A DNA stretch of 64,000 nucleotides, taken from positions 25,492,691-25,556,690 of the forward strand of contig JAUZTB010000127.1 of NCBI GenBank assembly GCA_034780895.1, in the 5' to 3' direction. Each line of letters opens with the position of its first letter. Position 1 is the stretch's first letter. Under the pieces are notes generated by a model, which worked only from the letters and a program-made list of their open reading frames with translations, did no database searches and was not told the DNA's origin. The translations under genes were made by a program, and so were the position numbers. Shown piece after piece: positions 1 to 64,000 of the stretch. The DNA is from Rhynchobatus australiae. Lineage: Eukaryota.

Positions 1-600
1 TGATAACCATTGAAATCAGCTTTCATTCTTCTAAACTTCAGCTAGTATAAGCCAAGTCTCCTTAAAATCTCCTCTTAAGACAATCCCCCTGATCCCAAGA
101 ATCATTCTGGTAAACCTTGTTGAGGAAGACCAGACCTGTACTCAGTATTGCAAGTGTGGTCTCATCAGAACACTTTATGATTGCAGTAAGACGTCTTTAC
201 TCTTGCATTCTGAGAATACCAATGGTTATAGCCTCTCAAGCAGAAAATGACTTGTCCCTTCCTACTCTTGTGTTCCATCTACTTACCAATTTTCAATCTA
301 TGTTAATATATTGTCCCAATCCCATGTGTTTTAATTTTATTTAATAATCACTTGTATGACACCATATTGAAGGCCTTATGAAAGTTCAAATACACCACAT
401 CCCCTGGTTTGCCTATATCTATTTGATCAGTTACAACCTCAAGAAACTCTAAACACGTTTGACAAATGTGTTTAGAGTTTTCATAAATTCATGTGGCCTC
501 TGTGGAATTCTATTATTATATTCCAAGTGCCTTTTTTACCACTTACTTTTAGATTCTATGTTTTGGCAATTATTGATGTTATCGTTAATTCTTTCATACA
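1..600 (-). mobile_element. Decayed CR1-type LINE fragment (RT region)
   Basis: Reverse strand of ~350-405 reads DVVYLNFHKAFNMVSYK, matching the CR1 RT motif DVVYLDFxKAFDKVPH; 100-170 resembles the CR1 RPHLEYC region. No intact ORF. Confidence 0.7.
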
Positions 601-1844
601 GTAGAGCAGGGATTGTATGTGAAGTAAGTCCTCTGTGGTTTGTCACTCTATGATTTTATGTACTTTTGATGTATTATAGAAGCTGCATTTTATATTTGCA
701 TTTAAGATAAAGGTTAGAAACCAAAGCAATGCTACTGGCTGTTGACTGTTTTTAAGGAGGACTTGCTGTAGCTGATTGTACCACCTACATGGATGTTTCT
801 AATCCCTCTGCTACTGAGCTGTAATCTGATTGATGTTGTAATTATGATGGCTTAATAAATTTCAGTGTCAGTTTACTTTAACATTTGGGTTAATTTGTAC
901 GCTGCTCCTGACACTGTTTATATCAAAATTGATTTGCCTGTAACAGTGGACTGATTATTATTAATCTGAAGGAGCAAGTTATGAAATCGGGTCATAAATT
1001 AGTTTTAAACCTTCTGAATGGTCAGTGCTGCACTCAGCCACTCCAGCAACATGTCTTCATCAATTGAGGAGCAGTCTTTCTAGACTTAAAACATGGGAAC
1101 ACTGCCATGCCCATTCTGACCTAGTCCCAGATTTCAGATCTTACACAGTATTGACGTACGTTTTAAAAATACTCTTAGAAAATGGTCTCTGTAATCATAG
1201 TTATAAAAAGAATAGAATGGTGGCCAAAGATTTGATTGTTCTGATTTAAGTGAGCCTTGCCAGGAACTGAAGTGGGGAATTAACTTTAAGCTATATTTTT
1301 CTCATTGTGGCAATTATGATTGACTCAGTTTATGAGCTGCAGAGATTCCCTGTTTGATCTCCATACTAGGAAATGTGCTAACATTTGAGCTAGCAATTGC
1401 ATCCAGCACAGTTATTTTTGATTCATAAAGCTGACCTGAAATTCAGTAATATCAGTTTAATTGTTGCCATGCTTATACTCTGAAAGATCCAATCCTCTGA
1501 AAATAGTGTGCGAGATTGTTTCTCTGGGACTTGTACTTCAATCAAACAGAAGCAGTAATCCACACTAATTGATGTGTGATAAGGAACATTTGTAATTCTG
1601 AGATGAACCTAAGGCATGTATGAAAATCCCCATTGATTAAATTTGGCACTTCAAAACCATCTGAATCTGAAGATGGCTATTCTTGAAGGAACCCTGTACT
1701 GGAGAGTCAAAGTGAGCATGCTATCACTCTGCATCCCTCTAAATGCAGTTTTCCCATCATATATNNNNNNNNNNTGGTGAGTTTTCATTTTATGTTTATC
1801 TTTTTAAATGGTCCTGAAAGATCTCTTGTTAACAGCATAGTGCA

Positions 1845-2400
1845 CTACTTAGAAATTTAAGGATTATCAAGAAAGTACTGTAGAAAATATCCTTTCTGGA
1901 TTCATCATGGCCTGGTACAGCAATTCCAACACAGGAATACAAGAGGCTGCAGGTAGTAGTGGACCCAGCCTGGTCCATCAGGGGCATTCCCCTCCCTGCC
2001 ATTAAAAGCATCTACATAAGGTGCTGGCCCTAGAAAATGACAATCTATCATGAAGGATCTCCACCATCTGGGTCATGCCCTCGTCTCGCTGCTACCGTCG
2101 GGCAGGAGATACAGAACACACCACCAGGTTCAGAAACATCTAGTTTCCTACAACTATCAGGTTCTTGAACTGACCTGCACAGCCCTAATCCTACCTCAGC
2201 AATGGAACATTATGGAACACCTCTTGTACTACCAAGGACTTGTTTTGTGTTTTGCACAGTCTTTTTCTTCATTGTCTTCTATAATTTATGTTCCATGTAT
2301 CGTCTAAATCTACATGCCTACGATGCTACTGCAAGCAAGTTTTTCACTGTACTGTACCTCACCGTACTTGTGCATATGATAATAGACTCGACTTGATTCT
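1845..2400 (+). mobile_element. Rex1/Babar-type LINE 3' fragment
   Basis: Similar to the 3' parts of the copies at 12915-14235 and 22950-24710 (actgtagaaaatatcctttctgga...gcctggtac); ends in a short GACTC/GACTT/GATTC-type repeat tail. Confidence 0.75.
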
Positions 2401-3101
2401 GTGTATAAATCAGTATTAGAGTGGTTATGATATTTTTCACGAAGTTATGAGCTCAGCTGGAATTTAGAGGGATTTGTATCCCCTAGAACATGAATAGTTG
2501 GAGGTGAATGAAATGTAAAAATTGAAGACTCAAACCTGAACCCAACCTATCCAGAACTTAGCACTTTTTAGGTTTTCATTGGGCACATGACCAAACTGCT
2601 CCTGGGAGTTTTTTCATCCAAATATTTGATAAATCTCACATTTCAAATCTGACATCTGAAGGAAAGAACTGACTACCGCTTAGAAAAGGGTTGACGCTTT
2701 CAGGGTTCTACAGAGAGCAGAAGTACTGAAAAGAGAGCACACATGCTATGGAGTCAACAGCATTTAGGAAAACCTTACAAGAACTCTTCCCACCCCACTT
2801 GGAAGTACTAACTCAGTAAACATCAGGACCAATATTTTCATCATTTGATGTGCGTTTTTCAGGAGTTTGTGCTTTGTGTTACCTGTGATTGAGAAGGCAG
2901 TTGACTGCCTCCTGGTCTTCTCTGAACCTGGCTGAAATGATGCACATAGTGGTCAGCAGACAGTTCCTTTGAGTGATTTCCTCCCTTCCATTGTATTCTG
3001 CTTCTCTTCAGTAGAGTAGAATGGAGAAGCATTTTCCACCTGCGTTGTTGGATTTTATATATCCATGTGAATGAGAGCTAAGATTATGCCTCTATACTCC
3101 A

Positions 3102-3126
3102 GTGTGTGTGATAAAGAGAGAGAGAG
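3102..3126. repeat. (GT)n/(AG)n microsatellite running into an assembly gap
   Basis: gtgtgtgtgataaagagagagagag directly before the N run. Confidence 0.7.
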
Positions 3127-5228
3127 NNNNNNNNNNNNNNNNNNNNNNNNNNNNNNNNNNNNNNNNNNNNNNNNNNNNNNNNNNNNNNNNNNNNNNNNNN
3201 NNNNNNNNNNNNNNNNNNNNNNNNNNNNNNNNNNNNNNNNNNNNNNNNNNNNNNNNNNNNNNNNNNNNNNNNNNNNNNNNNNNNNNNNNNNNNNNNNNNN
3301 NNNNNNNNNNNNNNNNNNNNNNNNNNNNNNNNNNNNNNNNNNNNNNNNNNNNNNNNNNNNNNNNNATGTTTAATTGCAGGAAACCATCTTTTATTTTTAA
3401 ATGGTGATGCATAAACTGATAACCAAGCAGCTTTTACATAATTCACAGATCACTGATGTGCACGATTAAGGCAAATTGTAAAGTTGAAAGACAATTCTCT
3501 CAGTTTTTTGGCTTACTAGAACATATCAATTGCTCATCTACTTTTTCCAATTTGCAGATATTTGCTGGAAACAGATTTGTGTTGCATTTGTTTGTAAGAC
3601 AGCTTATAGCACTTCTTGTACTGTGCCTTGAATTAGAAACATATCAAAGTAGCTTCCTAGATGTGCAAGGAAAAATAGACCTTAAGTGATTTGGTGAGAA
3701 ATTGCAATGAGTGAGGTCAAGGAGGCAACTTTTGGAGATGTTGTACAAAAAGCAAAAGGCAATGGAAGAGCAGCAGGATTCAAGTACTTCAGCCTAATTT
3801 TATGAAAACATGACCATTAGAAGCAGTAAGGTGCACCTCCGTGTCTTGTAAAAGTAAGGTTCTTCGACATTAAATGAATATACAATTATGTAAGGACATT
3901 GTATTTAGCTTCTGAAATTCACATCATGGTAGGAATTTTGAAGGCAGGTCGATGTCCTGACATGATTATATAACACACTCAGCTTTTTTGATCAGAGTTA
4001 ACAGGACTAGATCATGCAGACAGTTCCATGGACAACCAGTGGCTTGCTGCAAAATGCAGGACATTACATTTTTGACTTCTGTACCTGCACGTTGTAATGT
4101 GACCCGCCCCTCCACTGTTCACTTCAGCACAGAGTTCCAAGCACAGAGCTCAGGCATGCTGAGTTGAAGAGCCAGATACGCTTCATATCTGGCCTCTGAG
4201 CTTTAGGCCAGCACCAGCATAATCCTTTTCATTTAAATGGGGTCACCTGGATTGAAAGGTAATTGCAGAAAATGCTATGTTTTGTTTTTAAATCAATCCT
4301 AATGTTTTTAATCAATTAAATATGTTTTAAGTAACTTTTTACATTTCTAAGTTCTTTAAATAGATTTAAATTGTGTTCAACTATCTCTGATTGTCAGTTA
4401 GAAATAGTTAAAAATACTTCTGACAACACAGGCTGTCAAAGGGTAACTGGGTTTGCCTCGGAGCGGGGCCTCAATTTCCACTGTCAGAAGGCTAGTTGTA
4501 TGTCGTGGGATAGCCATTGCAGCAAGGCCTGAAGCTTGATTTTATCAGAGANNNNNNNNNNNNNNNNNNNNNNNNNNNNNNNNNNNNNNNNNNNNNNNNN
4601 NNNNNNNNNNNNNNNNNNNNNNNNNNNNNNNNNNNNNNNNNNNNNNNNNNNNNNNNNNNNNNNNNNNNNNNNNNNNNNNNNNNNNNNNNNNNNNNNNNNN
4701 NNNNNNNNNNNNNNNNNNNNNNNNNNNNNNNNNNNNNNNNNNNNNNNNNNNNNNNNNNNNNNNNNNNNNNNNNNNNNNNNNNNNNNNNNNNNNNNNNNNN
4801 NNNNNNGAATAATTTGCAGTGGAGATGGCAGGGAGAATGGGTGAGAATAGAATGGACTTGTGGGAAATAGTTTACATAACCTGGTACTGAAATTAAATAA
4901 CGTTGTGAGATTATGGAAGCAAATGTGTGTGCAGTAGCTCTGCCATTCACTCCTCTACCTGGTAGAAAGAGAAAGCAGAGCATGCATCAGTCTTTTTAAC
5001 CACAAGATGTATAAAACATTAATAGTCATGTGAGATAATATCGGTTTTGGAAACTTCGAACTTGGTTGAAGTTTTTATTGCGTTATTAAGAATGTTATTA
5101 AATCTATTGGTGAGTTCTGCTGGAGCTGTTAAACTCTACTCAATCATATTAATACCCATTTGTATTAATATGATTGTGTTCTTTTCTGCCATAGCATGAC
5201 TTTATTATATGTCCATTCTCTCTTTCAG

Positions 5229-5388
5229 AGGATGTTCCACCATATTTTAAGACGGAGCCAGGGCCACCACAAGTTCATCTGGAGGGAAATCGTCTGGTCT
5301 TAACTTGTCTAGCTGAGGGAAGTTGGCCACTTGAGTTTAAGTGGTTCCGAAATGATACAGCTATCACCGAGTTTTCAAGTGAATACAG
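5229..5388 (+). CDS. SDK1: Sidekick cell-adhesion molecule, internal exon (Ig1 N-terminal half; equivalent of exon 2)
   Basis: Acceptor ctctctttcag|AG, donor AG|gtaatt; 160 nt, phase 1 to phase 2. Translates [53 protein letters not shown](R), recognisably Sidekick Ig1. The family call is firm; SDK1 versus SDK2 is less so (GxPQ, TCLAEG and SSEY favour SDK1). Confidence 0.93.
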
Positions 5389-6809
5389 GTAATTGAAAGG
5401 AGCACTGTGCCATAACTCAAGTAAACAATACATTGATTATATGGCTATTTCAATGATATCTGATTATTTTATTTAAACTTGTTTGTAGGCTAGCTTTATT
5501 ATTGGTTGGGTATTGATGCTAAACAATTTTTAAGATGTACTTTGGCACAAAATGGTTAGTTCCTCTTGGGAGTCTGGATGATCATCTTCCCTCCTGTAGT
5601 TTGCCAGTCTAGAAACACCCTGTCTGTTAGGGCATTGTCATGCAGAGTTGTTGCAGACAAAATGGAAAGAATCTGAGCCTTCCTCTCAAGCCAGGCTGAT
5701 TGATCAATCAATAGCAGTATTCAGGAATATTTCTCCTGGCTCAGGTATTATGTGTTAGTGGCAACCTCAAAAGGTTGCCTTGGTTTAATCTTCTATGGAT
5801 GGTGTTCACTTGAAATCAGTTTAACTCCAGAACAAAGTACTTCAATGGTGGCTGGTAAAAATAATCTTTCTACAACTGATGAATATAAGCTGCAACCCGT
5901 AATTTTATGTTCCTCTGCATAGAACAGATTTGCCTAGCATATTCTTTAAACCTTTGCTTTTATGCTTATTTGTAACTCATGAGCTGGAAACAAGCTGATA
6001 TGGGAGGAAGCAGGTAGTAGATCGATCTGGGTGTGGTAGTCAGATTTGGGTGGCTTTCAGTTCCTACACTGTGCTGCCAACTAATGTGTACTCAAGATTA
6101 GCAAGAAATACAACTGGTTGGCAGCCAGGACTGCTATCAGGGACTAATGGTCAATCCTTTTGTTGTCATACCTACGTTCTCTGCTTCTAGTTCACTAAAC
6201 CACTGGAATAATCTGCTTTTTTCTAATCTCAACAAGCCTTTTAGGATTTTAAGTACCAGTATCTCAGTAATCTCCTTTGTTCTAATAAAAGAGCTCCTGT
6301 TTTTTCGAGTCTTTATATTTTCCCTTAGGCAGCATCCCACTCAATCAGTGCCATGACCACAGTATTTCCTCATTTTTTTTTCCCCAGTGGCATNNNNNNN
6401 NNNNNNNNNNNNNNNNNNNNNNNNNNNNNNNNNNNNNNNNNNNNNNNNNNNNNNNNNNNNNNNNNNNNNNNNNNNNNNNNNNNNNNNNNNNNNNNNNNNN
6501 NNNNNNNNNNNNNNNNNNNNNNNNNNNNNNNNNNNNNNNNNNNNNNNNNNNNNNNNNNNNNNNNNNNNNNNNNNNNNNNNNNNNNNNNNNNNNNNNNNNN
6601 NNNNNNNNNNNNNNNNNNNNNNNNNNNNNNNNNNNNNNNNNNNNNNNNNNNNNNNNNNNNNNNNNNNNNNNNNNNNNNNNNNNNNNNNNNNNNNNNNNNN
6701 NNNNNNNNNNNNNNNNNNNNNNNNNNNNNNNNNNNNNNNNNNNNNNNNNNNNNNNNNNNNNNNNNNNNNNNNNNNNNNNNNGACTGGACAGGCTTTGTGT
6801 AACAAAGGG

Positions 6810-6985
6810 TGGAGTCATGGAGTCATAGAGTCATACGGCATCAAAACAGGCCCTTCGGCCCAACTCATCCATGTCAAGTGAAATACCTATCTAAGCTAAT
6901 CCCATTTTCCTGAATTTGGTGCAAATCCCTCTACTCCTATCCTTTCCTTTCCTATCCATGTGCCCGTCCAAATGTATTTCTCAGC
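6810..6985 (-). mobile_element. CR1/HE1-type 3' tail fragment
   Basis: gagtcatggagtcatagagtcatac...caggcccttcggcccaac is the reverse complement of the 3' end seen on the + strand CR1 at ~16560-16610. Confidence 0.75.
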
Positions 6986-7129
6986 TCATCCATCATACCT
7001 GCAAGGCTCTTTGCATTGAAATAAATGCAGTTAAGCCTACCAGCCCTCTTCTGCTTGCCACCTCTCCCTGGCTTCTCTGCCCACTAAACTTGCTGCTCCA
7101 TTAATGACATAGGCTTCTCTCTCTCCTCC

Positions 7130-7480
7130 TGCAGCACTGTCATCTTGGGTCCCACACTCCTGTGCCACCAGCTTAAACTACCCCAAGTAATTCTGGCAAA
7201 TGTCTCTGCCAGGATATTGCTCCTCTTCCAGTTTAGGTGCAATCTGTCCTTCTTGTACAGGTGACCCCCTTCCCCAGAAGAGATTCCAGTTATCCAAATA
7301 TCGGAAACTCCATCCCCTGCACCAGCTCGTCAGCCACCCATGCCTTTAGTTGTTCTATCTCCCTAGCACAGGAAGTAATCCTTAGATTACTATCCTCGAG
7401 GTCCTGTTTTTCAGCATTCTACCTGAGTACCTAAATTCCCTTTGCAGGATCTCATGTCTCTCCTGACCTTTGTCAGAGAC
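7130..7480 (-). mobile_element. CR1 ORF1 remnant (SGNH esterase-like region)
   Basis: Reverse strand of ~7172-7263 reads HLYKKDRLHLNWKRSNILAETFARITWGSLS, resembling the DGLHLN (DxxH) end of the CR1 ORF1 esterase domain. Confidence 0.65.
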
Positions 7481-7611
7481 AAAATGACTTCAATTTGCTA
7501 GTTGATAAATTGCACTGGTCATGCCATGATCATTGAAACAGAAATTGATTATTATTGTTTTCTGTCCAGGTTTATTCTGAGTACTAAACTGAACATTTTG
7601 TTTTGCCCAAG

Positions 7612-7718
7612 GTATGTAATTCCATTGCTCCAACGCTCAGACACTGGGTTTTACCAGTGTGTGGTCCGGAACAGACGGGGAGCACTTTTGCAGAGGAAGA
7701 CGCAAGTGCATGTAGCAT
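7612..7718 (+). CDS. SDK1: Sidekick internal exon (Ig1 C-terminal half; equivalent of exon 3)
   Basis: Branch-point-like tactaaac at 7582-7589, acceptor ttttgttttgcccaag|G, donor T|gtaagt; 107 nt, phase 2 to phase 1. Translates (R)YVIPLLQRSDTGFYQCVVRNRRGALLQRKTQVHVA(Y) with the Ig DxGxYxC motif; in frame with both flanking exons. Confidence 0.93.
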
Positions 7719-8511
7719 GTAAGTGGATGTCACATTTTCATCAATGTGCTCTTTCTTAGCCAGATACCTGAAGTATTCCTATAGTCTTTATATTATGAGT
7801 CATATCATCTAAAAGTACCAGTGAAGAAACCATCTACTAAATTAGTAACAATGTGTGATCTAATTCATGGTACTGCCAATACAAGTAAGTATTGATTCTT
7901 TCGTAGCAGAAAATTAAGAAAAGTAAACAATGTATAATGACTTACTTTGTATATTACCAAAGACTATTCATTGATTTATTTTTCCGATACCTTACAATTA
8001 AATTAATGGAGTGAAGTCTTCACTAAAAATGGTTATTTTGGTCAGGTTAGTTTGTCCCTGCATTACCTATAGTAGTTAATCAGAACATTGAACTAATAGA
8101 ATTTCCCCCTTAGGCGACTGGCAATTTATTTTCTTTCTAATATTACCTGAAAAGTACCCTTGATGGATGGTGATGTGAATAGGGTGGAGTAATTCTGAAC
8201 CATGGTTGCCAATAATTGAACCTGTTAATGTGCAGGTGGTTTCTTTCTATTTTCTATAATAACATTCCTTCTGCACTAGGTTAATATTGTATGATAGAAA
8301 TCACTGACTCTTCAAGGTGTTAAAACTGAAATTATTCTAGCAATGTGCACAAATTATACTCGAAGATGCTTTAAATATGATTCAGATAAATGTTCATGAA
8401 TGTATTTTCATGGAAACATTTACCACAATTATATGCAAAGCTTTACTGTCGTTCTCTTTCACTAAAGTTTGGACTTATAGCAGGAATTTAATGAGACACA
8501 TTGAACAAACA

Positions 8512-8629
8512 CAAAATGCTGGAGGAACTCAGCAAGTCATGCAGTATCAGTCAGGAGAGAAAGGACCTTCAGCCCTGATGCAGGGTCTCGATCCGAGACC
8601 CTGGTCTGCTAAGTTCCTCCAGCAGTTTG
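8512..8629. mobile_element. Short fold-back element made of two inverted Penelope-type termini
   Basis: 23-bp inverted arms at 8512-8534 and 8607-8629 (2 mismatches) and an internal perfect 10-bp hairpin at 8581-8603. Confidence 0.7.
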
Positions 8630-8869
8630 CTTTTTTAAAACCCTTCAGATCAGCCTGCTAATGCTACCTCATCAGCATTTTATGTTTTCATTTTGGATTT
8701 TCAGTACCTGCAGAATTTTTTCTCTACTATTTAATTGAATCTCTGTTAGTAGTAGTCTGAGTGTGTCAAAAATATTAGAGTGCTCACTGAGAATGTTAAC
8801 ATGCATGATGAAATGCACTGAGCTTCTAGACCTGCTCCTACTCCTACTCCAAAGCTCCCTGCTTGCATG

Positions 8870-9310
8870 CTTGCTCACTATCTCAATCTCTTTTTCTCTG
8901 CTCAGTCCTCTCTAAGTCCCTTTTCTCGCCCCCCCCCCCCATTTGTCTGTCTAAATTGTTATCCTTCTGCCCCCAATTCTGCTCTTCCTCTGGGCCTCAT
9001 CATTTGCCCCTCACTCCCAGGTCCTGTCCCTACTCTCCATAAGTTCCTGACTCTTCATCAGGAACTTCTGGAGAGTAGGGACAGGGCCTGTGTTTGCTTC
9101 CCTCCCTAGCTCTGCTCTCCTAAGATATGCCCCACCCCATTTGCTCTCCATCTGCTATGCATCCCTCCCCCTCTCCACTTTCACTCAGTTTAGACCAAAT
9201 TCCAATCCCGGTCGTCACTCCACTCTCCTTCCAGACCAGCTGCCCCGACCCATACTCCCCACCCCCACCCAATCTAGAATCTCACTTACCAGTGGACTTA
9301 CTCTCTTGAT
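8870..9310. repeat. C/T-rich low-complexity tract
   Basis: Strong pyrimidine bias including a long C run at ~8929-8940; produces spurious Pro/Ser/Leu-rich ORFs. Confidence 0.6.
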
Positions 9311-11876
9311 GGACATTTATCCTCAAACTTATGCCAAGTCTCACTGTTGTTTTGCAGCTGGAACACAGTTGAACATAATGGCCCATTGCTCTTTTGGAAC
9401 TGCTTTTTTTGTTTGGGCATATTTCCTGTTACTGCTGTGGTTGCAGTCATCTCATCATAAAATGTGGTTGCTGTTTCAATGATGCTTGTCCAGCATTTTC
9501 ACTCTTGTTTTGTTCCATCTGAACAGATAACTAATAAGCTGTAACAAAGGAGGTAAAACATCCACAGTCACTAAAAAAAACGATGCTTTAATTTTAAGAA
9601 CCAAACAGTTAAAGTTTACATGTAGAGTATTGGAACTCTCATTCTGAATTCCAACTTTAGCTGTCACATACCAGCAACAGAAGAAACACACCGAGTCAAA
9701 CNNNNNNNNNNNNNNNNNNNNNNNNNNNNNNNNNNNNNNNNNNNNNNNNNNNNNNNNNNNNNNNNNNNNNNNNNNNNNNNNNNNNNNNNNNNNNNNNNNN
9801 NNNNNNNNNNNNNNNNNNNNNNNNNNNNNNNNNNNNNNNNNNNNNNNNNNNNNNNNNNNNNNNNNNNNNNNNNNNNNNNNNNNNNNNNNNNNNNNNNNNN
9901 NNNNNNNNNNNNNNNNNNNNNNNNNNNNNNNNNNNNNNNNNNNNNNNNNNNNNNNNNNNNNNNNNNNNNNNNNNNNNNNNNNNNNNNNNNNNNNNNNNNC
10001 AATTGTTTATGATTTAGAAATGTATTGAGATCACTAGCTGGACATCATTGTCTTTTTCATTTTTGTTTACTAATCAAAAATATATTTAGACATATCAGGA
10101 TTCTCAATTGGTCACATATGGTTATACCTAACACATTGGATTGCACTCTGCTAGGAGAAATATTCTATTTTGCTAGTTTCTCAACTTAACATTTCTGCTT
10201 CTAGATTAAATAACCTTTTATCCCTATACATTACACATTCATCTTTGAAGAAGCAATCAGTCCATTTAATTCAAGGTGTAATATAAACTAAACTAAGCAG
10301 TCAGCTCTTTCTCTTTGAGTTATTTTCTCTGGTATTTTCACATTTCTGCAGAGAAGCTTGCTGAAAATATTTCACTTCACTGCTTTTTCTATTTTTGGAA
10401 AATATGCCTCACCCCCATCACCTTTTCACTTTTTCATCCTCTTGATGATGATCACATGAGTGACTGTTACCTAGACCTACACTGTTCTATTCTGTCGTCA
10501 GCAGAAGGAGTGGAAGAGGTGCAGTGAAATTATTTTTCCCATGATTTTTATTCTTGCCAGATGGTAAAGATGAAATAAGATTTGGTGTAGAGTGAAATCA
10601 CATCTTGATTGGATCGTTATGTAGCATCATTTATTGGGTCTACATAATGCTTTATTGAACTTCATAATCTCTGATTTAGACTGCTTTAATTGGACCCTTC
10701 TGGAGATAACTCTAGTGATTTAGCTGCTTGAGTTGGAGCTTCTGACCTCAACCTGCCTCCAGACTGTCAGCTTTTCATCACATGGCTTGTACCGTGTTAT
10801 GGGATGTGAAGTGACCCAGGTCATTACAGGTATATGAGGCAGTTTGGAACAGTGACTTATGATCTATTTAGAAGCCATGAACTATTGAGGTGAAATTCAA
10901 TTTTTTTTAGTTTTCACTCAATGTTATTTCATTCCAAAACATTGAAAACTACTCTAAATAAGTTGCTATCTGTTCTATCCAGTAATGTACTTCATTGCTT
11001 TTGTGTATTGAGCTGCTAAGACTGATCTCTTTCTTGCTTTGTAAGTCAGACTTGCAGGCTACTGATTTATCTTGTTAACTGATCTGATTCCTTTAAGTTA
11101 ATTTCATATATGAGGAATGGCTTGTTTACTTACAGCCATTGCATGCTTAAGGTAGATAATCAATTCTGATTTCAGAAAGAAAGCAAAGTTGTCCTGGTTA
11201 TCTCCTGAATGGACCTGATTACTATTGACTGCTAGCTTCTAATTTCTTCTGTTGTGGACTTTGCTAAGAATGTAATCCATCTATATAATGTTAACATTTT
11301 CATTAGTTTGCTGTGGCTGTATTCTTTATTTCAAAAATCATTTTTATCATAATTTATTCTATAAATAATCACATTGGGGGAGAAAAATGAAGTATTTGCT
11401 CAATCTCAAATGCCATTTTGAATAATTGCAAACTCAACCCATTGCATTGAAATTGTGCTATAATATATAATTTATCGTTCCTTGGCCACTAATTCTGAAA
11501 GTTTTTGATAGTTAATTAATAGAAAATGCTGAGCATAGCTTCAATATATCATAATTCATAGTACTTTATCATGCAGAAAAATATTTGGTTTTGTGAGTTC
11601 TCTGTGATTGNNNNNNNNNNNNNNNNNNNNNNNNNNNNNNNNNNNNNNNNNNNNNNNNNNNNNNNNNNNNNNNNNNNNNNNNNNNNNNNNNNNNNNNNNN
11701 NNNNNNNNNNNNNNNNNNNNNNNNNNNNNNNNNNNNNNNNNNNNNNNNNNNNNNNNNNNNNNNNNNNNNNNNNNNNNNNNNNNNNNNNNNNNNNNNNNNN
11801 NNNNNNNNNNNNNNNNNNNNNNNNNNNNNNNNNNNNNNNNNNNNNNNNNNNNNNNNNNNNNNNNNNNNNNNNNNNN

Positions 11877-12155
11877 AGGCAGAAGATTTGGGTGGTGGGG
11901 GGTGTGGAAGGTGGAGACCAAGAGTAAATAGTTGACAAGTGCTGGTGTTGCCTGAGAGAGGGTAGTGAATTGTTAATGACAACTATTCTGTCTGGAGAAA
12001 GGATTGGAATCTGTCCACTCTGTCCCGTTCTCTGCAACTTGAAATATGCCTGTTTTCTAGGAATTTCTACTTCTGATAAAAGACTATCAGCCAAAAATGT
12101 TACCTCTTTCTCTGTCCACAGATGCTGAATGTTTCCAGATTTTCACCATTTTCTA
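11877..12155 (+). mobile_element. Degraded Penelope-type terminal fragment
   Basis: ctctgcaacttgaaatatgcc...ttctgataaaagac...tccacagatgctg resembles the terminus at 34940-35130; the left boundary is uncertain. Confidence 0.5.
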
Positions 12156-12914
12156 GTACACAGGGTCTCCTGCTAGAAGGTAGACTGTGTGAATATCTGT
12201 TAAGGATATGCTAAACAAACCTCAGTGCAACGCTCAGAGAATTGCTAGTATACAAAGCTTCAGACTTGCACACAAAGAATGTGCACTAAGGCAAATGCTA
12301 AGATGAATGATGCAGAATACGTAACAAAGGCAAAATTGATGTCTTTAAAACGGCTGAACATTGGAAAGGCGAAAAGAAAAAGTGCATTCTGTGGTACAAA
12401 ATGATTGAACAGAAGAATTAAAACATGAATGCCAACTCCATGAATAGATGGTGAAAGTTCAAAGTATTGCTAAAGAGGATTTTACTATTGACAATAGGAA
12501 TGAACTAAAACAGAATGTATGTGAGGAGAGAATTTGCCCAAAGCCTGTGGTGCATTTAACTTCAATTTAACTTTTAAACCAGAAATTAATGTGGTATTTA
12601 CTGTGGTCTAAGACGTGGGGTAATTTTACAATGAAATCTAGTTAGTGATGAAAGGATGACTCCATTTCCAACGATTCAAAATTTTAAAATTAACATTAAA
12701 TGATAACAGAAGACAATAGAAACATTCTTTAAAAGACTGTTAAATACAGAACAGCACACACTTCATTTTGGCAGTACTTCTTATTTTTCTTAACATACTC
12801 GAGGGAAGAACATGTTATCAAATTTAAAGTCTTGTGTTTGCGACAATATTGTGCAAAACACTGTTGTGAATGGAATGGATCAATCACTTGACAATTGGAG
12901 AAGAACTGTTGGGC

Positions 12915-14235
12915 AGTTGCTTCCAGAGATCGGTCATGGCATGCGTTAACTCCACTCTCCCAGAAAACCTCAACCCACTGCAATTCGCCTACTGCCTAAA
13001 CAGGTCTGCAGCAGATGCCATCTGTCAGGCCCTACACTCACCTACGTTTGACTACAGCTCCGCCTTCAATACTATACTTCCAAGCTATAGCTCATCACCA
13101 ATGCCAAGACCTGGGACCTAACACCTCCCTTTGCAACTGGATCCTTGACTTCCTGACCAACAGACCACAATCAGTATGGATAGGCAGCAACACCTCTGGC
13201 ACAATTATTCTCAACACTGGTGCCCCACAAGGCTGCATCCTCAGCCCTCTAATGTGCTCCCTAGACAGTTGTGATTGCGTGGCCAGACTCTGCTCTAACA
13301 CCTTCCAGAAGTTTGCAGATACCACCATGGTGGGCCATATCTTAAATAACGATGAGTTGGAGTACAGGAAGGAAATAGAGAGCTTAGTGATGGTGTTGTG
13401 ACAACAACCTTTCACCTTTCCCTCGATGTCATCAAAATAAAAGAGCTGGTCATTGACTTCAGGAAGGGGTGGTGCATTTGCACCTGTTTACATCAATGGT
13501 GCTGAGTTCGAGGGGGTTGAGAGCTTCAAGTTTCTAGGAGTGAACATCACCAATAGCCTGCCCTGGTTCAACCATGTAGATGCCACGGCCAAGAAAGCTC
13601 ACCAGCACCTCAACTTCCTCAGAAGGCTAAAGAAATTTGGCATGTTTCCTTTGACATTCACCAACTTTTATCAATGCACCATAGAAAGAGTNNNNNNNNN
13701 NNNNNNNNNNNNNNNNNNNNNNNNNNNNNNNNNNNNNNNNNNNNNNNNNNNNNNNNNNNNNNNNNNNNNNNNNNNNNNNNNNNNNNNNNNNAGCTCAGCA
13801 CATCACGGAAACCAGCCTCCCCTCCATGGACTCTGTCTACACTTCTTGCTGCCTCGGTAAAGCAGCCAGCATAATCAAAGACCCCACCTACCCCAGACAT
13901 TCTCTCTTCTCCCCTCTCTCATCAGGCAGAAGATCCAAAAGTCTGAAAGCACCACCAGGTTCAAGGACAGTTTCTATTCCACTGTTATAAGACTATTGAA
14001 TAGTCCCCTAGTACGATAAAATGGAGTCTTGACCTCACAATCTATCCTGTTCTGTCCTTGCACCTTATTGCCAACCTGCACTACACTTTTTCTGCAGCTG
14101 TGAACTTTACTCTGCATTCTGTATTGTATTACCTCATTGCATTGTGTAATGAATTGATCTGCATGAACGGTACGCAAGACATGTTTTTCACTGTACTTCA
14201 GTACAAGTGACAATAATAAACCAATTCAATTCAGA
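12915..14235 (+). mobile_element. Rex1/Babar-type LINE, 5'-truncated, disrupted RT
   Basis: ORF pieces [65 protein letters not shown] and FLRRLKKFG; ends aataataaaccaattcaattca. Confidence 0.92.
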
Positions 14236-14344
14236 AAAATGTTATTGTAAAAGAACAGGCCAGAATGGCCAGAAACCATCTGATTAGTTGTTGATACTTT
14301 TGTTCTAATGAATTTATCAGAATCTTTGTAATTACAATGATTTG

Positions 14345-14690
14345 TATGAAGTTTAAACGGCTTTATCTCATAAATGTTTATGGAGTATGACAGGATGATG
14401 TTCCCATAGCTTGTGTATCTAGAATCAGGGAGTGTCCAAATAAGGGTTCAGCCATTTGGCATTGATGTGAAAAGACGCTCTCAGTGGGTTGTGAATCTTC
14501 AGCATTCTCTATCCAAGGGGGCTTTGGAGGCTCTTTTGCATAGTTTTATTCAATACATAGATTGCTAGTTTTTTTTATTAAGAAAATCAAAGGGTATACA
14601 GGAAAGAGGCACTATGGTAATAGGTCTTATGATCTTATGGAATGGTAGAGCAGACACAAGGGGCTGAATAGCCCTGTTGTTTTTAGTTCT
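14345..14690 (+). mobile_element. Old CR1 3' fragment
   Basis: Degraded copy of the CR1 3' region (gttgtgaatctt...ggtagagcagacacaaggggctgaatagcc). Confidence 0.6.
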
Positions 14691-15154
14691 TTCATTTTTA
14701 AGTTCACCTTTATGGAAAATGAACTGTTCAAAAACAGATTTTCATAGGCTGTTGAAATACATTTTGCTGCCTAAAACTTGAAGTCTATAGTATATACAAA
14801 TTTTGAGATTAGAATTAGAACCCAGATTTTATTCAATACAAATTTTTGGAACTTTGTCTTGATTTTGAGTCTGTTTTCACACTTCAGGTAGTAGGAATGA
14901 CACAAGTTTGACAATTTTGCTGCTGAAATGTTTTTACCCTCCAGAGTATTACTTAATTTTCTCAGTCTTCCAGTCCTAACAGTAGCTGCAGCAGTTCCTG
15001 CCTCCCAACTCTCATTGTCACCATTGTGTACATCTTTGATCATACTCTCTGTGGAATCTTTTCATTGGAAGTTTAAATAAAGCTAACCTGCACTATTTTT
15101 AAAAGAAACTGAAGTGTGGAAGACACAATGCAAAAAAAAATATATAGTCAAGGC

Positions 15155-16610
15155 CTGATCAGGAATAGTCAGCATGGTTTTATGTGTGGGAGGTCATGTC
15201 TGATGAATCTTTTGGAGGTTATTGAAGAGGTAACTAAGGGGATAGATGAAAGTAGAGCAGTGGATGTTGTCTATATGTAAGGCCTTTGACAAGGTCCCGC
15301 ATGGCAGGTTAATCTGGAAGGTTAGGTCACATGGCATTCATTGGGAGCTGGCAAGGTGAATTCAGAATTAGTTTGATGACAGGAAGCAGAGGGTGATGGT
15401 TGAAGGTAAGTTCTCCAACTGGAGGCTGTGACTCATGGGGTCAGTTTAAGGACCTCTGTTATTATGTATGTAAATGATTTGGATATGAATGTACATGGCA
15501 CGATTAGCAAGTTTGATGTTACTAAATTAGGGGGATGTTGATAATTAAGCAGGCTACAATTGGGTGCCAGGGGTAAGTGATTAGATGCTCTTTTGTTGGA
15601 GATAATCATTGCTTGATGCTATTGTGGTGTGAAAGCTTCTTGTCACTTATCAGCCCATGCCTGAATATTGTCTAGATCATGCTGCATGCAATGAGAGGTG
15701 GGGAGTGGTTTCTTGTTGATAGTGAAGCAGGTTACAATGAATTGTAAAGAAATCTTGATCGGTTAGGTAGATGAACTGAGGAATGGCAAATAGATTTCAG
15801 CTTAGATAAGTGTGAGGTGATGCATTTTGGACATTCAAACCAGGGTAGGACTCGTACAGGGAATGGCAGGGCGCTGACAAGTGTTGCGGAACAGAGGGAC
15901 CTGGGAGTACAAGTGCACAGTTTGCTGAAAGTGGCCACACAAGTAGACAGGGTGGTGAAGAAGGTGTTTAGCATGCTGGCCTTCATCAGTCAGGGCATCG
16001 AGTTTAGGAGTAGGGACATTATGTTGCAGTTATATAAGTCGTCGGTGAGGCCACACTGGGGGTATTGTTTACAGTTTTGGTCACTCTGTTATAGGAGGAC
16101 ATTATCAAGCTGGAGAGGGTGCAGAAGAGATTTACGAGGATGCTGCCTGGAAATAGAGGGCCTGAATCACAGGGAGAGGTTTGCCACGCTGGATCTTTAT
16201 TTCTTGGAGTGTTGGAGAATGAGGGGTGACCTCACAGAAGTTTATAAAAGACTATGACTGTCCACCCTATCCATACCCCTCATGATTAGTCTTTTCCCCA
16301 GGGTTGGGGAGTCCAAAACTAGAGGGCACAGATACAAGATAAAAAGGGTGATATTTAAAAGAGACCTGAGAGGTAACTTCTTTACACAGAGAGTAGTGAG
16401 TACCTGAAATGAGCTATCAGAGGAAGTGGTCGAAGCGGGTAAAATTGCAACATTTAAGAGGCATTTGAATTGGTACAGGGAGGGGAGAGGCTTGGAAGGT
16501 CATGGACCAAATGTGGGCAACTGGGACTAGTAGGGAGGTTGCTGTGGTCAGCATGGACCAGTTGGGCCAAAGGGCCTGTTTCCATGCTGTATTACTCTAT
16601 GGCTCTATAG
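15155..16610 (+). mobile_element. CR1 LINE, 5'-truncated, RT plus 3' UTR
   Basis: SQHGF, AVDVVY..KAFDKVPH, KCEVMHFG, EQRDLGVQVH, LYKSSVRPH and RMRGDLTEVYK motifs; ends gggcctgtttccatgctgtattactctatggctctat. Confidence 0.92.
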
Positions 16611-17093
16611 AATAAATTTCTCTTCACATTTGTGCTTACTCAGTATTGGCAATCGACAGGTGATTACTGAAATGTTTTTTCTTTTATCTGTGGTCAGCTT
16701 CTTTTAAGATGTTGTGTAGTGGTGTTGCAGTAGATGGATCTTTCACTGTATGATTCCACAAGATAGGATGTTAAATACATCTGCAGATATTTTCTCATCT
16801 TTGTTGCACCATATAGAAGTGATATCGAGCAGTGATTCCTTCAAATACCTTTTAAGGGCTGGTCCCCTTGACCTGGGGATGAAATGCAAGAATCAAACAA
16901 GCAAAATAAGATGGTGTTTGTCTATATTGACTGGTGAAATGCTATTTATTATTGATATGGTTTATCCCATAAGTTCCAGTTGATGATCAGTTTCAGTATT
17001 TTTCATAACAGTAAATGGAGCATTTTTACATTTTGTCATGTTTGATAGCTTTTCACATTTAATAAGTAGAAAATTGTAATCTTGTATCTGCAG

Positions 17094-17241
17094 ACATGGG
17101 GAACTTTGAAGGAGGCGATCGACGTATTACAATAACACAAGGTCAGGCGGCAGTGCTAAAATCTCCGAATCTCAGCAGTTACCCACAACCGCAAATGACA
17201 TGGTTTCGCGATGGCCAAAAGATTATCCCCAGCAATAGAAT
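17094..17241 (+). CDS. SDK1: Sidekick internal exon (Ig2 N-terminal half; equivalent of exon 4)
   Basis: Acceptor cttgtatctgcag|AC, donor AT|gtaagt; 148 nt, phase 1 to phase 2. Translates (Y)MGNFEGGDRRITITQGQAAVLKSPNLSSYPQPQMTWFRDGQKIIPSNR(I). Not in the ORF track because it is too short. Confidence 0.93.
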
Positions 17242-17584
17242 GTAAGTGAGCCTGTTCACAACCAGTATTGGGGAGTTGTTTTAAATGGAAATTAGTAATG
17301 CAATTATAGATTTTCTTAATGCTGATGTAATATCATAGGTTTTAAAAAATTAACTCAGAACAGAGCTTTGTATGCTGAGGATACTTTTTTAGGTGCAGAG
17401 ATCAACATTGTTTAGAATCTTTTATCTGTTACTTCCCTACAAGTGCAAATATTGATATAACTATTTCTTGGTTACAAGATCTGTCAATATTATATTCATG
17501 TAATCTAATTGTTTTCAGATGGGCAGAATGAAGAAGGATATTTTGCAGTTAAATATTCATATTTGCCTTAATTCAGTGTAATGA

Positions 17585-18170
17585 AACAACAGCATCTTCT
17601 ACTTGTATGTTGCCTGTACATGGCTAAACTTCCAACGTGGTAATTTTACTTGGGTGTTAAACAAAATGTTACACCAATTTAAATGAGGGTATGTTAGGAA
17701 AATGACAAAAAAAAATAGAATTTAATATATGCATTAAAGAGAGAGAGAGGTGGGTATGGAAAGATTTGAGGAAGAATTTAGCATCTGGGCTGAAGACATT
17801 GCTACTGATGGTGAAGTAATGCAATATGAGGCTGATCAAAAATCAGATCTGGGGTATGTAGATATCTTGGAAAGATAGGGGAGAGTGAGACCAAGGAGGG
17901 ACTTGAAAACAAGGATGAACATTTCAAAGCTGAGGCCTTACTTCATAGCCAGCTNNNNNNNNNNAAATCGGCCAGCACAGGCTGATGTGTGAAAAGGACC
18001 TGAAACAGGTAGGCCTTGAGCAGCGCAGTTTTGAATGAAATCAAATTGATGGCTTGTACAAGGGAGAACAGTCAGGAATCCATTGAAATTATCCAATATA
18101 GAGGTAACAAATACCAGGCTGAGGATTTCATTTGCAATGAACTGAGAAAGGGGCAGGATCAGGTGGTCTT
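17585..18170 (-). mobile_element. L2-type LINE 3' fragment
   Basis: Antisense L2-like signature (gtgagaccaaggagggacttgaaaacaaggatga...gcagcgcagttttgaatg...tccaatatagaggtaacaaa), recognised from memory. Confidence 0.65.
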
Positions 18171-18349
18171 AATAACAACATGTTAAGTATGGCCTGGAGG
18201 TTGTTGACTTAAGCAGTTTTAAGTACCTCTTGAAAACATCTAATACTTGTAGAGCAAAAGACAAGTAGAGATCATTCAGCAACAAATCATTCATTCACCA
18301 AGTGGCAAATGTTACCTTTTAACAGAAGTGGACAGATTAGATGCTGGTA

Positions 18350-18645
18350 GGGAGCCCAGGACCAAGGTTCGCAGTCTGAGGATAAGGGAAAGCCATTTAA
18401 GACTGAGATGAGGAGAAATTCCTTCTCCCGGAGAATGGCAAAACTGTGGAACTCTCTCCTACAAAAAGCAGTTGAAGCCAAATCTTTAAATATATTCAAG
18501 AAGGAGCTGGATATTTTTCAAATGGCTAGATGAATCAAGGGAAGAAAGTTGGAACAGCATATTGCATTTGGATGATTAACCATGATTGCACTAAATGGCA
18601 GAAGAGTCACAAAGGGCCGAATGGTTTACTCTTACTCTTTTTTTA
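18350..18645 (+). mobile_element. CR1 3' fragment
   Basis: ccatttaagactgagatgaggagaaattccttctcc...aagggccgaatggtttactcttactc, a typical CR1 3' end. Confidence 0.8.
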
Positions 18646-19019
18646 AAAAAAAGTTTTGATGTGATAGAGCTGACAGGATTCCTTCCTGATGTTGAATGTG
18701 TGTTCAGCTGTGTGACGTTAAGAGCTGGGTTTTACCTGGTATGTTGAGCTCCGTTATGGCATTGCTGACATCAAGATCTGACTACAATGATAAAGTCAAG
18801 TGGCATTTGATTATTTGGCATGGTATCAATCTGTCTTTGCTGCAACACTCAGACTTCTGGTNNNNNNNNNNNNNNNNNNNNNNNNNNNNNNNNNNNNNNN
18901 NNNNNNNNNNNNNNNNNNNNNNNNNNNNNNNNNNNNNNNNNNNNNNNNNNNNNNNNNNNNNACAAGGCATTTGTCACTCCTGATGTCAGAACCAATTTCC
19001 TGAAAGTAGTGTTACTAGT

Positions 19020-19215
19020 AACAAGGTGGTGAAGTATTTTGCATCCTGGCCTTCATCAGTCAGGGCATTGACTTAATTCCAGAAAAGACTTGAGAATGTT
19101 GCCAGTACTTGAGGGCCTGAGCTATAGGGCAGCCTATGACGTTATTCATTGAAGCGTAGGAGACAGAAGGGTGGCCTTATAGAGATATACAAAACCTTGA
19201 GGGGCACAGATAGGG
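19020..19215 (+). mobile_element. CR1 internal fragment
   Basis: ggccttcatcagtcagggcat is shared with 15978-15998; the remainder aligns by eye to ~16130-16260. Confidence 0.7.
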
Positions 19216-20194
19216 TTTCCGCACCCTATAACTAAGACTAACAAGTATCTGTCATCTTTGATGGTTTCAGCCTCATCACTGTCCCAGCTAAGGCCATTAT
19301 TGGCCAGCGTAGATCCAATTAGGGATACACAAATTACCTGTTGCCATCTGGTTCATTCCTGCTGGGTTTGGATGTGTCCACCTTGCCCTGCTAGAGGTAG
19401 TGAATTTGCCTATGAGTTTTTGCAATGTGTTTGGATTAAGTGGCTGTTATGGTAAAAAAGAAAAGCTGGCTACTTGTGCAGACTGTAAAGAATGGGTGTA
19501 AGACTGCAGCAGTTCTTTACATGCAAAGCAAAAGTAGAGAGATATGAATGTTAGCTATGAGCCATAACTGGTAAAGATTGTTCGTAGGTGAGTGTTGAGG
19601 AAATGGTAAATTGAATAATTTGTGAGGAGAGTAAGTGGAATTTCTAGGGTATGACATTTGAAGTGCTTGTGACACTTCATCTAAGTCCTCAGGATTTAAC
19701 TTCTGAAGGTTACATTCGAGTTAGAGAATCTCTCTTCTCCAACTATATCTGCAGGACCCCTGGCCCCTTACATTAACTGAAAAACTCATCAACTTTGCAC
19801 TTTTTCTGTCAAGACCTCCAGCACAAAGACCAAAAACCTTGTGGCCTTCTATGCTATTCTTCACTGTTCCCCAGCTTAGATTCGTTAATGGAACAACAAG
19901 TAGCACCTACTCCAGCTATAATGCACCTCTAAGAGATACAGGATATCCAGCTTTTTCAAGAACCAACCAATGAAGAGGTTATCCCTTCCTGCTGAAGTAT
20001 TTGAATAATGAATAGCATGGTTAGTGTCGGCTGGGTACTACAGATATGCAGATATGGAAATATGCAGCTATAATGAATTGGCAAACAGCTTTGATTTCAA
20101 TCAGAAGGCTAGCAAATCCTGCGCTGGTTTTGGGGGATATCCAATTATGTACTCTACAAGTTCAGAAGAGAAACTACAAAATTAGTGTATATAT

Positions 20195-20255
20195 CTAGAA
20201 ACATAGAAAACCTACAGCACAATTCAGGCCCTTCAGTCCACAAAGCCGTGCCAGA
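20195..20255 (-). mobile_element. Very short CR1/HE1-type tail insertion
   Basis: tagaaacatagaaaacctacagcacaattcaggcccttcagtccac, an antisense 3' tail in a TA-rich site. Confidence 0.6.
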
Positions 20256-21579
20256 CATATTTGTGTTGTCTCTATAATATCTATATATGTTGTATAGATA
20301 TTTAAATAAGCTTGGCATATAATAACAGGTAAGAAATCAGTAAGTCTTCATGAATGCATTAAAAAAAACAGTGGTAATGATAGAGGTAAGGTGCAGGACA
20401 GAATTATTGTTCATTAACAGAAAAACAAAATAAATGAAAGACTTAGAGAAAAAAGGAGGTAGAAAAGCAAGTTCCTGCTCTGATTCCTTATTTGATAAAT
20501 GCACATTTCAACCAGAAAGATTCAAATGAGAGAAAGGTGCTGCAATCTTCCCAGTATCCAAATCTTGGGAAGTCCTCATAGCAAATTGAACTAAAATGTA
20601 TTTGAATAGGACAGAAAACTAAGGTAGATTGAATAAAACGTTTTATTTAAGGAAATATTGTGAAGCCATGGTTGATAATAGATGAAGACATGCAGCAATG
20701 GCAGAATACATTGCTGAAGTGGGAAAGGTTTGGATTTTCTATAATACATCTAAGAATCGTTCACAATCACAAGACATTTAAGCCAGACCTGAGTATTAGG
20801 ATTTACATTTACTGCAAGCTGAATATCAGCGAAGAATATCATCAATGAAGTGTCATGTGATATTCCTGCAAGTGTAATCGTTTCAGTTAAGAATTCATCA
20901 GCTCTGATCATTGTTGAGGGGAATATTAAGCTGTGACTGAATCTGATTTGCCATTAACACCCTCATGTATTTTCTCCAAGTCTCTTGAAATGCCTGAATT
21001 TGCGAAATATTTGTCAAGTTACAATTATCAGGTGATATTACAATGTCCCATGTTGCTCATCAATTACAATTATTAGGTGGAATAATGGATAGGTTCAGGC
21101 TTGTTTCTTGAAATTTCATGTGTAATCTAATGTCTTTTCATAGAGACTTGTTTATGCCCAATATTGTAATGTTCATTTGGAAGGAACATTGTTTTGACAC
21201 TTGAAAGTTATAAGTTGTTGATTTTACCAGTTGTTTGCACATTTATCTGAAACAAGTGAGGTGAATTTCAGCTATTTATAAAGGAAGAATGAATATTTCT
21301 TGCAGTTACTTACCATCTATTATTTGCAGTTTAATTAGATTATTTCAATGCATTCTCTTACAAATTGAAACTAATGCTGCTTGAAAAAACAAATCATTAA
21401 CCTGCAACCACAACGTCAGATGAGAATCACCTGAAAAATAAATGAGTTAATGAGTTAACATAGAAATAGATATTTGGGGAAAATCTTTTACTGGCAAGCA
21501 AAAACAAGTGCAATTCTTGACTTTTAATGAAATGTTGATAAAGATTGATCCTCCTTATAATGTTATTTTTCAAGATCTC

Positions 21580-22035
21580 ACTGCATCACTGTTGGCTTGA
21601 GCTGTGGCATCTCCTCCAATTCAGCATTTCACAGCTTTTATGTGTTCTTTTGTGTTTTCTCTCTAATTATGCTCATTAACCTATCAAGCAGATGGCTCTG
21701 TCGACAACTTATCACCATGGTGGTCTTGGCCTCACCCTATCAGAGAAATCCCCTTNNNNNNNNNNNNNNNNNNNNNNNNNNNNNNNNNNNNNNNNNNNNN
21801 NNNNNNNNNNNNNNNNNNNNNNNNNNNNNNNNNNNNNNNNNNNNNNNNNNNNNNNCTTGGCCTCACCCTATCAGAGAAATCCCCTTTTGCCCTCTCCATC
21901 CCTTCCCCCATCCTCTCTCCAACTAGAAGCTAATTTATTTTCTCACTTTTTCAATTCTGATAGGTCTTCAGTCTGAAATGCTAGCTCAGTTTCTTTTTCC
22001 ACGAATGCTGCCTTACCAGCAATTTTTGTCTTTAT
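21580..22035 (+). mobile_element. Penelope-like element 3' terminal fragment
   Basis: Aligns by eye with 34690-35110 (gtcgac, ccttat(c/t)ag(a/g)ga, ctgaaa, atgctg); interrupted by a 100-N gap. Confidence 0.6.
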
Positions 22036-22949
22036 TTACTGATTCAACATTGGGATTAATCTTTATCACACATCATCTACACACTCTGATGTATTTTGGG
22101 AGGAGGGCAGTGAAAGGCTAAAAATTAGCCAAAATTTGTTACTTCTGGCTCCTGACATTTCCACTCAGTTTCTTTGCCCTTTTTAGAATGATACCGTCAT
22201 CCACCTTAAACGTAATAATCTGCATTGAAAGGAGCATGGTTGTTAAAGAAGATCCTTGAGGAGGGAGTGCATTGTCACTGATGGACTGATACATTGGAGT
22301 TAGACTTCTCACCCACCCATTCTTTTGACGTGGGTGGGCAGGCTTCTGTCTCTTCAATTGTCCTCCTTCTTTGACTGATGCATCACTAGTGGCACAGTAA
22401 CATCCCACTGATTTTAAAATAATGTGACTTACTGCAATTTCCATCAAGATGAATAGCAATATTACCAGTGAACTCATCAAGTACTTATCCACAGGGCTGA
22501 CATCCTGGGTATTTTGCTGAATTTAATTTTTTTTCAAATATCTAATAATTTCATGGCAAATGAAATGAAAGCTGTGATGCATCTTTAATTTCTCTGGCCA
22601 AGAAATTTTCTGGCGCCCTGCTTTACAGTCACTCTGTTGGCCATGTTATCATCTGATGGGAGATGTGCATGAGCAGTACAAAACAATCATTGCTTCATTT
22701 CCAACTTTCTTTAGAGGAGCTGCCTCATTACCTGCACAGATGTCCCAGGTTTGCTTTATCATTTCAAAAGGCAATGCATTCTGCAGTAGATTCTGTATCT
22801 GTTTGTATAGAGAAGAAATGTTTTTTTGCCAGGTAAGTATTTTTCAGTCACTTGAGCAAGGCCTTATCTCCTGTGAACAGAGGAACAAGGAGATCATGAA
22901 GGATATAGGCAGAGGAAAACTGTGTTCCCATTGGCAGAGGAGTCAAGAA

Positions 22950-24710
22950 TTTGAAGACACATGGATGGAACCATATTTAGGGATTCATCTGCGGATCTGA
23001 ATGAATATGCCACAGCCGACATTGACTTCATCAAGCCCTGCCTGGATGAGTGTGTACCTTTGAGAACATGTCAAATTTTCCCAAACAAGAAGCTCTGGAT
23101 GAACCAAGAGATTCAGAATCTGCTGAGGGCTAGATCTGTGGCATTCAAGACAGGCGATCCAGCACCCTACAGGAAGACCAGGAACAACCTATGGAAAAAC
23201 ATAGTGAGAGCGAAAAGGCAATTCCATGTGAAGTTAGAGACACAATCGGATGCATGGCAGCTGTGACAGGGTTTGCATGCCATTACTTCCTATAAGTGAA
23301 ACCTAGAAGCATAAATGGCAGTGATGCTTCACTCCTTGATGAGCTCAGTGCCTTTTGTGCTTGCTTTGAAAGGGAGAACAACACTACACTTGTGAGAATC
23401 CCCATAGCATGCAGCAACCCTGTGATCTCTGTCTTGGAGGCCGATGTCAGAACATCCTTCAAGAGGGTGAACCCTTGCAAGGTGTCAGGTCCTGGCAGTG
23501 TACCTGGCCAGGTACTGAAAACCTGTGCCAACCAACTGGCTGGAGTGTTCAAGGACATCTTCAACCTCTCACTGGTGTAGTCAGAGGTTCCCACCTGCTT
23601 CAAAAGGGCATCAATCATACCAGTGCCCAAGATGAGCAGGGTGAGCTGCCTCAATGACTATCACTCAGTAGCAGTTTATTGATTACAGCTTGGCATTCAA
23701 CACCATCATCCCCTCAGTACTAATCAACAAGCTTCAAAACCTAGACCTCTGTACCTCCACAGTCGATGTGGATCAGTAACAACATTTCCTCCTCACTGAT
23801 AATCAACACAGATGCACCTCAATCATGCGTGCTTAACCCACTGCTCTACCCCCGCTATACTCAAGACTATGTGGTTAAGCACAGCTCAAACACCATCTAT
23901 AAATTTGCCAGTGACACTACAGTTTGTAGAATCTGAGATGGTGACGAGACATACGTGAGTGAGATAGATTGGCTGGTTGAATGGTGTCGCAACAACAACC
24001 TTGCACTCAATGTCAGCGAGACCAAGGAATTGATGGTGGACTTCAGGAAAGAAAAGTTGGGAGAGCACACACCAGTCCTCATTGAGGGGTCAGTGATGGA
24101 AAGGGTGAGCAACTTCACGTTCCTGGGCATGAACATCTTGGAGAATCTACCCTGCCCCCAACACGTTGATGCAATCACAAAGAAGGCATGCCATTGGCTC
24201 TTCTTCATTAGGATTTTGAGAAGATTTGGTATGTCACTAAAGTTTCTCTAGATGTACAGTGGAGAGCATCCTGACTGGTTGCATCACAGCCTGGTATGGA
24301 GCATCCAATACATGCAGAGCATTGTAGACTCAGCCAGCTCCATGATGGTCACAGCTCTCCCTACCATCGAGGACATCTTCATGTCCTTCGAGGACATTGA
24401 AGGCAGCATCTATCATTAAAGATCCTCACCCTTCATGCAGATGTCCTCTTCTCATTACTATCATCAGGGAGGAGGTACAGGAGCCTGAAGACCCACACTC
24501 ACCGATTTTGGAACAATTTCTTCCCCTCTGCCATCAAATTTCTGAATGGTCCATGAACTTTACTTTGTTATTCCTTTCTTTTTTGCACTATTTATTTATT
24601 TTGTAATTTATGGTAATTTTATGTCTTTGCGAGTTACTGCTGCTGCAAAACAATAAATTTGTGATAAGAAACAATATAAGTTAGTGATAATGAACCTGAT
24701 TGTGATTCTG
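22950..24710 (+). mobile_element. Rex1/Babar-type LINE with internal deletions
   Basis: [63 protein letters not shown] and FTFLG motifs; many stops; tail gaacctgattgtgattctga. Confidence 0.92.
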
Positions 24711-25074
24711 ACACTGAATGGAGGGGATTGGCCAAATATCATCTGGAAAAATGTATTTACATTACAATTTATTAGGGTCTGAAATGCATTATGCTTGGTT
24801 GGACGAAAGGTTCAACTGTAATGTTTAAGAAGAGCTGGATAAGCATCTGAAAGGAGAGAATTGGCCATAAGGAGAGGGCTGTATTGCTTTCATATAAAGC
24901 TGTTAAGGACTTGACAAGTTGAAAGGCCTCTTCCATGCTGTACCCATCCTGTGATTTTTGTCTCCTTCCAATCAGATTTTCACTCCACAACAGTATTGAA
25001 GCAGTTCATGGAGAAACTAATGATTTTTCTCTCAATCACATAGGACATCAGGTATCTGTTTGTGGCTTGAATAG

Positions 25075-25410
25075 AAATGTAAAATGCTGGAAATACTTAG
25101 CAGGTCAGGCTGCATCCGTGGGAAGAGAGAGAGTTAATGTTTTAGGTCAAAGACACTTCATCAGTAGTGGGAAGTTGGGAAGCAGAAAAGCAAAGCTTGC
25201 TAAGGTGCAGAGAGGGAAGGAGAGGGGATGTCTCTGATAGGGTAAAACTGGAGTGTCCAAGGGGATAAACTGTAAACAAGAATGAGTGGTGAAGGGTCCC
25301 AACCCGAAATGTCAACTGTCCATTTCCCTACATAGATGCTGCCTGACCTGCTGAGTTCTATCAGTGTTTTGTGTGTTCCTCCAGATTCCAGCATCTGCAG
25401 TCTCTTGTAT
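25075..25410. mobile_element. Inverted pair of Penelope-type termini
   Basis: Minus copy ~25075-25240 and plus copy ~25285-25410 (cagcaggtcaggc-type / gcctgacctgctg arms), each with a hammerhead-like core. Confidence 0.7.
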
Positions 25411-26659
25411 CTCCAAGAGTGCAGGAGTTGTGAAATGCAAAGCAGGAAGACCTGTCTCGCAGGTCAGGCTGGGCATGTCCTCCAGCTCCAGAGAGAAAAT
25501 GGGGGGGGNNNNNNNNNNNNNNNNNNNNNNNNNNNNNNNNNNNNNNNNNNNNNNNNNNNNNNNNNNNNNNNNNNNNNNNNNNNNNNNNNNNNNNNNNNNN
25601 NNNNNNNNNNNNNNNNNNNNNNNNNNNNNNNNNNNNNNNNNNNNNNNNNNNNNNNNNNNNNNNNNNNNNNNNNNNNNNNNNNNNNNNNNNNNNNNNNNNN
25701 NNNNNNNNNNNNNNNNNNNNNNNNNNNNNNNNNNNNNNNNNNNNNNNNNNNNNNNNNNNNNNNNNNNNNNNNNNNNNNNNNNNNNNNNNNNNNNNNNNNN
25801 NNNNNNNNNNNNNNNNNNNNNNNNNNNNNNNNNNNNNNNNNNNNNNNNNNNNNNNNNNNNNNNNNNNNNNNNNNNNNNNNNNNNNNNNNNNNNNNNNNNN
25901 NNNNNNNNNNNNNNNNNNNNNNNNNNNNNNNNNNNNNNNNNNNNNNNNNNNNNNNNNNNNNNNNNNNNNNNNNNNNNNNNNNNNNNNNNNNNNNNNNNNN
26001 NNNNNNNNNNNNNNNNNNNNNNNNNNNNNNNNNNNNNNNNNNNNNNNNNNNNNNNNNNNNNNNNNNNNNNNNNNNNNNNNNNNNNNNNNNGTTTAAATGT
26101 TTGCAAGACCATTCTCTTTAGTTGCAACACAAACTCTATTTCTTAACAATCTGTCCTTCTTCAGTTATAGGGAACTAAAGAGAGTAGAATGGGATGAATG
26201 TGTTTGTGACCTGATGGACCAAGTGGTTGCCTCCTGTATCGTTATATAATATACAAAAATGCTTCTTAAATTGGAGTGATATTCCAAAATCAAAGACGAT
26301 CCAGTAACTGAACTTCTGGTCAATACTTCAAGGATTTGCTGGGGATTAAAATGTTCAGCAGTGTGTAAAGCAGTGTAAGTCATTTTAAATAGATGTCAGT
26401 ACATTAGTTATTAGTAATTTTCTTAGTGTAAAATTGATTAAATCGCACCACATTTTGACTTAGGAATATAGGCTTATCTAAAACTATGTATAAATTATTA
26501 GTATTAATGCGATCAATAAATTTGGTAGTGAATAAAAATGTTCAATTGCTCATTACCAGAGTTAGCAGTTAACTAAAATGTAGATACTGATTATGTAGAT
26601 TTCGGTCAATAATACATTCCATTATTACCTGACAGTTTGATTCCAATATATATGCTAGA

Positions 26660-27000
26660 TCTGCACTGGTAAACCAAATTGAGAGTTCAAATCTGTCCAA
26701 GATTTGAGCATTGAATCTACATGAGTACGGGAACTGCTTAATTGACAGGCGTCCTATTTGAATGAAATTATAAATCTTGATCTGATCAAATGAGTTAAAG
26801 AAAGTCCCATAACACTATCCTAAAGAATTCTTCTGGCATCCTGGTTGACTTTGCACCCTCCACCATCACCACACAGCTGCTTNNNNNNNCTCAATTATTG
26901 TTTGTGGAACCTGCACACCAGGACTGACCATACTACAAAAGCAGCTAATTTGCTGTGAAACATGAAGGACGTGAAAACAACGTGGAAATACACATTATTT
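26660..27000 (+). mobile_element. Old Deu-type SINE (SacSINE1/AmnSINE-like), degraded
   Basis: B-box-like gagttcaaatc followed by sequence resembling the Deu domain and an L2-like tail; recalled similarity only. Confidence 0.45.
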
Positions 27001-27879
27001 CTTTAAGAACTCTTGGAATGTTGCTTGCTCATGATCTTGTTTCTATAACAGTGATAGTTTACATATTGGCAGCTGCTAATTTGCAGCCATCATAAGTCAT
27101 TTCTTTTTAGAAGTTGCATGAATTTTTTACTCTTCAAAATGTCCGATAACAATGTTGAAGAGCGCAATATTGTTTTCCTTTTTGCCATCCAATATCAGCA
27201 GCCAGGCTCCAGACAAACCACAAATAGTTGATGAAAAGCTCTGTTCACTTTTAGCACTGATTACATATTTTACCATATTTGTAATATTTACAACTTCTCT
27301 GAGTGGCAGTTGAATTTTAACCATTAACATTCTGGTTTGCTGCTGCTTAATGCACACTTTTGGCTCAAATCCCAAAATCTGGGAGTCCGTAGGTTTGTAC
27401 AAGTTCTCTTAATATATGACTAGAAATGGCACACTTCAATTCTTGTCCCTTGATGTCAAAGGCTGTTTCCGCTGTAGGTTTCCATCCATTTATAAGTTGA
27501 TTGAGGTTACCCAATCTATTTGTGTTACAAGTAACTGATGGGAACTTTTGGTTCCATCTGGTTGGATTTTAACCTGGGGCAAAAGTTTAGTGTCAAATTT
27601 ACTGTACCATATGCAATCACTCTTTCTGTTTCTTTTGACATTTCAAAGAAAGCCATGCTTGGTATTTAGCAAAATAATATAATTTACATGGTTTCCCACA
27701 TTATAAAGATGTAGTCAGTTCTTGACTGGACATTTAAGTATGTGAAGTGACACGGTGTCTAAAAATTCATCCCTATAGGGTACTGGCAATGCATTGAACT
27801 CCATCTCCAAATTTGGATTCCATTGAATTCAAAGGAGCACAATGTGCTACTGACTAGAAAGGAATTTCTAGGCAAATGA

Positions 27880-28580
27880 AATAAAAATGGAAATACTCAA
27901 AGTCAGGCAGCATCTGTGGAGAGTAGAGTTAATGTTACATGAACTTTCATCACAAAGGGAAAATATAGAATCATAATAACATGTCTTAAGTGCCGAGGAG
28001 TGAACAAAGAATGTCTGTGATAGTGCAGGGACCACAATAGACTGAATGACACAGGTGCTGGTTGTAAATGCTGGGAGAGGGGAGTGAAGAGTTATTAATC
28101 ACAGATGATCAGTCTGCAGGAGATTTAAATAGAAGAAGATGAATGAAAACAGCAGAGGAGAGAGAAAGGAAAAGGAAAGAAAAGTAATGCTGGAACTGGA
28201 GATACAAGCTGGATAAGCAAAATACTGCANNNNNNNNNNNNNNNNNNNNNNNNNNNNNNNNNNNNNNNNNNNNNNNNNNNNNNNNNNNNNNNNNNNNNNN
28301 NNNNNNNNNNNNNNNNNNNNNNNNNNNNNNNCCATTCATCTGACCAGTACTGATACGCACTGGAAAGGCTGGTTGTCTGAAATTGTTGAATTAAATCTTC
28401 AGGGCTGTAATATTCCAAGTTGGAAGATAATATGCTGTTCCTCAAACACACCATCAGCTTTGTTAGAACAGCATCAGAGTTCAAAGGCACAGAGGTTAGA
28501 GTGGGACTGGGATGGATAATTAAAGTGATGGGTAACTGGAAGCTCAGGATCATCCTTGCAGACTGAATTGCTTTTAGACT
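27880..28580 (-). mobile_element. Penelope-like element 3' part
   Basis: Reverse strand of ~28375-28445 reads EEQHIIFQLGILQP, matching the PLE GIY-YIG C-terminal motif LEEQHLIFRLGxLQP; the terminal repeat family lies at 27885-27950. Confidence 0.7.
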
Positions 28581-31054
28581 TCTTGACAATTGACATTCTG
28601 ATTAAAGAACTATAAGGAATTTGCAAAGTGACTTCACGGCCAGATGAAAAGTTGCTCCCGAACTTGGAACTGTGGTGTTTCAGGCCATGGTGAGCAGCTG
28701 TGAGTATTGCTGACGATTGTTTCTGGTACCAAGTTAAAGTACAGCCATGTACTGAGGGCTGTGCCGGTAATTGGGTGAAGCAAATAATCTGAATCCCTCC
28801 TTATGATTTACCCGTTAATTTGATTAGAAGTTTGGGAATTCCAGATTGTGTGTTCCATCTTCGCATTTTACAGAAATATAATAATTTAAGTGTCTGAAAT
28901 AATTAATGGTTCTGTTGTTGTATTTTGTTTAATTATTCATTTCTAAACTCTGTCTGTTTTAACTGTCCACTGGGGACAGCTTGTATGTGGATCTCTTCCC
29001 TCAAGAGCAAGCAGTCAGCTGTGTTGGGAGAAATTTGTTTATTTCCTATCGTTAACATTTTTGGCTGAGTGATGCTGCTAGTCAGTTGCAGAACTGCAAG
29101 ACAAAAGGAGACCTGGTTGTAGTTTTACCACTAACTGGAATGCCGTAGCAGTACAGAAAATACAGATACAAGTGTGGCCCCCTTGCTTATTCAGGTGGTA
29201 CACTGATTGAGCCATGTTCTCCAAAGCCAAGGATGTTTATGTGTAAATTAGTTCAAACAAAATCATCAGTTTCTCCAGGCATGCAGTAACCAGGTTCAAG
29301 CCTCACAAAGCTGTACTGAATTAATGATGTTGGAACATTACTGGTTCTTTGTTTCCTCAAGCATCTTTCACAAGATTAAGTAAGATCATAGGTGTCTGAC
29401 TGAGAACTTTGTATTGGGAATGGTCTGTGAGTGGAAGGGCATCTGTTCTTGGTTTAGTTAAATAAAAGTCTTACAAGAGCACAAATCCTTTAACAGCCTG
29501 TACTCAGGAATAGTTATGCACAAACAAGGAATTACCAGCTGGTAATGAACAAGGGAATTTGTGCCTTGCACATTTTTATAGTTTAAGAGGCTTGGCTTTG
29601 AATTTCTTGTTTCCATATGTTAATGTCTATTTCCATGGCTGGGCTTAATTATCTGCTAACAATGATCCACCGAGAAAATGGGAAAACTATTGTTTTGGCT
29701 GGATCAGTGCAATGGATCACCAGTGTACACAAGTTATTCTTTAATTACAAACATAACTAAGACAACACATGGAAAGAAGTTTAGGAAATCCAGATGAAAT
29801 TATAGTACCAAATCATTCAAAACTAACAAACCAAAACTGCTTCTACTCAGCCAAGGCTTGGCTGGTAGCATTGACTCTTGGAATCCGGGGTTGAAGTCCC
29901 ATTTCCAAGCATCTAAAGTATAAAAAAATCTAGGTTGAACTAACTGGATTTTTTCTTTAATTCAGATTGAGAAAATCTGAATGAATTTACATGGATAGGA
30001 TTTGCTTAATGTCATTCTAAAGTAGAAGAACCTTTGGGCAAATCTAACCTGTTTCAGTTGTTTGTATTTTTTGCTTGTGAAAGCAAACAAGTGTGGATTT
30101 AAATTGATCCATAATGAGAATATTGAAAGTCCCAAATTATGGAATTTTCTACTATCTCTATGGGAATGTGTACATACCAATTTGAAATAACGTGATGTTG
30201 TCCGCAAGAATCTATTATCCCTGATTTTCTGGCTACAGGACTAACCATCTTTTTTAAGAACTTTTAAGAGTCATGCAAATACTTCAGTCATCTTTGTTTA
30301 TTTTTGCCTTTTTTATACATCATAAGCCCTGATCAAAGCCTAAAATGCCCATAATCCTTTAAATTACGTTAAAGAAGCTTCAAAGTAAATTGAATGTATG
30401 TACACCATGAATCAATTGATCTAAACTTTATCTCTCTGTCACTTCGAGGTATTTGATTACAACATGGCTGTTTGAAAAAAAATACCTGACTTGGTATGTC
30501 CAGTTGTAGTTTTGCCAAGTAATGGAGTTTTCTACATATATGGCATGAAATCAGTGCATCAGCATTTATGAGAGAGCTGATTTGGAGCTGTGTTACTTTT
30601 TCTAGCAAGGAATTCATCAGATTGTCACTTCCTTATCTACATTTATATTTTATGCCTTTCTACACTTAAATTATGATACAGAAACTCATTTTATTAGTTA
30701 TCTTTTCAACAGTTATTCATCTAAAAAAACTTAATCCTCAGGCTCTTAGAAGGCAATTTAATTTTCACAGTAATTGCACCTCTTCTTTGAGATAAACATT
30801 TTTAACAAATGTCTACGGCAGCTGTTGTAATTTGCAGTGGAACAAGAAAGTACTCTTATTTCTATTAATTAATGGAATAAAGCTTTTTTTTAACTTATAT
30901 ACAAATAAATGTAATTTAATTTTGGTGAAGCATTTTAATTCTTAGTGAAGCATGCTTTTTACATGAAGGATGAAGTAAGTTAAAACAATTAACGTTTATA
31001 TAAAATTGTTCCTGTCTTTAGGACATTTCAAAGCTATTCACAATGTCATCACCT

Positions 31055-31405
31055 AAAGTGTAGACAGTTAGAGCAGCCATTTTCTGAAATAGACCAAGTT
31101 TTATTGGTGTTACCCAAGGGATAAATTTTGGACAAAACACAGAGAGCTCTTTGATCATCTTTGAATTTGGATCTGTTATACATCCAGCTCAGGGGTTCTC
31201 TGTTTAACCTCTGCCCTGAGAGTTGGCATAGACTTATGAGCCTGCTGGTTCCAATATCATAAGGAAATATGAACAATGAAAATCTCAGCTGAATGATATT
31301 ACTTATGACAATACAACTTCCCCCTATATTGCATTGAAGTGTAAGCCTGGATTTCAAGCATCTGGAATGATGCTTGAACATAGAAATCTGCTACCACTGA
31401 GCACA
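31055..31405 (-). mobile_element. Old Deu-type SINE, degraded
   Basis: Antisense head (tgctaccactgagc; gtaagcctggatt) and Deu-like body (gtttaacc, agagctctttg); recalled similarity only. Confidence 0.45.
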
Positions 31406-31469
31406 GATGAATATCTAAAATAGTTTGTGCATCTCTGTTGGGATGAACCAGACATTGCAACACTTAGCC

Positions 31470-31965
31470 AAAAGCAAAATACTGCAGATGCTTTGCAAAA
31501 CACCTCTGTTCAATGTGCAGACTTGATGCCAAGCTTTCAGTTGCCTGTTAGTTTAATTCTCCGTACTACTACAACCCTGAAGCGGAAGGTAATCTTGAGG
31601 AACAACACCTCATCTTCCAAATAGAGATGATATCCCACTTTATATCTCATGTAAAGTTTATTTTTTTCATCTGGAATTTCACATTGTTTCTTCATACATA
31701 CCATCCTTTATTCAACCATCCTTCATACATACCTTTCGTTATTCACAGTTTATCACCTGGCTCCATTACCATTTCTGTTATTTAATCTCTCCTACTTTAC
31801 TTTTGTTCTCTTTTGCTCCTACATCCATTTTTCTGCAACAGAAAACTTGTTTTATCTTTATTTCTGGTCTTGATAAAAATCCATTCACTTGAACTGTTTT
31901 CTCTGTTTATCTCTCCACAGATGCTACTTGGCCTACTCCGCATTTGCAGCATTCTGTTTATTTCC
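31470..31965 (+). mobile_element. Penelope-like element 3' fragment, internally deleted
   Basis: FAKHLCS and cttgaggaacaacacctcatcttccaa (LEEQHLIFQ), followed by the terminal repeat family. Confidence 0.7.
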
Positions 31966-32789
31966 CATTAATATTAGCACAATAAACATTAGTATTTTGC
32001 TCATTTGGAAATTTGTGTAGAATAGGCAGATGTGGGCCTTCTCAATCAATGCTCATTTTAACCATTATGCTTTACTGAGTTAATAAGATTTTATTTTGAG
32101 GACGAATTTAAAATGAGAAATAGGTTGAAACTCAAAATGAACCTAAAATTAGAAGAACTCAAACTCCAAATCAAAATCTCCTTCTAAGTGTAAGCTATCC
32201 AAGTACATTGCAGTTAGTGTAAGCAATCAAAATGCATCACAATTTGATATGGCACATTTTATTTTATGTTTGAGAAGATGAGATGAGAACAAACTAAATC
32301 AAGTTTCCTTTTAGTGCATGTTTTTGTATATTTCAGGNNNNNNNNGTGAGCTTGCTTTTTTTAATTACACACAATTCATTTTTGTAATTGCGCTGTGCAG
32401 ACTGTTATTTACCAATTGATCATTGTCTGATCTGGAAAGAAATTTTGAGAACTGTAGGCTGGCTTATTTTGTTTTGAAACTACTTTTTTTGCCTAGAAGT
32501 TCCAGTGCACCCTGAGGGTGTGCTGTAATGGCATGGATAATGTGGAATGTTGATCCTGTTAATCACCTGATCAATCAAAATGTTGTTTCATACTTACGAA
32601 AGAAAGGGTGTTGCATATTGTTGCACTTGAAACTGAAAATTTACTCTGTTTGGATGGGATTCATACTGGGCTACTGAAGAAAAGGAAAGATTAAATTTGC
32701 AAAGATTCTAAATGTAAATTTTCTAATTCCCCTCCTTAGATTTGGGTATAGTGTTAGAGGACTAAAAGTTTACAAGTATTATAAAACTA

Positions 32790-34320
32790 TTCTTTAAAAA
32801 AAAAGGAAAGGGGATAAATTCTATTGTCAGTGGCCAGTCAGTCAAGTGATGTTTATGGGGAATCGTTTGAGACAAAATTATTTGGCACTTGGAAAATGTT
32901 GGCATAATAAATTAAGTCGACATGAGTTTGTTAAAATGAAGTCATGCATGGCTGCGTTGATTGAATTCTTTCATTAATTTATGGGGATGGTTGATGAGCA
33001 TACTATGTCATTAAAAGGAATTTTTACAAGCTGTTTAATAAAGTATCAAATAATTGAATTTTAGGAAAAACAAATGAACATTGGCAGCAAGGAAACAAAA
33101 TTGGTAAAGGGACAAAAGACTAAGAAAGCTAATAACCATGGAAGAAAAACACAAAATGCCAGTCAAGCAGCATCTGCGTGAAGAGAAATCAAAATGTTTT
33201 GGGTCAGCGACCCTTCCTCAGAACTGAAATGCTGAGCTGAGCTGCTTGACTGACTGAGTTCTTCCAGCATTTCTGTTTTTATTTCAGATTCCAGCATCTG
33301 CAGTTTTGTCTGTTTTCCAGTATCCCTTTTGTCTTCTGCAGCCACTTCTCCCCTCGCACACATTCTCTGTATCTTAATAGCTAACTATTTCTTTCTTTTA
33401 TGACTTCAAACAAAAGATTACTGCTCTGAAATGTTAACACTGACTTGTTGAGTATTTTCAGAACTTTATATATATCTTTTGCTTTCCAACAACAGTATTT
33501 TATTTCTCTAGTGACTAGAGGGAGCTAAATAGTGGTATTCAGCAGTTGTCATGTTGGTATTACAATTGCTGCCCATTTTTGATACAAGTCAATGACTTGG
33601 ACTTGAGCAGTAGGGGCTTAATTTCAAAGTTCGCAGATGGGTCAAAACATAGCCTGTCATTATTAAGATAATATTGCATTAAGACTGTTTAAATATAAGT
33701 AGTAATACATAGAATTAACTACAATATGCAGTGAAGAGCCATCTGACCTAAATAGTCTATGTTGCTGTTTATGCTAGACTCAAGCTTCCTCATATTTCCT
33801 TATCTAAATCCATCAGCATTGCCCTCTTCTTTTGCTTGTCTGGACTCCCTGAAATATAACTGTGTTTTTTGCTTCATCCACTCCCTTCGATAGTGTGTTC
33901 CATATTCTCACTACACTTTGAGTTAGGACATTACTTCTGTATTCCCAATCAGATTTGTTGTTGGCTTTTTTGGCTTCTAATTTTCTCATTTTATACGGCT
34001 CACTATTATATTTTTGAAATATGAATGTAACTCGTTCTGGAAACATTTTCACAGTATCCATTCTTTTGCGCCTTTCATAATTCATTAGCCAACTCCTTAA
34101 CTGCCTTTTGGCAAAAGAGAACCAAATTATTAGAAGGAACAGAGGGAAGATGAGTGAAAACAGAACACCTTGAGTGTGGAGGTCTGAATCTGATTGCCTC
34201 AAAGTGTCCTTTCGGCAGAAACCTGTACAATATTTAAAATGCACTTGATTGTGTATTTGATGTGCCATAGCCTACAAGGTCACAGACAATGAGCTGGAAA
34301 GTGATAAATCATAATAGAAG
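32790..34320. mobile_element. Mosaic of old CR1 fragments on both strands, with nested Penelope termini at 33150-33500
   Basis: + strand SRHEFVK..SC and ISKFAD motifs (32915-32950, ~33620-33640); antisense CR1 3' end at ~33705-34120. Confidence 0.55.
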
Positions 34321-34324
34321 ATAT

Positions 34325-35130
34325 AACCTCTGTCCTATCTCTTCCCTTTCCAGTGCCTAGGACCTCCAATAGTTTTTCCAGGTGAAGCAGCAAGTCCCGC
34401 CAGCACTTCTTCCAATTTAATGCACTGCATTCGATGTTCACAATGCAGTTCTCTCTGTTTTGGAGAAATCAAGCGTACATTAACTGATTGTTTTGTGAAA
34501 CACCTGTGTCAATCTTCAGGAATAACGATGACCATGACCCTCCCTTTGCATGCTTGATTAATTTTCCATCCCTCTCCCACACTGATGTGTTTTTCTGTGG
34601 CCTCCTGCACTGTTACAACAAAGCACAACACCAGCCTGAGGAATGAGATCTCATCTTCCATCTGGATGTGTTGCAGCCTTCCAGACTCAAATGTTGAACT
34701 CTCCAACTTCATGTACGCTTTTTTTCCTGTCTTTCTGTCTGCATCTGAACTGGCCATTTTGCCCAGTCATCCATCTGTGATTTTTGGCTCAGTTTTTCCC
34801 GCTCTAAAGTGGCTACCCAGTAGGCTGGCCTACTGTGCATATCCACAGTCCTACTATTGGTACAGACAAAGGAGCATAACCTGCCTCTGACTTTCACACT
34901 TACTCGTTTGGTCGACCTTATTAGGGATATTCCCTTTCTTCAGCCCACCCCTCCTCATTTGCTCTACAACTGAAACTAACTTACTTTTCCCTCTTTCCCA
35001 GTTCTGACAAAAAGTCTTGGATCTGAAACATTAACTCTGTTCCTCTTTCCTTGCATGCTGTTCTGACATGCTGAGTGTTTCCAGCATTTTCTATTTATAT
35101 TTTAGATTTCCAGCATCTGCAGTTATAGTT
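34325..35130 (+). mobile_element. Penelope-like element: GIY-YIG endonuclease remnant plus terminal repeat
   Basis: ~34411-34512 reads SNLMHCIRCSQCSSLCFGEIKRTLTDCFVKHLCQ (PLE consensus SNVIYCIxCxxCxxxYIGETKRxLxxRFxEH), then DLIFHLDVLQPS, then the terminal repeat with a hammerhead-like core at 35004-35035. Confidence 0.85.
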
Positions 35131-36269
35131 GTCGTTTTAAATCACACTATCCCTTATCAGCCAGCACTGACACAATTTGTTGAATAGTGCAGAAGGCTAT
35201 AACTTTTCATAATTCTGTTTTGGTGCCCTTCACATAGCTTAAAAAAGACTAATCTAACACTTAATAGAAAATAATTTTGGGACCCTTGTAGTCTGTATGG
35301 CTCAGTGGCGGCTTAAAGATTTTCTTTTTAGTCCTTATTGCAGTGTCTTAGTCTTTGTTACAATATGTCTTGTAACAATGCAGAAACACTGGAACGTGAA
35401 TTTGTCATGGGTACTAGTGCAAAACCATCTGTTCAATTATCTTGTCCATGATATCTAATGAAAGAGAAAATTGGGAAAAGTACAAAATGGGTTTCTAATT
35501 TACTACGTTGTGATACTGCCCAAAGCAAGTTTATATGTCACTTATTGTAGGTAAAGATATGAAGAGTGAGGAATGAAGAAAGTTTCTTACAATTTTTCCT
35601 TCTTCCATGTCTCTTGATAAACTTATATTAGGCTGTTTCCTTTCTGAGGGGTGGAAAATAATTCTGTGCAGCTTTGCTAATTTACAATCTGGAGCAACCC
35701 AGGGGACATGGATAATTGCTGTTGCTTCACCAATCCATTTTACTACTGGATTGCTTAAACAAGTCCCTATTTTCATTCACTTAATTTTTTTTTCTTTATC
35801 AGCAACTAATATGCATTTAAGAAACAGATCAGTGTTAATAGCTTGGGAGCAAACCTAGGTATGTCATGCATGAAATAATTCACAAATTTTAATGAGTTGA
35901 AAATAGTGGAGAATATTTTGTTTTGAAAGCCTATCTCATTTTACAGGTTACTTTTAGAACAAATATCACACTTATGTAAACTTTGATTTTAATAACCTCT
36001 GAAAAATATTGATAAATTACTCAAGGATTTGCTCTAAATTCAATACTTGGGTATGAAATATGAGTGTGCCATATATAGATTCCTATTCAAAACTGGGTTT
36101 ATTGCCGAAAGCAAAGATTTTTAATTTTATTTTTCATCTTATGAGAAATTGTTGGTTGTATTTTGATGCCTCTACAATATATGAATTTTGTTGAGGTTTT
36201 CTCTATCAGCCCTTTTCTTCTACTACTAAGTGTTCATAGAAGAGTACACTGCAGTGACAGCCCCATGGA

Positions 36270-36385
36270 GACAGCAGAAATTGTAGATGCGGGAATCTAG
36301 AGACAAAGAACAAACTGCTGGAGAAACTCAGCAGGTCAGGCAGCATCTATGGAGAGAAGGGAATGGTCATCGTTTCGGGTCGGTT
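36270..36385 (-). mobile_element. Penelope-type terminus
   Basis: ctgctggagaaactcagcaggtcaggcagcatctatggag...cgtttcgggtc; truncated inside the hammerhead stem II. Confidence 0.75.
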
Positions 36386-37639
36386 ACCATTCTGTTGCCA
36401 TGCTTTCTTCCTTCATTGCATTAAGAAAATGGAGCAGCATGAGGTCATCTTTTGACCTTAATTCATCACCGGTTGAATACTGCAGAAAAATGGAGAAAAT
36501 TGGTTACAGATTGGGAGGGCTATTAATAGTCCACTTACGAATTATTGTTGCTGTTTTCCTAAATAATGGCTGTAATACTATATAGTGGAAAGAGGGGAAA
36601 ACTGGTACTTATACTATTACTGTTGTTAAAATGAAAGACAGTATTGACAAATTGTGTGTCCTAATTTATTTGGAAGCATTTGAACTATTTTAATTAACAT
36701 CTTTCCCAGATCCTTTTACTTCTTCCAAGCATCTGGGAATAATGTAGGTGATGCAAGCATTTATCTGATTATTTATTTGTATTAGTTGTTTTATTTTGTA
36801 CAGAGTGTTTGCTGTGGATCTCAATTGGTTCAAATGCCTTGTTAAATGGATATCCTTAACCCAGGAGGAAAAGTTCATGTTGACCATAATGGTGCTGTGT
36901 ATATTAAGCATGCCTTGTAGTTAAAGTTCTTCTAGCACTGTTCACGTTAATGATGCAAATAAATGTCCAGAGAATGTTGTTTTGCAAGAAAAGGACAGTA
37001 ACATAAAAGAATTTTAAAATGATGTATTTCCTTGATGTATTGGCAAAGACTGCTACTCATTCATTCTCCTTAGATTGAAATATGGTGTTGCAGTTAGGAG
37101 ATTAGAAATGACTTACTGGTACTATGGAATTTATCAAAATTACCCATTATTATATTGCAGTCAGGCAAGCAACATACCCCTATTTCCAATCGGGGCATTT
37201 TTCCTATTCCCAGTCCTTGCAGTCATCTTTTCCAAAGTGACTTTCACAAAAAAAAAGAACAATTTCTCAGGAAATTTCCAACAGTGAAATAGAATCTTAG
37301 ATAGAGAGCATGTATGATTATGTGATTCTTTTATTGTTTGGACTGTACAGACTTCTTATGGCAGTTCTAATTGGGAATGCCAATATTCATCGAAATTCCA
37401 GACTTGCAACTCTGCACTGTCAAGCTAGGAGTTAACATTTAGATTTGGTTTTTCAATTTTGTCAGTTCCCTGGGTAACTGAACATCAAACTGGAGTCCAG
37501 CATCTGAGCTTAGTGTTGGTGTAATTCCCTATCATCATGTAGAGGAATTGCCTTTCAGGTCTGATCCAAGATGCCAGTGATTTCAAGGCAATAATTTGGG
37601 GGGCAAAACAAATATATATTACCTCTTTAATATTTTTAA

Positions 37640-38575
37640 CTTTACTTTTTGGGATGTGGGCATGGCTGGCATTTATTTCCCATAAGAATGTGATGGTGAA
37701 CTGCTGCCTTAAACCACTACAGCCTTTCAGGTGAAGTTTCTCCTACAGTGCTGTTAGGAAAGGAATTCCAGGATTTTGACCTAGTGATAATGAAGAACTG
37801 GCAATGTATTTCCAAGTTAGGATGGAATGCTACTTGGAGTGGGATATGCAGGAGGTGATGTTCCCATGCACTCGCTACCTTGAGCTTCATTAGGGAGTTC
37901 TCTCGGAGTAGTCGAGGCAAGTAATTGCAGTGCATTTTGAAGATAATGTTTAGGGTAATACATGGGTGCCAGTCAAGTGGGCTACTTTGTCCTGGATGCT
38001 GTTGAGAAATTTGGCTCATCCAGATCAGTGGAGAATTTTCATCAATGGTGCCTTGTACATGGTGGAAAGGCTTTGGTGAGGCATTTGCCACCAGATACCC
38101 AGCCTCTGACTTGCACTTATAGCCACTGTATTTTAATGGCAGGTTCAGTTGAGTTTCTGGCCAATGATGATCTCTAACCAATTCTATCCCCTCCCAACCT
38201 CCCAGGATATTGTCATCAAAGTCAAGTTTATTGTCGCATGCACAGGTGCAATGAAAAGCTTACTTGCAGCAGCATCACAGGCATATTAGCACATAAGTAG
38301 CATTCACATAAATGGGAACTCTGATGCCATTGAATGTCAAGAGTAGGTGATTAAACTGTCTCTTGTTGGAGATGGGCTTTACTTGTACATTTGTGACAAG
38401 AATGTTATATACCACTTATCTGTCCATGACTGAATGTTGCGTAGGTTTTGCTGCATGCAGGCAGACTGCTTCATTCACTGGAGAGTTGCAAATAGAATTG
38501 AGCATTGTGCAGTCATCAGCAAACATCCCACTTCTGACCTCATGATGAAAGAAAGGTTATTGATGAAGCATATTC
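37640..38575 (-). mobile_element. CR1/L2-group LINE fragment with a ~95-bp insertion at 38215-38310
   Basis: Reverse strand of ~38505-38570 reads FINNLSFIMRSEVGMFADD (RT catalytic motif); same family as 48245-49435. Confidence 0.8.
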
Positions 38576-38644
38576 AATGTCTTCGCCTCCACAGTTATTT
38601 CAGTTTGATATTTTAAAAATTATTTTGAGTGCTTTATCAGCACA

Positions 38645-40200
38645 TTAGAAATAGAAACACAAGTCAGCCAGTCAGCCCCTCAAGCCTGCTCTGCCATTTA
38701 ATAAAATTGTGGCTGGCCTGGTTGTAACCTCGAGTCCTGATACAGGGTCTCTACCTGTAACGTCAACTGTACATTTCCCTCCATGGATGCTGCCTGACCT
38801 GCTGAGTTCCTCCAGCATTTTGTGTGTGTTCCAGCATCTGCAGAATCTCTTGTGTGTCCATATTTCTCATCTACCTTGGTAACCTTTCAACCTCTTCCTT
38901 ATCAAGAAATTATCTACCTTTGGCTAAAAATATTCAAAGTGTATGCATTCATTGGCCTTCGCGGAAGAGTTTGAAAGTCTCATGATCCTTTGTGTCTTTA
39001 AACAGTGGTCCCCTAGTTCAAAATTCTCTCATAGGTGGAACCATCATCTCTGCTTCCACCCTGTTAAAAACCCTTCACAGTCTCACATGTTTCAGTTAAG
39101 TCACATCTCAGTCTTCTAAGCTCCTGCAAATACAAACCTAGCCCATCCAACTTTTTCCTCTTGAGATAATTCGTCTATTCCAGGTATTTATTGAGTCAAC
39201 TTTCTCCTAATTGTAATGTATTAACATCCTTTCTTGGGTAAGGAGGCCATTGCTATGCACAGTACTACAGATAAAATCTCATGCATGCCTTAAGTAACTA
39301 AAGCATAACCTCTCTAGTTTTGTATTTAAATGCTTTATCAATAAACATAACATTCTGTTTGCTCTCCTGATCATTTGCTCTAGCTGCAGACTGGCCTCAA
39401 GGACTAGGACAGTGAGATCCTGCTGCATCTTGGAGCTCTGCAAATTCTCCACGTTTAGATAATATATTTTTTAATGTACTTTCCCAGTAGAATTTCACAT
39501 TTTCCCATATTATGAAAATCATAAAAAACTGCAGGTGCTGGAAATCTGAAATAAAAATAGAAAATGCTAGAAATGCTCATCAGGTCAGCATCATTTAGCT
39601 TATCAATATCCCTTTGTAGCCTCCATATCCACTCTTTACTACTTAGTTTCCAACCTATCTTTGTCATCAGGAAATTTAGCAACCATATTTTTGATGCCTT
39701 CCAAGTTAAAAGAGTTGAGGTTTTGGCACTGATCCCGATACCACACCACAAGTTACATCTTGCCAACAGTGATAGAACCATGAAGCCTCACCTGTACTTC
39801 TTGATAGCCAATCTTCTATTCATGCCAATATGTTCCTCCTTCACCATAAGCTTTTAATTTCTGTGATAACTTTTGATGTGACATCTTATCAAGTGCTTTC
39901 TGGAAACATTCAATGGTTCATCTAATGGTTATCCACAGTGCATGTTACTTTTTCAAGGAAGTTCACTAAATTGGTCAAATTCATTTTCACTTTCACCAAG
40001 CTATGCTGACTTTGCCCGATTAACTTGAGCTTTTGTCAAGTACCCTGCTGTGACATCATTAACAACAGCTTACTTCACTCCTGCCAAAGCAGATGTTCTG
40101 TAGTTTCTTGTTTTGAATGAAGGAATAACATCTGCCATTTTCCAGTCTAATCTAACCCACCCCAAATCTGGGGAATTTTAGAAAATAAAACAAATGTATC
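38645..40200 (-). mobile_element. CR1 LINE fragment with nested Penelope termini (38733-38858 plus strand; 39515-39590 minus strand)
   Basis: Antisense CR1 tail at 38645-38730; reverse-strand RLQRDIDKL and (D)VFQKALDKMSHQ motifs. Confidence 0.75.
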
Positions 40201-40337
40201 AATTTGTGAGTTCAAAAATCAGAGTCAGGAAGCAAACAAGCCTGTTGATTATTTCTTAACCTAGCTTAGAAATAGAGCCAGTAAGTGCAAGTGAGGGGAA
40301 TTAANNNNNNNNNNNNNNNNNNNNNNNNNNNNNNNNN

Positions 40338-43300
40338 CTGTTGCGTACGCGCACGATTTCAGTTAGTCTAGTAAAGTGTACTGTGACTGAGCACCCATGC
40401 CTCAGACTTTCTTTACCTCAACTTGCTGCAGTCGGCTACACTCCAGTTAAGTCCTGAGAAAAGGAACAGAGTGGAAGTATTTAAGTGAGGGCAACAAAAG
40501 AATGAAAAATAAATTAGAAGGTGTGGACACCCACATGAACTCGGAAGGGGTAAAATGCCCTGCATTTGGATCAAACTTCAGATTATGTGCAGGCTCAACA
40601 TTGGGGGAAGGTGTGCAAATCGAAAGTGAGAACAGGTAGATAGAAAGGTGAAGCAGGAATGAAAAGAGCAATATCAAAGATTAAAACCAGAACAAAGAAA
40701 TAACAGATGTCAGAAGATCAGTTATTGGAGCCATAATTCTGCATGGAGAAATTGGAATGGCATTTATCAGAGAAATGAATCTGCACTACTATACAGGTCC
40801 AAAAAAGGACAAGAAACGAGCACGCAACCATAAATTTAAGCTAAAACTGAGTAAAACAGATGTATTATACCATATGTGAATAGGAGAGTACAAAGTAACA
40901 TTATAGCACAATATTGTCAAAAAATCTTCCCTGAAAACCTAATTAAAGTACAGAGAAGGCAAAATTCCACAACTTGGAACAACCCAAATGAGAGAGACAC
41001 ACTAAAAAAGAAATTAATTGCATATCCTATGTCACAAAAAAAATGGAAGTACCTGCCATTCTTGGCCTGAGATGTTGTGAAGGACTACAGTTGATCTCAA
41101 TAAATGACCAGGTGCTGGAAGCAACAATGAAAATTGAAAGTAACACACTGATTGAAAAGTGCCTTCTAATGAAAGAAGATCTAATCCAAAAGGTCTTGAT
41201 GAAAAGGCTGGATGTTTTGAAGAGTTTGAACATCAAATCTCTCTTGATTAGCAAGGAAAATCAGTAATAATCCCCTTCCTTACCATGTAAGGCAACTGTT
41301 GAACTGAAGATGAAATTTGAAGGGACACTCTTACAACTGGAGCAGAGAGGGGTAATGGCCAGACTTACTAACCTACTGCCTGTATGATTGCATTGTTGGG
41401 TGCAAGAGAAAACGACAGGTCACAAAAACTATGCCTTAGAACCAGAAATAATGAAACAAGCAATCAAAAGGAATGACAATCCAACTTCAGCTGTGGAAGA
41501 AATCCCACTGAAGCCAACAGCAAATTTAATGTAAGAATGGGTACTGAAATGCGAAGCCTATTGATAAATCTACACTGTTGACAGCATTTAACACACCATT
41601 TGGACAATGAAAACTATGAAGACCAACACAACACATGGATATGCAGCAGACATAAGTGGCAGTCTGATCTATGGAATGGTTTGCAAAAGCACACCACCAC
41701 CATTTCCACAAGTTGATGGAGAGGACCGGGACTCAAGCTGAATGCTGAAAAATGCACCACCAAAGGGAAAGAATGCCGTATCATTGGAGTGGTTTGCACA
41801 TCAACCAAAATGAAATCAAGCCCAGGAAAATATCATAGCTATTGCTGAGGTGGAAGCAGAAAACGACAAGAAAGAACCGTGAAGTTTTCTAAGACAGGGC
41901 AAATACCTGAAATTTTTCATCCCTCAAAATGGCAAACTGGAGAGGCAAATGAAAAAAGATGTTGAATACCAAAAGTCACACCCCATGAATAGATTTTTGA
42001 CAAACTCATGAAAATTATGTGCATAGATATGAATGTTTTCCAATAACAGATTTAAAAATGTCATTTTACAGGAAGATGCTTCTAATAAAGGCTAGGAGCT
42101 GTTCCAGTACGAGATGTCTAGCTAATAGCATTTGCATCTGAAACACTTACGTTGGCATAAATATTATGCACCGGAATAGAAAGTGAAGTGTGAGCAATTG
42201 TATATGGATGTGAGAAAATCCAAATACCAAAAGTAAATCTACCAGAAAAATATGTTAGAGTGCCATTAAAACTGGAGAGATTAACTTTAAAGCTTTAGAG
42301 TTTAATTTTATTAGAAAATGCAAACCTGGAAAAGAAATGGTGCAGGCATGTGCATTATCCCAATCATTGCTGCAGAAGAAATGCAAGATAAGAAAACTAG
42401 ATGTGAAGTTATACCGTGTAGCAAATATAACACCAATGAAGTTGAGTAAAGCAGGGAAGAGACCATAAAGGCAGAGGACTTGCAGATGCTCACAGGTTAT
42501 CTAGCCCAAAATGATGAAACTAATGTGCCAGCAATAAAATTTTATTGGATAATCAAAGATGATATCTACCTGGAGGATGTTTCAGATTCAGAATCAGACT
42601 AAAAAATTATGTAAGGAGAATTATTTCAGAAAATATAAAGTCCGTCTGGGCGTAGCAAGGGGAAGGTGAGAGCCCAATCAGCTGAGAGCTGGATTGACTT
42701 CTAATAAGAAGAGCATCAACATGTTAGAAATACAGAATTATGCAATTAAAAAAAGTTAGCTATTGAAATATCACCAAAATTGTGAGCTGATTTTTCCAAA
42801 TGCAACCAAGCATAGTTGTAGACTACTACTCTAAGTCCCCATTCATCAGAATGATGACAGCAGTTAGAACTCATTTTTCAGAACAGGGGACTTCTAAGAA
42901 GCTGATGTATGATAATGGAACCCACTTTACTACTGATGTATTTAGAAAGCTGCTGGAGTGGTATAGATTCACCATTGAGACCTTATCCCTATTGCTTCTG
43001 AGATGACTGTACAGAGAGGCACATCCAAATGCTCAAGAGGACCCTAATAAACACAGAGAAACAAAGGAAGACCCAAACCATTCCTTTATTGTCATTCTGA
43101 GTTACAGCTCTGAAGACTGACGTGAAACCACTAGCTCATCTAGTGGATGACACAAAAGTACAAGACAACTTTGCCAAATGAAATACACCCTCCACAGGAC
43201 CAAGTAGTGTGACAACTACCAACTGATGCACACGAGGAGGAAAGACAACCATGCTAAATCAATACCCAATTTGTGGAGAGGACATGCAATGCATGTCCAA

Positions 43301-43400
43301 CATCCAGTTATGAAAACCTGGAACCAAACACAAGTCATCAATAAATCCAATACCTCATGTATGAGAATTGAGATTGTATAAATGCTAATTTTCATACGAG
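40338..43400 (+). mobile_element. Decayed Ty3/Gypsy LTR retrotransposon (RT-RNaseH-integrase order)
   Basis: RT: KLCLEP..AIKR, STLLTAFNTPFG (~41570-41605), GLKLNAEKC. RNaseH: LQEDASNKG..IAFASETLT (~42065-42150). Integrase: IVVDYYSK..FSEQG..LMYDNGTHF (42800-43006). Many stops and frameshifts; no paired LTRs identified. Confidence 0.88.
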
Positions 43401-45714
43401 TTATATTTTAGTTATATTTTGGTGTTTACATCCATGTACCCACCTGGGAACATTAGTGTTACTTTCATTCAACAATTGATAACTGAGGAACTGTATTCGT
43501 GATAATGTGATCTGACAGTGGTACTGGTTGAGTGATCACTGTTAATATACAAATAATCAAATTGTGATTTTGTCAATTTCAATTTGTTGTTCCTTATTTC
43601 CAAATTAAAAATCTTGAGTAAATAAAGCCCAAAAAGGCTGGCCAAGCAAATGTAATGGCTAGAAAGACTATAGTTACAGTTTGAATTGCTAAATACAAAA
43701 TCTATTCTTTCTACACATAAACAGCTGATTCATTGGGATAAAAGACATATCTAACATTTCTATTTTACTGAATATACAAATTTCCCCTTTGAGTTAACCT
43801 ACAGTAGCATAAATTACAAATTATTAATGTGTGTTTGTGTATTTTCATTTATTTCACTTCCCATCCAAGTAACTAGTAGATGCTTATTTGTACCAACACA
43901 CTGAGTTGTCACAGGTGAAAATTTGCCAATAAATGATGCGTTCATTCCTAATGGTGACTCTCATTTTTGATGGTTTCCCAGAATCTTTGTTCACAATGCT
44001 GTTTTTCAATGCATCATAATGACATAAATAAGGTGCAATTTTTTTAGACTGCAAACAGGGAATATCCCAAGCTGGTTTAGCCTCTTCATTCTGAAATCCA
44101 TGAGCTGCAATAAACATTAATAGCAATTGTCTATCATGTGCTGCTGTTTTTGCTATGGGAGAAATCAGCCTGTCCAGACATGCCAGTGATGGGATTTGCA
44201 AATTTTCATATAAACTCTATGGACCTTTCTAACACTGGGGAAGATGTTCTACTAATACTACTGATTTACAAATACACTCTGCCATTTTGACAGGGTTGAT
44301 TGGGCATGGCTGTCCCAAACTGTGAAATCACAATTTGGGATAACAATATAAATAGACATTATATGTGAATCATGTACAGGTACTGGATCAGCAGTATTTA
44401 TGCTAATGGTGCAGTAATCAGTTGTTAATTACCTTATCTATCCACTTGATAGATGACAATGGATATGTTTAATTTTGACTGACATTGACAGAACATGCAT
44501 CTGAAACCTGACATTGCTGAACAAGAGCCTAATAAAACAAGGAAGCTTGTCCCCACATCTTCTTATAGATTAATGTAGTCGTTAACCCTTGTTGAAATGG
44601 ATTGATTTTTACCTTGTAGCATAACCTATGATTGGAGAATATATCATTCACTTGTGTTTACATGGGCAGCACCAATAAAATGGGATTAAGTTTCAAAGCC
44701 ATTGCTGACCTTCTATTGATTTTTGTCTGCCTTTTCCTTTATCCAGTGTTGTAATCAGACAATGTTCTAAGACTTGTGCAGAATCATTTCACAATCTATC
44801 AGAGATGTACAGAATTAAAGTATGACATTGTCAGAATTAGTAACCTAATAACCTGTTTGTAAATAATTGTATTAACTTGTCAAGAGTATTGAGATAACTT
44901 TGGTTTTTACTTCATATATCATCAGATATGAATATTACACTGGTGTGTTAGAAAATGGTGGCATATTACTACATTCATAAACTACCTAAACATAACATCA
45001 TAATTTAAATTTTAATTTTCTGCAGTCAAATGAGGCTGATCCAATATATCCTTTAACATTAGCTTTATGGTAATTAATAAAGAAAACCAACAATAATAGT
45101 AAAGAGCAGATTGCCTTCACTTGAGGAATTTGTTTTCATTTTTAGGCATAAATTGTATCTTTAATGTTTGTACATTAAAGGGTTCAATAATTTTGCAGAA
45201 CTAGTGATTCTGTTGGTTTAGCAGTCAGAATTAATTGTTTATAACTGATCAGAAATAAGCATCATAGCATATCAAACTGTAATGCACAGTGGGGATATTG
45301 CTGTGCTGGCCTTGGGAGAGGAAGTTGAAGTTGGCTCAGTATTTCCATCAAGGGATTTGGAGGAATTTATGGAAGCAGTATTGATGCTATCNNNNNNNNN
45401 NNNNNNNNNNNNNNNNNNNNNNNNNNNNNNNNNNNNNNNNNNNNNNNNNNNNNNNNNNNNNNNNNNNNNNNNNNNNNNNNNNNNNNNNNNNTGCTATCTC
45501 TCCTGTGCCACTTTCTCATAATCTGTGTCTCTAAAGCATTTAGAGGGCCGGAATCACTGCTGCCCAGTAGATAGTGTTTCTCGGGCCAAGTTGTTTTCAT
45601 GCCTAACCCAGCCCCTCAAACAGATCTTCTAATCTGCACTTAGTCAGGGGAAGAGATTGCCAGCTGGACAGAGGAAACTATTCAAGAATGTCCTCAAACC
45701 ACCCCTTTAAAAGA

Positions 45715-46477
45715 TGTAACAAAGTATAATATTCCCCCAATTGGCAGGAGTCCTGACCCATGACCTCTCAAAATAGAAAAGGAGCTTTTGAGATGGTGTT
45801 GTGGGGAAAAGGTTCTTTTGGGTCTTAAAGATGGAGGACTCTGGACAGTCTTTGGATCTTAAAAATAGTTTAATCACAAAGGCAAATGTGGGAACAGAAT
45901 GAACAGAACGGGTGCACACTCATACACACAAACACACACACACAGGAGATCATGAACATGGGGGAAATCGCAACAAGGGTGAGATACAAACACACAATAA
46001 ACAAGTTACAACTTATCAAGGGATAAACATTACAATGCCTGAGCACCTTGACCTGGACAAGCATTGGCTCTAACACTCCCTGGAATCTGACTAAGACGCT
46101 CCCAAACCTCGTGGTGGTGCACCAGTGGTCCCTGCAACATTGTTTTACTATTCCTGGGGCAGTCAAAAGAGAGAGAGCCAGACATTTGCAGCACTCTTTA
46201 TAGTGCTGGAGGGCTGGGTGGAACCAGGCCAGGCACTTAAGACAGGCCAATGGTTTGGGGATCAAGGACAAAGGTGTTTACCAAGGCCAATAGTCAGGCA
46301 GGCCCAGGATCAAAGGTGCTCTCCAAGGCCAGTCCCTATGCTTACACCTGATGGGTGGGTGGAGCCAAACCTTGATTGACAGTGGTGTCACATCCAATCC
46401 CATGAGCAATGCTGTCCTCCAATCAGAGGGGTCAGTGTTGTCACTGTCATAGGACAGCCATGTGCTTTCATACTACA
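45715..46477 (-). mobile_element. Probable solo LTR, antisense
   Basis: TGTA...TACA ends. On the minus strand: GC/CCAAT-like boxes, then TATAAA (46197-46202), then ATTAAA (45869-45874), in U3-R-U5 order. No TSD found. Confidence 0.5.
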
Positions 46478-46654
46478 GTTGGCATTAAGAGCCTTGAGTC
46501 TATGCATTGGAAGCACAAAGAAACCCAACACAAATGGTAGAAGGAGTGCACCACCTCCTAAATTACCTACCTTCCCGCTCTGTCGGGCATCTGTGGGCCT
46601 CACCTTTGCCTTTGTCAACCATCTCAGATTCCACAGAACTCAAGTGGAAGGAAC

Positions 46655-46875
46655 AACAAACAATCTGTTGGAGAAACTCAGCAGATCAAGCAGCTTCTTT
46701 GGGGGTGGTGAAGGGGAATTGTCAAAGTTTTGGGTCGAAACCCTGCATCAGGACTGAGAGTGGAGAGTTGGAAGCCAGTGGCAGGTGAATGATAGATGCA
46801 GGCAGACAAAGAGAAAAAAAAATCAGTGGCAGATGGAGCAAGTTTTTTTTCCAGATTTCCTGCATTTGCAGGATA
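46655..46875 (-). mobile_element. Penelope-type terminus
   Basis: ctgttggagaaactcagcagatcaagcagc...gttttgggtcgaaaccctgcatcag; same family as 52670-52800. Confidence 0.75.
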
Positions 46876-46899
46876 GCTAATTTGGATTCCCAGCGCCAA

Positions 46900-47048
46900 C
46901 CTTGAACCTTTAAATGAAGTCCAAGGCATAGAAAGCTATGGATCAAATGTGAGTAAGCGGAACTAGTATAGATGAGTACACTGATTGGCAATGACATGGT
47001 GGACTGAAGGATCTATTTCTGTGCTGTATGACTCAATGACTCTATGAT
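46900..47048 (+). mobile_element. CR1 3' tail
   Basis: ggactgaaggatctatttctgtgctgtatgactcaatgactctatga. Confidence 0.7.
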
Positions 47049-48244
47049 ATAAAAGTAGGCTTCCCTAGTGCAATCCATCCTTCTCTGTATCAGTGGCATA
47101 TCCTTTGTGCATTAGCTATCAGACACATGGTAAACCTGGAACAAGAATTGTGTGTTTATGCAACCCACACACAATGCCTGTTTCCAGTAATACTTTAGTT
47201 TTCATTGAAATCAGCTTACCTAGTACACATGTGATTAAGTTTCTAATACATATTTTTATTTTTTCACAGTCAGAGTTGTCTGATAATCAAAATGCTTAAA
47301 AGATGAACGATCCCTGCTTGCTCTGTGATTGTAAAATATGTGGCACAAGATTATTGGCGGCTGTATTGCAAAAAGACATACTGTAGAAATACATGCAGTG
47401 GTCGTTGCTTTTCAAGTAGATTTACAATGAGAACTTCAAAATTAGTAAACCCTGCACCTGCTGTGGTAAATAGTTCTTGGATTCTAGTAGAGATGACTTT
47501 ATNNNNNNNNNNNNNNNNNNNNNNNNNNNNNNNNNNNNNNNNNNNNNNNNNNNNNNNNNNNNNNNNNNNNNNNNNNNNNNNNNNNNNNNNNNNNNNNNNN
47601 NNGACTTTATGCTGTTAGATGACTGTGCCATCTCATGCTATCAGTTTGCTTACATAATTACTTAAACAGTTTTTCATAAGGATTCTTTCTCACAGTGGGA
47701 GCTAGTTTTTTTTTGACTTGAAGGAGGTGAACTCACTGACTGAAATTTCAGAATAATTTGAAGATCCTGACACTTAAAAATATTAGTGGGAAGATTTTAT
47801 GAGGATATTATATGGGCTTAAAATGAAGTGAGAATATGAGAATATTTGGCAGCTTTTGCAAAGGTATGAAAGGGCAGGAGAATTTGCCACAATATTGAAC
47901 TCAATCGAGATCAACTAATTGTATTGTGGTAACATACATGACTTCTGGTTTCATGCTTAAGACAGTGAGTTGCTGAACATATAGGACAGGAAGACATGAT
48001 TCTCAATTTATGCCAAAATAGATGATCATAGAAAATTAGGTGATCAGTTTACCATAATCACCATCAATATCTCTTAGTTAGAAGGGGAAAAATTACATCA
48101 CTTTCATAATAANNNNNNNNNNNNNNNNNNTGTAGGAAGGAAAAAAACTATTATTAGTGCTTAGTGCACACTTTCCAGATAAATTGAGATAAATTGCATG
48201 ATCCCTTCAGTATTACAGCTATTCATCATTTTATTATTTTTTTT

Positions 48245-49435
48245 GGTATCTGTGAGTCACTGACAAGGCCAGGATTTATTGCCCATCGCTAATTGCACTT
48301 AAGAAGGTAGTGGTGAGCCACTTTCTCAAACCACTGCAGTACTTTTGGTGGACATACTCCCACATTATTGTTGGCTAAGAGATGAACGATTTAGACCCTG
48401 TGATGAAGGAGGACTGGTGATGTAATTTCATATCAGGATGGTATGTGATTTCAAGGGAAATGCAGTTGGTGTTATTCCTTTACACCTACTGCCCTTGGCC
48501 TGCTTATGATGGTACATATTGCTGTCACTGTGCATTGGTGGTAGAGAAAATGAACGTTTAGAGTGGTGAATGGGTGCCATTCAAGTGGGCTGCTTGTCCT
48601 GGATGGTGTTGAGAACTTTTGGTTGCTATATTCATCGAGACAAGTGAAAGTACTCTGTCACATTCCTGATCCGTACCTTACAGATAGTGAAAAGGCCTGG
48701 GCTGTCATAAAGTGAGTCACTCACTCAGGATACATTTATTCTTATGACATGGAAGGAGGCCATATACTGGCTCTAAGATCAATTCCATTTCCTTTAACAC
48801 ACTCACATGCTGATGAACTCCCCCTGATTGTCCAACCACCCACCTACACTGGGGGTAATTTACAGTAATGAATTACCTACCAACCAGCATGTCTTTGTAA
48901 GAAACCCTCAGGTTACCTGGAGGAAGGAACTCTCACAGTCACAGGGAGAACTCCACCTAAATAGCACCAGCGGTCAGCATTGAACCCAATTCATTCGAGC
49001 TGTGAAGCAGCAGGACTACTTGCTGTACCTCATTGTGCTATTCTCTCCAGGCTCTGACCTAGTCTTATAGCTATGGTATTTAGCTGACTAGTCCAGTTGA
49101 GTTTCTAGTCATGAGGGACCCCTAGCATATTGATAGTGGGGTCATGGCCATAGTAATGCCATTGATTGTTGGGGATCAAAGGTGGTTTCACTGTCCTTTT
49201 GGAGGTGGTCATTGCCTGGTACCTTGTGGCATGAACATTACCTCCCACTAATCAGCCCATGCCTGAACTCTATCCGGGTCTTGCTGCATGCAGGCACAGG
49301 CTGATTCTTTTGCTGAGAAGTTGCAAATGACATTGAACATTATGCAGTTATCAGCAAACATCTCCACTTCTGGCCTTATGATGGAAGAATGGTCATTGAT
49401 GAAGCATCTGAAACTAATTGGTCCTGAGACATGCA
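48245..49435 (-). mobile_element. CR1/L2-group LINE fragment interrupted by a SINE
   Basis: ORF 49248-49436(-): GPISFRCFINDHSSIIRPEVEMFADNC...QQDPDRVQAWAD (RT). Confidence 0.85.
48740..49040 (-). mobile_element. tRNA-derived HE1/V-SINE-type SINE nested in a LINE
   Basis: Antisense B-box (ttgaaccc at ~48980) and V-domain-like body similar to 63020-63365; possible tattct duplication at the flanks. Confidence 0.75.
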
Positions 49436-52079
49436 TGAAAGCTATTGTACAAAATTAATGTTGACCAATATTGGTGGGATCTGAGCTGCAGAGTGAGAAA
49501 TTGTCATAGTTTGAACAATATGTTTTAACATTAAATAATTAGTATGAGATGTGCAGTATTTGAGCATCTTGGATTTTCTTGATGTCCTCTTAGCATTGTT
49601 GATCTTAAATCATTTCTAATTTGCCTGTTGAGATTATTTGCAATAAAACACTTCTACAGATCACAAGCACTCCTTCAAACTGGGTAAAAATATGCAATGT
49701 ATTATTAGGATCGCTATAGATATGACTTGAAAATGACATCTTTGTTTTCAAATGACAACGTACATGGAGAAAAAAGGTCAGCCTTGCCAACAAGTAGATT
49801 TANNNNNNNNNNNNNNNNNNNNNNNNNNNNNNNTGCAAAGTAATTTCAGGAAAGTTTTAGCTTTAAGGAAGGTTTGACAGATTTACCAACTTATGTTGAA
49901 TACAAGAATGTTAAAAGAGAATAGCAAAGTTTCTAGACTGAGGCATACTCCACAAATAAATAATAAAACTGCATGAGTAAGGCACTGCCTGCTTGTATTC
50001 TCCCATTCAAATCTAGGTACTGTTATCAGAAGAGGGAAACTGCAGAATGGAGGCAAAAAAGCACAGACGGAAGCAAAATATTTTCCCATGGGTGAATAAA
50101 TAAGGTAATGCAAAACCAGATGCCAGATGGGAGATGACATTATGTCACCTGGGGTCATATTCATTTTCACAGAGGGTTGACTCCAGTGTCCGTCATTTTG
50201 CTTCGTGGTCTCTTGGGGAACTGACTATATGGAGAAGGGGGAAAATGGTCCACCCTATCAGCTTTGTTGTACCCTTTTGCCCTTGCCTGAATTTATTTCG
50301 AAGTAGGACTTACTTGATACATTTATTGGCAGAACAGTTCTCTTGTTAATAACAAATTGTACTGATTTTCTATATTGCCTTGCTCATTCTGACTACTTTA
50401 TTCACTATTCATAATTTGCTTGAAACATCTTTCTTAGAATCGGAAACTCCCTGTTCCATGAGATTCAGCTCTTCCTATCCCTATCTTCAAAAAGAAATTG
50501 ATGACCTTATGCTAGAAGTTCTCTTAATTTTTTATGACTTTACACAAGAATGGTTTCATAAACTGAATAAGTTCCCAAATGAGCTTCTATCATCACGTTT
50601 TATAAACCAACCTAGATTATTAAATTGCAGAAAGTTCAGTTACTCAGGTCCATGCAGCATTTGCACATTGCCTGATGAGATCAATGATAAACAACAGTTA
50701 AGCTGGAATTCTATCTGGAAGTTCGATGACACCCATGTTTGATATTTTTCCTTCCATCAGAGCACTGAGATTTGATGCTTCTAATATTAGGCCTTGCTGC
50801 TCACTGTCATATAGCTAGCTGCTGGTTGGAGACGACCGGAGAAAGAATTTGGCTGATGTTCAGTTTCTTTAATGGATTGGGATTGGTGGCAACTGGGATG
50901 CCAGGTCTTGGGTTTGGAAGTTACAGAAATAGAGCTCTTGGATGTGGGATACTGAGAAGTAGCACAGTCAGCAATTAGCATTCTGAGTATCTTATTTTTG
51001 TAGGTGTTGATTCAGGGTGCCCTATATCCTCTCGCACAACTGTGTAATCGAATGTTATAGCAAGAGTCAACCTAGAAAATCTGGTGCACCTGAAGGATGT
51101 GCAGATGAGATTGCTCATGGGACCTGCGGCTGGCGGGGTGGGGGATGAGGGCCATGGAGCCCAGAGTTCAGGGTAATTGGTAGGCCAGCCGGCACCCTAG
51201 TGTTATGGGTGAAGGCAGGAGAACATCGGGATTCTGACAGACCTGCACATGTGTTTGTGTTAGAGGAGGTGGGGTGCATTNNNNNNNNNNNNNNNNNNNN
51301 NNNNNNNNNNNNNNNNNNNNNNNNNNNNNNNNNNNNNNNNNNNNNNNNNNNNNNNNNNNNNNNNNNNNNNNNNNNNNNNNNNNNNNNNNNNNNNNNNNNN
51401 NNNNNNNNNNNNNNNNNNNNNNNNNNNNNNNNNNNNNNNNNNNNNNNNNNNNNNNNCAGGAGATGAGGGTCATGGAATGGGTTGGGGATGAGGGGGAGGG
51501 AGAGTGCTGCAGAGAGGCGAGGAAGTAGGCAAACGTTTCTCAGCCAGGTCAGTGCAGTGCAGTGGGAGAAAGACCACTTGTTGCAGAATTGACCAGTGTA
51601 GTCCAGACTCCTTTGGATTGTTCCAAAAGGCATCAGAGTTACAAAGGTAAATTATGGCAGGGAATGGTCAATCAAAATTCCCAAGTAATGCAAATCAGCC
51701 AAGAAAGGGCCATTACCCTGCTTTACTCATGAGAGAAAACAAAAATTGCTCATGCTGAATAAAACTGGATAATGCAATTAATTTTCCAGGCAGTATTGCC
51801 CTATGACTGGAACTGAATATTCATAGTCCTCCTCCGTCTGCACTCTGCTTCAATCTCTCCAAAAGGAACCAAAGAAATATTTGGTGAGGTTTAAGATGGC
51901 AAAAGTGGATAAGCCATTTTATTTCACAGTAGGTTAAGAAACTGAATACCAGTTACAATCAGATTCTCTTAATTCAATTAGTACAATTTACCTTTGTAAA
52001 ATAATGTAAAATAAGAAACATCCCCTACTTCTCAGCATTGGTGTATCTTTTCTATAGTCCATAATCTGTATTTCATGTT

Positions 52080-52185
52080 TCCTTACAGCATAGAAGGAGG
52101 CCATTCAGCCCATCAAGTCTATGCCAGCTCTCAGAACAATCCCATTAATCTGTTTATTTCCTTATAACATATTCTCTCATGTGTT
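52080..52185 (-). mobile_element. SINE/CR1-type 3' tail fragment
   Basis: acagcatagaaggaggccattcagcccatcaagtctatgccagctc. Confidence 0.65.
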
Positions 52186-52660
52186 CATTCTTCTTCTTAG
52201 GCAGTCCTTCAGGATTGTGGATGACTTCCTCCACTCTGGTTTTTTGGTCTCTAAGGTGCCAAATGAAGCCAATGTGGAAACCACAGACTCTTCCATAGAT
52301 GGGGTAGGAAGCAGCTGACCGAGCAGGAGGGTGGGTAGTTAGTGAAGTGATATGTTTCTTCAGTGCTAATGCACGGCCTATATGCTCCTGATGCATGGTC
52401 ATCCTGAATGCTGCTTCTCCACATGTATGACAGTGGTTCCCAAGAGTCAGTGAGGATGTGGTACTTCTTCAAGGAAGCCTGAATCTTTATCTCTGCCATC
52501 CTTGTAATCTCTTCCCATGACAGAGCTTGGAATGAAGTGTCTATTTTGGGAATCTGGTGATGGGCATTCAAATAATGTGGCCTGCCCAGTGTAGACATCT
52601 GAGAGTAGAAAGGAGTTCAATGCAGAAGGTGATGGCCTGAGAGAAGAAGATGACCTTGGT
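52186..52660 (-). mobile_element. RTE-clade LINE 3' fragment
   Basis: Reverse strand ASLKKYHILTDSWEPL...WRSSI resembles the RTE RT C-terminus; tail TAA(GAA)n at ~52187-52200. Confidence 0.7.
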
Positions 52661-52669
52661 TCACCAATC

Positions 52670-53005
52670 AAACTGCTGGAGGAACTCAGAGGGTCAAGCA
52701 GCATCCGTGGAGGCAAAGGGATGGTTGCCATTTCAGATCAAGCCCCTGCATCAGGACTGAGAGTGCAGAGGGGAGATATCCAGTATAAAGAGGTGAGAGN
52801 NNNNNNNNNNNNNNNNNNNNNNNNNNNNNNNNNNNNNNNNNNNNNNNNNNNNNNNNNNNNNNNNNNNNNNNNNNNNNNNNNNNNNNNNNNNNNNNNNNNN
52901 NNNNNNNNNNNNNNNNNNNNNNNNNNNNNNNNNNNNNNNNNNNNNNNGAGCCAGGTGGGGGAGGGGAGGCAGAGGCAGAGACAGAGGCTACGAGATGATG
53001 TGGAG
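52670..53005 (-). mobile_element. Penelope-type terminus (spans a gap)
   Basis: aaactgctggaggaactcag...tttcagatcaagcccctgcatcaggactgagag. Confidence 0.75.
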
Positions 53006-53249
53006 ATTCCCTCCTGTGATCTCTCTAATCTATGATCATTCCCCTTCACCACCCAAATTTGTATCCCTATTGCTCAACTCAAGATCCTCTCCCATTTCTT
53101 CATGATGGGAGATCACTGAGGCAAAGAAAAGTTTGTGAGCATGCAAAGCTTGGAATTGCTGGTTGTAACTATGCGTGTTTGAATATTGGACCTCCATGGT
53201 CTTGCATAATACTATGTGAAGTATCTTTACAACACTTTAATGACCTTAG

Positions 53250-53545
53250 AGACGGCACAGTGGCACAGCTAGTAGAGCCACTGCCTCACAGCATCAGGGA
53301 CCCAGGTTCAAGACTGTTCTTGGCTGCTATGTGTGTAGAGTTCGTGTGTCCTCCCTATGAGTCCTCCTCTGGATGCTCTGATTCCCTCCCACATCCCAAC
53401 TACGTGCACATTGGTAGGTTACTTGACCTAAACTGTGCAAAAAGTGAAATGGGATTAATGTAGGACTGATGTAAATGGGTGGTTGATGGTCAGCATCGGC
53501 ACGAGGGGCCATGTGGTTTCCATGCCTGATCTCTCTGTGATGAGA
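53250..53545 (+). mobile_element. Full-length HE1/V-SINE-type tRNA-derived SINE
   Basis: A-box TGGCACAGCTAG, B-box GGTTCAAGAC, V-domain-like core (tccctcccacatccca) and CR1-like tail. Confidence 0.85.
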
Positions 53546-53807
53546 TATTNNNNNNNNNNNNCTCAACTAGGTCAAAATCTTTTATAATCTTAACCTCCGT
53601 TAGGTCAATTAGTGAGGTATAAAAATTACAATGTTTTTTTAAGAAAAATTATTTTAATTTTCATGTGAATATGATGAATTTCAGAACCTGCTGTCTAATT
53701 GTAATTTGTTTGAAAGTACGCAAAGTGATTATAACAATAGATGAAAATCATACATATAGGATATCACATTAAGCAATTGCAACAACAGAAACTTAGGTTA
53801 AAGAGAA

Positions 53808-53975
53808 ACAAAAACAGAAAATGCTAGAAATACTCAGCAGGCCAGGCAGAATCAGTGCAGCAAGAAACGGAGTTGATGTTTTGGGTCAGTGACCTTTGAT
53901 TTTGCTCGACCTGATGAGTCTTTCCAATATTTTCCATTTTTGTTTCAGATTCCCAACATCTGCATTATTTTGATT
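53808..53975. mobile_element. Fold-back pair of Penelope-type termini
   Basis: Imperfect inverted arms at ~53818-53841 and ~53910-53933. Confidence 0.65.
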
Positions 53976-56251
53976 TTGAATTACAGTGCAACTTCAATAT
54001 AGGGTGCCATGTTCTGTCACATTTTCAAATATATCAGCTGTATTATCACAATCCCCTTGATGTTAATTAACAAAATGTTAGTTTCGCTTATAACTCGAGA
54101 GTTAAAGATGTTGCCTCGCATGCACATTATCTCGAAGTTACACTGTTTCTAAAAGCAACTCATTGGTACACTTGTTAAAAATATAATAAAATTAAACTTC
54201 AACTACTATCGTTCTGCTCTGATCAAATTCATGTTCCAAGTACCGTGAATCTCAAAAATCAAAAGTAATATTTGTTTGAACATCTCTGGATGTGCAGTGA
54301 AAACCAAGCATGGTAGGAAGATGTGGGCAGCAGTGTTGATTACAATGATTAAACTAGAATCAGTCTTCAGATTTGTTATATTTTTTTAAAAAAACCTTGG
54401 ATAACCTTGTGCTATACAATTGTAGAAAAGCTTTGAGATACACTACTTCCATGCTCAGGGGGTTAGATTATTATAAAGTGAATTATTCTAATCGGATTCT
54501 GGAACTGTTCCATCATTAACTGTATTATATCCAACAGAGTTCTCAGATAACCCTTTTCTATCTAGCCTCAGCAGGCTTGGAAGCAGAGCAATAAGGCTCT
54601 TGAGTGAATTTAGAGTGTCGCAGAACCATGATCGCAATGACACANNNNNNNNNNNNNNNNNNNNNNNNNNNNNNNNNNNNNNNNNNNNNNNNNNNNNNNN
54701 NNNNNNNNNNNNNNNNNNNNNNNNNNNNNNNNNNNNNNNNNNNNCACAGTGACCTGGTAGCCAAGCAACAGAAAACTCAATGTGAACAATACTAAGTAAG
54801 ATGAAAATAAATGAAATGCAAACCTAGGAAAATGCCTGTTTGTTTGCTGAAGAGCTGTGAGGACTCTGTGATGGTTTTGAGTCAGTTTGTTTTGGGAAAT
54901 AATTGAAAATGATTGGTAGTTACAGGTGTTCTTCTGCTAATTAGAGCAAAGAGCCAGTGAAGAGGAAGAGACCAATTACCCTCTACATTTGGGCCTTCCA
55001 AACTAAGCAGGATTTCAGCTTCTCAATAACATTCAAAGGGATTATGTGCTAACATTCATATTTAAAAAGCATTTATTTTGTACTTATTTAATAGAGATAA
55101 AGAGAATATTCACTTGATTGTTCAAGAAAAACTCATTCAATTCGAGTAAGCTTCATTCATTTGGAAAGAAGTGGATAAATACGGAGTGGGAATTCCATTA
55201 TCCGGTTTGTGTGGAATTCCCTCTCCCGAAGCCAGACTGAAAATGGAAATTGGGGGATAATTGAGTCTTGAGATTTTCCTTTGGCACACACTCATACTAC
55301 AGCAATGTTCTGGATGTGTGAATATTTTCTGCATATATTACAGTAAAAANNNNNNNNNNNNNNNNNNNNNNNNNNNNNNNNNNNNNNNNNNNNNNNNNNN
55401 NNNNNNNNNNNNNNNNNNNNNNNNNNNNNNNNNNNNNNNNNNNNNNNNNNNNNNNNNNNNNNNNNNNNNNNNNNNNNNNNNNNNNNNNNNNNNNNNNNNN
55501 NNNNNNNNNNNNNNNNNNNNNNNNNNNNNNNNNNNNNTATCTTGGTACAAGTGACAATAATAAACCAATACCAAAATGACCAGATTTGGGGTAGTAAGGA
55601 TGCTTAATCAATAATTCAGGCCACCCACTGTTGTAACTATTGTATGCAAGATGGTTTGCAGGAACCTACCTGCTTGTAGGAATCAGAATCCTTTTTAACT
55701 TCAATAAGAATATTCGCCATAGAATTAATTACAATTTAAATTTAATCCTAGCCAGCTGGTTTGTTAGAATTCCATTCTTGAAACACCTTACCTACCTCTC
55801 TGGCCATTTAATATTGGGGTGGTTGAAAATATCTACTGTGATTATTAATCTCTGTTTTATATTCATTTCCCTAATCCACTTCCACATTTTTCCTCCATCT
55901 CCTTTCCACTGTGGTGTGGTCTGTCATCTATTCCTGTGGATGATTGATTGTTCCTTATCTCTTGTTCATGGGGATTCTATTCCCATTTTATGTTGGCTGT
56001 TCCTTTTCTCCACTGCTGTTACATTATCTTGCAATTGTAGTGTTGTTGTAGCACAGTATGAGGCCATTTGGCGTACTGAATCTGTGTTCGATCCTTGTTG
56101 AGCAATCTAGTCCGTTTCATTCCCCTGCTCATTCCCTATGACCTTGCAAATTGTTTTCCCTCGAGTGTTCATCTAATTGCCTTTTGAAAGTCCTAGTAGA
56201 CTCTTTTTTTCACTACCTTGCAGGCAGTGATATCCAGATTCTTAAATCCAT

Positions 56252-57100
56252 TGTAGTAGGGGATAGTAAACTTATAGTAGGGAATAGTGAATTCTTGGCT
56301 CGGTATTGGTTTAGTATTGTCACTTGTACCAAGGTACAGTGAAAAACTTGTCTTGCATACCGATTGTACAGGTCAATTNNNNNNNNNNNNNNNNNNNNNN
56401 NNNNNNNNNNNNNNNNNNNNNNNNNNNNNNNNNNNNNNNNNNNNNNNNNNNNNNNNNNNNNNNNNNNNNNNNNNNNNNGTACATGCCCTCAGGCTTCTGT
56501 ATCTTCTAACTGATGGAAGAGGAGAGAAGAGAGAATGTTCTGAGTAGGTGGGGTCTTTGATTATGCTGGCTGCTTCGCCAAGACAACGAGATGTAAAGAC
56601 AGAGTCCCCTACTGCAGCAAAGAGAGAAAAGGGAGATGATCAAGTAGAGAAAGATAAAAGGGGACTTTACAGGTTTGGTACCAGGCAGTGAAAGTCTGTA
56701 ATAGGCTCAACTGGCCCGAGCCACAAGCTGTAGGTTAAAGTTCACTTTAGCAAACTCATGCCTAGTTACCAGCCTGACAACTATCCCATAGACTCCAGGA
56801 TGGAAGCTTGCCATTGTACATATAAAGTAAAAGTGGAACAGCTCAAAACTCACATAGCACATAGGCACTGAAGCTTGACGTTGCAAAAGCCTTACCTCAC
56901 TCTATGTATACACAGCACATGCAGGATATAGTTAGTTGGGGGGAAAGTAGATAAGAAATAGTATAAGAATAATGGAAACCTTGGATCAGGGAGCATTCAT
57001 TCCAGGACGAGTGACTCACCTGTTGATGTCAGCTTGTAATAAAGAGTAAGTTTGATTTGAAGGTAAACTCCAGACTCTGTGTGAATTCTTCCCGTCTACA
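56252..57100 (+). mobile_element. Solo LTR with 4-bp TSD (CCAT), itself interrupted by a Rex1 fragment
   Basis: ccat|TGTAG...CTACA|ccat (TSD at 56248-56251 and 57101-57104); TATAAG at 56962-56967; AATAAA at 57038-57043. Confidence 0.8.
56302..56607 (-). mobile_element. Rex1/Babar 3' fragment nested in the solo LTR
   Basis: Reverse complement closely matches 13828-13955 and 14160-14225 of the + strand Rex1 copy. Confidence 0.88.
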
Positions 57101-60100
57101 CCATCTTATACCTTTTGCGCATCATTTTGAATCAGCGTCTCCTGGTACTTAAACCATCTATGAATGGAAACAGATTCTATCTCTTTACTCTTGCTAAATC
57201 TATTTTGTCTGAATCTATGAAATCTCTTTCAAATTTTCTATGCTCTGATGAGAACAAACCAGTTTCTCCAATTTACCTTGCAGCTAAAATCCCTCATCCC
57301 TGGAGCCACTTCAGTACATCTTTCTTGCACCCTGTCAAAAGACCTTCATGTTCTTCACAATATGTCATGAATAGGATTGGGCACAATACTCTAGTTGTAT
57401 TTGAAATGATGTTTTTAATAAAGATTCAACCATACATTGCCTCTATTTACAAAAGTCAGGATCCTATATATTATTAATTGCTCTCTGAGCATGGACATAA
57501 ACACCCAGATCCCTCTGTTCGTGTATGCCCTTTAGAATTGTGCTGTTTAGATTTTTTTCTCTCTCACTGTTCATTTTGCCAAAGTGCATCACTTAAAGCT
57601 TCTCCATTGAATTTCATCCACCACTTGTCAACCTATGCTGCTGGTCTCTCTATGTCCTCCTCTGGTTTGTTACTATCTTCATAACTGTCCAAATTTGGTG
57701 TCACTTGCAAGTTTCGAAACTTAACCTATACACCCATATCCAATGGTATCAAATAATACATAAAGGGTAATTCTAACTCCTTTTAAACTGCTTTTATACT
57801 TTGTTGGGATTGGGNNNNNNNNNNNNNNNNNNNNNNNNNNNNNNNNNNNNNNNNNNNNNNNNNNNNNNNNNNNNNNNNNNNNNNNNNNNNNNNNNNNNNN
57901 NNNNNNNNNNNNNNNNNNNNNNNNNNNNNNNNNNNNNNNNNNNNNNNNNNNNNNNNNNNNNNNNNNNNNNNNNNNNNNNNNNNNNNNNNNNNNNNNNNNN
58001 NNNNNNNNNNNNNNNNNNNNNNNNNNNNNNNNNNNNNNNNNNNNNNNNNNNNNNNNNNNNNNNNNNNNNNNNNNNNNNNNNNNNNNNNNNNNNNNNNNNN
58101 NNNNNNNNNNNNNNNNNNNNNNNNNNNNNNNNNNNNNNNNNNNNNNNNNNNNNNNNNNNNNNNNNNNNNNNNNNNNNNNNNNATGTGGCTACATAGCAAT
58201 GCCTTTTTCAGTCCCTCTCATGTGAAAATCAACCTTTTCCAGAATACATGATCACACATTTTCTGGGTTGAATCATATCACTCTGAGTATTAAGCCAAGC
58301 CCTGAGCAGAATTAATCATGTTTTCATAGATGTGCTGTTAACGATATCATGTAATGACATCATAACCAGAGTAATACGTGTGTAGAGCACTGCTGGAAGA
58401 AATTACATTTTATTGGTCCAAATCATATCTGTCAGTGGTCATTTATGATCCAACCATGTTTTTTTTTATATAGCTTTGCAGCTGCACAATTCAAGGAGGG
58501 GCTTCTTGAGCAGGTCTAGCTTGCTTCAGTTTTATAAAGCTTTTTACTCAATGACTTTTCATAGGCCTCCCAGCCATGATACCAAATCCCTGCCTTCCCA
58601 GGCTTGTGACACTAGCCTAACATGCCCCATCATCCATCGATCATCTGGCCAACTCCACCCTCTGATCGCCACGACCTGTTCCAACCCACTACTCTACTCA
58701 TCTGACCTCACCCACTTTCTCGTGTTTCGATCACCCTCTGTGAGCCCTCCAATGCACCAAACATCTGACATGTGACCCCCACACCTACCAACTGACTCCC
58801 TCTTGACAGTTGATCACTGCCCCCAATCCACTGTTGGCCTCACTCCTGTCTTCACATTTCACAACTGCCTTACTCACCAACAATCCCCCTACTCCCAATT
58901 TACAATTGCAGACCCCACCACCACAGAGCATTGGTGCCCAACCCTTGTCCTGACCATCCCTCTTTCCAGTGGCGGTCCCTCCCATACTGCCAACTACACT
59001 CAACCCTCATATCTCCAGTGACCTTTTTTCGTTCACATTTGGAGGCCAAGCATTGCTGGCCATTTGGTTCATTCATGGAAGCACATGAGAAGATGGACAA
59101 TACTTAACATCTGCTAAATACATGCCCTTTTCCAATCCCTTGTGCACAGTGTCACTCTCTGACAACAAACTTCCATGACAAGCATTAGGAAAACGTGGAT
59201 CACTTCCCATCTCTCAGTGAGAGATATACTGATGATGAAATTTACCATTGCATTCTGTTCGCCAGCATAGCCTTCAGCCATCTGAAAATAAGAGCATTTG
59301 AAAAGGCCTCATACCCAAGATGAAGCTGATGGTGTCGACTGCCTCAGAGCAGCGGATGACCAACAACAGGCATCGCAAAATTCTGGAGAAATACTACTAA
59401 CATTTTCCCTGGGAAAAACCACTGGCAGAATTAATGAACCAATGTCATTGCCCTCACCCAAACCAACATTCCAGCACCGAGGCTCCAATTACACTCAGTC
59501 TCTTCCAATTGGCTGGCCATGTTATTTGCATACTCAATACCACATTTCCAAAACAGACTCTCTGTTACCATCACAGCAAAAGAGGGACTGAGGAAACAAT
59601 CGGGTGTTTTCAAAACCGCCTTGAGGAAGTGTTACAAACCCACCAAACTGTGGGAGACCCTGTAATATGACCACCATGTCCTCTTGTTGAGACTATTAAG
59701 AAGGCCAGCATAAACTATCAACCTGCCTGCTCAAGCAAGCACCTCTTTCTCAACTTGTAACAGAGTCCATCAGTTCCACATTGGCTTTATTGGGCACCTG
59801 ATAAACTGTACAACTAGTGTGAAAACAGGTCATCCTCAATTCAGAAGGACTGATGAAAAAAAGAACAGAGATAGTCAAATAACGCAACCTGTATAATATT
59901 TTGTTGCTTACTTGTGCTCCCCCTCTCCACCCCCACCCCCTCTCTCATGCATGCACATACACAAAAGAAATGTTGATTATTTCTAGTTTAAGTTTGCAAA
60001 CCTGACCTTGAAAATGGATTATCATGATCTCAAAGTGATCCTCATCCATTGTGGGATCACTGGTAGGTCTGTGTTCATCGTTTTAATATTTAACCAGGTA

Positions 60101-60139
60101 TTTCTGGTCACATGTTTTCTGTTTTTGTTTCTGTTTATT

Positions 60140-60460
60140 TGTTGATATGATGTTTATGCCACTGGCAATGCCAGCTTTTATTTTTCATCCCTAATGGCCT
60201 CGAAATGAGGAGGGAGTTAAGAATGAACGTCAGTTGTTCAGGTGGATAGTAGATTTCTGTTCCTGAAGAACATTAATGAACTGGTGATTTTGTTTTTAAT
60301 AATAATCTGATAGTTTCATGGTTGCCATACTGAGTCTATTTTTTTTTAAATTCCAGATTTATTTAATTACTTGAATACAAATTCTCCAGCTGTCATAGTG
60401 AGATTTGAATTTGTGACTCTGAATCAATGGTCCAGAACTCTGGCTGTTAGTGCAGTAACT
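60140..60460. mobile_element. Old LINE/SINE-derived repeat fragments
   Basis: ccactggcaatgccagctttta..tttcatccctaat resembles the tail at 48255-48300; the rest is a degraded repeat. Confidence 0.45.
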
Positions 60461-61289
60461 GTTATGCCTCATAGCCCTAGGCACACACTAAAACACATTA
60501 ACCCTCATGCAATACTTGTTCAGGTTATTGCCAGAGGAAACTGGGTCACGTTTTTCCACTTCAGAAATATAGCTGGGCATTCACAGCAAAAGCACGTTTT
60601 CTGTGTTCTGTTGTGTTAAGGAGCACACTTTGAAGAAGCGATCACCCAATTTGCGCAAACGTCTATTGCAAAACATTCTGGAGGCTAACTGCTGATCTGA
60701 AGTGGGCTTCGATGGCCAGAGAGAGTTTGGGCAAAGCACAATGCCGTTTCTCATGTAACCTTTGCACCACCATCAGTGGTGTTCTTGCAGGGTCTGCTGC
60801 ATGAGCTGCAGCTGCAGGGTAGGTTTCGAGGACAGGAAACATGTTGCCTGGACACACAGGGGAGAAGAAGAAGTCTTCATTATTTGAAGGTACCACCCTC
60901 CAAGAGTGTTCAGGGATCTTGACCGCTCTCCAAATAAGTAGGTTAAAAGACAGAGGAAGATAAGTTACTTTTCAAAGTTATTTTGCTTTCCTTCTGTTTT
61001 AAAATTATATATAACTTTATTTTTAGTTAATTTATTTATAATTTTAAAAGTATTTACTTCAACTTTAATAGTTTTAAAATATCTCAGGAATGTTTAAAAT
61101 GATTAGTATCACATAGATTATTAATACCAAATTATTAATATCAAAGCTCTGTCCAAGCTTTGCCAAAGGTGTTTCAAGACTAAGGCTTCTGCCTAATGCA
61201 GCCTGAAGCCTTGTCACAAAGGTGTGAGGGGCCAATGGTAAATGCCCTCTGTTTTGAGCCCAAGCATGGCATACTACAGTTGGTGGAGG

Positions 61290-61850
61290 CTGGGTCAGCA
61301 CAATCTGGCTACAGGTTTTTTAAGTCAGCAGTAACAGGGATCTGTGATCTCCTCTGGGCAGAGCGCCTGTCTCGCACCCATACCTGGACTGCTCTGCCCG
61401 TGGAGATCAAGATCGCTGTCACCCTGAACTTCCTATTAGCTGCAGACCTCTGCTATATTTCATAGTTTGCTGATCACTTTAGCATTGTAGAAGTTGCTGA
61501 TACACTTTGCTCAAGGAAAGGGAACCTTGTTTTATTATACATTAGCAGAGACCATCAGAATTTGCAAGCATTGTGAGCACAGATGTGATGTTTCAGTTTT
61601 CCTTTTATAACCCAGACATCTTCGAGAATCGCGGATGACTTCATATTGCAAATAGTACTGAAAATCTTCTTCCCTGTCTTCAGTGTACAGTGTAGTGAGA
61701 ACACACAAGTTTTAACATATTTGGGCTTCTTCTACAGAGAGAGTACTTTGCATTATCAATGCTCAGGCATCCCTATAATAAGTAGGATGTACGTAGAACT
61801 TCCTCAGCCCCATGCAGGTAGTCTGTGCCAATGGCTTATAGAGAATGAGC
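61290..61850 (+). mobile_element. PIF/Harbinger transposase (HARBI1-like) fossil
   Basis: YRFFKSAVTGICDLL...TALPVEIKIAVTLNF...ADLCYIS*FADHFSIVEVADTL, then NPDIFENRG and SGIP. This matches Harbinger transposase motifs (ALPVxxKVxxALNF, GDxxxISQxxVHxxIxEVTDAL, FxNRKG). Disrupted. Confidence 0.78.
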
Positions 61851-62329
61851 AGAACTTGAGATAATGAATCAAGGAAATGAAAACCCCGTGGGATACAGAG
61901 AGGATTCATCACAGATTTCAGTCAAGTGGATTCACAAAGGATCCCTTCAAACAATTACAGTAACTGAAGTGTTCACACCTGGGAAGTGGCCATCAGCAGT
62001 TAATTTCCAGTCATTCTGGTGATGGAAAGACTTGCCTGTGATTGTGCAAGTACAACTAGTTTGCAAAAGACTGCAGTTTGTTAAAGCATAACATTGGACC
62101 AAATCTGGAGATGCATTAATTAGTCCAGTAATCTGNNNNNNNNNNNNNNNNNNNNNNNNNNTCTGATCAAATACCTTTGGAAATTGATGTTGGCAATTTC
62201 ATAATTTATCCAAATTCATAGTTTCAGACAGAACTGGTGCCAGAAACTTTAGGCAACAACATTGTCAGCATGCAAATAATAAGGGCAGCAAGGTGCTTTG
62301 AAATACAGTTCCATTTTTGGAGATGATCT

Positions 62330-63010
62330 TGCAAATGCAGGTGACAGGCTTTTGAGTCTGTTTGCACATGACATGATAAAGGTTTGAAGAGGTGACAAAA
62401 CTGTAAGAGAAACCAATTCCAATGAAAAACCTCACATAGGACTTGAAGCAGCAATTAACATTCATCTCAGATTGTGCAAAATGTGCAGGATCTTAAGTGG
62501 GGCAGACATTTTATATAATGTATCAGATTATAGTAGCATGACCTATTTCCAAACCATGCAATAGCTTAATTAGCTGTGTAATTCCGGATGCACAGCACCC
62601 ATTGCAATGGCTCCATTTGTTGATATCCATGCAATGAACACACCTGATTCTCTCAGTTACGGGTAAAGCCAAGGGAGAAATCTTTAGCATTTGCTTCTGC
62701 CAAGAGGTATGAGGAAATCTGTTACTAATACTGGGAAAGACTTGTGTGTAGCTTCCTGACAGTAAACATATCCATCACATGATTTCCAAAAACACTACAA
62801 CATATCCATCTCCTTGATGCATAGAATAGAGAGGTGCCATTGACTTTCAAACAATGTTGTCATCCATGGTGCTGCTGCTTTCAAGAACTTTCAAGTAAAG
62901 ATAGACTGGAAGTTCCATTTCAGCACAACATCACTGGATTTTTTGGTCCATCACTCAAACCTCTGTTGTCACTTGATCTATGCCTTCAGTTAGATTCTTG
63001 AAGCTTTAAG
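62330..63010 (-). mobile_element. Possible very old hAT transposase fossil
   Basis: With frameshifts the reverse strand gives IQ-DVVLKWN-SSLSLLES (cf. IQDVxTRWNSTxxMLER) near 62890-62940 and IAASSPM*GFS (cf. IPASSxxxERxFS) near 62425-62457, in the expected order. Confidence 0.35.
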
Positions 63011-63014
63011 GTTT

Positions 63015-63365
63015 AAGTCATAAAGAGATACATCATAGAAGCAGGCTGTTTGGCCTGCCAGCATGGTGCCAACCATCAACCACCCATTTACCGTAATTCT
63101 GCATTAATCCCATTTTTATTCTCCTCACATTTTCACCTCCACCCCCAGATTCCACCACTCACCTCCACACTGTGGTCAATTTACAGTGGCCAATTAACCT
63201 ACCAACCCACATCTTAGGGATGTGGGAGTAAACCGGAGAACCCAGAGGAAATCCAGGCAGTCACAGGGAAAATGTGCAAACTCCACATAGACAATACCCA
63301 AAATCAGGATTAAACCAGGTCTCTGGAGCTGAGGCAGGGGGCTCCACTAGCTACACTACTGTGCT
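63015..63365 (-). mobile_element. Full-length HE1/V-SINE-type SINE
   Basis: Reverse-complement relative of 53250-53545 (accatcaaccacccatttac, gggatgtgggag, ctagctacactactgtgc). Confidence 0.85.
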
Positions 63366-64000
63366 AGTCCAGCTGACTCCTCTCTGATCCATGTCCCTGC
63401 CTGATTGCCTTCCACAATGTTCTCCATGAACAAATACCTTTTTCTCTCCCTCCCAGAATAATCTGTTTCCCTGTAATCCTCTCTTTCCACCCATCAACTA
63501 AGTATTTTTAAATCATAAAGTTAACTAAATTATTATCTGAAATGAAATTCAGCATAAATACTTGATCGTCAGCCAACAGTGTTTACTCCAGAAATGTTTT
63601 TAGCTTTATAGCTACAATGGTGTCTCCCACACAATGTCTGCAGCCAGGTTGGTGGATGGTTGCTCACTGTCACTTAGGGAGATTATAGATATCTATGATG
63701 GATGAATGTGATGAGCTCTTTCCCCGCAAAGGCTAGCTTCTGATTGTATTATCTCTGCATGATGGGCTACACCCTGTGGTAGCAAGCTGTAGGGCACAGG
63801 CAAGGGCACTACCTAAAAGTCGAAGAAAAGTGCTGTCGTCTTGAGAAAGGAAGTAGTTTTATGTGTGACAACACCAGTGGAACTCTTCTGGGACCAGACA
63901 GACAATGAGCTGCCTGTCTGTTGTGACAGAGATCATCAAACTACCATCAGTGCTTCCAGAAACATGCCACCAATGACAAGGTCCTGTAATGTAGCAGTCT

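Follow-up and report, generated by a model that had tools for sequence, protein, structure and literature searches.

Decayed Penelope-like hammerheads in two SDK1 introns of Rhynchobatus australiae and a related lineage that likely spread with a weakened ribozyme

Ten hammerhead-like motifs in a 64-kb window (the whole stretch of DNA that was analysed) are genuine but broken copies of the self-cutting RNA motif of a Penelope-like element (PLE), and they represent the 3' pseudo-LTR ends of such retroelements in two introns of SDK1 (sidekick-1). The kind is already known from the minimal hammerhead ribozymes (min-HHR) of metazoan PLEs (Cervera and de la Pena 2014, PMC4209133), and the window copies on their own are ordinary fossils. 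The one addition, on sequence comparison, is that one PLE lineage in this genome has likely multiplied with a changed and probably weakened cutting core. The features of the window are as follows.

5229-5388, + strand: SDK1 exon, first Ig domain; defines the sense strand
7612-7718, + strand: SDK1 exon
8505-8641, + strand: fold-back stump; the start of a C-lineage motif (CUGAUG-C at 8575) that breaks off after GA, preceded by an inverted tail
12058-12144, + strand: decayed T-subfamily copy, absent from the earlier note's list
17094-17241, + strand: SDK1 exon; the intron after it extends past the window end
21944-22049, + strand: decayed T-subfamily copy with a core deletion
25046-25178, - strand: T-subfamily copy with core positions 3-9 intact, G12 to A, CG to CA in stem III, and a broken 5' strand in stem I
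25271-25405, + strand: A-subfamily copy; C3 to G, A6 to G, CpG-type changes, stem I 5' strand lost
27885-27955, - strand: partial T-subfamily copy, stem II deleted
31867-31964, + strand: strongly decayed copy
33120-33305, - strand: T-subfamily copy, core at 33221; G12 to A, stem I 3' strand lost; an inverted tail abuts (33241-33305)
34366-34690, + strand: GIY-YIG endonuclease remnant of a Penelope-like ORF, with stops and frameshifts
34992-35123, + strand: 3' pseudo-LTR end of the 34366-34690 element; T-subfamily hammerhead with G8 to A, CG to CA, stem II mismatched
36276-36392, - strand: 5'-truncated copy without CUGAUGA; its two best subfamilies lie 1.5 bits apart
38724-38848, + strand: copy whose tail is A-type; G8 to A and A13 to U, with C at position 9
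39526-39591, - strand: tail-only fragment
46626-46767, - strand: C-lineage copy; CUGAUG-C, UUCG loop, 3' strand GACAA, additional decay (G12 to A)
52643-52769, - strand: C-lineage copy; CUGAUG-C, additional decay (U16.1 to G)
53806-53968, - strand: partial T-subfamily copy; an inverted tail abuts

The A-subfamily copy at 25271-25405 is oriented away from its T-subfamily neighbour at 25046-25178. The placement in Sidekick introns that the earlier note had proposed is borne out by the three + strand exons, whose positions put the 8575 copy in one SDK1 intron and the other nine copies listed in that note in the next, which ends at an exon ~16 kb past the window end (L068:5947). All seven motifs that had been listed in full agree with the sequence in letters, coordinates and strands, and the partial copies are present as well, at 8575 (+), 21957 (+) and 36372 (- strand, without CUGAUGA). 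Each motif is part of a ~140-nt repeat that gives 21 nhmmer matches in the window, or 18 with subfamily models, compared with none in 20 dinucleotide-shuffled windows. The full pattern CTGANGA-N13-14-GAAACGTH is absent from the window copies on both strands, as the earlier note had said, and a search of the window against Rfam returned nine weak matches at E<=10, none of them to a hammerhead family. The core is broken in every window copy by lesions of a neutral, CpG-rich kind, so the view of these motifs as fossils with CpG-type decay stands. Not every departure from CUGAUGA is damage, however: the C at position 9 in three copies (8575, 46751, 52754) is the trait of a whole lineage.

Unbroken copies occur elsewhere in the genome. 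The exact 27-nt unbroken motif has 274 genome matches (reversed control, 0), and a relaxed descriptor recovered 1,421 A-type copies (control, 1) and 213 T-type copies (control, 0) with an unbroken minimal type-I core, which sets a lower bound of at least 1,634; decayed copies number, on a crude estimate, 0.5-0.9 million. The abundance that had been supposed is thus real, and the family is likely a chondrichthyan one, since its best named homologues come from Leucoraja, Rhincodon and Hypanus. In unbroken copies, stem I is CAGUC/GACUG, the core CUGAUGA is followed by an extra A, and stem II (GGGU/ACCC) precedes GAAA-CG-UC; the positions left free by the search pattern read CAGTC 5' of the core and GACTG 3' of it. 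Stem III is only the palindrome ACGU, which is present in all four of the repeat lineages distinguished so far (at least four: A, T, D and C). A matching clade of endonucleases exists for each of A, T and C. The core CUGANGA + GAAA-(CG)-UH occurs in A, T and D copies elsewhere in the genome, so the genome-wide conservation of CUGANGA/GAAA that had been anticipated is found in these three. The architecture is that of a minimal type-I hammerhead, as had been claimed, in that helix I closes the motif and helix II begins with G10.1-C11.1 after one extra base. Among 29 relaxed-pattern copies of lineage A, 18 fold with a 5-bp helix I and 22 with a 4-bp helix II.

The pairing of stem II despite differing loops, which the earlier note had emphasized, holds as pairing and fails as covariation: none of its four pairs changes on both sides among 24 sequences, and the loops reflect subfamilies and decay. 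The stem has either 4 bp (GGGU/ACCC) with a 4-nt loop or 5 bp with a 3-nt loop. Across the whole motif one pair in nine changes on both sides, a score reached by 20 of 500 shuffles. The pair concerned is the first of stem I, which goes from C-G to U-A between lineages; this sole compensatory change counts as a single between-lineage event in an alignment whose T copies were chosen by a pattern fixing both sides. Among copies collected independently of the pattern, U/A is found in 27/38 for T and C/G or C/A in 21/35 for A. Weak covariation and the lack of an Rfam hammerhead match in the window are what one would expect if the likeness were a chance pattern read into a common repeat. We give this next to no credence, as the published PLE minimal hammerhead is matched, in the available descriptions, at every core position, in both stems, in the base inserted after position 9, in G10.1-C11.1 and in the palindrome at 15.2-16.2, the motif sits in the published place on the element, and slid pairings are 19-43% paired, against 80% for the proposed ones.

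That place on the element was established from its coding sequence. In the window, the GIY-YIG remnant that the earlier note had put directly upstream of the 35004 copy does precede it, starting ~620 nt before the repeat, with similarity ending ~315 nt before the core. The Penelope origin likewise holds, since the repeat lies 3' of an ORF with reverse transcriptase (RT) and GIY-YIG domains at many loci. Of 30 GIY-YIG loci, the window itself among them, 22 have a same-strand repeat 320-1160 nt downstream, four have a same-strand repeat upstream and three an opposite-strand repeat downstream. At RT+GIY loci the repeat begins 266-543 nt past the ORF match in 11/20, and an inverted copy lies at the 5' break in 4/20. 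Both Pfam RVT_1 and GIY-YIG were detected in 7 of the 11 long endonuclease homologues scanned (E<=0.01), and one homologue has 110 genome matches in which the RT and endonuclease parts are colinear. Shorter pieces were less informative: Pfam found no match in the window's 42-aa remnant or two neighbouring frames, its best GIY-YIG hit to genomic fragments was E=0.24 (1/5 fragments), and a GIY fragment used as query in a word-index protein search gave no match, whereas a HMMER search did find homologues. "Open frames" of 662-1,158 aa were set aside, as those among the matches listed are N runs. A full-length unit with two direct pseudo-LTRs was absent from 20 loci of 10 kb, many of which are interrupted by N runs.

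A CX2-5CxxC linker between RT and endonuclease is present in 30/62 decayed copies and 5/5 homologues, and the window elements are likely Neptune-type PLEs by this feature, which is a trait of the Neptune and Nematis clades alike. Like Neptune/Nematis-type EN+ PLEs in the available text of Craig et al. (2021, PMC8557442), they have a C-terminal GIY-YIG with CxxC..H..H and that linker, together with the 5' truncation, adjacent inverted copy and optional 30-40-nt tail (30-40 bp in that source) that were also seen here. PAc, a Poseidon element of Anolis (Frangieh et al. 2024, PMC11167929), is of another clade and is without the linker; as far as its description is available, it shares the pseudo-LTR hammerhead and the two 3' ends, which in PAc fit two RT start sites. 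Here, the 3' ends of A and C copies fall into clusters at ~70-82 and 100-115 nt (~35 nt apart), and the repeat often has an inverted copy directly next to it.

Between lineages, net dN/dS is 0.07-0.14 at net dS 1.0-1.3 (113 codons), with every one of the four retaining the hammerhead layout. The 60-nt tail 3' of the hammerhead is conserved between lineages as well as the hammerhead is, so selection could act on a different function of this RNA end. Among transcripts, no RNA record carrying a window copy was listed, a search for spliced copies gave one match, an unspliced C copy, and contigs of four RNA runs covered an A-type element in thousands of short pieces. The predicted intron was unmatched by the joints listed (15 of 373) in these contigs, which are unable to reveal cut ends.

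We consider it very probable that the window motifs derive from Penelope-like retrotransposons, as decayed and 5'-truncated 3' ends bearing a minimal type-I hammerhead sequence, and are likely inert passengers in the SDK1 introns, because no window copy keeps a whole catalytic core. Going by published PLE work, active elements would be copied by endonuclease-primed reverse transcription that begins immediately 3' of the hammerhead, in which case even the shortest insertions would contain it; the hammerhead itself would cut weakly, and solely as a dimer or with the element's protein. Many copies are short, with starts within ~12 nt of the core in 20/60 A, 15/30 T and 11/30 C, and a preprint proposes PLE pseudo-LTRs as the origin of animal retrozymes (bioRxiv 10.64898/2026.07.22.740005); its survey included one chondrichthyan genome, which was positive. 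The short copies might thus be a separate non-autonomous family, SINE- or retrozyme-like, spreading as its own unit. This is improbable, as the other copies show continuous 5' extents up to the 70-nt limit and on into GIY-YIG. Furthermore, while the non-LTR retrozymes of that preprint share a type I hammerhead related to PLE pseudo-LTRs, they are described as tandem arrays, and the copies here are dispersed single truncations: retrozyme-like tandem units with whole hammerheads are absent from the window, and all loci retrieved included two same-strand whole-core pairs.

The earlier note had also warned that an active sense copy would cut the host pre-mRNA. Of the ten copies that it listed, five lie in sense orientation in the SDK1 introns, and domesticated intronic hammerheads are known in amniotes (PMC6155905), so that some sense copies could cleave or regulate SDK1 pre-mRNA as those conserved hammerheads do. 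Over 204 kb of the SDK1 region, however, whole cores were found in 0 of 48 repeat matches, these matches show no strand bias (26 sense, 22 antisense), and the lesions are neutral and CpG-rich. Such an action is highly improbable, and the warning is inapplicable here, with dimers or protein also reportedly being needed for cutting.

The altered core belongs to lineage C. In known hammerheads, A9 is strictly conserved and pairs with G12. The form CUGAUG-C (A9 to C) has 633 copies, compared with 100 for G and T together, and C replaces A9 also in 13 of 16 ORF-selected copies readable by eye. When 30 loci were chosen by ORF likeness to one C copy, the first downstream repeat was C in 17, A in 3, T in 1 and missing in 9. 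Lineage C appears, by its ORFs, to have its own GIY-YIG clade (support 0.967), with purifying selection as measured between lineages. Private changes in C copies (128 non-synonymous, 41 synonymous) are as in neutral decay. Two candidate lines of evidence were discarded. First, a synonymous excess among the changes shared inside C (8 non-synonymous, 14 synonymous; p=0.0003) was not counted, as these are nearly all transitions, are not tree-like and occur in every lineage, and transversions alone give p=1. Second, L192 was dropped as a near-whole-ORF C element: of its 30 closest ORF matches, 22 have a D-type repeat, and the C-type repeat is unique to L192 among those matches and lies beyond an N gap.

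Stem I of lineage C has 3 bp or fewer in 29/30 copies. A stem I mismatch is also seen in lineage D, and old T copies are predicted to fold as poorly as C. Helix I has 2 bp in Drosophila virilis (PMC4209133), so a short stem I alone is no proof of lost activity. Lineage C would have multiplied from a master already carrying A9 to C and a 3-bp stem I, in which case its spread likely did not depend on cleavage at full strength, and it likely spread with a ribozyme predicted to be weakened. We propose more tentatively, with confidence just short of even, that one lineage with a working endonuclease reached tens of thousands of copies after losing A9 and two stem I pairs, while sisters ~1 synonymous change per site away kept the ribozyme whole, which would make it a natural experiment indicating that cleavage is dispensable for Penelope spread in vivo.

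The C core may instead be an active natural variant, with the extra nucleotide moved before A9 (G8-C-A9) or C9 tolerated, and with dimers, the element's protein or a spliced 5' strand offsetting the short stem I. All other core bases are kept, as are the ACGU palindrome and stem II, whose loop is often UUCG; natural low-activity core variants exist (PMC3088659), and the Anolis PLE hammerhead cleaves only with protein (PMC11167929). We regard this as rather unlikely, considering that two more stem I pairs were lost in the same lineage (+4 A in 24/30; +5 A in 23/30), that a predicted competing hairpin over the core is commoner in C (mean 0.27) than in A (0.04-0.09) or T (0.05), and that a position-9 change is absent among the variants named in the available part of PMC3088659. 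A literature search found no paper on an A9C hammerhead variant, and work on hammerhead mutational scans yielded no activity value for position 9.

Measured against the metazoan PLE hammerheads, in the available portion of PMC4209133, the ribozyme shares the type I layout, 4-5 bp helix I, extra base between 9 and 10.1, G10.1-C11.1, palindromic 15.2-16.2, pseudo-LTR location and occurrence as thousands of dispersed singles in several families, and it is the same kind of small PLE hammerhead as those published to cleave as dimers. The whole cores (at least 1,634) are of the order of the coelacanth and Xenopus counts given there. It differs in its 4-5 bp helix II, in the crudely estimated mass of decayed copies (0.5-0.9 million) and in its core variant, which is C9 here and U3-A8 there. 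Shark, skate and Callorhinchus are not mentioned in the available portion of that paper's text or in two of its three supplement files, and our literature search found no paper on both Penelope hammerheads and sharks or cartilaginous fish.

Several published observations bear on what PLE hammerheads do. In vitro they show little activity (PMC4209133), dimers or protein are reportedly required by minimal hammerheads (PMC4209133, PMC11167929), and one suggestion is that the hammerhead is simply carried along by the element (PMC8557442). In one in vitro system insertion can do without the ribozyme, as PAc hammerhead mutants still insert (PMC11167929), and lineage C would be a natural in-genome parallel. 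Naiads also spread without canonical hammerheads (PMC8557442), whereas the contrast here is between sister lineages of one genome. If lineage C cleaves after all, it would be a natural core variant not named in the papers that were available. Four sister lineages in one genome, three with the canonical core and one with C9, provide matched natural sequences for testing what the hammerhead does for Penelope-like elements.

Both the seven full motifs and the three partial ones described in the earlier note were confirmed in sequence as it gave them. All lie within a ~140-nt repeat, the 3' end of a Penelope-like element (PLE), with 21 matches across the window and 0 in 20 shuffled windows. As the note had also claimed, the core (CTGANGA-N13-14-GAAACGTH) is whole in none of the window copies, and no hammerhead family appeared among the matches listed in an Rfam scan of the window. 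The partial copy at 8575 sits in one SDK1 intron and the remaining nine listed copies in the next, with 5/10 in sense orientation to SDK1.

Features of the window and its SDK1 surroundings
5229-5388, + strand, SDK1 exon, best match to sidekick-1 structures
7612-7718, + strand, SDK1 exon, placed by SDK proteins
17094-17241, + strand, SDK1 exon, placed by SDK proteins
~16 kb beyond the window end, + strand, further SDK1 exon, placed by SDK proteins
8505-8641, 33120-33305 and 53806-53968, fold-back stumps, inverted tail adjoining the motif
9018-9090, hairpin, nearly perfect, arms of 33 nt (94%)
13000-13990, 15100-16260 and 22950-24600, open frames, presumably LINE reverse-transcriptase fragments

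The hairpin at 9018-9090, which may be a small inverted-repeat element, obtained miRNA-family Rfam scores far under gathering thresholds. Across 204 kb around the SDK1 exons (upstream 40 kb taken as intronic, inverted pairs contributing to both strands), 26 matches were sense and 22 antisense, with 0 whole cores. The earlier remark that a sense copy still active would cut the host pre-mRNA finds no support for SDK1.

An exact 27-nt motif gave 274 genome matches (control, 0). The pattern left the flanks free and these read CAGTC 5' of the core and GACTG 3', indicating a type-I hammerhead closed by helix I (CAGUC/GACUG). The unbroken form continues with CUGAUGA and a single additional A, then a helix II of GGGU/ACCC capped by a 4-nt loop, and lastly GAAA-CG-UC, in which the palindrome ACGU is the sole helix III. 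Judged by sequence, this is the minimal hammerhead described by Cervera and de la Pena (PMC4209133), where monomers are described as inactive and dimers as of low activity. In a folding model, monomers form helices I and II with the core mis-paired. The hammerhead would probably depend on dimers. Two identical whole-core copies of the A lineage lie on the same strand 406 nt apart (L064; G000:C64:3329606 and 3330012); they may be a natural dimer or, given the 100-N gap between them, an assembly duplication. Another locus holds a short tandem of two T-type motifs, the second with CG changed to TG (L127:1495-1620), and a third a whole A and a whole D core separated by 602 nt (L027:1500/2102).

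Relaxed descriptors requiring a whole core and unmutated palindrome found 1,421 A-type and 213 T-type copies. Among copies chosen without the pattern, cores were whole in 3/35 A, 1/38 T and 0/31 C. Matches of all kinds numbered 48 across the 180 kb of the SDK1 region that is readable and 62 over 155 kb of flanking sequence, a crude extrapolation being 0.5-0.9 million genome-wide. In 46/120 pattern-selected loci (L001-L030, L081-L170) the copy began ≤12 nt from the core; these starts fall on the leading edge of helix I and not on the cut site, and the required core may bias the result.

The Penelope origin that had been proposed was borne out by the position of the repeat downstream of an ORF with reverse transcriptase (RT) and GIY-YIG endonuclease. 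The GIY-YIG remnant at 34366-34491 had 88 scored genome matches, and in 22 of 30 fetched loci the repeat lay 320-1160 nt downstream in the same orientation (the window itself being one of the 22; several of the other eight have N runs or are short contigs). A cleaner natural endonuclease fragment matched 3,205 proteins, with skate, whale shark and stingray as top named homologues, and RVT_1 and GIY-YIG occurred together in 7/11 scanned. The repeat lay 266-543 nt past the ORF match in 11/20 RT+GIY loci; at the 5' break, four of the 20 have a copy in inverted orientation (L195, L201, L205, L206), and none of the 20 has a full tandem unit, N runs breaking many. A CX2-5CxxC linker, present in 30/62 copies, points to a probable Neptune/Nematis affiliation. 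The 3' ends in A and C cluster ~70-82 and 100-115 nt past GAAAC, resembling the optional PLE tail that PMC11167929 and PMC8557442 ascribe to two RT start sites; the transposition mechanism of the element is one we infer.

At the end of the ORF, the stop shares bases with a splice-donor-like AG/AA|GTAA (L046, L249, L265; window 34999-35003), ORF-end junctions starting with AGGTAA or AAGTAA in 15/26 and AGGTAG in one more, and a pyrimidine tract ending in CAG continues into helix I at its 5' strand. The same arrangement has been described for the Penelope intron of D. virilis, and the element's 3' UTR may be an intron; a search of the genome for a spliced copy found none.

Four lineages were distinguished. 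Lineage A reads CUGAUGA with GUC and has a helix I of 5 bp. T has GUU, a helix I of GUU/AAC and a loop of 3 nt, and with a tail divergence of 0.17 is the oldest. D reads CUGAAGA with GUU and contains a single mismatch in helix I, and C reads CUGAUGC and has a helix I of 3 bp (divergence 0.09). A tree of 62 endonuclease stretches, filtered on length, N and model margin, grouped 7/8 A and 8/9 T copies (each support 1.0) and 14/14 C with one T-labelled copy (0.967); 31 D copies fell outside these groups. Net divergence between lineages was dS 1.0-1.3 (near saturation) and dN 0.07-0.15 by a simple counting method, so selection acted on the encoded protein along the stem of every lineage, and the hammerhead layout was retained in all of them. 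Changes private to a copy follow a neutral-like pattern (C: 128 N, 41 S). In 24 hand-picked sequences, pairing was 80%, and compensatory change was confined to a single pair of helix I, with 0 in helix II. The varied loops pointed out earlier reflect lineage differences and decay rather than covariation.

Position 9 was A in 1,421 copies and C in 633, with G and T sharing another 100, so C9 is inherited rather than produced by decay. Lineage C also lost two helix I pairs, and a hairpin competing with the core is predicted more often in it (0.27 vs 0.04-0.09), old T copies likewise folding poorly. When loci were picked by ORF likeness, 17/30 had a C-type repeat, mostly ~460-570 nt past the stop, with C9 in 13/16 readable copies; lineage C has an ORF end of its own. 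Catalytic-type residues (R, H, E, N) are retained in 11-14 of 14 C copies, and the stop at one codon in 5/14 is likely CpG decay. The C clade is star-like, so the tree gives no call on selection after the core change. C copies account for 5/48 matches in the SDK1 region and, in the window, for those at 8575, 46751 and 52754, while the copy at 38737 combines C9 with an A-type tail. An inverted copy ≤250 nt upstream is commoner in C (9/30) than in A (5/60) or T (2/30). In the hammerhead A9 pairs with G12 and is regarded as strictly conserved. Activity of the C form would be expected to be reduced. A literature search found no measured value for the effect of C9 on cleavage, and C9 is absent from the natural core variants named in section 8 of PMC3088659.

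Resting on direct results (sequences, counts, ORF linkage and lineage structure), the window motifs are a real, well-supported case of an already known kind of PLE hammerhead, and the altered-core lineage C is the point added to what was known.
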